A stretch of DNA of 63,866 bases, the filler included, from Reclinomonas americana ATCC 50394 (lineage: Eukaryota): the NCBI GenBank assembly GCA_048213135.1. It is 10 parts of 10 records of this genome, joined end to end, with 100 filler letters (N's around TTAATTAATTAA, not from the genome) between each part and the next. Parts side by side here need not be neighbours in the genome. Positions count along the whole stretch, not along the records: positions 1 to 20,189 come from AFZH01022038.1; positions 20,290 to 26,375 come from AFZH01022039.1; positions 26,476 to 29,413 come from AFZH01022040.1; positions 29,514 to 35,606 come from AFZH01022042.1; positions 35,707 to 42,593 come from AFZH01022044.1; 5 more parts are not named here. The stretch is one strand, 5' to 3'. Below are positions 1-63,866 of the stretch, piece by piece. Below the pieces are notes generated by a model. It was not told where the DNA came from and ran no database searches. It saw only the letters and a list, made by a program, of their open reading frames with translations. The position numbers were made by a program, and so were the translations under genes. How positions within the stretch are numbered: the first letter of the stretch is position 1; each line of letters opens with the position of its first letter.

Positions 1-36
1 CGACACCCCCCCCCCCCCCCTTCCTCGGAATGTCAG

Positions 37-3000
37 CGAAAGCAGATTGAGCAGCAGGCGCAGCAGAGCTTCTTCGAGTCGCTGCCGATGGATGTGCTGG
101 TGCATCTGTTGCAGTTCTTGCCACGCAAGGAGATCTTCTCGTCGATTGGCATGGTGTGCAAGCATGTGCGACAGGCGGTGTTTGCGCGGCCGTTTTGGTG
201 CGTGCTACTGAGTGTGGCACCTGTCTGTATGCGCGCTCACTGGCATGTGCATTTGCAGGCAGTCTGTGGAGTGCTCGCTTGTGGTCGGAGTGACGACGAT
301 TCGATGGGGATGGCTGCATCGGCGTCGCCTCACGCGCAAGATCGGCGAGTTTGTCAAGTCGTTGCACTTGTCGGTGCAGTGGCCGTCGCGCGTCGATCAG
401 TGCCCGTGCGATCGCGTGATGCGCGTCATCAACGAGGTGCAGAGTTCTCCTTTTGTCGCTGCGTTCCCACGGGCTGACTCACGCTTGCACTGCGTGGATG
501 CACAGACGCTGCCGAACATCACCGAGTTGCACCTGGAGTGTTCACCCGACACCTTCTCTCAGACCGAGTTCTACACGGACACCATGTTGCCGCTGCTGCT
601 GCGCGAAATCAGCCCTGTGAAGCTGCGACTGCTCAATGCGGTTTCGTTGGAGCGCTTCGGTCCGTTTCTGTCGGCGTTCCGTGCCGCGCCGTACGAGATC
701 GAGGTGTCGGTGGCGTACGAGAACCCCTCCTCCAACGCGGAACCATTACCATTACCGCGGCCCATGAAGGTCTGGTGTGTGTGTCACTCCTGGACAGGCG
801 TGTGTGTGTGCTCACACCGCTGCCACACAGATTCCGCGAAGCATTGCAGCACTAACCATAGAGACCGACACTGACTTGAGCAGATCGCTTCCGTTACCGC
901 TGCAGCTGCTTCGTCGTGGGCGGTCACTGAATGCGATTGATGTGCGTCTCAGTGCTTTGCGAGTCACGTGCTGTCACGTCGATTTCTCATCGTCTTTCAT
1001 CGCAGACGGTAGCGCCACCAGTGGAGCATCTTGCCAGTTTCCTAAAGGGACGCCATAAGATGCTTACCAGTGTGGCGTTGTCGGGATGGAAGACAACACC
1101 GTTGTCGGTGGTGCAGCCGCTGCACGGGTTGACGAGTTTGAATTTGCAAGACATTGATAGTGCGCCTTTTGCGTCAGCATTCATTCGTATTCTATATGTA
1201 TGCACTGTGCTCACATGTGTGTGTGTGTATGCGTGCAGCTAGCGAGTTTGATGTCGCATTTCCGCTTCTACAGCAGCTCAAGTTGGTTTTCTCGCGTGCC
1301 GCATCGCACGTGACAGTGTCGCTGGCGTGTCCACAAGTTGCGGCCGCGCCTTGCACTCGGTCTTGCGTTTCCCCTCTCTTTGTTGGTTGTTGACAGCGCG
1401 CCATCAGCTCGCTTCGTTGAAGGTGGTTGCACGCAGTTTAACACTGGAGTGTGTGGAGCCCGCCGCACGCTTCCAGCTCGAGATGCGAGTGCGACATATC
1501 CACGAGAGTTCGTTGGCGGGTGTGGCGGCACATCTGAGCCGCCTCGCTCTCACGTGTGGGCACGGCTCACTGGCGCTGGAGAGTCCAACCCTCGAATCGT
1601 TTACTATTGACTTTCTCGGCAAGTGCACGCTCGTGGATCTGAATTTGTTGCGTGGCCATGAGTGCCTTGCCACCGTGTTGTCGCATTCATGCTGACTTGC
1701 GTGTTGTGCCAGGCCGCGCGCTGAACGCGGCACCATGTATGTCAGGCTGGTGCCCCAGTCGGCGATGCTGATTGCGCCTGCACTTCGTCGGCTGGTACTG
1801 AAGGAGGAGGCTATTGTGCGTCATGCCGCTCGCGTGTCATGTTGGTGGCTGTCCCATCTGATGTGCGCTCGTGGCACAGGCTGCAAGCGAGTTGCTGATT
1901 TTGAGGTGTCGCCGAACCGCGGTGTCCATGGTCAGCAGCACATCGACGCCGCGAGTGACGCCACTCCTGCTGGCCGCCAACTCGTGTGTCCACACTCGAC
2001 AGCTGCAGCGTGTTTTAGTGGTTTGTTTCGTGCGTGCTGCGATTTCTTGTGCACGATGCAGAGTCATGATCGTAGAAAGCGAAAGCAGATCTCTCCGCAA
2101 GCTGACCTTGAGGTAGACGAACTGAAGCATTTGCGGGTGCCATTAGCCGTCACCGGCTACCCGCCGTTGCCGACCGACGCAAAAGACTGGTCGCGATGGC
2201 TGCTCGGCGTTCTGCCGTCGGTTGCCAGATCGCTGCAAGTGAGTTCTGCGTGCTTCATGTATGCAACGATGCCACAGCTCACTAACCCAAGCACTCCAGG
2301 ACCTCTGCGTGCAGCAGTCCGCGGACAACATTGTCGGGATGCTCAGCAGTCACTGCGTGTTTCAGGCATTGACCGAGCTCGAATGTGAGTTCTGATTGTG
2401 ACGAATGCTCATCGATTTCTTTGTATGTGTAAGAGAGATCTCTCACCTGGCAAACGCAGTGGCGCTGCCGGCCGAGGAGCCAGAGATGGATCTGCGACGC
2501 TGGGCGCCACAATGTCGCACGGTGAAACTGCGCACTCACAGTGTGCGGCGACTGCTGTCCGATGTTGTCACCAGCGTCACGTTTGTTGCCATGAAAGAGG
2601 CGCAGGAGACGCACATCGTGTGCCCGGCGTTGGAGACGGTGGGTGTGCTCAATGTCATGAAAGAGAGCAGAAAGAGGAAGTGGTTGTTAATCAAGCTTAT
2701 GTGTGCATTGCTTCGCAGCTTACGGTGGTGCAGTCGGAGTTTGACTTTACGCTGGACCCGTGTCCGCTCGACTCGCTGATGTTTGAGGACTCGTCGTCGC
2801 GCTTCAAGATCGCCAATCCCGTCAGCGATCTCATCGTCAACGGCAGTTGTCGTTCATTGGTGCCACTTGGCGCGTTTCCACTTGATGTGGCCACGTTCTG
2901 CGAAGTGCAGACGAGTACGCTGTACGCAGTACTGAACGCTCTGCGCCCGACCTCATCGATTGAGGTACTGGAGTGCCAGCTAGATGAACAACTGACAGTG

Positions 3001-3870
3001 CTTGATCACGGTGCCATTGCACCGATGCACTTTACCAACTGTGTCGTGTTCGCTTTTCCGGTGCGTTGCATGTATGGAGGAGAGAAAAGATGAACAGACT
3101 CGGACTGACTTGACAAGCTGTTGCAGGATGTGCCAACGTCTCTGACATTCGTCAGCTGTCACTTCCGTGTGCCTCCGCCGCGCACCGACTGTGAGATCAC
3201 GATTCGCTCATCAGTGTCGTGGAGAACGTGCTACTTCAACGAGAACATCGACATTTTCGTGGAGCAGGATGATGAGACTCAGGCGCCACTGGCAGTCGAG
3301 TTTCACCATTGTTCCTTTGCTGTCGATGGTCGGTACCGCCTGACTGTGTGTCCAGGCCCGCTCCCAGTTGCGTGTTACTTGCTTGGCAGCTCCACAAATG
3401 CCCGAGCCGGCTCGCTCACCACTCAACAGGTGTCGGTTGTCGGATTCCCGTTCGCGGTGCAAGTGGGATCGACCACCGGCACCGCACGCGAAGCGCAGAG
3501 AGCGTCAGGTGCATCTGCAGACTCCGCCACGAGTTTGGTGTTGCATACGCAGGAGGAACAGGTAAAATCGGTCGCGCGTAAACGTGGGACTGGCAACGAC
3601 CGCAAAGTGGCGAACGATGCCTATGACCATGCTGTTGCCGATGACTATGACGACGACGATGACGACGAAGAAGAAGAAGAGGATGGAAAGGACGGCACCG
3701 ATGAAGACAATGAGGTGCAGGTGATGGACGATGATAATTCCAATGATGATGTGGACGGTGATGATGATGATGATGAAGATGATGATGGTGACGGAGGAGA
3801 GGTGTATGAGGCCAGCCAATTAATACCGTGCGTGGTGAGCCAGCAGCTGTTCCCCCTGGCGCGGAAATAG
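37..3870 (+). CDS. F-box protein with LRR-like region and acidic C-terminus (multi-exon, 5' partial)
   Basis: F-box motif FFESLPMDVLVHLLQFLPRKEIFSSIGMVCKHVRQAVFARPFW. Downstream LxxLxL-type segments include LPNITELHL and LHGLTSLNL. About 13 short GT-AG introns, e.g. 198-258 and 1647-1712. Ends in a D/E-rich tail and TAG at 3870. Confidence 0.75.
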
Positions 3871-3881
3871 GTAAATAGCAA

Positions 3882-6800
3882 TTATAATGAATGATAATGA
3901 CATTGTGTACTCTCTATTTTGCGCTCTTTCCTTGCCACCTCCGCAGTTGACGCACCCACGAGTCGCGCTGGTGGCAACGACGGAGTTAGCAATATATAAT
4001 GCGCAGACGATGAAGACTGACGAGTGACTTTACACAACTTCATGTTCCTTGTGAGAGCAAATGAAGCGATCGCGTCGATCGCCCTGAACAACAACCCGGA
4101 ACCAGTACGTGTTGCAACCGTGGAACTCTACCACAACAGGAACAAAGGTCAGGCAGTGGCTGGTTGCACACAACAAGATTGCAGTCTGCAACGATCGGGG
4201 GACAGCGATGGTGGCGCCGAGTGCTCCGACTCCACTCGAAGCACTGCCGACCGTGAAATCTCGACACGCTTGTGCTTCTTCTCATCGTCAAAGTACAGAA
4301 CAAACACTGCACAGAGGTATTGGTAAGTACCGCGCACTCGAATATGTCCGAGGAGTCATTACCATCGGAAAACAACGCCAGCCACACATTCTCCATCTCG
4401 GTTTGCTGTCCGTGGCTCACTTTCAGCGGAGTGGGTCGCGCACTCGTACTGCTGCGTAGCAACTTGCGGCGTGGCACCACCTGGCGATACGACACGCACA
4501 AGTCAGCTTCTGCACTCTTGAACAATGCATTTCTCTCTCGAATGCACCTGCATGCCGAAGAGTTGCTGCAGTCTGCGAACGTCCTCCAAGTGCAAATCTG
4601 CATGCTCGCAGTACCGCGTCCACAACAGCTTTGCGTCTTGGCACAGATGCACTTCCGTGGACGTGTCGAGTATATCGGAGAGTGTGTCTGCCGACGACGA
4701 GCATACCAGGAAGGTGCGCAAATCTTCCGGAGTGGAGGACAGCACACCATCGAGCTCGTTGCACATGGAAGCCATGCGCAATTGTGCATTGCGAGCAACT
4801 GTGTGCGGCAACAGAGGTGAGCACACAGGGCGGTCAGCCATCGACAAAGCGAGGAGAGACCTCGAGTGGCTTGGAGCTCGGGAATGCGTGCGCTCTCGGC
4901 GGCAAACTCCGCCACATCTCGCTCGAGGCTTGACAGCAATTCTACAATAGCGTGTGAGAAGGAGGTTTCTTCAGAAGGTTCACATCGAGCGTACCAATAA
5001 CATCGGCACCACGCTCCGCCAGTCGGTACGAGGCATGCACGATCGGCAGGCTGACTTGTCCGCTCTCGTCCACCCAATCTGTGTCATCATGCGACACCTC
5101 CCAATCTTCGAGCCTCGCGCTGCAAGGGTGCGCATTGTTGAGTGACAAGAAGCACTCCACAGTGCAGCACGCGTAGTCACACAACGCACCCGAATTCAAC
5201 AGCCGTCGCAGAGAGCAAGCGACCCAACGGAAGCCGACGATTTAACAGCGTCCAATCCGCCAGGTCACTGGATTCGCAATCAAATTGCTGCAAGACACCG
5301 AGGCGCTCCGCCAGACGTCGGTGCTCATGGACGTGACCCTGTCGCGCGCAGTGAGTGTCTGTGGCATACCAACACAACGCAACAGACTCCGAGACTAACC
5401 TTGAACAGCTCAAGAAAGTGGATGAAGCGCAAATGTCGAGAACCCAGCACGGGTTGATGAGCGGCCACGATTCGCCTCATGGGCGCTTCGTGCTCAGCCA
5501 GAAACTAGCAACGCACAACAGAGCAAGGAGCAGACAGAAGACATGAGCAGTTCCAACGCACTCACAAACGATGAGAGACTGGGACGCACTCGTTCGCAAG
5601 TTGTCTGGTACAGGAGCACGGTGCGCTTGAGGTGGGAGATGTGCTACATCATGCAGGTGACAGTCAAGTCGAAACATCGGCGAAGTGCACCTGCGCGCAT
5701 CGATTGTGTTTCCTTACCTTTGCACGTCGCTGCAAGCATGCCAAGTGATGAGCATCCTCTCGGTTCAGCGACGACAGTGGCGGTGGGAGACGCTTTGCCC
5801 GGTTCCAGAATTTCCATTGCCGATCGACGTGGGCAGCCCTGCATATGCATGCATGGTCAGCGTGCGAATGCGTGCACAGCGAGTGGAATCTACAGACCAG
5901 TCGAGAACATTGACGGGCAGCTCGCTGCGTCGCGTCTCGGCCGAGTTGCCAATCATCAGCGCGAGCTGAACGAGGCTCTCTCTGGTGCATTGCACCAGCG
6001 CTTCGTCATCAGAGACGAGTGGCTGCGGAGGCACATGCAGGTGAGGGGCACAAGCGCGAAAACACTCTCGGTCGTTAGGGCAAGCAGGGCACGAACTGCG
6101 GACAGCGCGGCGTGGAATAAATGCTCTCCTCCAAGTAGCTGCCTGTCCTGGTCGTCGACAATCAGTTTGTGCAAACGAGCTGCACTCTCCAACTCGCGCT
6201 CTACATCGCTCGCAGACACATCGGTGCCCGTGATCACTACAAGATGCGGTTGAGCTACTCGAGTGCGAAGCTGCAAAAGACCCGCTCCATTGCTCAGCAT
6301 CCTTTTGTGGTGCACAGAGAGAGACTGCAGCACAGCACGCCTTACCTTCTGGAAGGCTTGCACAGTAATGTCGCAGAGTGGTTGAAGGTGTGCACACTCG
6401 TTCACGTGTAGCACAAGCATGTTCGCCACACTCGAGAGCATAGTTGCCACAACGACTGCCTCTCTGGCTCGCACCGGATCATGAGAAAAAAGTGAACAAT
6501 CATTGATACCTGCGCACCATCCACGCAACTCCACGTCCACGGATGGTGCCGACAACACGACGACATCACGGGGAGCACTCAGTGGTCCTGGCGCCGTGCA
6601 CGTGCCAGTGGACATGAAGGTGCCAGTCATTAGAGTGTGATCAGTGGACTCGGAAAAGTTGGTTCCAAACAAGAAATTGAGCACGGCCGATCTGTTGTTG
6701 TCGACCACCATTCAGCGCCCAGTGTTGACGAGCAACAAGAAAGTCAGTCACACGAAACTGTTGAGTGTTGCAGATACCGAGCGCCGCGATCACCAGTGAG

Positions 6801-8020
6801 CGTTCCGGATCCGGGCTCTCGTATGCACCATCGAGGCTACTTCGAGGACTGCTGTTGGCAGACTCCGCCGCCGCCGCTGCTGCGCTAGCGGCTGCCGAAG
6901 ATACGCCGGCGCAGCTACTCACTTGCCAACAGGGTGGCGTCGCACGAGAGGATAGCAGCTGCAGAGCGCTTTGCTTGAGAACCGAATGATCCAGAAACTC
7001 GGTGGTGGCACTGATGACGCGAACGCATCGCCTGTCGGTCACCCAGATTGTGAACGCGTCGTGTGTCAACGAGCGGGAACCGTCGGCAGGGGAGCTCACG
7101 CGCTCAAAAGCCTAATATCAGTGCGTGCGCGTGAGTGTGTGCGTCCTGATGCCGGAAAAGAACAATAACACGAGAACGTGTGCAATCTCACCAGCAACTC
7201 TTGCCAGAAATCGTCCGCCGTGCACGTCACACACATGCCTGGTGGCAGATCGCGCAGCAGATTGTCGACCAAGTGACACAGGTTGCACACGTCGCCAACG
7301 CCTTCCATGGCGGCACACACGTTGCTTCTGAAGAGTGCTACAGGCGGCGACAAGGCCTCACTCTCCGGACACACAAACACCGCAGAACGAGAGTGGCGAA
7401 GAGTGTCGGACGACCGCAAGTGTTCTTGCTGCTTTGTACGCACCGTTAGCAAGCAGGGGCACTCGCTCCTCCTCTGCGCACACACACACACACACATACG
7501 CACACGCACCAGCTGCAGGTCGGCGAGCAAGGCGATATTCGGAAAGAGACTGCTGTAGGTCTGGTGTGCCGGCAGCAACTCCAACAGTCGATGCGACAAC
7601 TGCGACGACAAACGCACCACAATCGTGAGCCTCACGCCAGCAAAGTCATTTTCCCCATTACGTGCAGTACCAGCAAATGATCGGCGTGCTGCAAGTCTGG
7701 TTCCGTGGCAGCCTGCTTGGCTTCTGCCGACAGTTGCCGCAGCTCATCAATCTGGCGCGTTAGCTCTGCCACCGAAGCGTCGTCAGAGTCCTGCATTTGA
7801 CGTAAAAGAAAGGAAAGGAAAATGTAACGAAGTGATCGGCGCTGGAATAGTGCAGCATGCGACAAGAACTCACTTCTGATGTCATCAGGCGACGCCGCTG
7901 CGCCAGCAACATGTCAATTTGGAGATCACGCTCCGCAAACTGTTGCCTGACCTGCAGCACTCGGCGGTGCTGCTCGAGCTTGTCGTGGTTCTCTTGGCGC
8001 AGCTCTTGCAGCTGTGTCAT
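3882..8020 (-). CDS. Large multi-exon protein: N-terminal coiled coil plus degenerate VLIG/RHD3(Sey1)-like GTPase-fold domain
   Basis: Starts MTQLQELRQENHDKLEQH. Splicing out 6692-6758 gives SLVIAALGICNTQQSAVLNFLFGTNF...TLMTGTFMS...VVVLSAPS...ATMLSSVANMLVLHV, which resembles the G1-G3 region of VLIG/Sey1 GTPases. The 3' exon structure and end are uncertain. Confidence 0.5.
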
Positions 8021-8438
8021 GGTGGCGGCAATCTATACAAGACCGAATCACGCAACATTAGCAATTGGCATGAGCAGCGAACAGTACGGGTGCCACCGAC
8101 CTCAGTGATCACTGCATGCAGTGCTGCATAGATGCACTCGACTTGTGCGGTATCCGCAAGAGACTGTACAGGAGAAGAGAGAAGGAGAGAGCAGTGTGAG
8201 CAGGAACAAAAAAGCACACAGGCGCTGCGGATGCGAACTGACCGCCGATAACACTGTGCTCTCGTCGGCGACGGCAGCGCTCCACTGTTGAACACCAGCA
8301 CGCGGCAGTAGCCACTGAGTATCTTCACTGACTTTGCGGATGCGCGACACGTGTGCACCACACCAGGCATCGGCAACTGCATACGCTCCTGTGCAGATTG
8401 AAGTGTTGGCGAGGGAAGAGGAAATCACGCGGAAACCA

Positions 8439-10170
8439 TCAACGGAAACTTGCAACGTCGCCACCATAGTGTGCCAGTCGTTGAGGAGCAAAAGTAAAGC
8501 CAAACGCATCGTCGAACAAACGAAGCACTTCTTCGATTTGTAGCCGCCAGCGCTCGAGCCGCTCCTTGTCACGTGTAATCTCGGCATCCAGTTGCTCACC
8601 ACGCTGCACGAGTTGGCGACACGATGCTGCCCGACGCTGACCCAGTTCACGAACAGCAGCGGTGAGTCGCTGACGTGGCCCGCCGGAGCTGCCCTCGCCA
8701 CTGTCTTCGCCGTTCAGTGACACCTCTCGATCGAGTAGTCGTCGCGAATCGTCTGCACTCGCCGCCGCCTCGTTCGCCATCTCCAGGAGTTCCGACACCG
8801 CCGGCGCAGCCAAGCTGGCGCGGTTACGCAACGGTGCTTGGTTCAACTGTGACGACAGGAGCACGTCGGTAATCGATGCACATCGACGCAGGAGCACCAC
8901 ACAGAGACAGCTACGCAACATGTCCGTCAGCGTGCAAGTACATGATCAAGTCACAGGCCTTCATCATGCAAGCTGCACGCTGCCGGCTCTGCATCCACAC
9001 GTTGATGTCGCGCACCAGCTGTGAAGTTTGCTCGTCGCCCGCCAGACGGCGGAAGCACTCCACCTCCGAGCGTCGGTCGTCTAGTCGAGGTACTGGCGGC
9101 GGTTGCGGTCGATGCGGAACCGCGTGGACGGTCATGATGCGGTCAAACTGTGTGCACAGCAACATGTGCATCGCATGCGACGACAACGAGCTCACACAGT
9201 GCGCACACACCACTCGTACCTCTCGCACGAACACGCTGGTCGCCTCCTCGTCACGCAGCACGATGCGAATGTCGGAGAGAGTGGACGTTGCCGGCAAACG
9301 TGCGATGAAAGCGGCCACCGTTCGCAGCATGACCGTGGCCGCAGAAGAGCGTGATAACTCTGTGCCACACACGCACACATCGGCACGGAAGGCATACAAG
9401 CAACAGTGAGAGTGTGGAGCGACGCACTGGCAAATCCAGTTCCGATGGCAGGAAATGCGATCGAGCCGCAGCTGTTGCGATCGGCCAGGTCGAGGCAGCG
9501 CGCTACACAAACGCCCAACACTGCCTCCGTGCGGTGAATGTCGCCGTACTCGCCGTCGGCGTCCGAACACGGACCCACTGCCGAGCGACGACACGACGTG
9601 AGTACCACTAATTATCTTCGACACGCAGAGAGAGTACTGTATGCAACTGGCATGAATGACGAAGCGGATGCCGCATCGAGTGGCCAGTGTTCCACCGCCG
9701 AGAGCGATCAGTGCCTGTACACACAGACACGTGGCGACAGTGATGCACACGTGCATCTGACAACACAACGACGACAACGAACGACGACGCACCGCTCCCG
9801 GCTGCAGCTGCTTCTGGCCCGTCTCTTTCAGCACCCTGCGCATCGTGGCCTTGGCATTGTCGACGAGCTCCGTGCCACCGGCTTCTGCCAACGCCGAGGA
9901 AACAGTGGCCTGCCTCCCTCTCACGAAGCGCAGATTTGCATTGGTGGGGTTCACAACGACGTCCACTGCATGCTGCAGCAGGTCACACTGCAAAATCTGC
10001 TCAACCAGTCAGCCAGGCAGCGAAGGGTTGCGTCAGCGTACAACGACCGGCACCTGCAGGCGGCGGCCACTCCACGATACGAAGCAGCGATGCACGTCAA
10101 GACCGGGACCTTCGCCGACTTCGACACAATGGCCGTGAAGTTGCCACTCAGCCTCGTCATCGTCGTCCAT
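8439..10170 (-). CDS. Macrodomain protein with C-terminal coiled coil
   Basis: ILQCDLLQHAVDVVVNPTNANL, FVIHA and SIAFPAIGTG are macrodomain hallmarks. Several short introns. The start could lie further upstream. Confidence 0.8.
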
Positions 10171-10337
10171 GAGCTCTACTCTCTCCGCAGATGACTCCAA
10201 AAAAAGAACTCACAGTGTGCGTGGCTGTGCCGTGTTTTGCTTTGTCGTCTCCGTCAATGTCGTCGTGTGCAACGAGTTGTCTTGTCAGGCTTGCATAAGC
10301 GTTCGTTCGGTATCATATCAAAGCAAAAGCGAACGCC

Positions 10338-12383
10338 ATGCGACGCACCGTCAGCGGCTCAGCCGTGCTGGAGGAGTACGCCATGACTGTTGCGTGCACG
10401 CACGCACACAAGCGCGCGCACGCTGTGTTTCACATCTCACTGAGTGATTCTCGTGCAGCCAGCCGCGCTCATGACCTTCTCCTTCGCGGCGGCCGTCGAG
10501 GCTGGCGACGGCGACGATGGCGAGTGCCTGCGGGAGGCAGGGCCTTCGGCAGCAGCCGATGGACTGGAACCGTGGGCGGCGCACTTGTTGGAACAACTCG
10601 TGGGAGTGGCGATTGCGCGCGATGCCGACGAAGAATCAACAGTGGTGATTGCTGATGGATCCATGCTGTGGCCTGAGCCGGGCACGTTGGTCGCCGGTGA
10701 GTGAGAGAGGGAGAGAGAGGAGGAGGAGGAGAGAACTGAGTGAGAGATTGATTCCGTGTTGTTCGTCTGCAGAGATTCAGCTGGAGCCCGGTCCGCATCT
10801 GTCGTCGCTCCTGCTGATGGAACCGCTGGTGTTTCGGCAGCGGCGGAATCGGCACTGTGGGTACTATGCACTGCACAACTGCTTGTGTTTCATGGAGGAG
10901 GGTGCGTGCGTATGTGTGTGTGTGTGCTGGACGCATTGGCATATAGATCCGGACCGACCTCACTCATCCCACACCAACGCAGGCATGTTTGTCGACGCCA
11001 GCGGGGAACCGCACTTTGGGCAGTTGCGCGACTGCATTCGGCACTATGGGGATCGTGCACCGTGGCGCATGCGAGGCGAGTTCTGGCGTGAATTCAATCG
11101 CATCCACGGTGAGCTGCGTGCCGAGTGTCAACGACAGGGCGACCACGGGAACCCGGTGCGTGCGTGCCATACATCTGATCAGTGCAGGGAAACACCGCTC
11201 TCATGCAATGTGAGCATAGTGGCGCGTGCAAGACGTGGAGGACGGCACAATGGAGCGGCCGTATGTGGATTTCCTCGTCGACGAGCGGGGCGACTCGGCC
11301 GTTCGTGCACTCACCGGTCTCCATCCGTCCCTGCGACACTGCATCCAAGCTTTCTCGGAGTTCTCGCCATTCAGCCTCAAGGTGCGTGACATGCTTGCGA
11401 CGAGAGACAACTTGGTGGTCGGCGTGCTTACAGAGGGGGGTCAGCGTGGTGATGTCGAGCTGTTCAGCTTGGATCGCCTGTACACGGCACTGCGTGAGCT
11501 GCACGACCGCCCCACTGGTCGCGTCGCTCTCATGATTGGCGTGTATGCACACTGGGTGGCCGTCATTATCAACAAGCCGGCGCACAACAGCGTGGAAATC
11601 CTCCTTTGCGACTCTTTCAATCCGCACGTCGTTCGTGCCACCGATGCCGAAATTGTGCAGCATGCCATAAATCGGGTGCGTGGCGCCCTTTCTCTCCCTT
11701 TCCTCCCTCCCTCTTTCGTTGTCTTCTCAATCGCACGCACAGCGTCGGCTTCTCAATTGGGACGACGCAACCTTTGAGGAGGCGGTGGAGTCGATGAAGT
11801 GCGCACGCGCGGTGGTGTGGCTGGTGGTGGAGTGCGTGCGCGATCCGGAGAATGTGCGACGCGTGTACTGTCGCTACCTGGTGTACGGCTATCTGGAGCG
11901 TTTCTATCGTGTGGTCCTCGGCATGGCCGACCTCGATATGGTGACGCACTTTGTTTGTCTCGCTCGCGAGAGCGCTGCATGCGCCATGTGTCTCATTGTT
12001 GTGTTGTTTGTGGGGGAGAGCAGGACACGGTCGATCTGGACGAGTTGGAGAGCGCTGTGTGGTCGGAGCATGGCTTCTCGGTGCGCGCACTGCGCGAGTG
12101 GATCAACGATTACGACCCACCGCAGCAAGTATCCACACTGATCTTTGGTCGCATTCGTACGGTGCGCCACTTCTGCACATCTCTTTCGGTCTCTCCCTCT
12201 CTCACATCGCAGGTGTGCTGTGAGCAGGTCGGCACCAAGTACCTGGTGGAGCCGACTCGTGGCTTCCTGCTGCGCTGGGCTCGTCGCATCACTGACGAGG
12301 CAGCGTCGTTTGTCGATCAGGACTGCAAGAAGCTGCTGGCACTGACGGCGGAGATTACGAAAATGTTCGCCGACCCACCGTAG
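10338..12383 (+). CDS. Papain-fold cysteine peptidase, Josephin-like
   Basis: Candidate catalytic residues: Cys in FRQRRNRHCGYYALHN (about 10856), His in AHWVAVII (about 11550), Asp in LLCDSFN (about 11610). Multi-exon; first donor is GTTGCG at 10388; TAG at 12383. Confidence 0.6.
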
Positions 12384-12409
12384 CGCACGTGCTGTTTTCT
12401 GTTTACCAG

Positions 12410-15400
12410 TCAGTCTCCGCTACCACCGACGGTGCGGGCTGCGGTACTACGCGCCAGACGGGCACGCAGCACTGGCTCGTTGGCCACCAGACACAGCTGC
12501 CAGTCGGGTATGCTGTGCAACGACAGCGTGCCGCCGCGAATGCGCTCGATCAAGAGTGAAGCCACGCGAATCCACTTCCGCAGCTTCTCTCGATGTCGTT
12601 CCGCGTAGAATCCACTGCACAGTCGCTGTCGTGGCATATCGCGTACGCGCAGGAGCGTCTTGTCAATGAGCCATCCGGGACGCACTGCGAGGCGATATGT
12701 GGATGAGCGGCGACGAATGACGGCATCAGTTGTGGCATTTGCAGCGCAACTCTCTGTCAACAGTGCAAGCAGCAGCTGGTACGGGGATTCGGTCGCGCCT
12801 TTTTGTTTTCGTCCACTGCCTCCGCCGGCGGCTGCTGCTGCTGATGTCGACGACACCGTGTCCGACTGCATCGCCAACAGTGAGTAACTCGTCGTCCACT
12901 CGGGCGCAACGCAGCACACGCAACACTGTCGCCATCGCTGGAGGCGCTCCGTCCATCGACAGTCGGTGCTTGTGCCTCCTGCACCTCGCGCTGCGGAAGG
13001 AATGCGCGTGAATCCTCCACACCCGCATCGTCCACAAATGACTGGCAGTCGGCGTTCTTCATCAGCGTCGCCAGTTGCAGAGCCACAGATGGCCTATGTG
13101 GGATGAGTGATATGAGCACGCGCGAATCGTGAGAACATGTGACGCTGCGTGCCAACCCACCTCCGATATCGCGACTCGTTCAACCGCACTCGCACGCAGA
13201 TCTTGTCAAACAGGCGGTATGTGAACCGCTTTCCGTTGTCGAATGCAAGTGTCTGCGACACAGACGGACGTGAGACTCAAATACGTGGACGCTCCCCAAA
13301 TAACTGTGTATAGACTGACCCAGGAGGTCGCGTTCTCTGGATCGAATTCAACAGTCGGCGTGGTGCGCGGCTGCCGCGCCGGCAAATGCGTGTCGTCCGG
13401 CAGGTTGCCGTCGCGATCAAGAACCCTCAATGGAGCGCGCACGCGCGATCTGCGAACACGGCAGTGACGCATGTGTCAGTAGCTGGCAGTGCATCGTCAG
13501 CAGGGAATGATAACGCACTTGGGAAGGAATGTGGAGAATGTGCCCTGCGACCCAATGCCGGTGATAATCGCCAGCGTGGAAATCTCCTTGCCTGCATAGT
13601 ACAGTGCTCTGCATTGCGAACAAGAGAAATACAATTGGATGAGATATCGGCTGAGAGGGAAAAGAAAATGAAACACCGTGAAAGCACGCAACTTGAACCA
13701 GTCGGAGGCGTCGCGTTGAATGTTCTTGGAAGCGCGGTTCATAATGTTGATGTGTTGCGCGTGAGACGACACCAGTCGAGTGTCGCGACACAACGGCGAC
13801 AGCTACACATGATAAGTCAGCGCGTAAAAGGAGCCGACAAGAAGTGCAAAATATATGCGATCCTGCACCTCAGCCTCGCTGCGGGCCTTGTCAACAGCCA
13901 TGGACGCCAGCAGCTGGCGGTGAACAATGACATCGGCGTACCGACGAATCGGTGACCTACACACGTTCGTGCGTTGTCAGTCAGTCAGCCTGTCATGCAT
14001 CTCTCTCCCTCTCGTGCCCAACGCAACGTGAAATGCGTGTAAAAGTTGAGGGCGAGCGCATAATGGTAGAACTCTGACGGCGCACAAGTGCCAGACGAAA
14101 TATACCTGCGATCGCACCGTGAACAGACCACACAGACAGACAACAGGCTTGTAGCTGACAGGCGACGCACTCGGCCTCGTTCATCGCGCGCGCAGCCACC
14201 GACTTGAGCAGGAAGTGAATGTAGGGATCGGATTCGTCATGAACCTTGGACAGGCTCTCGGCCAGCGCCCGACTCGAGTGTGTGTGAATGTGGAACCTGG
14301 CGGAGGGAGCGGTGCTGTTCAGCAACGAGCACCAGAACGGTGTCTCGTATAAGCACGTACCCGCGAGATTTGGCAGTGGCCACAAGCGTGGCAAAGTTCG
14401 ACTCATCGGGACTCGCCAGTCGACGCAACAGCGCGCTGGCAGGGAAATAGTCGTACAAACGGGCCGCCACCACCTATCCCGAGCGCCACACACTCGATGA
14501 GCAGAACAGCTGGGTGGCAGGTGACGAAACAAACGCAACATGATTGGCAAAAATCATCCACTCGGCCACCGTCTCATGCATCTCCACCTCGGTTTCGATT
14601 TCTGCACGACAAAGATGTGAGAGAGAGAAGAGAGATAGAGGGACAGCCACAAGACAGACACAATGACGTGCCAGCGTTGGTGACGTGAGTGCCTTCGACC
14701 TTGAACTTGATCTCTTGCAGACTCTCCAGCTCAATGGCTCCGCGGTCGACGCGATCTGCCCTCATGCGTCGTCCAATGTTGAACAGGTGCTCGATCGCCG
14801 TCTTCACTTTGTTGTACTTGGCCACGTCGGCGACGAACTCCGATAGCACATTGGTGCGACCGGTGGCCGAGTACACACTTGGCACGTACGGTTTGCCGGT
14901 GGCCTCCACCGCTGCGCCATCGAAAATGAGATGCAATGAAACAGGGAGAGAGGGAGCGGAGCGAACGCACCAGCCGGTGTCTTGCAGAAATCTTTGTGCG
15001 AACGCGAAAACACCACTGTGTGTGCCTCTTCGTAGGCCAGCGTGTAGCTGCAAGCATGCGCAACACCTTTTCAGCAACGGTGAAGCAGGTGGGTCAGTCA
15101 GCATGAGTGCACTCGGTGACAAAAACCTGTTGCGAAGGACCGTTCGTGCATATTGTGTGGACAGCAACTTGCGTCCGCTGGGGTCGTACTCGCAGAACAC
15201 ACTGACCGCAAAGCGGTCGCAGCCCGAGTGCAAACTGCACAGACGTAATCATGCCAATCACTGGAAATGTTAGCAGCACAACAACAACAACGACAACAAC
15301 AACAAGTCGGACGGCGTGCGGCCACATATCTGATGAGAGCACTCCTGGCAACATGTCGAGTCGTCGATCGATGAGGTACACCGTGGTACCGCGCTGCGAC

Positions 15401-17853
15401 GCCTCCACATCAAGCGGCGAACCCTCTTTCACAAAGTGCGCCACATCAGCAATGTCTGCAAAAGGACAGGGGGATAAGTCGCCGATCGACAGTGAGAGGC
15501 ATGCCCGTTTGGAAGAAAAACGCACGGACGCCAATCTCGATGTTTCCCGACGGCAGCACCCGGACCGACATGGCATCGTCAATGTCGACACAGCCAACTG
15601 GATCGATGCTCATCACCATGTGCGAGTCACGAATGTCCAGTCGCTCCGACAAGTCCTGCGCCTTACATGAGTGACGGTATCATCGAGCAGAGCGCGCGTC
15701 AAGCGAAAAATCCTCACCTCGGCAGTGACACGCCACGTTTCTGGGTTCGGGAGCGACTGCAACGCCGCAGCCGGGAACGGCAAAGCATTCGACCGCAACT
15801 GGTGCTCAATCAACAACGCCTCCGTCTCCACGTCGATGTTGCCGATAGGCCCCAGCGCTCGCACGTAGAAACCGTCGGGATACCTGCGGAGTGTAGCGTC
15901 GCTTCAATGACACACCAGTGACGACGACGACAGACGAGCGCGCTCACCGACTGTCTTTGGACCAGTTCGCAATACGCAGCACCAGTCGCTGGTCGAGCAG
16001 ATCACGCACCTGGCGGGTGCGAATGCGGATCTTCGGTATTCTCATGTCCATCGGCACACACAGCACCGTATACGTGGCCCCGGCTGCCGGTACCGACGAT
16101 GCTTCTGTTGCAGATGCCGCGACTGTCTCCTCTGTCACCCGGTTTGCCGCCGACACCGACTCCACCGCCTCCACCAGTGGTTCGGCTGCACCAGCGAGTG
16201 GGTCGATCCGGTCGTCCAACTGCATGGTACACACATACGTGGCTCGGACAACGAACCGAGTCAAGGTACACACACTCCACAGGCAACAGCTTCAAGAAAA
16301 GACGAGAAGCGATGGCAAGGATATTCTCTCCAGTTGCGCTGCATGATGGCAACCACTCGTGCCTCCCGTCCGTTCTCGCCCTCGATGACCTCCACTGCCA
16401 CTCGATCGCCGTGGATGGCACGATTGCTGATCAGCAGCGGCGGCGGCGGCGGCAATAGATGGTGAGTCAGCGGATCGTGATTAAGAGGAGAAGCAACTCA
16501 CAGACCGATTGGCTTCGCCTCGAATGACCAAATCTGAGCTCCTGCCCAGACCAGCCGCGCTGGCTGCTGGGGCAGCGGCGGCGCCAGTGGCGGCCACTGA
16601 CGGTGCCTCGTCGCCCTCAAACTCCACTTCGCTACCGGCCTCACTGGCAGCACGCGCACTATTGCCACACGAACAAGTGAGTGCGGAAGCGAGTGAGAGG
16701 GTGGATGAGTGGGCGAGCGACAACACGCACAGATCCAAGCTGCTGGTGACCGACTTGTCCTCGGCGGCGACACTGCCGACGCCACCACCGAGATCCTTGC
16801 TGTTCGACTTGAAATAGGCCTCTTCCGGGCGAAACTGGTTCACGTGGATCACGCCAGAGAGGAAACGACCGGCGCGTACGCCATCAACAATGACGGATTC
16901 GGGCAGATGTTCGCCAAACAGAAAATCGGCTGCGGCCGGACTCGACTCGAGCGTCAACAGCAGCGACTGATACAACGCCGACAACTCCACGGACATGCTC
17001 TCGTAAAAGGCCGCCACCCAGTCGCCGACACTCATGACAGTCACGCCAGGCACCGGCGACGACGAGTACACCTCGGGCGTGCGAGTGACAATCACAATCG
17101 GCATGCGTCGCTGCAAGTGCTCCGACATCCACACTGCCGCCCGATGCACCGCTGCGCTCCCCCGATCACCAGAGTGAGATACGACAACACACACACACAC
17201 ACACACACACACTCTCTGTCTTGCACACTCCCGAACCTCGCCAATCACGCGCCGCCTCCGACTCGCCGACCTGCCGATGCACATGTGTGGCCTCAAAGTG
17301 CTCGTTGCAGAACACCGAGCAGTGCCGATTGGCATGAGAGACCACAGCTCTGCGCAGGGCGATCAGAAGACAAAAAACACGCACGAGTTGTGCGGAAGTC
17401 AAGGAAACATGCACACACCTCATGCGCATGTACTTGCGTTGCGTTCGCAAATCCTTCAGCTGCATCACACCGTGTCAAACAGAGGCAAGAGACGGGGAGA
17501 AGCAGTGGAACACGCGCGCGCAACAGCCAGAGCAGCCGTCTCCAGGAACACGACATTCGCGACGCGCGGGTGCTCGAACAACTCGAGAAAATGCACCACC
17601 AGATCAACGTCGGGCATGGCATAGTGCGAAGCCTCACTCTCCAGCAGTCGCCGATTGAACTCGCAACTACACCAGACAAACGCGAGTGTGAGGTCGAATG
17701 CACGGGGGAGAGACAGAGAGAGCGGATGTCTCACCGCCCTGCTGGGCACAAGGCGCTGTCGCACGCAATGTCATCGCGAAAGTAGTGCTCACGCAGCAGC
17801 TGCGACACGCCACCGCGCTTGTTCTTGCGCGCCAGCTTCAGCTGCTTCAGCAT
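12410..17853 (-). CDS. DIS3L: DIS3-like exoribonuclease (CR3-PIN-CSD-RNB-S1)
   Basis: N-terminal [20 protein letters not shown] segment YAMPDVD, catalytic [28 protein letters not shown] (DIS3L-type) and spliced [20 protein letters not shown]. Confidence 0.9.
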
Positions 17854-17912
17854 TCTCTCTCGCACACAACACAGCGACTGAAAGGACACGAGAGGACATT
17901 GCTTTGGGGCAC
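17854..17912. promoter_or_regulatory. Ultra-short divergent intergenic region between DIS3L and ERCC8
   Basis: 59 nt separate the two head-to-head start codons. Confidence 0.55.
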
Positions 17913-19990
17913 ATGGACGCGGAGCTCGTGCGCTCTGCCCTGTGCACCTCCACTCGCGCAGCACAGGTGGCCTCTGCCAGCACTGTGCCAGCAGTGCGCG
18001 CCAACACACGACGCGGCGATCGTCCACTCTGCAACGTGTCCGTGGCGCGACTGCTGGTGGCGCGGGAGAATGGTCTGGCGTGCGCGCGCTGCTCGCTGAC
18101 TCCGCAGCGCGTGAACTGGGGACGCGAGGACCCAGCGTGCATGCTGATGCGCATGCACAAGTATGCGCGTGTGGACTTGTCGATGGAGCGCGCGGTGAGT
18201 AGCGTGCATGCCGCCGGTGTGAATTGGTTGGATGTCGATGCCGCCGAGCACCGATAGTTGAGTTGTCTCTGTATGTCATGTGCTGTCTTGCTGGGGGGAG
18301 GCTTACGTGAGCGAGGAGCGGTGCAGTCTGCTGACGGCCGGAGGCGATGCACGCATCTGCCTGTACGATGTCGAAGAGAAGCTGGCCGATTCGTCGCGCA
18401 GCACCGCGCCGCGATCGATTACACCGCTGGAGGTCATTGACAGGCATGTGGAGCACGTTGGTTTTTGTCTTACAGCGGGGACCACCTTGTTGAATGAGAT
18501 GTGCAGGAAGCGAGGCCACTCCAAGGCGGTGTCGAGTGTGGCCTGGTTTCCATTTGACACGGGCATGTTCGTCACGTCGAGTTTCGATTATACCTGCAAG
18601 TTGTGGGATACGAATGCGATGCAGGTTGCGTACCCGTTATCCTGTGTGTGTCGCGTCCCCCATTGGCATCGAGGTGACGATGACGACGACGACAACGGCG
18701 CAGAGTGTGGTGGAGTTCCAGTTTCAAACACACGTGCATCAAGTGTGCTTTTCGCCAGTGGCCGCTCGCCACAGTATGATCGCCGGTGTGTGTGTGTAGT
18801 GTTGTGTTGATTGTGATGTCCACACCGTTGCCGACTGTGCGCCACGCTGCAGCGGCTGCGAATGACAACAAGGTCCGCCTCGGTGACTATCGCACCGGAG
18901 CATTCACGCACTCGTTTTTGGGTCATCAGGCTCCCACCTGGTCGGTGGCGTGGAGCCCGGTGGATGAGTTCCTTCTCGTGAGGTGCCAGTTGTCGATGGT
19001 GACGTGAGTCGTGACAACAAAGTCTGACGGTACCCCTCTTGCAGTGGTGCCGAGGATGGCGTGATCCTGGTGTGGGATGTGCGCCGAGCGGGTGCACTTG
19101 CCAAGTTGCCCTACGAGAAGCCAAAGCACGGCGACGGCAAGAGACGACCACTGAATGGTGAGGGGTCGGGTTGTGTGTGTGTGCATATGCGGGTCAGCAC
19201 TTGTGTGTAACAGTCGAGGCACAGCGGCAGACATTGCCGACGATGGAGTGCGTGCACACGACGACTGCGTCAATGCGCTGTGCTTCAGTCGCGACGCACG
19301 CTATTTGCTGTCGTATGGACGCGATTCGCGCTTGCATTGTTGGGATTTTGCCAGTGGAGCCGACACCATGGTTCGTGGACTATCCTCGTGTTCGTCAGCT
19401 CCCCACTGCTCACCGTGCGGTGTGCGAGCAGATCAACTATCCTGGCACCGACAATGTGTACACGCTGACTTTGCGCATGGACGTGTGCAACGACGGTCAG
19501 CACGTTCTCGTGCCGGTGGGGTGCGTCGAAAAGAAGCCTCACCACTTCTCACCGATCGCTCCTCATGTACCTCTCGGTGTGTGCATGCACACACAGCGAC
19601 TCGGTCCACATGTATAGCATTCTCGGAGGTCGGTGCCATAGGCGACTTCGGGCGCACGCCGACGAGGTGTCGGCCTGCGTGCAACATCCGACGCGTGAGG
19701 TCTGCGGAGAATTCGAATGTGGTGCATCTGCGCACTTGTCTGACGCTCAGCATCGATGATCGCCGCAGGAGATTTACACGACCGGACGCGATCACCAGAT
19801 CCTGGTGTGGTCGCCGCCACTCGCTGCCGTGGTCGACGAGGCCGATGGATCGGTGAGAGTGCATGATTTTCGCCAAATCGGCGTCGTTCGATTGATGCTC
19901 AATTCATGCGATGCCCTTCGACGTTTTCTTTTTTGGTGGCTGTACGTACGACAGAACGGCCACGACGACGCCGACTGGATCGACGACTGA
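17913..19990 (+). CDS. ERCC8: DNA excision repair WD40 protein CSA/ERCC8
   Basis: HAAGVNWLDVDAAEHRYLLTAGGDARICLYD, GHSKAVSSVAWFPFDTGMFVTSSFDYTCKLWDTN, VRLGDYRTGAFTHSFLGH and a C-terminal DADWIDD. Confidence 0.9.
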
Positions 19991-20189
19991 ACTGAACGCG
20001 ATCGTCTCGCCTCCTCCTGCAAGCGATTGCGACTCGAAGTTTTCAGCGATCGCCATCGCTCTTCCAGCCAGCGGATCGCCGGCCCCCGTTCCCCCACCCG
20101 CGAGCGGAAGGGCCAACGAGTGGACTGGCGTTTTCTTACGTCGAGCAAGGCCAGCCATAAGACGACAAAGACCTTGGAGGGGACAATCA

Positions 20190-20289
20190 NNNNNNNNNNN
20201 NNNNNNNNNNNNNNNNNNNNNNNNNNNNNNNNNTTAATTAATTAANNNNNNNNNNNNNNNNNNNNNNNNNNNNNNNNNNNNNNNNNNNN
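20190..20289. other. Artificial gap linker; also at 26376, 29414, 35607, 42594, 54144, 55565, 61544 and 62766
   Basis: An identical 100-nt N-run/TTAATTAATTAA/N-run six-frame-stop spacer occurs nine times. Confidence 0.98.
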
Positions 20290-22008
20290 CCCAATGATGC
20301 CGCCATTGCCGCATGGACACGAGGATTCGTCGATGGTCGGCGTCATTGCGCCGCCGCCATTGCCGCCCATGAGCATGTCGACAGTGCCGAATGTCTCGTC
20401 TGAGATGTCGCCGAGTTTCGTCTCAGTTGTTCTCTCACGAGGCTAGATAGCGTCTGGTTGCCACTAAACCGTGTGCGTGTGTCTTGGGTGAAGCAGCACC
20501 TGCTGCGCCGACAATTGCCAGTCGCATCATGGAGGACTTGACCAATGTGGCACTTGACATTTCCGGTACGACCACTTGACTGTTGTGTGCACTGTGATTG
20601 CCTCGCACCTCTTGCTCATTCTCGTTGCGTGCTCACAGCGGGTCCGTACGTAAATCCTGAACCCGTGCATGTCGGTGGCGAGTCGTTTGGTGACCCGTCC
20701 GTGCTGTTCAATTCGAGTCCGCGACACCCACCTGGGTGAGTATTCCTCTGTCTTGTTTCATACTCCTCACCGTGTCACTCACCCCCTCCCCCCGTGCAGC
20801 TTCCCGCAATTCGGTGCTCCCTCGCCAGTTCGCTCCGGCTCAACGTGGAGTCCATACGGTCGGTCACCGTCACTCGGCAAGTTCACCACAGGCTCTCCAC
20901 CACCATCCATTCTGGCTCACAAGCGCCAGAGGGAATCCGCACCCGCGATCGATACGCTGTTCTCGCCGCCAATTGTGCGTTGCTCTGCTTTCAGTTTGTT
21001 TTCAATTGGAGACTAACGCAAGATTGTGCGCGCAGAAATCGAGACACACATCGAGTGTGCAGTTTCCCACACAGGCCAGTCATCACCACCACCACCATCA
21101 CCATCATGAGACCAGCCTGTCAGCTGTTGCCGGAAGCAACACGCCCACTGCGCTGCACCTGAGCCACGACCTCATGCCGAGTATCTTCTCGCCGACGTCG
21201 TTTTTCACACCCGGCGCCTCCTCTGGCACTCCTGGACGGTTTGTACCTTTTTGTTTGATTTGCCCTCGCCTCATTTTTGGTTGCCCGCTGACGTTGTTGC
21301 ACTGCAGTTCACCGATGCGCACCAGCAAGCGGCGCTTGAATATGAACGACGGAGCGAGCGAAGCCGAGAATCGACGACCAGCCAATGGCGGTCCGAACTC
21401 GGCATCGTCAGCTTCCTCGTCATCGTCGTCATCAACAACTACGGCCATTTCAGTTCTGCAAGTGTCTGGTGGACCTGGGCACATTGGTCACGGCGGTGGC
21501 AGCGCGGCAAGTAGCGGTGGTTTTTCAACTCCCACCCGCGGCGGCGGTTTGCCATACATGGATGAGGACATTTTGGCGGCGGTGAGACCAACTCCTGTGT
21601 GTGGAGTTGCGAGAAAGCTTGTCAGTCACTCACTCACCTCCCCCGCAGCGTCCCGCACTTGGTGGCTACTTGTTCACGCCACCAAGCGCGGCCAAGCCGG
21701 CTGCAAGGTCCCAAAAGTTGGTGGTCGGCAGCGGCCCGTTCTCATTCATGAGCTCGTATGCTGGCGACCACCAATTGGGCGGCGGATCTGGTCTCGGTGC
21801 AATGGCCCCCGATCCGTGTGCTCACAACGACGACATCTATCAGCAAGCCTCGCTAACAATGAGGTTTGTGTGTGCTACGATTTGCCGAAGTGCCTCTGTA
21901 CCGGTTACTGATGATGATGTTGTTGTTCTCAGGGCACCACTGCCAGTGGGAGAAAAGGCTGGCGGCGCGCCTCCGTCGCCGTCTTCAGTAGACCAATCCA
22001 TGCCTTGA
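20290..22008 (+). CDS. S/P/T-rich low-complexity protein, 5' partial; possibly a 3R-MYB-like C-terminal region
   Basis: Spliced SP/TP-rich exons containing GSPPPSILAHKRQR, IFSPTSFFTPG and SPMRTSKRRL; TGA at 22008. The family call is weak. Confidence 0.4.
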
Positions 22009-22535
22009 GGTGACTGGTGTGACTGGTTGGAGAAGAAGGTGGTTGCCAGAAAGGGAAAAACAAAAGAAAAAAGAAACAAAAAGTAGCCTCAAAAGAGCGT
22101 GTGTGTGTCTGTGTGTCTATCCTCCCTGTGTCTTCTCCCTCTTGGTCTGCTGGTTTTTTGTCAAGTGTGGTGGGTGGGTGTGGTGTTGCGCCGGTGTTGT
22201 CTCAATGTGTGTTGTTCTTGTTTTGCATTTTCCTCCTTTTTTTGGTTTTCCTCTCTCTCATTCTTGACGCTGGCGCGGTGCCTCGGTGTGTGCTACCAGC
22301 TGCGCATCGATGTATGTCTGCTGCTTCTCTTCCGTGTCCATAGGTTTTTCTTGACCGTGTGTGTTAGTCTCTCCGCGTGTCCCCTCGTCTGTCTGTCTGT
22401 CTGTCTTTCGTTCCGTACCTTGCTTTTTTGGCTGCTTGAAAATGAAAAGAACCATTCCAAGTTGTGTGAAGCTCGAGACTCGGGGTACTCAGTCGACGTT
22501 GATCACTGTCACATAGGACGCCGATTTCAACGCTC

Positions 22536-23751
22536 ATGTCGAGAAGGTCACACCTTGCTCTCTCCCCACGCACACACGCTCGTTTCAGTGAGTTCTCACA
22601 CGAGCGTCACTCGTTTCACAGAAAAGCGGTTGAGGCCGAGCGAATGCGTCAGCGCGAGGCCGGCTTCTCATTGGACGGAATGGCACGAGCTCGATTGCCA
22701 ACGTACAACGCGCTGACCGATGGTCACCTGCGCAGCTTCTTTGAGAGTCGCAATGTGCAAACCGTTCTCTACAAGCATGGACTGGTGAGTGAGAGAGTGC
22801 GTGTGTGAGAGAGAGAGCGTGTGTGTGTGTGTTTGATGACGCGCACACGCACAGATCGACGCCGATGGTCGCATCCTGGACCTGGATCGGAACAAGAGCA
22901 AGCTGAGCATCATTGAGCAGGAGTTCACCAATGCAGAGCGTGAGGAGTTTCGCCGGTTGCTGGAGGAACACGATCTGCAGGTGACCTCGCTCTCTCCTTT
23001 CTCGTCTCTCTCTCTCTCTCTCCGGGCCTGATCTGTGTGTCGACACACCCAGCAACGCATCTCGCGACGACGAACAGAGCTACTGCAGGAGGAGGAGAAG
23101 AGGCAGCGTCTGGCCGCGGCCAAGGCGCACCGGCGGTCGACCTCACAGCTGTATGGTGGCAGCGCCTCGACCGGGCGTGCGCGTTCGGGCAAGTCTTCGA
23201 AAGGATCTTCGTCGGCCGGGGCCTCGGCGCGACGCACTGCCAGGGTGTGTATGTGTGTGTGTGTGTAGCTCGTCCCCAGCTACAGAAGGTTGAGCGAGGC
23301 AGTCTGATCGCTGTGTGCAGTCCACCGATGAGGAATTGGACGACGAAGGCGATCAGGCGGAGAAGGAGTTGCGTGCGCTTCTCACCCACTAGTGTCGGCG
23401 ACGGTGAACTGATCCCCGCATGGCGCAGAATGATGGAGTACCTGGCACGTAGTGCGGGTCGCGTAGATACGGACACGGATGTCGGTTCGTGTCTGTTTGT
23501 TTGTTTGTTCGTTTCCCGTGTGAGTCACTGACACCTGTGGCAGTGGCGGCGGCGGGGTTCGAGTCGGCCGACGGCTACCGAGGGCAGACCTCGGCTGGGC
23601 GACCGGAGCTGGCGGTGGAATTACATGGCGACGGTGGTATGTCAGCCCGCAAGTCAGGTGTGCCTCGTCGCTCTCCAGTCTCTCTCTCTCTCGCCGTCTC
23701 TCGATTCTCACTGCGTTGGCAAAACTTGCTACAGGGGCCACTCCGAGGTGA
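22536..23751 (+). CDS. ERICH3 N-terminal-like (cilia-associated) coiled-coil protein
   Basis: LPTYNALTDGHLRSFFESRNVQTVLYKHGL|IDADGRIL resembles the ERICH3 N-terminus (YNSLxDxHLxxYF...GLIxxxGRI). Confidence 0.65.
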
Positions 23752-23887
23752 CACGCGCGCCTCTTTAGCAGCTACCTAAGCTTTCACTCGCTCTTCAATT
23801 GAGTCTCACACGGCGGTGTTTGTTGTAATGCCACTTGTTTTATTATGCGGAACACTGGATTCTCTGCGGATTGCTCCATTGATTGTC

Positions 23888-26375
23888 TTACGCCTTGCCA
23901 AGATCCGACAGCACCGCCAGTGCGCAGTTGCGACCGGGACTGCCCATCACACCGCCTGCGAGAGAATAAGAAGAAGCGCGGGTGCGTGAGTGAAAACCCG
24001 AGCACACTCGACTGGGGCACACAAGCACACCTCCTGGATGCGCGCCACTGCCGCACAGGTAGAGACCGTCCAATGGCATGCGATGGTGCGCGTAGCCAAA
24101 GGCAGGACGCGTGTAACCGAGCTGGTGCAGGGCCAGCGAGCCGTGGAAAATGTTGCCCTTGTGCAGGCCAAAGACGCGCTCCAAGTCCAGCGGCGACAGC
24201 GCGTCCACTCCAATCACCGACGACGAGAAGCCAGGAGCGTACTCGTCGATGATGGAGAACACTCGTTGCACGAAGGACTCCTTGAAGGCGGGGTCGGCCC
24301 AGCTGCCAATCTGCACACTGCCATGAGATCACCACCAGAGGAACAAAGGGCCACGCTCATGCACACCTTGGGATCGACGTCGTACGGCGCAAACTGCACA
24401 AAGAGCTGCACCACGTGCTTGCCGGGCGGGGCCAGGGTGTCGTCCAGAGCGCTCGGAATGGTCATCTCAATGATCGGTCGGCGAGAGGGCATTCCCATGT
24501 TGGCCTCGCGGTACGCCTGCTCCAGCTCATCGACACGGCTCTCAAAGTGCACCGTGCCGCGATGCTGTGGGCCGGGCTTGCCGTCGGGAGTGCTGGGGTA
24601 GCACTCAAAGTTCGGCAGCTTGTCCACGGCGCAGTTGATCTTGAAGACGCCGGAGGCGTAATTCGCAAAGCGAATGTGGTGCACAAAGTCGTCTGGCAGT
24701 GGACTGGTGGCGTCGGCCGGCAGGGCGCGCGAGTCCTGTGCCAGGCCCGGCAGCAGCTCGAGGAACGTGTGGTATGGGCTCGCACCGCTCAGCACAATGT
24801 CGGCGTACAACTTGGTGCCGTCGACCATCTCCACTCCCGTGACGCGCTTGCCCTCGTAGAGAATGCGACGCACGGTGGCGTTGGTGGCGATCTCGGCACC
24901 TGCCTCGCGTGCGGCCGACGCAATCGAGTTGCTGATGGCGCCCATGCCACCGCGAACGTACGCCCACACACCCTTGCGACCGGCAGCCTCTGCAGATGAC
25001 AACAGTCAACGTGTGTGCCAAACCAAACAAACAAATCGTGCGCAAAGACGAACCACCAAAGACGTGATGCAGCAGCACGTAGGCACTGCCGGGAATCGAC
25101 GGCGCAGCCATGGCACCAATGACGGCGTCGGTGGCCAACGTGGCCTTGAGAATGTCGCTCTCGAACCACCGGTCCAGCAAGTGGTTGGCCGGCGCCGTGA
25201 ACAGCTCGTAGAACGGTACCACAACCTCGCGGTTCTTGAAGCCGATGCGAATCAGCTCGCTGACCTGCTTCACGGCACGACTGCGCTCGCGCCAGCCACC
25301 CTGTCGCGGATCCGGTGGCGGTCCGTCGAGCAGTGGCTGCACCAACTCGCGCACCTTGCCGAGGAACTCCTCGTACTTGGGATACGCCTCGGCGTCACGC
25401 TGGCTGAACTGTGCAATCGAGCGCACGTCGTTCTCCTCGTTCGAGCCCAGCATCAGGTACTTGCCCTTGAGCGGTCCATTCACGAGCGTCGGGGTGAAAC
25501 TGGCGGGATCGCGCTGCACACCAAGGTCAGCGGCACACATCTGACACATCACCGTTCGCAAACTGCGACGCAACCACAAGGTACTCGAGTCCGTGCCGCT
25601 CCAGCTCCAGATCCTTGATGATGACCGGACGCAACAGACCGGCCAAGTAGGAAGCACGAGAGAACTTGAAACCCGGCACAATCTCCTCCGTCACCGCCGC
25701 TCCGCCGACCACATGACGGCGCTCGAGCACCAGAGTGTCGACGCCGGCCTTGGCCAAGTAGGCGGCCGACACCAGGCCATTGTGGCCACCGCCGACAATG
25801 ATTGCCTTGTACTTGGACTTGGCCGGGTGCACAAAGGGACCCGGCGACGGGTAATACTTGTGCGCCACGCGCTGCTCCACCATGCTCGGCGGTACCTTGG
25901 TGAAATGATTGGGCGCCGGCTCGTACTCGGGGAACACATGCTCCCGCGGCTCCGGTGCACGCGACGGCGACATGGACTGCACATCCTTGGCCAGTCGCCC
26001 GCTGTACGGATCGTGCCCGGCTCCGGCCTCCTCGCGACGCGCATGTCCCTTCTCTACCATGATTCCATCCGGCAGGGTCTCCCACTTGGGCAACGCATCG
26101 GCCACCTCCACTCCAGGCGCACGCGAACCGTAAAAGATGTGCATGTTGGGCCGGTACGCATCCGGCACCTGGGCACTCGCACACCGCCCAATCGGCAACG
26201 CCATCACACCCAGCGGTCGCGTGGCATCCTCGCCCACATAGTCGCCGCATGAGTTGCAATGGAAACGCGGATTGCGCGATCCCTCCGGCACCTTCTCCTT
26301 CAGCTTCCCACTCGGGTTGTGCCACGACACCTGAGCAAGCAGAGGTCACATGCAGAATATCACTTGACTGACTCT
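23888..26375 (-). CDS. PYROXD2: GFA/Mss4-like Zn domain fused to PYROXD2-like FAD oxidoreductase (5' partial)
   Basis: RFHCNSCG...[10 protein letters not shown]...DALPKW (GFA C-half) runs in frame into [21 protein letters not shown]...[27 protein letters not shown]-terminal [23 protein letters not shown]. Confidence 0.88.
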
Positions 26376-26499
26376 NNNNNNNNNNNNNNNNNNNNNNNNN
26401 NNNNNNNNNNNNNNNNNNNTTAATTAATTAANNNNNNNNNNNNNNNNNNNNNNNNNNNNNNNNNNNNNNNNNNNNTGTGTGTGTGTGCTTGTCCACAGC

Positions 26500-28753
26500 G
26501 GCGGTGGGCGAGCGCTTCCTGAGCGCGGCCGAGGCCGAGATGCGCATTGAGTGTCTGTGGTGGCGACGAGAGAATGCCGATCCCGACGCGCCCATGAAGC
26601 TCATCTGTCGTGGACTGTTGCGTGTGTGTGTGCTTGTCTCTGTGTGTGTATGCGCAGTACCTCATGCTGTGCGAGAGTAGGGTGTATCGACCGCAGGTGG
26701 AGGACGTTGGCAAGGTGATTGTGGTGCAGTTGTGGCCGGTGGGCGACTTGCATGCCAATGCGCAGCCGTTGGCCACGTTGCCGCTCAAGACCATTGTGCA
26801 TAAGCCGCGGCGGGCTCCCGGAGTGCGCTCGTTTGTGCAGAACAGAGCGCTGCGGAGAGACTCGTTGCGCGTCACGCGTGGTGTGTTGTCTTCTTCCCCT
26901 TGTTCTTCTTCTCCGTCTATGTGGCGCTCACTGGTGTGCGCCTTTCCCTTCGTGCAGGCGATGACCACATTCGTGTGTGCAGTTACAATCTGCTGGCACC
27001 GCGCTACGTGTCGGCGCAGTCGGTGGATCGTGTCGACTTCTCCAACGTGGACTACCGCCTGACTCTCATTCTCGAGGACCTGGCCGTGATCAATCCCGAC
27101 ATTGCATGCTTTCAGGTGAGTATCTGTGTGTGTTCGTGCCTGCCTGCTCTCCTGCGGCACTGCCACTCAACGCTGGTGGAGCAGGAGTTGGGCACGGACC
27201 TGTACAACGGGCTTCTGGGTGACGCTCTGAACAGGCGCGGCTATGCTGGCGTCTTCAAGGCACGCACGACCGACGCCGGAAACGAGCACCCAGATGACTC
27301 CACCATGGACGGTTGTGCCGTCTTTTATCGCGTGAGCAGGTGCGCTGGAAGCGGATGCATGTGCATGGGTAGGCATCGTGATCTCACACAACCACAGGTT
27401 CCGTCTGCTGCAGCATGTTGATGTCAGTTTCGCCGACATGGCGCGCAACGATCCAGACATTGGCGAGCGCTCCGCCCTTCTCAGTCGCTTCCTTAAGCAC
27501 AACGTCGCCAACATTGTGTACCTCGAGCCGGTTCGCCCCATCCCTCACACGCTCACACCCACACGCGTGACTCAATCCGTCTGTGTGTGCGTGTGGTTCA
27601 CCATGCAGATTGATGCGTTGGTGGGCGACGTGGCAGAACAGCGATTCTTGGCTGCACTCGGCAATGTCATGAGCAGCACTCGACCGCAACCGTCGCGCAC
27701 GCAGGGCGTGCTGGAGATGGGCCCACCGATGGACGATCGGTTGTTTGATATGAGCGATTTGCGTACGTTCCTGCGAGATCCGCTCTCCGATCCACCACAC
27801 GAGTCGCCGTGGCGTGCCAGCGATGTGCGCCGCCCACCACCCTCACGAGGTTGGCGTTGGCGACGTTGAAAAACACATTCTTCTCTTCGTGATTCTCATC
27901 TCTCTCTTTCTCTCTTCTGTGCCCGTGCAGTACTGTGTGTATGCAACACACATCTCGTCTCCAATGCCTCGCTGGCCGACGTCAAGCTCTACCAGGCCGT
28001 CAAACTCATGCAGTTTGTGCAACAATCGCTGGCCAATTTCACACACCGCACCAACACGCACCCGGCGCTGGTGTTTGCCGGCGATTTCAACAGCCTGCCC
28101 AGCATGAGTGTGCACCAGTACATGGCGAATGGCAAGCATTTTCAGGTGCGAGTGTTGTGTGCGCACAGAGAGTTGCCTCGGTGTCGCCACTCACGTTTCC
28201 GGCACCCTGCAGGGTGTCGGCCACGAGGACTTTCACTTGCTTTCGCAGGCATTGCCGAGGTGCGTCCGGCCACACACGCTGAATATGGCCAGTGCCATGC
28301 TGGAGGTTCTCGGTGAGTGTGCTTTTCACAACAACTGGTAGTGTGGCGTCGGATCTCTTCTCCTCGTTCTCACGTGTCGTGCCAGGCGACGAACCCGAAT
28401 TCACCAACTATCGTGAGAACTGGCTCGGCTGTCTCGACTACATTTTCTACGACGTCGATCGGTTGGTGTGCAGTGCCGTGCTGAGTGGCCTCAAGGCGCA
28501 CGACTTCTGTCCGAACGGCGAGGAGGGTGGACCAAATGCCTCGTTTCCCTCGGATCATATTCCTGTGGTTGCGTGCTGTTGCCCCCCCCCCCCCCCTCTC
28601 ATCTCCCGTGCACGCACACACACTCACTCCTCCGCTGCTTGTGAGATAGGTGGCCGATCTGTGTTTCCACGACGCGCATCCAACATGATCTGGTGGTACA
28701 CTAAGAAATACAAGCAATACGACTCTCGACAGGTCGCACGCAATCACTGGTGA
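26500..28753 (+). CDS. CCR4/PDE12-like EEP deadenylase/phosphodiesterase with N-terminal Ig-like domain (5' partial)
   Basis: RVCSYNLLA, PDIACFQ|E, DGCAVFY, VFAGDFNSLP, EPEFTNY...LDYIFY and FPSDHIPV. N-terminal VYRPQVEDVGKVI motif. Confidence 0.88.
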
Positions 28754-28829
28754 TGATGCTGCTGAGCTCGGCGAGTGGGCGAGCAAACAATCGGACGTGC
28801 TGTGCGCGTATGCGTCTATCAGGCAAGCC

Positions 28830-29413
28830 GCTAACTCACCAAGTCACAAGGGGCACACACACACGAACCGATATCCGCCTCCACGCATTGCTCCGCAATC
28901 ACATGCTCATCATAGTCCACCGCCTGCACCATGATCAGGTAGTGCTGGTCCACGTCCGGGTTGTCGTTGACGATCTCCGCCTGTCATGGAGCACATGTGC
29001 AAGTGAGTGAGAGAATGGAGGGAGAGCATCGAGGGAATACACACCGCCAGCTGGCTGGAATCAACCGGCAAACTCTGCCACACACTCGAGCCACGCATTC
29101 GTGTGGACACGCGGTACTCGACGGCATTGAGAACGCCCTGCCACAGGATGAGCACCGCGTTGCCGTGTGTGCCGCGGTGCATGCGCACATCCAGCGCGCC
29201 AGTGCGTTGTTCTTTGGTGTGCATGGAGGCGCGAGTGGCTGAGAGAGAGAGAGAGAGTGAGGGAGGGAGTGTGTGAGACCGTGAGGCGAATGAGTGAGAG
29301 ACGGAGAGAGTCACGCAACGACTTGAGCTCAGCATTGTGTTGTGACGGAGAAATCGGTTTGCAATTGGCGCGAGATATCGAAATCGTGTCAGCTTGTTTT
29401 TGTCGCCTGTTGT
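28830..29413 (-). CDS. Fragment of a protein with an FN3-like beta domain; probably continues across the gap to the ATG at 29600
   Basis: Spliced frame ...AVLILWQGVLNAVEYRVSTR...WQSL...|AEIVNDNPDVDQHYLIMVQAVD. The 3' end is uncertain. Confidence 0.45.
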
Positions 29414-29513
29414 NNNNNNNNNNNNNNNNNNNNNNNNNNNNNNNNNNNNNNNNNNNNTTAATTAATTAANNNNNNNNNNNNNNNNNNNNNNNNNNNNNNN
29501 NNNNNNNNNNNNN

Positions 29514-29600
29514 GCCCGTGTATGCAGGCGGCTGAGGTTGCTTGAGCTGCTGCTGCTGCGGCGGCGGCGGCAGGGGCGCAGGATAGGCACCGTACTCCAT
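29514..29600 (-). CDS. N-terminal P/Q-rich exon running into the gap
   Basis: MEYGAYPAPLPPPPQQQQLKQPQPPAYTG is open until the N run. Confidence 0.45.
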
Positions 29601-29855
29601 GCGAGAAACACAACAAAAGAGAAGAAGAGAGAGAGTGGAAAAAAAGGAAACCGCACGCACTGGTAACCGGAAGTGGAGGAGGGGGAAAAGGGGTGTTAGA
29701 GGCATACGGAGGAAAAGGAAGAACAAAGGCATGAAAAAATATAAGAACGTACCTTCTCTCGCCCGACGCGTCAAAGAAAACGTTACACATTGGTCGGTTG
29801 CGGTGGAGTGGTGGAGGCCGGTGGACATCACTCGATAACACAGACAAAGCGCACG

Positions 29856-31122
29856 ATGGCGGAGGCTTATCCGATTGATGTCGCGAAGGAGCGCGAGCGA
29901 TGCGAAGGTTCCGAGAGAAAGAAAGAAGAAAATGAGAAAAAACACATATGTTGCTCACGACACATAAACATCACAGAGTTTGTGCAGACACTGATTGGTG
30001 CCGATGATTGGAAGGACAAGGGGTGAGTGCGCGTGGGAGGAGAGGGAGAGAGAGAAGGAAGAGAAAGGTTGCTCATGTGAGCGCGCACAGTCTCAAGGAC
30101 GGTGTGCGTCTGTTTCAACGAAAGCACGATTCGGGCATTACGCAGCACATGGGAGTGGTGAGTGGCCATACTCAGCCTCTCTCACCTTCACTTCACACAC
30201 TCACACACACACACTCTCTCTCTCTCTTTGTGTGCTTTCCTCAGTTGCACTTCCCGGAGCACATTGACGCGGAGCGAGTCATCATGTACACATCGGATCC
30301 GATGTTTGAGACGAAGAGCGCGTGGAACGACGATCTGGCGCAGGCGGAGCTGCTGGGCGAGTTGAAGCACCCGGAGCATGGCATTTCGCAAATCATTTAT
30401 CAGCGTGTCAAGGGCGCCATGGGTAAGTGTGTTTCTTTTCTCCCGCCAATGCACTTGCTGTTCCTGTTCTTCTTCTTCTCTATTGCGCTTCTCCTCGCAT
30501 TCACCACTCACGTATGTATAAATGTTGGCCGGCGGGGCATCTTTGTCTACTCCACTCAGGCGGCATCATCTCTGCGCGCGAATTCCTCATGACCCAGGTA
30601 ATTATGCCTTTTTCCGCGCCCTCATTCCACGACAGATGCGGTTGTTGACACGCCCGCGTGTGCAGTTGGGCAACCGTCACGAAGGCGATCGCTGGTTCAC
30701 ACATGCACGCTCGCTCTCCGATGAGGAGTAGTTGCGTTTGCAATTTGCAGGGGCTTGCCGTCAGAGCTGTGCATTACTTGCATGCTGATCGACCGGCGTG
30801 CAGCACGTACCCGCAACACGGCGATGCGGTGCGAGGTCATTTGGAGTCCGGTGGTCTGGTGGTGGAGCCGCACGCGGATGGTGGTCTTGTCGCTCGCTAC
30901 TGTTGCGTGTTCATTTTTCACTTGTTTCCCCTTCTCTCCAACACGCACACCCGCTGATCGGGTGGTGTGTTGTGCGCAGCGCTGTGCACGGATCCGAGGG
31001 GTCGTATCTTCCAGTGGATGGTCGACAAGGCCATGCCGTCGCAAATCACCGATTTCATCAACCGTGTGCGAAACACGCTGCCGCCGGATAACTCCGCTGC
31101 CAGCGGCAGTGGCTCTCAGTAA
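29856..31122 (+). CDS. START (lipid-transfer) domain protein
   Basis: Spliced product contains DDWKDKG|LKDGVRLF, KSAWNDD, GGIISAREF, VRGHLESGGLVVEP and TDPRGRIFQWMVDKAM; TAA at 31122. Confidence 0.8.
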
Positions 31123-31295
31123 TCGAGAGCACACTCTCGACGAGCACCGCATCTCGTGGTGTTGCTCTGCTCGTTCGCTCTCTCACGCACAGACAGACAG
31201 ACCACACGCCAACCACCATACATTCCATTTGTTTTTTCATCCCTCCACTCTCCCACAGTTGCCGAGTGAACATTTGCATTCCTCGTGTCATGTGT

Positions 31296-32783
31296 TCACT
31301 CTGCGGCAGGCGGGCGACGCAACTCCTCCACCAGCAGGGGCAGGAATTCACCGCTCTTGGCCTGCACTTGCAGCGGCGCGTTCATGTAGCCTTCGGAGAC
31401 GTGGTCGTGCGAGATGTTAATGTCGCACACAAAGGTCCAGTCGCGGCTCGAGCAGCTCCAGGCCTGTGGGGGGAAGAGAAGAAAGTGAGGTTTTGTTGCT
31501 TCTTCTATCGATGATGGCGGAGCACACAGAACGATCTGAGCTGGAAGGCTCTGCGTAGGCACGTATGAGTTGGTGCGGACACGCACTGGGAGATGATGAT
31601 CTAACACGCACCGTTTCCAGCATCGTGCCAATGACCATCAGCACGTCGCACTCCTCCGCGGCCGCCATGGCTGCACAGCACTGTGTCATGCGACTGTTTA
31701 TATATGTGTGCAGTTGTTGACGTACCACTCTCACTGCGGAACATGGCCTCTGCGACGCCCCTTCAAGTCAGTGCACAACCACCGCCAAAAAAGAGCACTC
31801 CACAAGACGCACCGTAGTAGCACTCGTCAAAGAGCAACACGTGCGGTCGTGGGATGCCACGCGCACCGGCTGGCGTCGGTGGAATACCACTGGACGAGCC
31901 CTCCGGCCACGGAAACAGCTCCTCCCTGCCCGTCGCCGCGCTCATGCACCTGCATCAGGCGGGCGATCGAGAGTCAGTGCAGGAAGCGCGTAGGCAGGGG
32001 TGGACGCGACGTGCCGAATGAAACTGAGGTTGCCTGTGAACGCAGAGAAACCGTCGGTGTGGGGAAACACAAACACGCGCACGCCAACGCACGAACCGTG
32101 GATCTCGTAAATGTTCCGACACCCGGCACGTCGCGCCAAGTTGTCCACGTTTTGCGAGATCTGCTGAAAGCTCTTGCCGCTGTCGGCACACCACTGCTCG
32201 AGTGCCACCTGCACGCCTAACTAACATCAGCGCCCTCGGTCACCACCACAACAGGGGAAGGCGTACGGAACCAGCGCATGGTGTCCCGCATTTGGCTCCG
32301 CCTCGCTGATCACCCGGTGGCGGTACTGGTACCACTCCCAGAACTCCTCCGGATCTGCACAAGAGCACACACATCAGTGCCTCACACTCCCCCGCATACC
32401 ACACTGGTCGATAGCAACGCACCACGCTCAAAGAACGCAAATGTGGCCTGCACACCTCCCACCGTGAGCAATCAATAGCGACGAGAAGATCAACATGCCA
32501 ACCATCTCTTGTGGCTTATAGTTCTTGCCCTTGACCCTGCGCGTGATGCATGAGTGCCTCTCATGAGAGACACAGCGATAGACACGCGCTCACCAGTAGC
32601 CATCGGCGCCACGAAACGTCGGAATGCCAGACTCGGCCGAGAGACCGGCACTGCGCAAAACGATCAGAGAGGCGAGGAGAGAGTGAGTGAGAGAAAGAAA
32701 GGAGCCAGCACGTACCCGGTGAGACACACCACTGAGCGTGCACTTCTCACGGCCGCGGCCACGGCTGTCACCCACTTGTCCAT
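31296..32783 (-). CDS. Sirtuin (CobB-like NAD+-dependent deacylase)
   Basis: GAGLSAESGIPTFRGADGYW, EFWEWYQYR, PNAGHHAL, SQNVDNLARRAG, EIHG, RPHVLLFDE and LMVIGT. Confidence 0.9.
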
Positions 32784-32839
32784 CGAAAAAACGCGAAGGT
32801 CTGTCCTCTCAGTGTTGACAGTCAAGTGTGTGCGCGACA
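32784..32839. promoter_or_regulatory. Ultra-short divergent intergenic region between the sirtuin and PRKRIP1
   Basis: 56 nt separate the two head-to-head start codons. Confidence 0.55.
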
Positions 32840-33407
32840 ATGCAAAGCGATCTGGGCGACTTCAAGGTCAAGAACGTGTCGGGCTCCACTGCCGGTAAGA
32901 GACAGACACTGTCGCCTGCTCACTCACTCTGCATGCTGACTGTGACTGCTCAGGTGCGGGCTCTGGTGAGTTCCACACGTATCGACACTTGCGACGACAA
33001 GAGATTCAACGACTGGAGCGCATGGACCGCGAGGCCGAGCAGAAGGAGAAGGACGAGGCGTTCCGGCAAAAGATGGAGCAGTTCAAGTCGATGGATGAGG
33101 AGCGCACGGCCAAGAAACGCGCAAAGCGTCAGCGACACAAGCAAAAGGTGACAAGCACACACGCAGAGAGAGAGTGTGTGTGAGTGTGTGTGTGTGTGTG
33201 TGCTCAGAGCACCCTGCGCTGCAGCTGAAGGAGGTCAAGAAGAGCGGCAAGCAGAGTGATGACGCAACGGCGACGGCTGCTGCTGCGAGTGGCGACGACG
33301 ATGCAGCGCACAAGTCTGAGGCAGAGGCGGAGGCGGAGGAGGAGGAGGAGGAGCAGCCACAGAAGCGGCAAAAGAACAGCGACAGCACCGAGACACCGAC
33401 CAAGTAG
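32840..33407 (+). CDS. PRKRIP1: PRKR-interacting protein 1 (DUF1168) homologue
   Basis: [30 protein letters not shown]...EERTAKKRAKRQRHKQK. Confidence 0.9.
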
Positions 33408-33410
33408 TCA

Positions 33411-35606
33411 ATGAAGGGCAACAAGGCGATTTCATTTTCACCTTTCTCCCTCTCTGCGTGCTGCATGTCTCTGAGCGCACGATCGCGATGGTTGACAGTG
33501 GCAACGATCATTGTTGCTGTTGTCATCACGATCGTGGTTGTTGTGCGCACTCGGCATGGTGACAACAGCAGCAGTGACAGCATGAGTGATGGCGAGGTGG
33601 CGCGTGCGGGAATCCAGCATGCGTGGACGCTCACGTGGCAGCGACGCGACCTGGATGCGCTGTGGAGAAACGCCACACGGCGATTGTTGCATGAAGAGCA
33701 GGGAGAAAACGATGATGAGCAGCCGTGGAGTGCGAGTGATGAGCAGTGGGCGTGGTGTGTGGGCGAGCTGGAGGCGGCAGTGTCGGAGGAGAGTCGACGC
33801 AGTGCGCAGGAGGTGTCGTGATGCGCGTCGCGTGAGTGGGAGAGAGTGGGAGAGAGTGATCAATCGAAAATGTGTGGGCAGTGGCAAGAGCAGCAGCGGA
33901 GCCTGGAACGCGTGTCGATGCATGGCAACTCGTACGTGGTGTCGTGTGAGGATGTGCGAGGAGCGGAGCGCACCGGCTATCGTGTCTATGGAGACATGGC
34001 GGTGTCGCCCATGGCGCGCGCCGAGTACATGTTTTCGCGATGCTCCGATCACCCAGCCAAGGCCTCGGTGTGGCGATGGCCGCCACCGCGGTCGGTGAGG
34101 CCTGTGGAGCAGTGTCCGCTCCTCGCGTCGCAGTGGCAGCTGTGGCACGACATGGAGGATGCGAGGCGCAACGTTGTGAATGACTGGCTTGTTGTGATGA
34201 TGAAAGCTGCTGCTCACCCGACGCAGTCGTTTCCCAAGGTCCACCGCGCTCTCCTGCGCGGGTACATCGATCGGCCCAACTTTATCACGCAGGAGTTGTG
34301 TGAGACCGGCTGCGCTGCGCCGCTGTCGTCCTCGTTTCGCCACTCGAGTTACTGGGGTCACACGGTGAGCATCGTTGTCATCGCTCTCTCTCACTCTCTC
34401 ATTGGAAGCACCGACAACTGTGCCACAGGTGGTGTTGAGTCTGAATGCCACCGCCCTCGACGCCGACATTGTGGTCACCATGTCCGACACGATTGCCGTG
34501 CTGCCACGTGATTCGTCGCGTGAGGCCGCCGTCTTTGTGCAGCAATCGACGTACAAGGAGCACGAGATGACCAGTGTGCACAAGATGGTGTGCCGCTCGC
34601 GGGATGCCTTGCCGCGCTCCAGTGTCGCCAATGCCATCTCTGTCAGCAACCCGTTCCACAACGTCTACTGGCACATGCTGTTGGAGCTGGTGCCGCGTGT
34701 GGTCGCCGCCCTGCCACTCCTGGCCGCCCACCCAACCCTAAAGCTGCACGGCGTGCCGCATGACACGGCTGTGTGGCTGCGTCCGCTGCTGGGCATCGGT
34801 GGGTGTTCATGTGCATGCATGCTTGCTTGCTTGCTTGCGTCAGTGGCTCACCGTGTGCCGACACGCAGCGGATAGCGCGACAGCGGATCCGCAGTTCACA
34901 CGTGTTCGTGAGGTTCTGTACGTACCCATTGTCAGTGCTGGCTACTGGCAGCGTCGCAACGAGTACCTCGGCGAGCCTACTACCTGGCAGATTGCTGCCG
35001 TGCGGTGAGTGTAGCAATGGAGGAGTGCTCCTTGTTCTGATGCACGCAACTCACCGCTGGCGTCACAGCTGGCTGTTCATGCGCGCAGCTGCGGCGCAGG
35101 TGCCGTCACGAGTCGCTCCGCCCACATTCCCTCGCTGTCCGACGTAGTTGCGGGAGACGATGCGTGTGGAGCTCGCCGTTCTGACTGCTCACTCGCTCTC
35201 TCCACGCCGCAGTGCCGACAACTTTCAGCGCTACGTGGTGTTCACCACGCGCTTCTCGCGAGTCGGAGCCAACTCACAAGAAATGTACGAAGCTCTGCGC
35301 CTGCACGCGTTGTCAATCGGAGCTGCACTGGTTCCGTTGTCGGGCGCACAGTTGCGTGGACTTTTAGCAGACGAAAAACGTCGGCACATCGTCTCATGTT
35401 TGTTTGCCGCAGCACCGAGGTGTTTATGCAGTGGCGCATGGTGTACTGCGAGGCGGCCGTGTTTGTCGGTGAGCACGGCTCGAATCTGGCCAACATTGCC
35501 CTGTTGCACCCCACGGCCGTCGTTGTCGAATTCATCACCCACGTCAGTCCAAACTACAGTAATTATTACCAGTTTCGTGGAGGGACGCACACACACACAC
35601 ACACAC
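33411..35606 (+). CDS. Type II membrane glycosyltransferase, family 61 (DUF563)-like, 3' partial
   Basis: N-terminal transmembrane segment (WLTVATIIVAVVITIVVVV), NVYWHMLLELVPR and AAVFVGEHGSNLANIALL...VVVEF. An alternative start is at 33465. Confidence 0.75.
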
Positions 35607-35706
35607 NNNNNNNNNNNNNNNNNNNNNNNNNNNNNNNNNNNNNNNNNNNNTTAATTAATTAANNNNNNNNNNNNNNNNNNNNNNNNNNNNNNNNNNNNNN
35701 NNNNNN

Positions 35707-38700
35707 CGCGACATTTGTGACAAATTTGACTTGCCATTCGTGCCGCCACCCACTGCACCGCCGCGCAAGAAGCGCACGGTTAGTGGACACTCGTTTGCGA
35801 CCTACCTCGACGCGACCGCTGGAGCTCACGTGTATTCGCTTGTGTGCAGGCCGAGGCGGCAGGCAACGCCGATGGTGGTGCGTCGTCAAGCACGACCACG
35901 GCCGCCGCATCCGCCGACGGAGCGGAGGGCGGAGCAGAGCCGGATCAGAAGCGTCGAAAAGTGGAGCGTTGCGTGAGAAGATGGGAAGGAGAACCTTTGC
36001 GCGCCGCTCTATCTCACACGCTGTCGGCGCAGCGGAAAAGGCGAAACCCAAGTACCCGATGGCGGACCATCTGCTGGAGCACGAGGGGGAGCACGCGGAC
36101 AGCAACTGGCCGCAACCCGTGCAAGAGTTCATTGTGGCCGATCATGCAGTCAGCGACATGCTCATGGTGTGGGACTTTTGTCAGACATTCGGGTGCGTGC
36201 TGGTGATGCTGCTCGCTTTCTGTGCCAAGTAGGCGAGTCACTCACTCACTCATTGTCGGTCCGACGTGAACAGCGACCCGATCAAGTTGTCGCCGTTCAG
36301 CCTGAACATGTTTGAGGAGGTGCTGTCGCTGCCGCCGGTCAACCGTCCCGAGAATCCCGCCGTGTACTCGTGTTTCGTGAACATACGGCGCGCCAGTGTT
36401 GTTTGTTCTTCATGGTCATGGCTCACACATCGGCGCAGATATCTCCGACGACGACGTGTCGGCTGCTCGCACGGCTGGCACGGAGAGCGCAGCAGCGGAT
36501 TCTGCACCCGCTGCTAATGGTGGTGGTGGTAGCAGTGGTCACGATGAAGCTGCACAGGCGACTCGCAAGGCGGATGCCAGAATGCGCGCACGCCGACAGA
36601 AGCTGAAGGAGCGCAAGTTGCGTGCACCTCGACAAGGAGGTGGTCCATTGACCTCTGCTTGACAACGTGTATGTGTTGCAGGGCGGCGGAGGCTCGCAAG
36701 GCAGCCGCACAGGCCAAGAAGAAGGCACAGGAAGCGAGTCGACCGAAGGTTGAGTGATGTGAATCGTGGGTGTCTTGAATTGTTGATGCTGACTGCACGC
36801 GGTAAACAACAGCGGAGCGGACGCAGCAGCAAGAGCCAGCAAGACGATGTGCGACGCAGCAGTCGTCAACGAGGACAGCGAACGCGCTACACCGAAGTGT
36901 CGTCGGAATCGGAGGAGCAGTCATTCCAGTACGATGGTGCGACGAGAGATGCATGTGAGACAATGATATGTTGGCTGTCGGTCTCACGTTGTTGCTGTTG
37001 TTGTTGCGCACGATGCAGAGGACTCCAGCGAGGATGAATTCCAGCCGGAGAAGCCACCGCGCGAGGCAATTCGCGACTTTCGTTATGAACAGGCGTCGTC
37101 TGGTGAATCGAGTGATCTGTTTAGCGACGGCGACGAGGAAGATGAAGTGATGGAGGATGTGGAGGACGAAGAGTTGCGAACCTCTACATTACCATCCATG
37201 TGCCTTTGTTAGCGTCTCATCTGTCGATCAGTGCTTTCCCGGTGGTGTTCAAGGAGAAGACACTGTCGGTCGACGTACGGCGCAGTTCACGCACTGCCAC
37301 TCGAGCATCCGCTAAAGCAGTGGCCGCGGCGGCGGCAAATAGCGAAAAGTTTGTTCCGCGGTACTCGACACGTCGTCGTACGGCGCTCGAGGACGATGAT
37401 TCGGGAAGTGCGAGTGCCGATGCCGACACGGACGGGATGCAAGTCGACGGAGACGATGCCAGCGACGATGAGGAGAAGGATGAGGACCTGGAGGACGAAG
37501 ACGACGGCGGTGACGTGGACATGGACGAGGATGACGACGACCTCGGCAGTGATTTCGACAACGATTCAGATGTAGTTGCGTGTGCCGACGGCTTGTTCTT
37601 GTGTGTGTGTGTGTGTGTGTGTGCGGTGCATGCCTTTGACTTCTGATGCAGGCTGTGAGTCTCGCCGATGGTTTCGGTGATGGCGATACGCACTCTCTGC
37701 TGGTGCAGATGCACATGCGACTACTGCACGTGATTATCCAGGACGAGCAGTTCACGGTGCAGCCGCTCAAGTCGGAGCACAGCCAGCAACCGCACCGATG
37801 GCAGCAGCACTTGTACAAGCTGTTGAAGATCATTTGCCGTCAGAGCCCGGAGACCGCGGTGCAGGTGACTGTTGGGGTGATGATATCGGCAGGGTGTCGC
37901 GCCAGATTTCCCTCAACGATTATCATGCACAGCTGCGAACCGCAATGGGTGTGTTGCGCTTGCGACGAGTTGCGTCGGATGATTGCCCTTCTCCTCTCCC
38001 CGTCTCTGGCGCGGTGGTTGACGTGGTGCGTGTCGTTGTGCAGTTCAAGGGCTACCCATCGCTGACGGTCCGCGAGCGACTCGACATTCTCGCTGTGCTG
38101 TGTCATCGCGGTCTGCAGGCCAAGTTCTTGCGGTGAGTATCCGCGTGAAGTGGCGGCCGTGCATGCTGCTCACCGCGTATCACAGCGAACAAGTGGATGC
38201 CAACATGAACGACATTAACGAGCTGCACAAGGAAAAGTGGATGCGCGACCGCGACGATGCCCGCAACAAGCGTGAGCAGCTGGAGGCGCTGCGCAAAGAA
38301 AAGGGTGCGTGTGTTCGTGTGTGTTTGAGACGGGCGGGGATGGCACGTGGCGCTCACCTCTCGACAGAGGAAATCATCAAGCTGCTCGACAAGCGAGGGA
38401 ACAAGGGCGCTGCGGCTGCTTCGGCCGCGAAGACCGACGACGTGGCAGTGGACATGGACGAGGAGATTGATGTCGACGCGCTGTTGCGTCCAGCTCCTTT
38501 GTGTGCTCCTTTCCGCAGCTGATAGGTTGCTCACGCTGTGTCGATGATGTAGAGCCGCTGCCGGCGTCAGCCGCAGTGAGATCCGACGCCGCCAGAAAGA
38601 ACTGGAGCGACGGAAGCAGGAGAGGGAGGCCTCAGAGTCGCGGGAAGAAAATCGACTGGCCAAGATCGAGGCGGCCGAGCGCAAGGCTGTTGCCGACACG

Positions 38701-39569
38701 GAAAAGGAGTTGCTGCGGAGAGTTGCGTGCTGATTCTAGAGTGTGCATCATCATCTTTCATCGACTCAAAAATCTTCGTCGTCGTCGCAGGAGCAAGAGT
38801 TTGAGAAGCTGGTCACGGACTTTGCAGTGCGCACTGTTCCGCTGGGCGCCGATCGACACAACCGCCAGTACTACCTGTTCACGGCCAGTGAGCACGAGCA
38901 GCGGCTGTGGGTGGAGGACACCAAGGTGCAGCACGAGCTGTCGAACGAGAAGGGTCGGATCGAAGAGCTGCCGCTGGTGGTGGTGCGTCACGCCGCCGGC
39001 AGGCTAACGCAGCAGCAGCTCTTGCAGCACCAGCACCAGGAGAAGCGCGAGCAGGAACAGCAGCAGCAACAGCAGCAGCAGGGAGAACAAGCGGGCGATG
39101 GCGGCGACGACATGCTGGCCGGTGTGTCTGTTGTGGCGTCGCAGGAGGCCATTGCGGCTGCTACGGCGGCTGCGACGGCCGCACACGAGGCACGCAACTC
39201 GGCTCCGAATCCCTGGTCGTACTACACGAACGAGACCGACGTGGAGCGTCTCATCGCCTTCCTCGACGAACGCGGTGTGCAGGAGCGCAAGCTGAAAGCC
39301 AGTCTGAAGAAATACGAGACGCGTATTGTGGCGGTACGTGTTTACTGTGCGAAAAGGGAGAGCAAGGGAGAGAGCACGGTGTCTCACGATCGTCGACTGC
39401 GCAGGGACTGCGACAACGCCGGGAGGAGATCGAGAACGGCAGCTCGCCGCGATCCACACGTCGAGCGGCGGCAGGCGGCAGCGGCAGTGATGGCGGTCCA
39501 CTGTACATCAATCAGGCAGTGCAGGTGGCTGTGGCGGGCCGAACACGGCGAGCCACGCGGCGACGATGA
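35707..39569 (+). CDS. DDT-WHIM1-WSD chromatin-remodelling subunit (BAZ1/ACF1-like), 5' partial
   Basis: DDT: DMLMVWDFCQTFG|DPIKLSPFSLNMFEEVL. WHIM1: GYPSLTVRERLDILAVLC. WSD: VRTVPLGADRHNRQYYLF...WSYYTNETDVERLIAFLDERGVQERKL. Confidence 0.85.
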
Positions 39570-39667
39570 GGGCTTCTACGTTAGAGAGGGGTGAGGGTGA
39601 AGGAGGGAAATTGGGTAAAACTGTCCTGCGTCCGCGATGAAGGCACGCGTTGGTGTTTCCGAGACGA

Positions 39668-40641
39668 ATGGCAGTCAGACCCGTCACCTCACCGCACAGC
39701 CGGCCACTCACCGACGCAGTTGAGTGCCTCGACGCTCCTTCGTCTTCCCACCGCACTCTCTCCCTCACACACACACACACACACACACACTAACAGAGGA
39801 TCGTTGATCGAGCCTTCTTCCGCACACCGCGCGACGCTCCGATCTGGTGGAAGGCCGACTCGCGCAAAGACGAGCCACTGCTGGAGGTGTGTGTGTGTGT
39901 GCTTTTGCGCGAACACACAGGCGCCCGCGCAAACCACTGACTCGACGCGTTGGTGGCTTTTCGTTCGTCACACACAGCACACACTGCGGGAGAGTGAATT
40001 CAGTGTGCCGCGACCCGAGGTAGTGCAGGAGGTGCCACTACGGTCGGACTATGTACGCGTGCGACGCACACCAGCGGCGACCTTTGGCACCGCGCCTCGT
40101 GATGTGGCCAAGCCACTCACATTGCCGCCGCTGAATCTGTCGTCGGTTAACTCGTCGCGCGCCACCAGTGCGCGACACTCTGCTCGCTCCGCGACTGGGA
40201 GGGGCAGTGAGACAGCAGCAGGAGCAGCAAGCTCAAAGGGCGGGCTGACGGCGAGGGAACAGTTCTACAGTTGTATATCGGCACGAACCGCACGTGGAGA
40301 AGCCCGCAGCTGGCAGTTTGGTGCGTGTGTGTGTTTCTCCGTGATCCGCAAGTGTCGAGGCGTTGTTGTTGTTGTTGTTGGAGCTCATCAGCACGAGTGC
40401 ATGGCGTGCAGGGTACGCAACATCATCGTTTGGGCAGTCGGAGCTGCGTGAGAAATCGTCATCGGTGCGGAACCCAGGTCCTGGTTCCTAGTTGCGTGAG
40501 GGCAGCGGAAGGCGGTGAGACAGGGGGGCAGTGACGCTGACTGCGATGGTGATGTGTAGCGAACCACGGAATCCAACGCAGGAGTTGTCGAAGAAGCGCG
40601 CCGTCTCGTTCCAACGCGCCAGGCGCTTCCCCGTCAAGTGA
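39668..40641 (+). CDS. SHIPPO/PGP-repeat (ODF3-like) flagellar protein
   Basis: Splicing out 40491-40559 gives NPGPGSY|EP. Also contains PAATFGTAPR and a C-terminal AVSFQRARRF. Confidence 0.55.
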
Positions 40642-41007
40642 TCCTCGCCCCTCGCAGCACAAGCGTAATCAATGAATCTCGTCGATATGTGTATAGCGGG
40701 GGGCGCCAAGCGTGGACAACAGCATGCACAGCGTTGCGCAGCGGTCCTATTTGCGTTTTCCGGGCCCGCGACGACCTCAGTGGACCTACAATCGCAATGT
40801 CTCCGCTTCGCAAATGCATGGAAACAGGCGGGTCGAAAATGGTCGCAAAGTGCCCCGCACTGCGCCGTCACCGGCTGTGCGGGCCCTTTTTTGTGGACCG
40901 AGTGTCCGATTGTGGACCGCGCTGCTCGATTTGCACATTTCGAACTGATTGAGGAGAGAAGACAAGGAGCAAAAGTTGACCCTTGAAGAGAACGCATCCG
41001 AGTTTGC

Positions 41008-42423
41008 ATGTGGCAAGGCGTAGTGTTTGCTCAGGTGGCGGTGGTGGACGACGACGATGATCGGTGCACCACCTCGTGCGGTGTGCGTCTGCGGGCTGAA
41101 GACTGTGCGAGCCTTGTTGCGTTGCGACGGGCCCTCTCGGCGGCGTGCCCCTGGGACCGACTGCGTGACGAGTGGCCACTGGAGATTGCTGTTGCGTGCA
41201 CCGTTTGACGAGTGTTCTCTCTCCTTCACGTCGTGCGCTGACTTGACTACAACAGTGTGGACTGGTCGGCAGCGAGTTTGTGGTGATCGGAGACGAGGAG
41301 CAGTGGAGGAGACACTTTGTGGGCATCATGGATGGACGTACAAGGCCCGCCTTTCGTGTGCAGAAGAAGCAAGGTACTGTGCATGTGGATTGGAGATCAC
41401 ATGCACGACGAGGGCCTCTTTTCTCATCTCTTCATCACAGTCGCCGCTGCGCAAAAGCGACCAGTGCTGCGATCGCATCGTGCGGCCCACCTCGGTTTCC
41501 TGTCGCTGTCGACGCAGCTGTCCAAGTTGATCGAGGGAGTGTCGGCGGTCGGAACGGTGACCGCGAATGACGCCGAGAGCACCGCTTTTGATGCCGAGGA
41601 CGACGATGATGAGGAGGACGAAGACAGCGGTCTGGACGACGACGAGGAGGAGGAGGTGCCGCAGGTGACTGGTGCCACTTTGAAGGTGGTACCGGTCCCT
41701 CCACTCGTCATGGTTCCGCCACTGGTCCGCTCACGACGAGAGCGCGAGGTGCCGGTGCAGCAGCAGCATGCGCAGCAGCAGCAGCGAGGTCACCACCATC
41801 ACACGCTGACCGACGTGGACTGCGCGAGTTCCACGTACAGCTCGACCCTGCATCGTCGGCGCCGACCACGCGACGAGCGGCACTCACGATCGGCCCACGC
41901 CACACCACGCACCGACCGCGACTTGTATGCCTTTGCACCGCGCAGTGCACGCGGCGATTTCGGCGGCCCGCTGTCGGCACGCTCGTCGGTGGCGCCCTCC
42001 TGGACGCCCGCCGTCACCACGGCCACCGCATCGTCGTGCGCACAGTCCCTGCTGTATCGCGCCGCCATGGATCACAGCATGCAAGACAACCGCGAGGCAG
42101 TGGTGCGGAACGACCACGGCTGTGCACACGGACATGTGCAGCATCAGCGGCGCCACTCGTCGGTCAGCTGCGCCCTGGCCAACCACAGCGGGCACAGCTT
42201 CGGCGCCGGCAGCAGCTGCGGTGGCCGTGGTGGCTATCTCAACAATTTTATTGGCGACGACGACGAGGATCGCTCGCTGGTGCACACGGCCAGCATGAAT
42301 TTTGACGACGCCTTTGAGCATCTGCTGGACCTGGGCTTCGAGCCGACACTGGCGCACGTCTGTCTGAGTAAGGCTGACTGCGATGTGCCTCGTGCCCTGG
42401 CCCTCTTGCGCTCGTGCAGATGA
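41008..42423 (+). CDS. PB1-like plus C-terminal UBA protein (p62/NBR1-like architecture)
   Basis: C-terminal UBA FDDAFEHLLDLGFEPTLAHVCLSKADCDVPRALALL. N-terminal beta-grasp-like region with EFVVIGDEEQW. Acidic linker. Confidence 0.6.
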
Positions 42424-42693
42424 GATGGTTTTAGAAGAGGAGAAGTGGCAGCAGCAGAGAAGGAAAATGTTTTAAGCATAAAGAGACTAAGAAGAACTGT
42501 TTATCACTTGGAGGGGAAACAGGGAAAGACATCGAGCATTTCGATATCGGAGAGGCCTCAACCTGCACTGTGACGAGCAACAAGGCTTCAGAANNNNNNN
42601 NNNNNNNNNNNNNNNNNNNNNNNNNNNNNNNNNNNNNTTAATTAATTAANNNNNNNNNNNNNNNNNNNNNNNNNNNNNNNNNNNNNNNNNNNN

Positions 42694-45600
42694 TGCGGCG
42701 GTGTGGAAATCAGTCTGTTTCAACCCGCGGGTCGACTGACGGCTGATGAGGGTGACCACCACCGGCGTGTTGCCCACCAGCGTGCTCTCTCTGCAACATG
42801 ACGGTGATCCATGTCAGTAATCGTGCACAACTGCCTGCAAATCTTCGCAGACAAACTCACCGCCCGAAACCATCACGTAGCCACTGGAATTGTCACGTGG
42901 CACCAGCCGCGATCCCACCAGCATGGAACGCAGCTCCAACGCCTGCACGCGACTATCGCCGCGCACCGTCATCAACACCTGCGAGGTGGCAGCGGCCGCC
43001 TCACCGACGGCCACCTCAAAGTTGTCGCTGCGTGCCGTGCCACTCGAATCGAGTCGAATGGACCGCACACCCGTCAGCGCCAGCGCAATCGAGGGGATTG
43101 TCTGGAATCCGAACGCATGGGCATTCACCACTTCCTGCTCACACAGCCGCGTGGTTGCGACAAATGAGTTCAGGGACCATGTACAGGTCTGCTTGCATTA
43201 ACAAACCGTGGTGAAATTCTTGTCGGTGGCCAGGCTCAGTCACTCATTGGCGGCCTTCTGACGCGGCAATTCATTGTCGTGTGTGTACGTCGCGGCAGGG
43301 TCCGCGTACATGGCGATGAAATCTGCGACGTAGGTCGTGAGTTTCATGCAAGTGTGCACGAAAACGAAGTCGATCTCACGAAACTGGTGACGAGCGAGTC
43401 GAACTGCGCAGTGCCGAGTGCCGAGCACTGCACCGTCAGCATAAACTTGGTCAAGGGCCTCGCGCAGCGAATGTCAGTGTCGCCCTCAATCGTATTGGAG
43501 AGAGCGGAGAATGCCAAAGAGCACAGTGGGAATCGCCGGGAACGATTGCACAAAGCGGTGTGTAATCTCCACGGAGCGAGTGCCAGTGCCAGTGCTCATC
43601 TGTCGCACAACCAGGAAGCAAACGTCAGCAGGTATGGCGTGGACACCATGCGATTGAGAATGACATGCTATCCAACCCGCTCCTCCGTCACTCCTCTCTG
43701 GTTCACACATAAACTCTCTGACTCACTCACTTGTTGTTGTTTATCTCATCAACAGCACCTCAACATTTCCTTTCTGTCCCCCACCTCCTCTCCTCGCACG
43801 CACAGTTGACCTTCAAAGTCGACCTCTTCTATGTCACTCATCTATTGAATCCCCAAGCACACACTCCTAAAAGTCTTAGCCACTTCCCTCCTCAAATCTT
43901 CCATTCGTGTCACCCACAACCCGTCCCCTCATGCGGTGTATTCACATCACACATGGGAACAACTAATCTTTTCTTCGCCCAGTCGGTCCCTCACTCTCGT
44001 AGGACAAGAACAATCTCCACTGATGCGCTCCTCCTTTCTCACTCTCTCCTTCTTACCGTCGTCACACAATACCACAAATATTGACAAACTGTCTTCCTCT
44101 CTTCTCCCTCCAACTTTTCTCTCGCATACAGAATCAACCTCCATTAAGAATGCTCGCTTTGTAACCCTCTCGATGGCATCCAATCCACACACTACCACAA
44201 CCTATTCTATCTCATTCCCCCTCTGCCTTGCCACACACACAGCCTCCACGGCACACTTCTTACTGTTACTATCTCGCCAATGCATTCTCATCCACACTGC
44301 CACAAAGTATCAATTCCCTTCCCACCTCTGACGATCCTCTCTTACCACACACACTGCATCCACGGCACACGTCTCATTCTTACTATTTCTCCAATGCATT
44401 CTCATCCACACCACCAAAGAAGGTATCATTTCCCTTCCCACGTCTGATGATCCTCCCTTGCCACACACACAAGCAGCCTCCGCAAACATTCTCCTCTTTG
44501 TTTCTCTCTCCAATGCATTCCCATGTGTACACCCTCAACCGCAGCCAATCCGTTCCATCCCTCCTCTGTCGATTCTCTCTGTCACACACACACATTTACA
44601 CAGACATTCTTCTCCTCTCCCTTGCATCCATCCACACATACTTTATCAACGTATCATTTTCTTCCCCATCGGGCGATTGCCTCTGTCACACATACATTTC
44701 CGTAGACATTCTTCTCCTCTCCCATCCATCCACACGGTATCTACCACGACAACTCCTTTCCCTTCCCCCTTCTGCATTTCTTCGCATTCCACACGCAATC
44801 TCCTCAAACTCACTTTTCTCTGATTCTCTCTTCCTTACATACATGCACGCACTGTCGACCAAAACCAATCCGTCCCATCCCCCGTTTGACGATCCTCTCT
44901 CGCCATCCAATCTCCACAGACACACTTCTCTCTGTTTCTCTCTCCTTCACATCCCCTTCCACACACTCACTGCCACAACCAATCCGTCTCCTTTTCTCCT
45001 CCTTCTCCTTTCCATTCTTGGCACTGTCATTCTCTCAACCGCTTCAATCCACATCCACACACAACACAACCTATTCATCCCCTGACGGTCCTCTCTTTCG
45101 TCACAAATTCTCCACGGACACACTTCTCTTTGTTACACTCCCCAACGAGTTCCCATCCACACACTTCCAAAGCTAATCTGTTACCTTTCTCCCTTCTGTC
45201 TTTCCTCTTTTGTAATGCACACAAACTCAACAGACATTCTTCAGTCTGTTTCTCTCTCCCTTGCTTTCTCATCAACACACTTCCACTCTGTCTCTTCCAT
45301 GCAAAATGCCTTCAAAAACTCTCTTCTCCTTGCCTCACTTCCCTCCGTCCCCCTTCCCACCTTACCTCTCTTCTCCTCGTCTCACATCCTTCCACATCGC
45401 CCATGATCTCCCTCCCTTCTCCCTGTCTCAACTCCCTCCTCCAACTTCCCTCTTAACTCCCTTCCCTCTTTACCTCCCTTCCCTCTTTACCCCCCTTCCC
45501 TCTTTACCTCCCGTCCCTCTTCACCTCCTTCCCTCTTTGCCCCCTTCCCTCTTCACCCCCTTCCCTCTTTACCCCCTTCCCTCTGCACCTTCCTTCCCTC

Positions 45601-47790
45601 TTCACCCGCCTTCCCTCTTCACCTCCCTTCCCTCTTCACCAGCCTTCCCTCTTCACCCCCTTTCCTCTTCACCCCCTTTCCTCTTCACCCGCCTTCCCTC
45701 TTCCCCTTTTAACCCTCCCTCTTCACCACGCAACGATTGTCCCCGCCTGGTTGGCCACCACCGACGACGTCTGCACCAGCATACCCGAGGTAACACGAAT
45801 GTCGCTGTTCGACACCGCCTTGTACGTCGCCCCTGGAGTGGTTGCCACACAGAACGTGGCATGTACCGACTTGGAGCTCGTGAGCTGCACCTTGAACTGT
45901 CCACAGCCGCCAGCAACAGATCCATAGAAGCATGACGACGCATCAAACACGCCGTCTTGGAAGGCCGTAATCGCAAGGGCCGCTGACGAGAGAGAAAGAG
46001 AGAGACATGCAAAGAGGGTGAGTAAAGATCTCCTCCACCGCCCGCGCAAAATCTTCTCATTCTCAGCACTCACCCGAAGCCGGACCATTGCAGTCGGATC
46101 CAGCGTCGACGACCTTGAAACGAGTACAATTCGACAGCGTGCGCGATGGCGAATGCAACACCAACGTAGTTGGCACACCGAGAGGCAACGAAGTCGGAGA
46201 AATGAAGCCGACATCGGGGTCGGTGACGGTCGTGATGGTCAATTGCACACCGAGAGGCACATACGAGCCGTCTTGGAAGCTGTGCGCAGATATTTTGTCA
46301 GTGTAGATCCGTCGCATTCTCTCTCTTATCCTTCCACTTTTCTCGTTGAACATGAAAGAAAATGACAAAAAGTCCCACTCATTCGCGCATGCAGTCTCAC
46401 ACTCTCATTTTTCCTACTGTTCCTCAGCCCTCTTGCCTCTCGCAACCGCCCTCTCATTCACATCCTCCCATGTCTCTCGCACATACGTGGCTCACTTGCA
46501 GCCTCTCACTCACTTTTCCTACTGCTCCTCAGCCCTCTTGCCTCACACAGCCGCCCTCTCATTCACATCCTCGCGTATCTCTCGCACATACGTGGCTCAC
46601 CTGCAGCCTCTCACTCTCATTGGCCTACTGTTCCTCAGCCCTCTTGACGCTCGCAACCGCGCTCTTGTTCACATCCTCGCATATCTCTCGCACATACGTG
46701 GCTCACCTGCAGCCTCTCACTCACTTTCCCTACTGTTCCTCAGCCCTCTTGCCTCTCGCAACCGCCCTCTCATTCACATCCTACCATTTCTCTCGCACAC
46801 ACAGATGATCTACTTTGTGTCTCACCTGCCTCTCCCGCTTTCCTTCATCCCAACTCTCCCGGCACCACTGCTTTGTTCTTTCTGCCTCACACCATACACT
46901 CTCACGCCCTTTCTCTATCACCATTTCCCTCGCCCATATCTCTCTCAACGGTACTGCTCTCTCTCCCCTGTCTCTCTGTCTTCACCGTCGTTCCTCCCTT
47001 TCCCCTTCCCCCCCCCCTCCCTCTCTCTTTTTCCTCCCTTCCCTCTTTCCCTCCGTAACACACCGACCACATATTTGATACGTGCCAGGTGGATCCAGCG
47101 TACATGAGGCGAGAGAGACCGCAGAAATGGTGGAAACCGTGGCCGTAATACGCGTCGGCGACACCGCAGTGACCACAAAGGCAGCCGCCCGCAAGTCCAT
47201 CGACGAACAGTCGGTGGCGAGTGACAGGAAGAATGCCAGTGGCGTGCCGCCAGGTGTGACTGGATTACTGCCACTGGCAGCGCTGCAGCCAGCAACGGGA
47301 AGTCACCACTCGACAGGACCACAGTTTGCGACTTGATGCCCTGGGATATGGAAGGCACGGAAGTTGCTCTTGACACGATCTGCATGGTCGCCTCGTTAGG
47401 TAAACATGACAGCATAACATCTCCAGCAGGAACGCAACAAATGGATACAGACGCCAGGCCAAAGTAGCCTGCCAGATCAGTGGACGACAGGCACAACTGC
47501 TGCTTGGTTGGTGTTGTCTCTCCAGTCGTGTCGAATGTCCATGTGATGGTATAGGTCGTGCCATCAGATGCGATGTTGAAGCCGCTGATGATCGTGGCCA
47601 CATTCCCGCGGCAGTCGGCGTTCTTGAACAGTGTGAATGACGGCGTGGCAAAGGGGAACGAGGCCACTGGCACCGTCAACACCACTACTTGTCCGGACAA
47701 ACCGACGCGAAGACCGATTGTGCTCGATGTTGTTGCGCCAGTGACTACAGAAAGATGCAGGAGAATGAGAAGGATGATGGATGTGAGCAT
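42694..47790 (-). CDS. Large secreted/surface protein with Cys-containing beta-rich repeats; apparent frameshift; 3' partial
   Basis: Signal peptide MLTSIILLILLHLSVVTG. Exons at about 47790-47070, 46303-46072, 45983-45730 and 43630-42694, separated by long repeat-rich introns. The frame changes near 47290. Confidence 0.55.
44225..45180. repeat. Degenerate ~115-nt tandem repeat in an intron
   Basis: The unit ccacacacac...ccaatgcattctcatccacac...cccttcccac.tctga.gatcct recurs at about 44231, 44345 and 44461, then decays. Confidence 0.6.
45420..45730. repeat. Polypyrimidine minisatellite (cccttccctctt[c/t]acc)n
   Basis: A 16-18-nt unit is repeated many times; the tract is nearly pure C/T on the + strand. 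Confidence 0.85.
46395..46798. repeat. ~105-nt tandem repeat, about 3.7 copies, intronic
   Basis: The unit start cctactg.tcctcagccctcttg...cacatacgtggctcac.tgcagcctctcactc occurs at about 46413, 46518, 46624 and 46729 (last copy truncated). Confidence 0.85.
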
Positions 47791-48977
47791 GACATGCTGG
47801 GTGACCCGTACCAACAGTGGTCGTGTTGCCGATTGTCACCGTGTATGACGACACGACGGTTGGGATTGAAAATGTTGGCACCGGCACTGCCGACACACAA
47901 CAAGCACATGAGCAACTCATTTTGATCTCTGCACTCTTCGCACTCTCCACTCGTACTCACAGACGGTAAGTTGGCCACCGGCAACGGCAGTAAACGATCC
48001 GACGCCACCAAATTGAATGCTGTAATACACAGAGTGAGTGAATGGAATACGCTGACTCAAGCTCGCTTCTCGCAGAGAGTAAGAGAAAGGAAAACGAGCT
48101 TTTGACGCAAAGAAACCACCGAAGACGACCAAGAATGCTCATTCAATCGATGCAAATGTCTACAGTCTACAAAGTCCATCCACGGGGCTCCATTCTAATG
48201 TAATCTCGTACATCTCGCTCAACACACATGCTTTCATTCTAAGTGTCTCTCTGGCCACATGACGCATCTTACAATTGCAACTCACTCATTCTGCTCACCG
48301 TTGCTTCCCCATTCCTCCTCCCTTCACCTCCTTTTTATCCCTGCCGGCTGATCTCTCTCACTCTCTCGCCCTTGCTCACAAACTCACATATACACACACA
48401 GTCACACTGCACAAGCTCTCGCACACGGAAAACAACCGCACATTCTCATTGGTCCCAGTTTCAATTCTCTCCATCTCACCTCTAACCTCCTCTCTTCTCT
48501 TCGTTCTTCCCCTCTCCTTTCTCTTACATTCCTTTATCTCCTGTCATCTTTCCACTCATCCCCCCTCTCAAACATTCTCCTCTTTTCCTCTCTTCACTTC
48601 TAGATCTCCTTCTCTTCTCCTTCCTTCCCTTCTTCTTCTCTTCTCCTCCCGTCTCTTCCCCTTTTTCCCTTCACCCATTTCCCTTCTTCCCTGCCTTCCC
48701 GCCTCCTCCCGTCTCCGACCGTCTCCTCCCGTCTCCTCCCGTCCCCTCCCCACATACAGCAATTGCAAACAGGCTGTGCAGCGCATCGTCAGATCACTGA
48801 GATTTCCTCTGACAGAGAAAGTAAGCAACGAGTGGATTGCCTCGTGATGGTCAATCAACACACACGGCATACAACTCGAGGGCGAGCATAACATGTATGT
48901 TCCTACATCTGGTACGACCTCATCGCAAACAAGCTGGTTTACATTCGAAGGTTCATACACGCTCGCAGTTATGCTCA

Positions 48978-51900
48978 TCACATAATTAAATCGGTGAAAT
49001 CAGGCAGGAAGGAGCCGATGATGCGCTCGAGCATCTCTTCACGATGAGGCACAAGCATTATATACTTTCCAAGTGGAACAACGCGCTGGCCGTCGGGTGT
49101 CACTGCAAATGCGGATGCCCAACTCAAGCGACCTTTCAGTCGGTGCACCTCCTCGCCACATGCCACCGACCACACCCGTACAGTCTTGTCCCAACTGCCA
49201 CTCACAATGTGCTGGCCATCGGGTGTCACTGCAACTGCATGCACCGAATCCGTGTGGCCTTCCAGACGGCGCACCTCCTCGCCACTTGCCACCGACCACA
49301 CCCGTACAGTCTTGTCCCAACTGCCACTCACAATGTGCTGGTCATCGGGTGTCACTGCAACTGCATGCACCGAATCCGTGTGGCCTTCCAGTCGGCGCAC
49401 CTCCTCGCCATTTGCCACCGACCACACTCGTACAATCATGTCCAAACTGCCACTCACGATGTGCTGTCCGATGGGTGTCACTGCTACTGCCCACACCCCA
49501 CCAGAGTGACCTTCTAGTCGGCGCACCTCCTCGCCACTTGCCACCGACCACACCCGTACAGTCTTGTCTCCACTGGCACTCACAATATACTGGCCATCGG
49601 GTGTCACTGCCACTGCACTTACCCAATCCGTGTGACCTTCCAGTCGGCGCATCTCCTTGCCACTTGCCACCGACCACACTCGTACAGTCTTGTCCCTACT
49701 GCCACTCACAATGTGCCGACCATCGGGTGTCACTGCCACTGCATTCACCGACTCCGTGTGGCCTTCCAGTCGTCGCACTTCCTCGCCACTTGCCAATGAC
49801 CACACCCGTACAGTCTCGTCCCCACTGCCGCTCACAATGTGCTGGCCATCGGGTGTCACTGCCACTGCCCGTACACAATCAGTGTGGCCTTCCAGCCGGC
49901 GCACCTCCTCGCCACTTGCCACCGACCACACCCGCACAGTGCTGTCACCACTGCCACTCACAATGTTCTGCCCATCGAGTGTCACTGCCACTGCCCGCAC
50001 CCAATTCGTGTGGCCCTCCAGTCGGCGCACCTCCTCGCCACTTGCAAGTGACCACATCCGTACAGTCCTGTCCCCACCGCCACTCACTATATGCTGGCCA
50101 TCGGGTGTCACTGCCACTGCATGTACCTCATCCGTGTGGCCTTCCAGTCGGCGCACCTCCTCGCCGCTTGCCACCGACCACACCCGTACAGTCTTGTCAG
50201 AACTGCCACTTACAATGTGCTGGCCATCGGGTGTCACTGCCACAGCATTCACTGACACTGTGTGGCCTTCCAGTCGGCGCACCTCCTCGCCACTTGCCAG
50301 TGACCACACCCGTACAGTCTCATCCTCACTGCCACTCGCAATATACTGGCAATCGGGTGTCACTGTCACTGCATACACAGCACCCGTGTGGCCTTCCAGT
50401 CGGCGCACCTCCTCGCCACTTGCCACAGACCACACTCCAACAGTCTCGTCCCAACTGCCACTCACAATGTGCTGGCCATCGGGTGTCACTGTCACTGCCA
50501 ACACCCAACCCGTGTGGCCTTCCAGTCGGCGCACCTCCTCGCCACTTGCCACAGACCACACCCGTACAGTCTCGTCCCAACTGCCACTCGCAATATACTG
50601 GCAATCGGGTGTCACTGTCACTGCAAGCACCCCACTCGTGTGGCCTTCCAGTCGGCGCACCTCCTCGCCACTCGCTAGCGACCATATCCGCACAGTCTTG
50701 TCCTCACTGCCACTCACGATGTGCTGCCCATCGGGTGTCACTGCCACTGCATGTACCTCATCCGTGTGGCCTTCCAGTCGACGAACTTCCTCGCCACTCG
50801 CCAGTGACCACACGCGTACAGTCTCGTCCCCACTGCCGCTCACAATGTGCTGGCCATCGGGTGTCACTGCCACTGCACGCACCGCACCAGTGTGCCCCTC
50901 CATCGGCTTCCTCGGCCACTTAACTCCCGTCATATCCGCCCCCCTGAAATCCGCCTCCCTCGCATACGCCATGCACACATTCACCCCTCGCATATCCGCT
51001 CCCCTCCACACCGTCCTGTGCATCACCGCATCCCTCAAATCCGCCCCCCTCACTCGCACACCCGACAGATCCCGCCCACTGAACGACACTTGTGCCACAC
51101 ACAACACCGTCGCTGCATTTGCCGCGGCCGTCACCAACCGCTCCTCATCCAACTCCCGCGATAACTCAATCACCTCCCACAGTCTTGCTTGCAACCGAGT
51201 AGATCGTCGCACCACCTCGGCCATCTGTTCCACCAACGATGGTCGATCATTCAGCAGTCGCACACCCAACACATGCTGCTGCACATCTTGCATCGTCAGT
51301 TTCCTCTCCTCATCCCACGTCTCCCACGCAAACACATGCCGTGCCACACAATGCTCCAGCAACGACAGATGCACGAATCCCCACTGGGTCGTCCCATATC
51401 GTCGCACAATCGGACAACACACTCGCACATGCTGATTCGTGTGCCCAAGGAACTTGTCAAACGGTCCCTCTTCCACTCGTCGCAAGGCAAGTGGAGCGCC
51501 GCCAAATTCAGCAATGTCCTCTTCGAATGCACACTCCTCAGACATCGCCCGCACCACATTCCTCTCGTGCATCACACGTGCCAGGCCCTCACAGAATGCC
51601 AGACACGTCTCCTCACTCGGCACACGCTCCGTACCAAGACGCGTCTGCCTCTCCTGCTCCCTCGCAATCCACTGTCGAATGAATCGGTCAAACACATCAC
51701 ACCGAGTCGGTCGCTGCACACCACTAGCCACCAACTGCGGCAACACGTGAGCCACCACCGACAGCATGAATGGATTCGACACCAGTGCATCCAATCCATG
51801 CACACTCTTCAGTGCACGAATGTTCTCCTCAGCAGTCGACCAACGCACATCACCGTCGTCACAATCGCCATCCATATGCGCCAGGCGCTCAAAGTACTCC

Positions 51901-53762
51901 TCAATCTGTTCCATATTGAACGGTGCAATGTGTCGCTCCATCAGCTGCTGCATGCACAACTGTCCTCGTACATCCACTGGTGCAAAGTACCGTCGATACT
52001 GCGTCACGCCACCCAGTGCCGTCAGTGCGTAATCGCCTCGACAGGTTATAATCACCTTCACATCGCGACACACGTCCAACTGATTCTTGACAAACAGATT
52101 CACACCACGGTACAACTCATCGTACCCGTCAAGCAGCAACAGCAGTGGTTCCTCCCTCAATCGTCGCACATCCGACTCGCTGAATCCAAACTCGGGTGAC
52201 AGTCGCTCCAATGCCTCCTCCAACAATCGCTCATCGGCATTGCGCAGAGCACCAAGCGGCACACGCACAGGCACTCGTCTGCTTTCTCTCGTCTGCCACT
52301 GGCACCATGCTCGCTCGGCCAGCACCGACATGGTGGTGGTTTTACCGGCGCCACTGTTGCCGAACAGCACCAGCACACGCTGCGCGGTGTTGGCGTCCGA
52401 GCGGAAAACATCCACCTCCGTCAACAGATCGGTAATCTTGTCACTCGAAGAGACGTCACGCTCACGTGAACACAGCAGTGGTACATACATCTGCATGTCC
52501 TTGCGCACACTCTCGTCGTGCTGGTAGAACGATAGCTCACGCACAGCCAGTCGATGTAGTCGCTCCTCGAATGTGTCCACAATGTGTCGAGCGTGTCGTG
52601 CCTCGCTGATACGAGCAGAATATCGAGCACGCTCGTCCACCGTCAACTGCAGTCGAGAGAGGATGGAGAGGAAGACACCACCATCACCAAGGTACCGCTG
52701 TACAGTGCCATCAGAATGCACAAATGACCCGTGCGCCAATCCCTTTCTCACATCGTTCAGCTCCCCGACAGCTTTCCGTTCATCAGCATCGTCAATCAGC
52801 AGCAGCTTGCGACCGTCACCCTCAACAAAGCCACCAAACAGCATGATGGAAGAAAGTGCCGTTGTGTCGAAACCGTCACACGGAGGGTCGAAAGATGGGT
52901 CGGCATCGAACGCAGCACGCCAGGCCAACGCCACCGGCTGCTTCTCCTCGAACAACTTGACTCGTCCAGGATGCAGTGGAGCATGTCGCTCACGCCACGC
53001 CTTCACTGCCTTCGCATCCATGCCAGCCGGCGTGAAACTCGGCACCCACGCCCGCACATCAAAGTCGGAATGATCGCGACTGAACTGCGCCAGTGCGCAT
53101 CGACAGCGCAGACGCACGGCTTCCTCCACTATCTCGAAGGTCATGTTAATGCGCTGCGAGTTGATCAGGCTGCGCGTACACACAAACACAATCAGCACAG
53201 ACTCATTCCGATTGAAGAATAGGAAAGGAGAGAGAAAAGGTGACAAAGGCAAGCAAACAAACCGAGTCATTCGCTCCGAGTTGCTGTGTGAAGACATGAG
53301 AGTGAGATGCATGCTCTACAGAGAGATGAATCAAACACACAAACACACACACCTTGCATCCGCACTACCACTCCCTCCAGTCGACAGCAGCGCCAAGCCA
53401 TGCGTCACACGGACGACGAGGTGTGTGGATGAGTTGATGCCGATTGACTTGAGCTTCAAAATGCTTGCATCCTCCAAGTCATACGGCACTGGCTTCTCAA
53501 CTCCCACAATCTCCATCTCCCCATCTCCACTCTTCTTACGCAGCAATCGTGTGGCCTCGCGCAGCAAGTCCGCGAAAGTGGACATGCCCGACATGCCCTC
53601 CACCACCACCGACAGCGATGAATCATGCGCCGCACTAACATTCACAGAGAACTGTTCGCAGACAAGAAGCAGTGAGCGACAAGCAATGAGAGAGAGAGGG
53701 AGGGGGGGGGAAGCAAGCGAACAACAAGCGTCCCCCACTCTATCAATACAACTCACCGACAT
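48978..53762 (-). CDS. NLR-like STAND protein, copy 1: Ubl-like - HEPN - NACHT - pentapeptide - WD40 (14 full + 1 partial repeat)
   Basis: Exons 53757-53762, 53353-53651, 53263-53283 and 48978-53169 splice in frame. Walker A GNSGAGKTT, Walker B LLLLDGYDE, VRKGLAH, pentapeptides (GRDLSGVRVRGADLRDA) and 42-aa WD repeats. Confidence 0.9.
49080..50900 (-). repeat. 126-nt WD40-coding tandem array, copy 1
   Basis: Near-identical units GHTxxVxAVAVTPDGQHIVSGSxDxTVRVWSVASGEEVRRLE. Confidence 0.95.
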
Positions 53763-54080
53763 CTTCTCGTCGCAGTTCTTTGTTTCTTTTCTCGATCGTC
53801 AGCAGGATGCACCTTGTTGCACACACGTCTCACACACAGTTGGCTTGTTCTCGTGGCGGTGTACGTTGTGCTGTGCGTGTGCGTGAGATCAATGTCATGC
53901 GGGACATCCGACGTATCTTTCTTTCTGCAGCACGCCCGTGTTTGATGGCCACCTGCTGTGACACGTGCCATGGATGAGTGAGGAAGGGAGTGCGGGGTGT
54001 GAGCGAAAGAGGGACGCGGGAGGCTAAGGACGCATGTTCGACTCGTTGTTGCATGAAGGTGTGTGTGTGTGTTTGTGCGG

Positions 54081-54125
<45 letters not shown>

Positions 54126-54979
54126 AGAGAGAGAGAGAGCGAGNNNNNNNNNNNNNNNNNNNNNNNNNNNNNNNNNNNNNNNNNNNNTTAATTAATTAAN
54201 NNNNNNNNNNNNNNNNNNNNNNNNNNNNNNNNNNNNNNNNNNNTTCTTCGAGAGTGTGCATTGATCGCAGAAATGATTCCTTCTCTCTCCTCCCTCTCTC
54301 TCTCTCGCCTCTCTTCTTTTTCCTCTGAGTGAACATTGTTGCGCGTGTACATATGTGTGTGCTTCTCGTTGATCTGCCTATGTGTGCGCGCGCTGCATTC
54401 TGGATGTGAGTGATTTCTGCGTCACATTCTCGCGCTCTCTGCTCTCTCCTCTCTCTTTTCACCCTCGAGCTCCTCTGAGTGAGGATCGTCTCTCACACGC
54501 ATGTATGCGTGTCATTGATTTGTGTGAGTGTACCACATGTGTGACGTGATTGATCAACACCCTCTCTTCTCTTCTCTTCTTTCGCTCTCTTTTCTTCCTT
54601 GTTAGAGTGCTCATCATCTCGCGTGTGCGTACTTGTCTGTGTACCTTGTGCGAATCGCATCCGTGGTGTGAATCACTCACATCGCCCTATTCTTCTTACT
54701 CCCCTCACCTCCCGTGGTTCGTGCGTACTTGCTGCTTATCCTCCTCGCATCCATTCTCATTCACTCACATTATCCTCTCATCCTGCTCTTTCCGCATACT
54801 TGTGCCTCTCTCTCCTTTTTGCCTGTCCTCTTACATTGTTTTCACACTGTATCCATGTCTTCATTTCCCGTGTGTGCCTCTCTGTCCTGATCCTACTCTC
54901 TCTCCTCCCACCCACACACACATCATTTGTTCATCGTCCCTCTCCACTCTCCTCTATCTCTCTCTCCTTCTCTCTCTCG

Positions 54980-55450
54980 TACTCGCCCCTTCTTCCTCCC
55001 TCCCTTCGTCTTGCATCTCCGTCTCTGATCACCATTGTGCCACACATGCTTGTCGCGCTGAGCAGCTCTCTGGCAGGCTTGTTCTTACAGGGGTCCCTCT
55101 CTCTCACTCCGTTCTCCGTCTCTTTTCACCTCATTTGTGACTCTACCTGAACACGCACACGTGCTTCTCCTTCTCCACCCTCTCCTCTCTCGCTCTCTCT
55201 CTCTCCCTCTCCACTGTCACCCTCCATCCATTTGCATCCCTTTCTGCGTACTCGCCCCTTCTGCCTTCCCTCCCTTCGTCTTGCATCTCCGTCTCTGCGA
55301 ATCACCATTGCCACACACATGCTTGTCACGCTGAGCAGCTCTCTGTCGGGCTCACTCACACTCCTCTCTCCGTCTCTTTTCACCTCATTTGTGATATTGC
55401 CTGAACACGCACACGTGCTTCTCCTTCTCCACCCTCTCCTCTCTCGCTCT
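54980..55450. repeat. Local imperfect duplication in a TC-rich non-coding contig
   Basis: cttcgtcttgcatctccgtctctg...caccattg.cacacatgcttgtc.cgctgagcagctctct and cctgaacacgcacacgtgcttctccttctccaccctctcctctctcgctct each occur twice. Confidence 0.7.
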
Positions 55451-55675
55451 CCACACTCCTTCTTCCTCATCTTTTTTTCTTTCCTCCGTCATTTTCGAGT
55501 GCTTGCTGTCGCGTGTATGCATGTGTACGTGCCGTTGATTCGTCTCTTTCTGTTACGCCTTTATNNNNNNNNNNNNNNNNNNNNNNNNNNNNNNNNNNNN
55601 NNNNNNNNTTAATTAATTAANNNNNNNNNNNNNNNNNNNNNNNNNNNNNNNNNNNNNNNNNNNNTTTCTTCTTCT

Positions 55676-55716
<41 letters not shown>

Positions 55717-55735
55717 TCTCTCCTCTTCTCTCTCG

Positions 55736-55779
<44 letters not shown>

Positions 55780-56944
55780 GGTCATGCAACGCCGGTTGCA
55801 GTTTGAGCATGACCACGCTTGCAATATGCTCGATCATGCCACCATGTGACTGGTGTACTTGACCGATCGCATGGCACGGCCGCCTGCATGTGTTGTCACA
55901 TGCGCACCATTCAGTTGAGCACCGGCGTCTCGGAACTGTCGCAGCTCGCATGAACACGCGTCATCGTGACAGTGGCTTGTCTGTGAATGTTATCTGAGTG
56001 TGATTCTGTGTCTGTCACTCGTTGTGTTCCTGCGTTTTGAGTCTCCTTTGCCTCTCATTGTGGAGGATACATGAAATGGATGAGTAAACAGACTGCACAT
56101 TTATGTGGCGCAGTCGTTGAATCCCGCAGACATTCAATGCCGCTTCTATTCCTTGCGTTCGAGATCATGCATCAACGACAGAGGCTCACAATACACTACT
56201 CACAGTTTCATCTCGCGCAAAGAACAACGGCGCGGCACAGCAAGTCAAACGACATCCGCGCCGCGAAATCATAACGCGCGATTCCCATCAGCCACTGCAC
56301 GCACACTCGTCAGGATCCGGTGACAACTCTTGTATCATCTCCTCCCAGTACATTATAATTACGACGCGGCTGTCTGAAGAACGCGTTCCCATCAAATGCA
56401 TACATGATATACAGATGTCGCAACGCAGCAGAATGAATGCGTAGTGATGAAGATAGTTTGCTTGGCAACAACGACCTCTGTAACATTCGCCAAGGCCCTA
56501 TTTTCTTGTCATGTCCGAAAACACATATATGGGCCCCTGGTGACCGGGTGACGGGTTGAGCGACGGAGCAAGGGTCAAGGGTAACGGGGTAGAGAACAAC
56601 TAGAGAGTCACACTACAAGGGTATCAAAAGATAAGGGTGGGGGGGGGGGGGGGGCGGTAACACCTCCGTGGTGTCGAGGGGGAGCTGGATCAATGGTCAC
56701 CTTCCTCGGCGACAGATGCAGGTAGAGGCGACAGCAAACAGGCTGCGTCGTACATCGTCAGATCGCTGAGGCTTCTTCTAACAGAGAACGTGGGCAACGA
56801 GTGGATTACCTCGTGATGGTCAATCAACACACACTGCATACAACTTGAGGGCAAAGGTTACAAGCGTGTTCACATCCCATGAGACCAAATTGCAAACAAG
56901 CTGGTTTACATTCGAGGGCTTATGCACGCTCGCAGTTGCGCTCA

Positions 56945-59900
56945 TCACCGAACGACATCGGTGAAATCAGGCAGAAAGGAGCCAAGGATGCGCTCGAGCA
57001 GTCCTTCACGAGGGCGCACAGGTAGAATATCCTTCACACGTGGAATAATGTGCTGGTCGTAGGGTGTCACTGCCACTGCAGACACCCCACTCGTGTGGCC
57101 AAATAGTCGGCGCACCTCCTCACCACTTGCCAGCGACCACACCCGCACAGTCTTGTCCTGACTGCCACTCACAATTTGCTGGCCATCGGGTGTCACTGCC
57201 ACTGCACGCACTTCTCCCGTATGACCTTCCAGTCGGCGCACCTCCTCACCACTTGCCACCGACCACACACGTACAGTCATGTCATGACTGCCACTCACAA
57301 TGTGCTGGCCATTGGGTGTCACTGCCAATGCACACACCCAATTCGTGTGGCCTTCCAGTCGGTGCACCTCCTCGCCAGTTACCGCCGACCACACCCGTAC
57401 AGTCTTGTCCGCACTGCCACTTACAATGTGCTGGCCATCGGGTGTCACTGCCACAGCACGCACCACACTCGTGTGACCTTCCAGTCGGCGCACCTCCTCG
57501 CCACTTGCAAGTGACCACACCCGTGCAGTCTTGTCCCGACTGCCACTCACTATGTGCTGGCCATCGGGTGTCACTGCCACTGCACGCACCTCTTTCGTGT
57601 GGCCTACAAGTCGACGCACCTCTTCGCCACTTGCCACCAACCACACCCGTACAGTCTTGTCACGACTGCCACTCACAATGTGCTGGCCATCGGGTGTCAC
57701 TGTCACTGCAGTCGCCACCCATGTGTGGCCCTTCAGTCGGCGCACCTCCTCACCACTTGCCACCGACCACACCCGTATGTTATTGTCCCGACTGCCACTC
57801 ACAATGTGCTGGCCATCGGGTGTCACTGCCACCGTCATTACCCTATCCGCGTGACCTTCCAGTCGGCGCACCTCCCCGCCACTTGCCAGTGACCACACCC
57901 GTGCAGTCTTGTCTGCACTGCCACTCACGATGTGCTGGCCATCGGGTGTCACCGCCACTGCACGCACCGCATCCGTATGGCCTTCCAGTCGGCGCATCTC
58001 CTCGCCAATTGCCACAGACCACACCCGTACAGTCTTATCCTGACTGCCACTCACAATGTGCTGGCCATCGAATGTCACTGCCACTGCAGATACCCCACTC
58101 GTGTGACCCACCAGTCGGCGCACCTCTTCGCAGCTTGCCAGTGACCACACTCGAAGAGTATTGTCGTAACTTCCACTCACAATGAGTTGACCATCGGGTG
58201 TCACTGCAACTGCACACACCTCTCTCGTATGGCCAACCATTGGCTTTCTGGGCCACTTCACTCCCGCCACATCAGCTCCTCTGAACTCCGCCTCTCTCGC
58301 ATACACCATGCACAAATTCACTCCTCTCAAATCCGCCCCCCTCCACACCGTCCTGTGCATCACCGCATCCCTCAAATCCGCACCCCTCACTCGCACACGC
58401 GACAGATCTCGCCCACTGAACGACACTTGCGCCACACATAACACCGTTGCTGCATTCGCGGCTGCCGTCACCACTCGCTCCTCATCCACCTCCCGAGAGA
58501 TCTCAATCACCTCCCACAATCTCGCTTGCAATCGAGGAGACCGTCGCACCACCTCGGCCATCTGCTCCACCAACGATGGTCTGTCGTTCAGCAATCGCAC
58601 CGCCAGCACATGCTGTTGCACATCTTCCGTCGTCATCCTTCTCTCCTCATCCCACGTCTCCCAGGCAAACACATGCCGTGCCACACAGTGCTCCAGCACC
58701 GACAGATGCACGAAACCCCACTGCGTCGTCCCATACCGTCGAACAATCGGACAGCACACTCGCACATGCTGGTTCTTGTGCCCGAGGAACTTGTCAAATG
58801 GTCCCTCTTCCACTCGTCGACGCATGGCGAGTGGCGCACCACCAAACTCGGCAATGTCCTCCTCAAATGCACGTTCCTCTGACACCGCTCGCACTACATT
58901 CCTCTCGTACATCAACCGTGCCAGTCCCTCACAGAACGAGAGACACGTTTCCTCACTCGGCACACGCTCCACACCGACACGCGTCTGTCTCTCCTGCTCC
59001 CTCACAATCCACTGTCGAATGAATCGGTCAAACACATCACACCGAGTCGGTCGTTGCACACCACTCGCCACCAACTGCGGCAGCACGCGAGCCACCACCG
59101 CCAGCAGGAACGGATTCGACACTAGTGCATCCAGTCCATGCACACTCTTCAATGCACGAATGTACTCCTCGGCAGTTGACCATCGCACTCCGCCGTCGTA
59201 ATCATCATCACAATCCACTTGCACCACTCGCTCAAAGTACTCTTCAATCTGCTCGTTGTTGAACGGTGTAATGTGTCGCTCCACGAGATGCTGCATGCAC
59301 AACTGTCCTCGCGCATCCACCGGTGCAAAGTACCGTCGATACTGTGTCACACCACCAAGTGCCGTCAGTGCGTAATCCTCCCGACAGGTGATAATCACCT
59401 TCACATCGCGGCACACATCCAGCTGGTTCTTGACAAACAAATTCACACCACGGTACAACTCATCGTACCCGTCAAGCAGCAACAACAGTGGCTCCTCTTT
59501 CAACCGACGCACGTCAGACTCCAATCCCAACTCGGGCGACAGTCGCTCCAGTGCCTCCTCCAACAGTCGCTCATCGGCATTGCGGAGAGCACCAAGAGGC
59601 ACACGCACAGGCACTCGTCTGCTCTCTCCAGTCTGCCACTGTCGCCATGCTCGCTCTGCCAGTACCGACATGGTGGTGGTCTTGCCTGCTCCACTGTTGC
59701 CAAACAGCATCAGCACACGCTGGGTGGTGTTGGCGTCGGAGAGGAAAGCATCCACCTCCGTCAACAGATCCGCCATCTTGTCTCTCGCGGAGACATCGCG
59801 CTCACGTGAGCACAGCAGTGGCACATACATCTGCATGTCCTTGCGCACACTCTCGTCGTGCTGGTAGAACGAGAGCTCACGCACCGCCAGTCGATGCAGT

Positions 59901-61097
59901 CGTTCCTCGAATGTGTCCACAATATGTCGAGCGTGACGTGCCTCACAGATGCGAGCGAAGAATCGAGCACGCTCGTCGGCCGTCAGCTGCAGTCGTGAGA
60001 GAATGGAGAGGAAAACACCGCCGTCACCAAGGTACAGCTGCACAGTGGCATCGGTCAGCACGAGGTCCTTGTGCGCCAACCCCTTTCTCACATCATTCAG
60101 CTCCTCCACCGCCTTCCGTTCATCAGCATCGTCAACCAGCAGAAGCTTGCGACCGTCGTCCAGAACAAAGCCACCATACAGCATAATGGAGGCAAGTGCC
60201 GTCGTGTCGAAACCGTCACAAGAAGGATCGGACGACGGGTCGGCGTCGAATGACGCACGCCAGGTTAACAAGTGCGGCTGAGCCTCCTTGAATATTCTAA
60301 CCTGCCATCCCTTGATTGGCGCATGTCGCTCACGCCACGGTTTCATGACAACGGGTTGCATTTGTGGAGACCACAGGTCCACTGCCCACGCTCGCACATC
60401 AAAGTCGGCATGATCGCGACTGAACTTCGCCAGTGCGCGTTGGCAGCGCAGACGCACGGCCTCCTCCACCACCTCAAAGGCCATGTTGATGCGCTGCGAG
60501 TTTATCATGCTGTATGTGCACACAAACGCAGTCAGCACACACTCGCGGCGAGAAAAGATCACAGAAGAGGAGGGAGGAAGATGACGAAAGTAAGCAATAC
60601 AAACCGAGTCATGCGCTCCGAGTTGCTATGCGGGGACACGAGAGTGAGCAACAAGTTCTGCACAGAGGATGACTCACTAAAACACACACCTTCCACTCTC
60701 ACTCCCACTCCCTCCACTCGACTGCAGCGCCACACCAAGCGTCACACGGACGACGAGATGAGTGGATGCGTAAATGTTGATGCCGAGTCCAGCAAGCGGC
60801 ACGCCAGAAGCAAGATTGATGTCGAAAGGCAGTGGCTTCTCCACCCCCACAATCTCCATCCCCGCATCTCCGCTCTTCTCACGCAGCAAGCGTGTGGCCT
60901 CGCGCAGCAAGTCCGCCAGAGTGGACATGGCCGACATGCCCTCCACCACCACCGACAGCGACGAATCATGCGCCGCACTCACATTCACAGAAAACTGTTA
61001 CACACACAACAGTCAGCGATAAGCAATGAGAGAGAAGACAGAGGGAAGCAAGCGAACAACAAGCGTCCCCCATTCAATCAATACAACTCACCGACAT
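56945..61097 (-). CDS. NLR-like STAND protein, copy 2: Ubl-like - HEPN - NACHT - pentapeptide - WD40 (9 full + 1 partial repeat)
   Basis: Same four-exon structure as copy 1 (microexon 60605-60625; last exon 56945-60509). Same Walker A and B motifs and VRKGLAH. Confidence 0.9.
57055..58240 (-). repeat. 126-nt WD40-coding tandem array, copy 2
   Basis: Same 42-aa unit as copy 1, with different residues at the variable positions. Confidence 0.95.
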
Positions 61098-61417
61098 CTT
61101 CTCGTCGCAGTTCTTTGTTTCTTTTCTCGCTCTTCAGCACGATGTGCCTCGTTGCACACACGTCACACACACAGTCGGCTTGTTCTCGTGGCGGTGTACG
61201 TTGGTGGATCTTGCTGTGTGCTATGCTATGCTATGCGTGTGAGGTCGTCAATGTCACGCAGGACAGCCGACGTATCTATCTTTCTGCAGCACGCCCGTGT
61301 TTTGATGGTCACCTGCTGTGCCGCATGTCATGAATGAGTGAGGCAGAGAGTGTGGGGTGTGAGAGAATGCGCGAGCGAGGGAGAGAGGGACTCGAGTTCG
61401 ATTCGTTGTTGCATGAA

Positions 61418-61450
<33 letters not shown>

Positions 61451-61451
61451 G

Positions 61452-61495
<44 letters not shown>

Positions 61496-61643
61496 GCGAG
61501 AGAGCGAGAGAGAGAGAGAGAGAGTACTCTCGTGAGTGTGTGGNNNNNNNNNNNNNNNNNNNNNNNNNNNNNNNNNNNNNNNNNNNNTTAATTAATTAAN
61601 NNNNNNNNNNNNNNNNNNNNNNNNNNNNNNNNNNNNNNNNNNN

Positions 61644-62765
61644 GCGCCTGGCCATCGCCAACAACCATGACAACAGGCCAGTTATTACACACCTCACCGC
61701 TGACGGGGCTGTGGCCTCCATGTTGGACTGTGCCATGGGCAATGTAGATCACGGTAATCACCTGGTGATTCTCACGCACGCCTGTTCGTCGCTGGTCTCA
61801 TTGTGTTCTCTGCGCATGTGTGTGGGTGTGCGTGTGTCGCTACAGGCAAGACGTTCCTGCTGTTCCCGTGCAAGATGTTGCACCCAGAGCGCACCGAATC
61901 GACTCCTTGTCTCAATGCCGATGACCCTTCTGCGGCTGTGCCTCCCGGCGCGCAGGCAGGCGACTGGCGCGTCGTTGGTTCAGACGGGAAGACTGTATTC
62001 GTGAAAAGTGAGTGTGTGTGTATGTGTGTGTGTGTGGAGAGAGAGGCGCATTCAACCAATCACTGGCCTCAATTGATCCTCATCTCTTCTCTTTTCAGGA
62101 CGCCACTTCCACGGGATGGGGACTCCAGAGCGTGTATATCGCGATTGGATGGTCGTTCAAGAGGCGCACAACTCGCGGTTGAAGCGACAAGCGACGATTG
62201 AGCAGCAGCGTGGTATGTTCTGCGTGGAGTGTGACTCTGTCATACATCGTGCATTCATGCACTGCTCTGTGCGCCGCAGAGAGAGACGTACAGGAGAGCG
62301 AGAAGCTACGTAGACGGAAGGTGCCAGCGCCACTACAACAAACGCCCCCTGTGCCGCTGTGCGGCAAGTGCGCCCAACCTCTGGTCGTCAACCACAAGTG
62401 TCGCGGGTACCGACGCTTCGACGAGTCACCCGTGTGGGCTCTGCATGACGGTCAGGCATACGTCACGCTGACGCACCCATTGACGGTGACTAGCACAGTT
62501 GTGGTGCAGCGGCTGCGGGGTGATGCCTTGACGTGCTTTCAATGCGAGAACACTGCTGGCGCTGCGTTTGACGGGGACTGCAATCACGTGGCTGCAGTGG
62601 GGGCAGCCATCACCGGAGAAGGCGGAAGGCAGCTTGCCGTCGGGCTTCCGGTTGATGCGGACAAGTTCCTCAAGTATGTGGAGGCGCAGAAGCCCGTATT
62701 CGCTGCCAAGCAGCAGATCCGTAACAAGCGGCCAGGGTTTAATCACCGGAAGCGCAAGACTGGCA
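61644..62765 (+). CDS. Internal fragment of a Zn-finger protein (CxxC...HxC knuckle and SWIM-like motif)
   Basis: The spliced frame contains LCGKCAQPLVVNHKC and LTCFQCE...DCNHVAAV. Open at both contig ends. Confidence 0.45.
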
Positions 62766-63421
62766 NNNNNNNNNNNNNNNNNNNNNNNNNNNNNNNNNNN
62801 NNNNNNNNNTTAATTAATTAANNNNNNNNNNNNNNNNNNNNNNNNNNNNNNNNNNNNNNNNNNNNCGTGGCAGTGGAAGCTTCGACGCCAGTGGATCCGG
62901 AAGCTTCAACAATACGAATCCGTTTTTGCAATTGCCACAAGTGCACAATCGCCGGCATTCCGTGGCATGCCAACTTTTTTTCTCGTGCACCTGCTCACTT
63001 GAGGCGCCGACTACGATGCAGCTCCGAAAGCGCGGGCCCGCAGTCGGACCCAATATCAATGCACTCCGGATCCGATCGCGATCACAATCGCCGCTTTGCA
63101 TTCGTTTCCCAATCCCATCTTCACATCGCGCAGAGCACTACTCAAATAGCCTGCATGATCACTTCATCGCGATCACCCGAAGAATCCTCTAAGACAAGGT
63201 GGTCACGACAATCCATCGATCGAGCGTGTGCATTGTTTGTCACATTGTGCATCAGTCAGAGAGCGCGCATTCACACTGCCTATCATGGCCTCTGCGTTGC
63301 GTCCTCTTTGCCTCTTTGCCTCTCTGTCTGTGTTTGCGCGCGCGCGAGAGAGTGTGTGTCTGTTGCACACGACATGCCTCACTCACTGTCTCTCTTTTCT
63401 CTCTCTCTCTCTCTCTCTCAG

Positions 63422-63578
63422 CAATGTCAATGGCGTTGTGACGGTGTTTGTTGTTAATTGCTTCATGTTTGTGCTGCTTATGCTGCTCTTCCCGTGCATT
63501 CGGCGGTGTCGGAAACGCGCAATCGCAAAGTGCAATCGAAAGAAGCGTGAGTTGGAGAGGTTGCTCACTCCAGAGGAA
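63422..63578 (+). CDS. Exon encoding a transmembrane helix plus basic tail; possibly an OSCA/TMEM63-like N-terminus
   Basis: Acceptor ...ctctcag, then NVNGVVTVFVVNCFMFVLLMLLFPCIRR...EE, then donor gtaaga. Confidence 0.3.
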
Positions 63579-63713
63579 GGTAAGAGTCGCACACACAGAC
63601 ACAAGACTCACACATAAACACGCACACACACATACACGCACACACTCTTATGCGCTCAATCTCGCCTTCAATCATTCTGTGACGCATTCGCTCACTGACG
63701 CACCTGCTTGTGA

Positions 63714-63757
<44 letters not shown>

Positions 63758-63866
63758 CTGCTTGTGTGTACGCGCAGGCTTTCACTGTGACACTCTCGTT
63801 CTGTCTCGCGCGCCCAACCTCGTCTTCGCTGTCTTCTTCCCGCGTGACTCAGTCTCTCTCTCTCTC

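Follow-up and report, generated by a model that had tools for sequence, protein, structure and literature searches.

A GTTGCGT class of 5' splice sites in Reclinomonas americana and its possible recognition by U1 in a shifted register

Many introns in a 63,866-nt stretch of the Reclinomonas americana ATCC 50394 assembly (ten parts joined end to end; hereafter the window) seem to begin with GTTGCG, as if the usual donor core had been moved one base deeper into the intron. Are these genuine 5' splice sites, and if so, what reads a core displaced by one base?

Results

GTTGCGT was found 44 times on the two strands of the window, versus 15.31 +/- 3.76 expected from 100 dinucleotide shuffles, none of which (0/100) reached that count. 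Forty-one of the 44 matches lay within bases 1-43500, where a 2nd-order Markov model expected 10.0; by this enrichment GTTGCGT was the top non-repeat 7-mer there, the contig linker, homopolymers and micro/trinucleotide repeats being set aside in the ranking. Among the 41 matches, 19 were modelled donors, 13 were inside sense exons (for example 14429 on the minus strand, coding Leu-Leu-Arg-Arg), 4 were antisense and 5 lay outside the models. Some GTTGCG occurrences are not donors.

In a donor-blind Viterbi gene model, which gave all GT an equal score, the commonest donor hexamer was GTTGCG (9/62 introns, against a 1.2% share among all GT sites; binomial p=7e-8). GTTGCG also made up 9/16 of the GTT-starting donors, versus 73/1096 GTT sites (p=2e-7): positions +4 to +7 after GTT, on which the initial annotation had let its proposal depend, were far more constrained than background. 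When all 5954 GT sites were tested for restoration of an open frame, GTTGCG was again the best hexamer (18/73 versus 9.1% overall; p=7e-5), while the main-class hexamers GTGAGT and GTGCGT gave 11/56 and 13/83 respectively. A two-class gene model was also run, with separate runs that penalised the GTTGCG class. Over the contigs in bases 1-43500 the GTTGCGT class comprised 25/103 modelled introns (about 24%), a fraction that depends on our gene models and is set beside an "other" class (41/103) that includes errors; among junctions resolved by homology it comprised 3/11. Both proportions support the proposal of a major donor class.

Three GTTGCGT introns were placed to the residue by homology, in two unrelated genes (Dis3/Rrp44 and PYROXD2-like), and the exon cut falls directly before the GT. 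These proven introns (Tier A), two further introns with other donors and two weaker candidates (Tier C) were as follows:

13957..14027, minus strand: GTTGCGT...GTAG intron, Dis3/Rrp44 gene, 71 nt, phase 2, Tier A
14474..14539, minus strand: GTTGCGT...ATAG intron, Dis3/Rrp44 gene, 66 nt, phase 0, Tier A
25514..25574, minus strand: GTTGCGT...GCAG intron, GFA-PYROXD2 gene, 61 nt, phase 0, Tier A
24990..25053, minus strand: GTTCGT...GCAG intron, PYROXD2 gene, 64 nt, proven by homology
15456..15525, minus strand: main-class reference intron GTGCGT...GCAG, Dis3, 70 nt
13609..13692, minus strand: GTTGCGT intron candidate, Dis3 C-terminal part, 84 nt, phase 2, Tier C (a sequence reading)
17460..17524, minus strand: GTTGCGC candidate, Dis3 N-terminal part, 65 nt, Tier C (third-ranked junction, 31.7 bits)

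At 13957..14027 the Pfam RNB profile is contiguous across the intron (278-305 then 306-322), as is our own 17-sequence Dis3 HMM (755-783 then 784-812); the junction ranked top in donor-blind scoring (86.8 versus 79.4 bits), and splicing restores the YTHFT/SPIRRY motif, unbroken in 15/17 homologues. At 14474..14539 the Dis3 HMM reads 655-678 then 679-722, the junction was again top (58.1 versus 52.8 bits) and splicing preserves the AN-xx-VA spacing, as in 12/17 homologues. At 25514..25574 the junction was top with a 104-sequence HMM (187.0 versus 181.1 bits); the tblastn HSPs of 10/14 best homologues stop at 25578 and resume at 25513 with exactly one codon between, and the HG+7+P spacing is present in 55/56 homologues. 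The GTTCGT of 24990..25053 is a different +3T donor, without the extra base (top junction, 166.9 versus 158.9 bits; HSPs contiguous at residues 535/536). In the reference intron the HMM reads 461-505 then 507-549 (top junction, 163.6 bits), and HMM continuity is weak at the candidate 13609..13692 (813-846 then 843-873). Other donors proven by homology here include GTGAGA, GTGAGC, GTGAGG, GTGTGC and probably GTGCAG, besides GTTCGT. For one gene in the window, an amoebozoan was the best relative that has a name.

Thus GTTGCGT(G) defines a genuine and abundant class of 5' splice site, used by ordinary short GT-AG introns that make up about one in four of those in bases 1-43500: enrichment, the donor-blind model, the frame test and homology at three sites all bear out the initial annotation on this point. 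Frame-restoring introns (Tier B) are listed below, with open codons upstream and downstream and read-through in codons where recorded:

1337..1407, plus: GTTGCGG intron candidate, 71 nt; 65 up, 95 down, read-through 18; not picked by model
1647..1712, plus: GTTGCGT intron, F-box/LRR gene, 66 nt, phase 2; 131 up, 224 down, unspliced stop after 16 codons; two-class model; gene model fails without it
18257..18326, plus: GTTGAGT intron, WD40 gene, 70 nt; 210 up, 160 down, read-through 0; survives class penalty
23368..23428, plus: GTTGCGT intron, 61 nt; read-through 8; two-class model
26617..26680, plus: GTTGCGT intron, 64 nt; flanking ORFs differ, 61 and 126 codons; two-class model
28568..28649, plus: GTTGCGT intron, 82 nt; two-class model, survives class penalty
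30731..30803, plus: GTTGCGT intron, 73 nt; two-class model, survives class penalty
30902..30979, plus: GTTGCGT intron, 78 nt; 84 up, 46 down, read-through 18; two-class model
35147..35212, plus: GTTGCGG intron, 66 nt, phase 2; 127 up, 131 down, read-through 0; two-class model
35351..35412, plus: GTTGCGT intron, 62 nt; two-class model
35968..36032, plus: GTTGCGT intron, WHIM/WSD gene, 65 nt; two-class model
36617..36681, plus: GTTGCGT intron, 65 nt; donor-blind model, survives class penalty
36749..36812, plus: GTTGAGT intron, 64 nt, on the weaker side; two-class model
37173..37231, plus: GTTGCGA intron, 59 nt; 68 up, 137 down, read-through 13; donor-blind model
37575..37651, plus: GTTGCGT intron, 77 nt; 143 up, 137 down, read-through 23; two-class model preferred the in-frame GTGTGT donor at 37611, 36 nt further on, with the same acceptor
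38483..38552, plus: GTTGCGT intron, 70 nt; donor-blind model, survives class penalty
38722..38790, plus: GTTGCGT intron immediately 5' of the WSD-domain exon, 69 nt; read-through 3; donor-blind model
41191..41255, plus: GTTGCGT intron, 65 nt; 68 up, 104 down, read-through 5
8847..8919, minus: GTTGCGT intron, 73 nt; 363 up, 135 down; two-class model
12866..12924, minus: GTTGCGT intron, 59 nt; two-class model, survives class penalty

The remaining Tier C candidates were:

3367..3429, plus: GTTGCGT candidate, 63 nt; two-class model; could be exon, being in frame without a stop
10389..10458, plus: GTTGCGT intron candidate, 70 nt; two-class model; long read-through, poor coding scores
18625..18703, plus: GTTGCGT intron candidate, 79 nt; outside the model, stops do not require it; WD40 Pfam alignments stop between ORF residues 116 and 133, mostly at 120-125, and residue 121 ends at base 18624
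21606..21648, plus: GTTGCGA candidate, 43 nt; two-class model
39719..39725, plus: GTTGAGT donor-like site without an assigned acceptor
40491..40559, plus: GTTGCGT intron candidate, 69 nt; weak flanks

Of the 21 positions in the initial annotation, 20 carry exactly the hexamer given and one (10388) is off by a base, the true start being 10389. As introns, 3/21 were proven by homology (14027, 14539 and 25574, minus strand) and 13/21 both restored frame and entered the two-class model; 1337 and 37575 restore frame but neither was picked by that model, and 18625, 39719 and 40491 were weak. Ten GTTGCG sites were absent from the initial annotation: 3367, 21606, 26617, 30731, 35351 and 36617 on the plus strand, and 8919, 12924, 13692 and 17524 on the minus strand.

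With a slash for the exon-intron boundary, the consensus was G/GTGCGTG for the main class and W/GTTGCGTG for the GTTGCGT class, so that GCGTG at +4..+8 of the latter equals GCGTG at +3..+7 of the former. The displacement by one base was therefore as first described, but the displaced core is GCG rather than G(C/A)G, the A variant GTTGAG being rare (2/25 of the class). The consensus is stricter than that of the main class: C stood at +5 in 23/25 introns, versus C at +4 in 21/37 main-class introns (p=0.004), and T stood at +7 in 21/25, a T that the model scoring mildly favoured. Exon G at -1 occurred in 3/25 versus 23/37 introns (Fisher p=8e-5). At the 3' end, where the two-class model rewarded features equally in both classes, a branch-like CTSAY lay about 16-18 nt from the end in both (within the last 45 nt in 20/25 GTTGCGT-class versus 27/37 main-class introns), and acceptors were YAG in both (CAG/TAG in 25/25 versus 36/37). 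Introns of the two classes are equally long (median 65 versus 70 nt), and their GC content was 56.4% versus 55.4%. The 3' signals are common to the two classes, which probably share the same spliceosome type. The GTTGCGT class also prefers A/T at -1, for which a shift of U1 register offers no account.

Discussion

What, then, might read the displaced core? As the best explanation we infer, giving it an even chance, that one U1 snRNP serves both classes. The same U1 snRNP, and later U6, would read the GCGU(G) core after GU one base further downstream; the U1 register would be shifted by +1, with intron G+1 in place of exon G-1 as partner, and cleavage would still be fixed at GU through U6/U5. 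Alternatively, and less likely, U+3 may be bulged out of the U1 duplex. The shift is favoured because the -1 G is lost, whereas a bulged register would retain a preference for it. Since the shift costs one pair, all other positions would have to pair, which would explain the stricter consensus. That C at +5 is almost invariant suggests a U1 carrying G at the facing position, its 5' end complementary to GUGCGU, though such a C is no proof of an altered U1, as Thecamonas and Mamiellales have a standard U1 yet prefer C at +4 according to Roy & Bowser (10.1101/2022.06.08.495308).

Duplex energies from a nearest-neighbour model with assumed U1 5' ends bear only indirectly on this point. With the standard U1 5' end, pairing averaged -1.79 kcal/mol in the GTTGCGT class versus -6.75 in the main class, and only 11/25 sites chose the +1-shifted register. 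With an assumed U1 carrying G opposite the C, GTTGCGT-class pairing came to -5.6 to -7.5 kcal/mol; with G at position 5, 22/25 sites took the +1-shifted register and 3/25 the bulged one. Under the shift model one would also expect the base counts at -1 of the GTTGCGT class (A10 T10 G3 C2) to look like those at -2 of the main class (A10 C13 G15 T7); they do not, and this counts against the shift. In the 63,866-nt window no snRNA genes were found.

A second U1 paralogue, with a 5' end contiguously complementary to GUUGCGU and each class read in canonical register, is unlikely but the strongest of the alternatives. The class has its own sharp consensus (7-8 fixed positions) and a -1 preference unlike the main class, its pairing with the standard U1 5' end is very weak, and Entamoeba offers a precedent of U1 co-evolved with a +3U donor (10.1101/2022.06.08.495308). 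Yet, apart from the one-base offset, the two classes have an identical downstream core, which would be a coincidence if there were a second U1 and is economical with one; moreover, Thecamonas and Mamiellales, with C at +4, are described in the same preprint as having only a standard U1. More doubtful still is recognition mostly without U1 pairing, in which proteins (U1-C, Luc7-like, Prp8) or U6/U5 would select the site directly and GCGUG would be a protein- or U6-binding element tolerating one-base slippage. Weak pairing with the standard U1 and the degeneracy of main-class donors here would fit it, whereas the high information at +4..+8 resembles RNA-RNA pairing.

The sites might instead be GC-AG introns starting at GCG 3 nt downstream, after a conserved exonic GTT. 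This reading ranked second at all three proven junctions, and open frames alone do not discriminate, because both readings keep the same frame; it is nevertheless contradicted on four counts and highly improbable: i) it puts an extra residue inside the YTHFT/SPIRRY, AN-xx-VA and HG+7+P spacings; ii) it scores 5.3-7.4 bits below the GT junctions; iii) the tblastn gap fits exactly one codon in those 10/14 homologues; iv) introns of all three phases keep the GTT, which coding cannot account for. Equally implausible is that GTTGCGT is no splice signal but a codon-driven word (Leu-Arg, xTG TTG CGT), as the 13 exonic copies might suggest, or the terminus of a mobile "introner" family, being contradicted by the donor count (an excess over chance of about that size), the three sites proven by homology and the unrelated interiors (any 9-mer common to 8/300 GTTGCGT-class versus 38/666 main-class pairs).

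Comparison with known systems

Our literature searches found no description of a common GTTGCGT-type donor class. Like U12-type introns, it accompanies a main class as a second one with a sharply conserved donor; unlike them, its donor does not match the U12-type consensus and its branch region is the main-class CTSAY, not the U12-type branch box. The 2008 work of Irimia and Roy is reportedly associated with GYGCGY / GUGCG(U/C) donors.

Donors of the main-class kind (GTGCGT, C at +4) are also seen in Mamiellales, Thecamonas and Mastigamoeba, where Roy & Bowser (10.1101/2022.06.08.495308) describe GYGCGY / GUGCG(U/C) donors: Thecamonas and Mamiellales prefer C at +4 and have a standard U1, while for Mastigamoeba the proposal is a U1 whose G lies opposite +4. 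For these lineages the abstract and sections 15-16 of that preprint report no second class displaced by one base. Entamoeba, in that 2022 preprint, has GUUUGU(U) donors and a single altered, co-evolved U1. The likeness lies in a lineage-wide donor signal with U at +3 and in the idea of U1 co-evolution; Entamoeba is, however, intron-poor with one nearly universal donor, whereas here an intron-rich genome holds two coexisting classes.

Human cells have been proven to use both shifted and +2/+3-bulge registers (Tan et al. 2016, PMC4856993). In bulged registers of the +2/+3 and +3 types (Roca et al. 2012; Tan et al. 2016), too, one extra nucleotide separates GU from the remaining U1-pairing stretch, but the loss of -1 G in the GTTGCGT class argues for a shift. 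The mammalian shifted-register sites (Roca & Krainer 2009, as cited in PMC9311317 and PMC4856993) also are cleaved at GU, carry the U1-complementary stretch one base deeper in the intron, have U at +3 and do not rely on exon -1 G; their register was proven in human by suppressor U1, while that of the GTTGCGT class is only inferred. For human, predictions assign 54 of 201,541 5' splice sites to the +2/+3 bulge and 36 to the +3 bulge, and all noncanonical registers combined reach 2.1% (PMC4856993). Shifted-register sites are rare in human, whereas here the class, with its fixed heptamer, accounts for about 24% of modelled introns.

Gene content of the window

The window is eukaryotic nuclear DNA of 51-60% GC, gene-dense and with many short introns. 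Its ten contigs are linked by nine spacers, each made of 44 N, the 12-base TTAATTAATTAA and a further 44 N, where TTAATTAATTAA stops all six frames; genes flanking a spacer are not necessarily genomic neighbours.

Genes and spacers in the window (genes identified by Pfam, the PYROXD2 homologue also by its homologues)
1-3.9 kb, + strand: F-box protein
~12.4-17.9 kb, - strand: Dis3/Rrp44-type RNB exoribonuclease
17.9-20 kb, + strand: WD40 protein
23.9-26.3 kb (23891-26345), - strand: FAD/amine-oxidase protein, a PYROXD2 homologue
31.3-32.8 kb, - strand: SIR2 protein
32.8 kb, + strand: DUF1168 protein
35.7-42.4 kb, + strand: WHIM/WSD protein
20190-20289, 26376-26475, 29414-29513, 35607-35706, 42594-42693, 54144-54243, 55565-55664, 61544-61643, 62766-62865: spacers between contigs

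The PYROXD2 homologue probably carries an N-terminal fusion to a GFA (glutathione-dependent formaldehyde-activating) domain, as judged from a weak Pfam match (E 0.013, 16 bits vs a 24.3-bit cut-off) and from its best homologues, for example that of the testate amoeba Pyxidicula operculata, which have a precomputed PF04828 assignment and an alignment spanning the N-terminal part. This arcellinid is also the best named relative for PYROXD2 (60% identity); the homologues of the Dis3 gene are just 28-43% identical and come from mixed lineages. A search of the window with Rfam found no family at or above the gathering threshold and, at E<=1, chance-level matches only, with no snRNA among them; a weak match to MIR408 that crosses a contig spacer was rejected as an artefact.

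The contigs past 43.5 kb are mostly taken up by two long, almost intron-free ORFs (48981-53315 and 56948-60625, both on the - strand; 1445 and 1226 aa), the C-terminal halves of which consist of 9-14 near-consensus WD40 repeats. No GTTGCG donor was modelled in this region, and the contigs that hold the two ORFs show strong GC skew (-0.2 to -0.4).

Enrichment of the GTTGCGT word

GTTGCGT occurred 44 times on both strands together, whereas dinucleotide shuffling gave 15.31 ± 3.76 and none of the 100 shuffled sequences reached 44; for comparison, GTGCGT occurred 115 times vs 76.4 ± 8.0. Bases 1-43500 hold 41 of the 44 words. Moreover, under a second-order Markov model (41 words vs 10.0 expected) GTTGCGT was the top 7-mer once the linker, homopolymers and di- and trinucleotide repeats were set aside. 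The initial annotation had placed GTTGCG or GTTGAG donors at a series of positions, and the hexamer is indeed found at all of these but one, 10388, where it actually starts at 10389.

The 41 words comprise 19 modelled donors, 13 sense-exon copies, five copies outside the models and four antisense ones. One exonic copy, at 14423-14429 (- strand), encodes a Leu-Leu-Arg-Arg stretch that is conserved in the RNB domain, so the word alone is insufficient to make a donor. A reading of GTTGCGT as nothing but a codon word was rejected on the strength of the 19/41 modelled donors and of the homology-fixed cuts described below. Metagenome loci of up to 66% identity showed no enrichment of the word (0-3 per locus).

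Donor-blind and frame-restoring tests

Introns were modelled with a donor-blind Viterbi gene model, in which codons were scored, any GT had the same cost, and the acceptor was YAG with a loose branch-like word. The commonest donor hexamer that it chose was GTTGCG (9 of 62 introns, vs 1.2% of all GT sites, n=5956; p=7e-8), as compared with five introns for GTGCGT and three for GTGAGT. If the proposed class were spurious, the bases from +4 to +7 after GTT (+1 being the G of the intron's GT) should be no more constrained than background, as the initial annotation had pointed out; in fact nine of the 16 chosen donors that start with GTT were GTTGCG, vs 73 of 1096 among all GTT sites (p=2e-7).

Furthermore, each of the 5954 GT sites in bases 1-43500 was examined for a YAG 40-160 nt downstream that joins two open frames, each with a positive score and at least 30 codons, and not joined by unspliced reading. 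GTTGCG passed at the highest rate of all hexamers (18/73 vs 9.1% overall; p=7e-5), the rates for GTGAGT and GTGCGT being 11/56 and 13/83 respectively. A looser test (branch word and AG within 130 nt) gave no discrimination between hexamers, a codon-only Viterbi yielded noisy donors, and expectation-maximization with PWMs was set aside after running away to 472 introns. Many introns contain (GT)n, (CA)n or poly-C tracts (e.g., 37597-37634, 39770-39795 and 28580-28595); such tracts supply GTGTGT as a competing donor in the same frame, by which gene models are misled.

Cut sites fixed by homology

Homologues of the Dis3 gene were gathered by a sensitive search that took one RNB exon as its query, and an HMM built from 17 full-length sequences was run on all minus-strand ORFs; a homologue search with another, weakly conserved RNB exon returned no match. 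The exon pieces matched by the HMM follow one another along the profile without gaps: positions 655-678 and 679-722 meet across the intron 14539..14474 (- strand), and positions 755-783 and 784-812 across 14027..13957 (- strand), where Pfam RNB positions 278-305 and 306-322 meet as well. When every GT/GC/AT...AG/AC pair was tried and the junctions were scored by HMM alone, the best junctions were those of the GTTGCGT donors (58.1 vs 52.8 bits at 14539; 86.8 vs 79.4 bits at 14027). Splicing at 14027 splits the T codon 2+1 and restores YTHFT/SPIRRY, an RNB motif that is uninterrupted in 15/17 homologues, and splicing at 14539 preserves the AN-xx-VA spacing, as in 12/17 homologues.

For the PYROXD2-like gene, the HMM was built from 104 homologues and likewise ranked the GTTGCGT junction 25574 to 25514 (- strand) best (187.0 vs 181.1 bits). 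With 10 of the 14 best homologues (55-61% identity), the tblastn HSPs break off at 25578 and start again at 25513, so that a single codon is left, and the HG + 7 residues + P spacing at the junction is found in 55/56 homologues with a pattern match.

At all three junctions the runner-up was a GC donor 3 nt downstream, 5.3-7.4 bits lower. Since this donor would add one residue, the cut is placed before the GT, and a GC-AG reading was rejected both by its lower score and by the extra residue it puts within conserved motifs. Thus three GTTGCGT introns, of 11 homology-resolved junctions, are fixed at the residue level by Pfam, our own HMMs, tblastn and conserved motifs, and at 14027, 14539 and 25574 alike cleavage is at the upstream GU rather than where a shifted U1 register would put the cut. 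Together with the enrichment and the donor-blind and frame tests, they bear out the second class of donors noticed in the initial annotation.

The other homology-fixed donors are GTGCGT (15525 and 14170), GTACGT (14360), GTGAGC, GTGAGG, GTGAGA, GTGTGC and GTTCGT (25053), and because they are so varied, the main class is fairly loose. Two donors have T at +3 and no extra base: i) GTTCGT of the intron 24990-25053 (- strand) in the PYROXD2 gene, which is proven by homology; and ii) GTTCGG of 17152-17236 (- strand), the best-scoring junction there in the Dis3 gene. Therefore the normal register, too, accepts U at +3. A further probable intron in Dis3, GTGCAG...GTAG at 13803-13868 (- strand), would have a donor with non-consensus +5 and +6; the profile is contiguous across it (812/813), with the GT donor ranking fourth, behind GC and AT options. 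Pfam searches of the SIR2, DUF1168 and amine-oxidase exon ORFs added no junction continuity, and a search of PDB sequences was of no help either.

Features of the two donor classes

A two-class gene model over bases 1-43500 yielded 103 introns: 37 with main-class donors (GT[AG]NGT, GTGTGT excluded), 25 with second-class donors (strict form GTTG[AC]G) and 41 that fit neither class, surely with mispredictions among them. When GTTGCG-type donors were instead costed in this model like any odd donor, nine of the 25 second-class introns were kept, 10/25 were given another donor and 6/25 were lost. Gene finders trained on GTRNGT mis-annotate genes with such introns; homology contradicts two of the ten replacements (25574 and 14539).

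Main-class donors (n=45, whole window) have G at -1, the last exon base, in 26 cases, G at +3 in 40, A or C at +4 (17 and 23) and G or T at +7 (22 and 15). Second-class donors (n=25) divide into A10/T10/G3/C2 at -1 and C23/A2 at +5; 21 of them have T at +7, and 17 have G at +8. The consensus (exon/intron) is thus G/GTGCGTG for the main class and W/GTTGCGTG for the second, with a common GCGTG that lies one base deeper in the second. This supports the claim of a major donor class with its core displaced by +1, given 25/103 modelled introns and the same GCGTG one base on. The classes also differ at two points: G at -1 is found in 23/37 main-class but only 3/25 second-class introns (p=8e-5), and C is stricter in the second class (at +5) than in the main one (p=0.004).

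Features of second-class and main-class introns (acceptor and CTSAY counts are of features that the gene model itself rewards)
Median length: second 65 nt; main 70 nt
Acceptors CAG or TAG: second 25/25 (CAG 20, TAG 5); main 36/37
CTSAY, a branch-like motif, within the last 45 nt: second 20/25; main 27/37
GC content: second 56.4%; main 55.4%

In the second class the CTSAY motif, likewise rewarded by the model, lies at a median of 16 nt from the 3' end. By their ends, their protein-restoring removal and their branch-like motif plus YAG, the GTTGCGT introns are, as far as the DNA tells, putative U2-type GT-AG introns. A U12-type identity was rejected in view of the GTTGCGT donor and of 3' parts with the same CTSAY as in the main class. 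Nor is the second class a mobile intron family, because the interiors are unrelated: a 9-mer is shared in 8/300 second-class pairs vs 38/666 main-class pairs, a proportion below that of the main class, and an introner-like family was rejected on this ground.

A proposed mechanism of recognition

Donors from -3 to +9 were modelled as duplexes with assumed U1 5' ends, the standard end being written with U for pseudouridine. With this assumed standard end, the main class paired at a mean of -6.75 kcal/mol, 34/37 in the canonical register, and the second class at a mean of just -1.79 kcal/mol, with scattered registers (+1-shifted in 11/25). When the assumed U1 carried G at position 5, a variant that has been proposed for Mastigamoeba (10.1101/2022.06.08.495308), or was fully complementary to GUGCGU, second-class duplexes reached -5.6 to -7.5 kcal/mol, with 22/25 donors +1-shifted and 3/25 bulged.

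Our best reading of these data is that a single U1, its 5' end probably adapted to C at +4, would pair with second-class donors in a +1-shifted register, while U6 and U5 would set the cut at the GU. In such a register the intron's G at +1 would fill the slot of the exon's G at -1, and because it takes that slot, the loss of -1 G fits the shifted register. In the chief rival reading, these donors would be served by another U1 paralogue, with complementarity to GUUGCGU. The last exon base of the 25 GTTG[AC]G donors is A or T in 20/25 and G in three, which is predicted by neither a shifted nor a bulged register, and this A/T preference is unlike the main class at -2.

A bolder proposal is a two-register or two-U1 major spliceosome, in which about a quarter of introns (GUUGCGU) would either have a U1 variant of their own or depend on a U1, its 5' end co-evolved to GUGCGU, that must pair with them +1-shifted, and would form a class open to separate recognition, and potentially to separate regulation, in an intron-rich eukaryote; we consider this tentative and rather unlikely. 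A lineage with such a donor, a fixed heptamer in roughly one intron of four, would show that i) a spliceosome is able to operate with two donor grammars at once, one offset from the other; it would also offer ii) a natural system for studying how U1 marking is uncoupled from the U6/U5 choice of cleavage; and iii) a means to ask about snRNA-donor co-evolution in intron-rich genomes, such co-evolution having been argued so far for intron-poor ones only in the source consulted (10.1101/2022.06.08.495308).

Comparison with known systems

A literature search, with most subscription journals outside its scope, found in the excerpts it covered neither a GUUGCGU donor class nor a second class that coexists with a main one at a one-base offset, though a genome paper may describe one. 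The nearest cases are of two kinds. Firstly, other lineages have departures in the donor itself: nearly all donors of Entamoeba are GUUUGU, and its U1 matches them; Mastigamoeba has a GUGCGC donor for which an ACGUAC U1 has been proposed; and C at +4 is favoured in Thecamonas and Mamiellales, whose U1 is standard (10.1101/2022.06.08.495308). Secondly, experiments in human cells have established shifted and +2/+3-bulged registers, which are rare there (PMC4856993): among 201,541 human 5' splice sites, 54 are predicted to use a +2/+3 bulge and 36 a +3 bulge, and all noncanonical registers together amount to 2.1% of sites. A division between marking by U1 and choice of the cut by U6/U5 has also been described for mammalian atypical sites (PMC4856993).

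While noncanonical registers are rare in mammals, the second class here makes up about a quarter of the modelled introns and has a fixed heptamer. Its donors are best read as U2-type donors of noncanonical register that stand out by their frequency and sharp consensus.

What the first reader, a model, noticed from the sequence alone, without database searches (positions are those of the whole stretch)
48978..61097. Duplicated Ubl-HEPN-NACHT-pentapeptide-WD40 receptors: candidate protist NLR immune system with a built-in RNase effector
Seen: both genes carry a roughly 170-aa helical domain upstream of an intact NACHT P-loop. It contains FDTTALxSIM followed by AVxELNDVRKGLAH, an R-x4-H motif (52731-52748 and 60071-60088). 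Known: R-x4-H preceded by a D-x-x-x-L helix is the HEPN RNase signature (Swt1/DZIP3-like clades); HEPN domains act as dimers; STAND-WD40 proteins such as fungal HET-E oligomerise on ligand sensing. Inference: ligand binding by the WD40 propellers drives NACHT oligomerisation and activates RNA cleavage, giving abortive defence or allorecognition analogous to bacterial Avs/bNACHT systems. I do not recognise this full domain combination as characterised. The usual Asn after the Arg is Lys here, so activity needs testing.
Basis: partly seen in the sequence, partly recalled or inferred. Interest (0 to 1): 0.9.

Follow-up and report, generated by a model that had tools for sequence, protein, structure and literature searches.

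The report
Two NLR-like genes, HEPN head unproven
Two copies of a eukaryotic NACHT-pentapeptide-WD40 receptor gene are real, and their sensor repeats vary exactly where fungal self/non-self receptors vary, but the idea that their front end is an RNA-cutting HEPN domain rests only on weak, below-threshold similarities.

Summary
NACHT (38 and 37.3 bits, cut-off 26.7), pentapeptide repeats and 14 and 9 WD40 units are confirmed.

The WD40 units are exactly 42 aa and 76-80% alike. They vary mainly at two pairs of positions flanking conserved residues, as in fungal HET-E/NWD receptors. The NLR-like receptor reading is therefore well supported.

The HEPN call is not established.
- R-x4-H alone arises in 3613 of 10000 shuffles.
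- The domain has no relatives in 1.84 billion representatives.
- AlphaFold failed twice, pLDDT 36.6 and 38.1.

Weak hints favour HEPN. Pfam HEPN_Swt1 is the top hit in 7 of 8 constructs, but at E 0.05-0.17. Relatives P0006 and P0007, on the same chassis, carry a DZIP3-HEPN-like head with matching motifs.

A rival similarity has the best single statistic but holds in one paralogue only. It matches the pre-NACHT/P-loop segment of kinase-type relatives (BLAST E 5e-4).

HEPN-NACHT fusions are already described in animals and bacteria. Ubl, "protist" and tandem adjacency are unverified.

The parts
48978..53169 (-). Gene A main exon (stop codon 48978-48980): N-terminal domain, pre-NACHT helices, NACHT, helical/WH region, pentapeptide repeats, WD40 array
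   Evidence: Open frame. AG acceptor ends at 53170. Pfam hits.
53353..53651 (-).
   Evidence: Open frame with GT/AG borders, conserved in gene B with an in-frame 6-nt indel; dN/dS 0.61. No Pfam or NCBIfam family. No RNA evidence.
53757..53762 (-). Gene A inferred micro-exon ATGTCG followed by GTGAGT
   Evidence: The same arrangement is found in gene B.
52641..53168 (-). Gene A orphan N-terminal domain (residues 1-176 of the main exon), the candidate HEPN
   Evidence: No relatives found. Top Pfam hit is sub-threshold PF18731. AF2 pLDDT 36.6 and 38.1.
52842..52871 (-). FDTTALSSIM motif (gene A residues 100-109)
   Evidence: Aligns to FDITSLNAIM in P0006 and YDMTTLDKLF in P0007.
52731..52748 (-). 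RKGLAH, the R-x4-H motif (gene A residues 141-146)
   Evidence: Invariant between the paralogues. A chance motif in 36% of shuffles.
52416..52640 (-). Gene A pre-NACHT helical linker with the YVP motif (residues 177-251), shared with all four chassis relatives
   Evidence: Alignment A2 has invariant L175, R203, Y228 and P230. dN/dS 0.12.
51885..52379 (-). Gene A NACHT NTPase domain (Walker A 52338-52361, Walker B 52116-52145)
   Evidence: PF05729 E 1.8e-9, 38 bits, cut-off 26.7. Motif coordinates.
50898..51128 (-). Gene A pentapeptide-repeat segment
   Evidence: PF00805 E 3.5e-7, 30.1 bits, cut-off 20.2. Start coordinate.
49134..50897 (-). Gene A WD40 array: 14 units of exactly 42 aa, plus a truncated 15th downstream
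   Evidence: PF00400 with 14 stretches. TRF period 126, 13.9 copies. Unit analysis.
56945..60509 (-). Gene B main exon (stop codon 56945-56947), same domain order as gene A
   Evidence: NACHT 3.2e-9 and pentapeptide 9.9e-6.
60690..60994 (-). Gene B inferred exon 2 (101 codons + 2 nt)
   Evidence: No Pfam family.
61092..61097 (-). Gene B inferred micro-exon ATGTCG
59981..60508 (-). Gene B orphan N-terminal domain (residues 1-176)
   Evidence: 77% identical to gene A over 251 aa. PF18731 top hit at E 0.053-0.11.
60071..60088 (-). RKGLAH motif in gene B
60182..60211 (-). FDTTALASIM motif in gene B
59459..59701 (-). Gene B Walker A (59678-59701) to Walker B (59459-59488)
57101..58234 (-). Gene B WD40 array: 9 units of 42 aa, plus a truncated 10th

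Best explanation
The two genes encode paralogous STAND/NLR-like receptors. Each has an optional leader from a small upstream exon, then an orphan N-terminal head of about 176 aa, a pre-NACHT helical linker, and a NACHT NTPase with intact Walker A and B. A helical/winged-helix region, a pentapeptide-repeat beta-helix and a long array of near-identical 42-aa WD40 blades follow.

Most likely mechanism:
1. The hypervariable residues on top of the WD40 propellers bind a ligand.
2. This releases the NACHT module to exchange nucleotide and oligomerise.
3. Oligomerisation brings the N-terminal heads together.
4. The heads act as the output.

The single most likely identity of the head is a very divergent HEPN domain of the Swt1/DZIP3-like kind. 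If so, the heads would pair to form an RNase site around R141 and H146.

Shown here: the domain order, intact NTPase motifs, purifying selection on every part, head swapping among chassis relatives, and the HET-E-like pattern of repeat variation.

Inferred: ligand sensing, oligomerisation, the HEPN identity, and any RNase activity. The residue after the Arg is Lys, not the usual N/D/H.

My confidence is about 0.85 for the NLR-like receptor reading. The 0.42 given below is for the whole statement including the HEPN head.
For: ARCHITECTURE
- NACHT scores 38 and 37.3 bits against a cut-off of 26.7. Pentapeptide scores 30.1 and 25.5 bits against 20.2. WD40 gives 14 and 9 stretches.
- Walker A and B are intact.
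- dN/dS is 0.12 for NACHT through pentapeptide and 0.34 for the head, with dS about 0.4.

SENSOR
- There are 14 and 9 units of exactly 42 aa, with mean pairwise identity 0.80 and 0.76.
- Positions 4, 5, 7, 23 and 25 carry 9, 8, 10, 10 and 6 different residues among 23 units. No other position carries more than 5.
- Pairs (5,7) and (23,25) flank conserved V6 and D24 and lie 18 residues apart. Codons (7,9) and (25,27) do the same around 8 and 26 in HET-E/NWD, where they map to the top of the propeller (PMC1805685 passages).

EFFECTOR POSITION
- The nearest NACHT relatives carry a Ser/Thr kinase (P0004, P0005) or another head (P0006, P0007) on the same NACHT-pentapeptide-WD40 chassis.
- L001 carries ARM repeats.

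HEPN HINTS
- PF18731 HEPN_Swt1 is the top Pfam hit in 7 of 8 head constructs of the two paralogues (1 of 2 full 251-aa constructs, 6 of 6 shorter ones). E is 0.053-0.17 and the score 12.7-14.2 bits.
- The hit always aligns residues 129-155 to profile positions 74-100 of 115, spanning RKGLAH.
- The head of P0006 gives PF18738 HEPN_DZIP3 as its only Pfam hit (E 0.025).
- Language-model features of the P0006 and P0007 heads are nearest to HEPN_DZIP3 clusters (0.89 with 177 shared features; 0.92 with 185 shared features and 14 hits).
- BLAST, MAFFT and hhalign all align query residues 99-153 with P0006 256-305, matching FD.T.L and R....AH.
- The combined pattern arises in 4 of 10000 shuffles. A stricter version of the pattern matched 0 of 3501 ORFs from 80 loci. 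The pattern was chosen after seeing the sequences.
- In both low-confidence models the motif ends a long helix (127-146 and 127-144). HEPN motifs sit at the end of helix 3 (PMC3710099 section 7).
- The segment that diverges most between the paralogues (residues 41-97) sits where P0006 and P0007 carry 160-300-aa inserts.
Against: - No HEPN profile reaches its cut-off.
- The 251-aa construct of gene A gave no HEPN hit at all.
- The P0007 head gave none either.
- Hits of equal E-value to plainly unrelated families occur: TRAP_TAXI 0.061, PHAX_RNA-bd 0.15, Phe_tRNA-synt_N 0.13.
- The region was picked for its R-x4-H, which biases it towards HEPN models.
- The link from the query to P0006/P0007 is not significant. 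Profile HMMs against shuffles gave 137 and 21 of 2000 forward, 137 and 273 of 2000 reverse, and 492 and 64 of 5000 with longer models. hhalign gave E 0.3 and probability 0.2.
- A competing alignment overlaps the same residues. Gene A residues 72-133 match the pre-NACHT linker plus Walker A strand of P0004 (BLAST E 5.4e-4) and P0005 (E 0.032). Only 3 of 5000 shuffles reach that score.
- The residue after the Arg is Lys, not N/D/H (PMC3710099 section 6).
- The fold is untested because both AF2 models are unusable.
- No RNA evidence for the gene model was found.
Confidence: 0.42

Rival explanations
1. The genes are NLR-like receptors, but the head is a lineage-specific domain unrelated to HEPN: a novel effector or an adaptor that recruits something else. 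On this reading R-x4-H and FD.T.L are coincidences.
For: - There are no relatives in 5.8 billion clusters, 1.84 billion representatives or PDB sequences.
- Every HEPN signal is below threshold.
- R.{4}H is expected by chance in 36% of shuffles.
- Equally weak hits to unrelated families occur.
- NLR N-termini are known to be very diverse (PMC4986451 abstract and passages).
Against: - The only family that recurs as the top Pfam hit in both paralogues is a HEPN family, and it lies over the motif.
- The only chassis relatives with a non-kinase head show DZIP3-HEPN-like features and the same two motifs in the same order.
Confidence: 0.3
2. Residues about 72-140 of the head are a decayed copy of the pre-NACHT linker, first strand and P-loop. 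The copy would have come from internal duplication or from recombination with a kinase-type paralogue. On this reading DDADERKA is a dead Walker A, and RKGLAH sits in the helix that follows it. The head is then a remnant or regulatory piece, not an RNase.
For: - BLASTP aligns gene A residues 72-133 with P0004 341-405 at 27.7 bits, E 5.4e-4. It aligns residues 72-139 with P0005 347-419 at E 0.032.
- hhalign gives the same alignment at E 0.2.
- A P0004+P0005 profile reaches a score matched by 0 of 2000 and 3 of 5000 shuffles.
- The predicted helix 127-146 would fit the helix after a P-loop.
Against: - Gene B shows no such match (2141 of 5000 shuffles reach its score, and its top BLAST HSPs lie elsewhere), although it is about 86% identical there. 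That is what a lucky chance match predicts.
- The signal vanishes when P0006 and P0007 are added to the profile (64 and 564 of 2000).
- The head does not resemble the gene's own pre-NACHT and P-loop (E 7.8).
- It does not resemble those of 80 further NACHT loci (best E 0.86).
- No NACHT or AAA Pfam hit falls in the head.
- About eight pairwise comparisons were made, so the corrected E is about 4e-3.
Confidence: 0.13
3. The head is a true HEPN fold but is catalytically dead. It would act as an RNA-binding or protein-interaction module, as proposed for eukaryotic Swt1 and some nematode HEPN domains.
For: - Lys replaces the usual N/D/H after the Arg (PMC3710099 section 6).
- The same paper infers inactive HEPN versions in Swt1 and in Caenorhabditis expansions (section 9).
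- dN/dS of the head (0.34) is higher than that of the rest of the protein (0.12).
Against: - R141 and H146 are both kept in the two paralogues at dS about 0.33, and the motif segment has dN/dS 0.25.
- Lys is polar and could substitute. There is no direct test.
Confidence: 0.15
4. The proteins are not immune or allorecognition receptors. They would be housekeeping STAND scaffolds, like the TEP1- or NWD1-type NACHT-WD40 proteins.
For: - No functional data exist.
- No defence genes were recognised among 41 neighbouring ORFs; only WSD, RNB and WD40 hits were found.
- PADLOC gave no hit to the head.
Against: - The repeats are highly internally conserved, and variation is focused at the same surface positions as in HET-E/NWD.
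- The two paralogues differ in repeat number (14 against 9).
- Heads are swapped among relatives.
- These are the hallmarks of diversifying receptors described in PMC1805685 and PMC4986451.
Confidence: 0.1

Closest known systems
DZIP3/hRUL138-like HEPN-NACHT proteins of animals (Anantharaman et al. 2013, PMC3710099 Table 1; pearl oyster, PMC9646362)
   Same: - An N-terminal candidate HEPN sits directly upstream of a NACHT NTPase, with C-terminal repeats that can be WD40.
- The family shows lineage-specific duplication.
- The predicted logic is the same: sense, oligomerise, then RNase.
- Rx4H is the commonest spacing in the oyster family (131 proteins; 194 of 202 carry a typical Rx4-6H motif).
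   Different: - The query head does not reach any HEPN Pfam cut-off, and PF18738 was never reported for it.
- Lys follows the Arg, where Asn is typical.
- A pentapeptide-repeat segment lies between the NACHT module and the WD40 array.
- The WD40 units are highly internally conserved.
- The organism is not shown to be an animal.
- None of these animal proteins has been tested biochemically in the passages I read.
Fungal NWD / HET-E / HET-D NACHT-WD40 NLRs (PMC1805685; PMC4986451)
   Same: - NACHT plus 42-aa WD40 repeats with high internal conservation.
- Variable residue pairs flank a conserved residue, 18 positions apart.
- Paralogues differ in repeat number.
- N-terminal effectors are swappable.
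   Different: - The head is not HET, and 'HEPN' does not occur in the main text of the fungal survey (0 occurrences in PMC4986451).
- Internal identity here is 76-80%, below the 85% used there to define such repeats.
- The pentapeptide segment is absent from the fungal descriptions I read.
- Positive selection was not tested here.
Unnamed chassis relatives P0004/P0005 (kinase head) and P0006/P0007 (DZIP3-HEPN-like head) from public assemblies
   Same: - The NACHT, helical region, pentapeptide and WD40 order is homologous (E 2.8e-47 to 4.2e-18 over residues 250-700).
- The Y-[VLI]-P pre-NACHT motif is shared.
- P0006 and P0007 share FD.T.L and R....AH in the same order.
   Different: - NACHT-region identity is 28-35% for P0004-P0006 and 26% for P0007 over the wider alignment.
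- The heads are not significantly alike.
- P0006 and P0007 have RN.N.AH (Rx5H with Asn) and a 160-300-aa insert.
- Their WD40 blades are ordinary and diverged.
Bacterial NACHT (bNACHT) and Avs-type STAND defence proteins (Kibby et al., bioRxiv 10.1101/2022.07.19.500537)
   Same: - The layout is tripartite: effector, NACHT, repeat sensor.
- HEPN RNases, protein kinases, pentapeptide repeats and beta-propellers are all listed among domains fused to bacterial NACHT modules.
   Different: - The query genes are eukaryotic with inferred spliceosomal introns.
- No PADLOC model matches the head.
- No phage context applies.

Membership tests
HEPN superfamily | Conserved Rx4-6H motif | tested here: met
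   RKGLAH lies at residues 141-146 in both paralogues. This is weak evidence: R.{4}H arises in 3613 of 10000 shuffles and R.{4,6}H in 7316 of 10000.
HEPN superfamily | Polar N, D or H immediately after the Arg (typical, not absolute; PMC3710099 section 6) | tested here: not met
   Lys142 in both paralogues. P0006 and P0007 have Asn.
HEPN superfamily | Significant profile match to a HEPN family | tested here: not met
   PF18731 HEPN_Swt1 is the top hit in 7 of 8 constructs but scores only 12.7-14.2 bits against a cut-off of 27.5 (E 0.053-0.17). PF18738 was never reported for the query.
HEPN superfamily | Four-helix up-down bundle with the motif at the end of helix 3 (PMC3710099 section 7) | tested here: inconclusive
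   The two AF2 models have pLDDT 36.6 and 38.1 and no residue above 70. Both end a long helix at the motif (127-146 and 127-144), but the models are unusable for fold search.
HEPN superfamily | Upstream acidic residue, typically E-x3-[KR], in helix 2 | tested here: inconclusive
   E15-x3-R19 (VEEAVRLR) is invariant in both paralogues. Its helix assignment and proximity to the motif cannot be checked.
HEPN superfamily | Metal-independent endoRNase activity dependent on the R and H | not testable with these tools
   This needs expression and assay.
NACHT (STAND) NTPase | Pfam PF05729 above its gathering score, with Walker A GxxxxGK[ST] and Walker B hhhhDGxDE | tested here: met
   38 and 37.3 bits against 26.7. 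GNSGAGKT and LLLLLDGYDE are present in both genes.
Pentapeptide repeat | Pfam PF00805 above its gathering score | tested here: met
   30.1 and 25.5 bits against 20.2.
WD40 beta-propeller | Multiple PF00400 repeats | tested here: met
   14 stretches (E 4.1e-169) and 9 stretches (E 6.3e-112). Period 126 nt.
NLRs with highly internally conserved repeats (fungal NWD type) | Repeat units over 85% identical across at least 100 aa (PMC4986451) | tested here: not met
   Mean pairwise identity is 0.80 (gene A) and 0.76 (gene B), with maxima of 0.95 and 0.90. This is close to the published threshold but below it.
NLRs with highly internally conserved repeats (fungal NWD type) | Variation focused on two residue pairs that flank conserved residues on the propeller top (PMC1805685) | tested here: met
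   Positions 5 and 7 lie around V6, and 23 and 25 around D24, with 8, 10, 10 and 6 residue types among 23 units. The published codons are 7 and 9 around 8, and 25 and 27 around 26. Positive selection itself was not tested.
Ubiquitin-like (beta-grasp) domain | Profile or fold match for the exon-2 product | tested here: not met
   0 Pfam families and 0 NCBIfam families at E up to 10 for the gene A exon. 0 Pfam families for the gene B exon.

The most novel reading that the evidence does not exclude
A non-animal, non-fungal eukaryote runs a HET-E-like recognition system. Its sensor would diversify by shuffling near-identical WD40 blades. Its output would be a highly diverged HEPN RNase head that has drifted beyond all profile detection, with Lys after the Arg and perhaps a ubiquitin-like leader. 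That would extend HEPN-NLR immunity or allorecognition outside animals and bacteria, and would show how far an RNase effector can diverge while keeping R and H.
Probability: 0.25. Interest if true: 0.6.

Novelty: new variant of a known kind. Interest (0 to 1): 0.38.

Why it matters
If the head is a working HEPN RNase, this would be a compact eukaryotic example of the sensor-NTPase-RNase design. That design has been predicted since 2013 for animal and bacterial STAND proteins. In the papers I read (PMC3710099, PMC9646362, PMC8195603, 10.1101/2022.07.19.500537) it is inferred only from domain architecture.

The sensor part is interesting on its own. The same two residue pairs that evolve under positive selection in fungal heterokaryon-incompatibility receptors are the variable ones here. 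This suggests convergent or shared use of repeat shuffling to generate recognition diversity.

As it stands the finding is an ordinary NLR-like gene pair with an orphan head.

Tried and rejected
HOMOLOGUE SEARCHES FOR THE HEAD
- Word-indexed search over 5.8 billion clusters: 1946 candidates, none at E 0.001 or better.
- Full HMMER search over 1.84 billion representatives: 1 hit, P0003. It is a 98-aa tandem-repeat protein matched three times at 13/33 identity, which I judge spurious.
- PDB sequences: best E 0.84.
- Metagenome contigs with the head: 249 pattern matches, 0 relatives.
- Metagenome contigs with the chassis: 95 relatives, 80 kept. None encodes the head (HMM best E 0.36; motif in 0 of 3501 ORFs; BLAST best E 0.86).
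- NCBIfam and PADLOC: nothing relevant.

STRUCTURE
- AF2 with a 2-sequence and a 4-sequence alignment gave pLDDT 36.6 and 38.1. No fold search was run, because the tool states that such models give meaningless matches.
- Homodimer of residues 1-176: no answer, score 0.02 against a mark of 0.32. This is neither for nor against.

OTHER RESOURCES
- ESM Atlas on the query itself was closed.
- No whole genome is held, so paralogues could not be surveyed.
- Sequencing runs: none was listed and no RNA holder was listed.
- Earlier findings of this scan: none for this genome or sequence.
- Cluster look-up of P0004-P0007 gave no informative names.
- Rfam and tRNA scans of the window were empty.

IDEAS CONSIDERED AND DROPPED
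- Degenerate kinase. MAFFT placed the kinase catalytic loop of P0004 and P0005 under FDTTAL. However, no Pkinase Pfam hit at E up to 10 falls in any head construct.
- Recent internal duplication of the gene's own P-loop (E 7.8).

Full report
WHAT IS THERE

On the minus strand there are two long open frames, 48978-53315 and 56945-60625. Their translations are collinear.

Upstream of each lies the same arrangement. An ATGTCG is followed by GTGAGT. Next comes an AG-bounded open exon of 99 codons (gene A) or 101 codons (gene B). A second GT..AG intron follows; in gene A it carries in-frame stops. Finally there is an acceptor that joins in phase (AG|C) to the main exon.

RKGLAH lies at 52731-52748 and 60071-60088. 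FDTTAL(S/A)SIM lies at 52842-52871 and 60182-60211 (frames).

The duplicated DNA runs from about 210 nt beyond the stop codon to the scaffold linker upstream of each gene. That is 48765-54143 against 56734-61514, at about 83% identity.

dS between the copies is about 0.4, and every part is under purifying selection. dN/dS is 0.12 from the pre-NACHT linker through the pentapeptide segment, 0.34 for the head and 0.25 for the motif segment. These are diverged, constrained paralogues, not assembly duplicates.

Two caveats apply to the observation.
- The window is a scaffold with nine N44-TTAATTAATTAA-N44 linkers, and three of them lie between or next to the genes. 'Tandem' therefore depends on the scaffolding.
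- No sequencing run was listed for the region. The splice model is an inference from conservation. Exon 2 is open in both copies and has an in-frame 6-nt indel, but its dN/dS is only 0.61.

THE CHASSIS

Pfam places a NACHT domain at residues 264-428 of both main exons. The scores are 38 and 37.3 bits against a cut-off of 26.7. Pentapeptide repeats score 30.1 and 25.5 bits against 20.2. There are 14 and 9 WD40 repeats. Walker A (GNSGAGKT) and Walker B (LLLLLDGYDE) are intact.

A search with residues 250-700 found three relatives. P0004 (E 2.8e-47) and P0005 (E 1.2e-32) have a Ser/Thr kinase in front of the same NACHT-pentapeptide-WD40 chassis. P0006 (E 4.2e-18) has a different head. P0007 is a relative of P0006.

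The six sequences align from a Y-[VLI]-P motif before the P-loop through the pentapeptide segment.

A metagenome scan with this alignment returned 95 NACHT relatives, of which 80 were kept. The best one, L001, has ARM-like repeats in front. The N-terminal position is thus a swappable head, as in NLRs generally.

THE SENSOR

The WD40 arrays consist of 14 units (gene A) and 9 units (gene B) of exactly 42 aa, each followed by a truncated unit. At the DNA level the period is 126 nt, with 85% and 81% matches.

Mean pairwise identity of the units is 0.80 and 0.76. Among the 23 units, positions 4, 5, 7, 23 and 25 carry 9, 8, 10, 10 and 6 different residues. No other position carries more than 5.

Positions 5 and 7 flank the conserved V6. 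Positions 23 and 25 flank the conserved D24. The two pairs are 18 residues apart.

Paoletti et al. (PMC1805685, passages read) found strong positive selection at codons 7, 9, 25 and 27 of the Podospora NWD/HET-E repeats, in pairs around the conserved 8 and 26, on the top face of the propeller. The pattern here is the same with an offset of two.

Dyrka et al. (PMC4986451, abstract and passages) define 'highly conserved repeats' as over 85% identical and show that they are enriched in fungal NLRs. The repeats here fall just short of that figure.

I did not test positive selection. This is still the best evidence that the genes are diversifying receptors.

THE HEAD: WHAT FAILED

The 251 residues before the NACHT domain have no detectable relatives. 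This holds in the word-indexed 5.8 billion clusters, in a full HMMER pass over 1.84 billion representatives (one spurious repeat protein), in PDB sequences and in metagenome contigs.

AlphaFold2 gave pLDDT 36.6 with the two paralogues and 38.1 with P0006 and P0007 added. A dimer job returned no answer.

R-x4-H alone means little. It appears in 3613 of 10000 shuffles of residues 1-176, and the 251 residues hold five Rx4-6H sites.

THE HEAD: HINTS FOR HEPN

1. Pfam on the query.
   - I scanned eight constructs of the two heads against Pfam at E up to 10.
   - Seven have PF18731 (Swt1-like HEPN) as their top hit. It always aligns residues 129-155 to profile positions 74-100 of 115, spanning RKGLAH.
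   - The scores are only 12.7-14.2 bits (E 0.053-0.17) against a cut-off of 27.5.
   - The eighth construct, the 251-aa form of gene A, showed no HEPN hit.

2. The heads of the relatives.
   - The P0006 head has PF18738 (DZIP3-like HEPN) as its only Pfam hit, at E 0.025, below cut-off. The P0007 head has none.
   - Protein-language-model features of both heads are nearest to clusters in which 10-38% of members carry PF18738. The scores are 0.89 with 177 shared features, and 0.92 with 185 shared features and 14 hits. The tool rates these as leads.

3. Alignment to the relatives.
   - BLAST, MAFFT (three runs) and hhalign all align query residues 99-153 with P0006 256-305.
   - This pairs FDTTALSSIML with FDITSLNAIML, and DVR-KGLAH with QRNENYAH.

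4. Secondary structure.
   - Both poor models end a long helix at the motif. HEPN motifs sit at the end of helix 3 (PMC3710099 section 7).

5. Position of the variable segment.
   - The segment that diverges most between the paralogues (residues 41-97; 49% identity; dS 1.39) lies where P0006 and P0007 have large inserts.
   - PMC3710099 reports that inserts between helices 2 and 3 are common in HEPN domains.

THE HEAD: WHY THIS IS NOT ENOUGH

The link from the query to P0006 and P0007 is not significant.
- Pairwise BLAST E is 0.05 and 0.23.
- hhalign gives E 0.3 and probability 0.2.
- Profile scores are reached by 137 and 21 of 2000 shuffles forward, by 137 and 273 of 2000 in reverse, and by 492 and 64 of 5000 with longer models.

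Hits of the same E-value to unrelated families occur (TRAP_TAXI 0.061, PHAX_RNA-bd 0.15). The region was chosen for its R-x4-H, which favours HEPN models. The residue after the Arg is Lys, whereas N, D or H is typical (PMC3710099 section 6).

There is also a competing alignment over the same residues.
- Gene A residues 72-133 align with P0004 341-405, which is its pre-NACHT linker, first strand and Walker A. AWRAAFDADPSFDPP pairs with SWRGRFQADLPYLPP, and GFVEGDGRKLLLIDDADERKA pairs with GFLDGKSKVLLILGDSGMGKS.
- The score is 27.7 bits, E 5.4e-4. The same region of P0005 gives E 0.032.
- Only 0 of 2000 and 3 of 5000 shuffles reach the corresponding profile score.

I discount it for several reasons.
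- Gene B shows nothing there, although it is about 86% identical (2141 of 5000 shuffles).
- The signal disappears with a four-sequence profile.
- The head resembles neither the gene's own P-loop region (E 7.8) nor those of 80 other loci.
- I had made about eight such comparisons.

It nevertheless shows that alignments of this strength can arise here without shared function, and that includes the HEPN one.

WEIGHING

My estimates are as follows.
- About 0.85 that these are NLR-like sensing receptors with an N-terminal output domain.
- About 0.4-0.45 that the head is a divergent HEPN. About a third of that would be an inactive version.
- About 0.3 that it is an unrelated orphan domain.
- About 0.13 that it is a decayed linker and P-loop copy.

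The steps from ligand binding to oligomerisation and induced proximity of the heads are inferred from what is known of STAND proteins. Nothing here tests them.

COMPARISON WITH WHAT IS KNOWN

HEPN heads on NACHT proteins are not new.
- Anantharaman et al. 2013 (PMC3710099; Table 1 and sections 6, 7, 9 and 16 read) list the DZIP3/hRUL138 family as fused to NACHT, TPR, LRR, Death and other domains in animals. They report expansions in Nematostella, oyster and Capsaspora. They also list CXorf38-NACHT fusions and bacterial HEPN-STAND proteins.
- The pearl oyster genome paper (PMC9646362, passages) reports more than 50 NACHT proteins with an N-terminal DZIP3-like HEPN, some with WD40 or TPR.
- Kaur et al. 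2021 (PMC8195603, passages) and Kibby et al. (bioRxiv 10.1101/2022.07.19.500537, passages) list HEPN RNases, kinases, pentapeptide repeats and propellers among the domains of bacterial and animal STAND systems.

My searches for HEPN with NACHT returned no paper reporting a biochemical test of a HEPN-NLR. The searches were made, which held 9, 2 and 31 papers. I read only listings and the passages named above. I did not try to open their supplements (only listed one file for PMC3710099), and these may bear on this claim.

What differs here:
- the head lies beyond profile detection;
- Lys follows the Arg;
- a pentapeptide segment is present;
- the WD40 repeats are HET-E-like;
- there is a possible small leader exon.

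'Protist' was not tested, because no genome is held and no taxonomic marker was found.

VERDICT

This is a real pair of NLR-like receptor genes with an orphan head. The HEPN reading is the leading hypothesis but is unproven, and the architecture class is already in print. I rate it a new variant of a known kind, of moderate interest.

Noticed in passing
window 20190-20289, 26376-26475, 29414-29513, 35607-35706, 42594-42693, 54144-54243, 55565-55664, 61544-61643, 62766-62865: Nine identical 100-nt linkers (N44 + TTAATTAATTAA + N44) join contigs. The window is a scaffold or pseudomolecule, so gene order across linkers is only as good as the scaffolding. In both paralogues the break falls in a (CT)n/(CA)n microsatellite about 380-420 nt upstream of the ATG.
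   Followed up: partly
window 52878-53048 and 60218-60388 (head residues 41-97): This segment is far more diverged between the paralogues than its flanks. Amino-acid identity is 0.49, dN 0.43 and dS 1.39, against dS 0.28-0.58 on either side. Either the flanks were homogenised by gene conversion, or this piece was replaced in one copy.
   Followed up: no
window 44000-46800 (+ strand): There is a C/T-rich stretch 3' of gene A's stop codon (GC skew -0.61). It holds diverged tandem repeats of 114, 17, 105 and 211 nt. ORFs there have no Pfam match.
   Followed up: partly
window 38740-39594 (+), 14574-15248 (-), 19155-19856 (+): Only 3 of 41 other long ORFs gave a Pfam hit. These were a WSD/DDT-type motif (E 1e-16), an RNB exoribonuclease fragment (E 2.6e-6, below cut-off) and one WD40 repeat. 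The genes appear intron-rich and were not modelled.
   Followed up: no
window 48981-49133 and 56948-57100 (C-terminal tails): Both proteins end with a truncated WD40 unit followed by a conserved tail...REEMLERIIGSFLPDFTDLIM in gene A and ...REGLLERILGSFLPDFTDVVR in gene B. Its function is unknown.
   Followed up: no
L001 1127-5653; L007 2167-5877: Metagenome relatives of the NACHT module carry other heads. L001 has ARM-like repeats (PF23948, E 5.9e-40). L007 gives a weak PIP49_N/FAM69 hit (E 6.6e-4, below cut-off).
   Followed up: partly
P0006 residues 60-256; P0007 residues 60-383: The DZIP3-HEPN-like heads of these relatives are split by inserts of about 160-300 aa between a first helix (NRFFR.SKL.LEIM..YLR.LF) and the FD.T.L helix. 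The insert was not identified.
   Followed up: no
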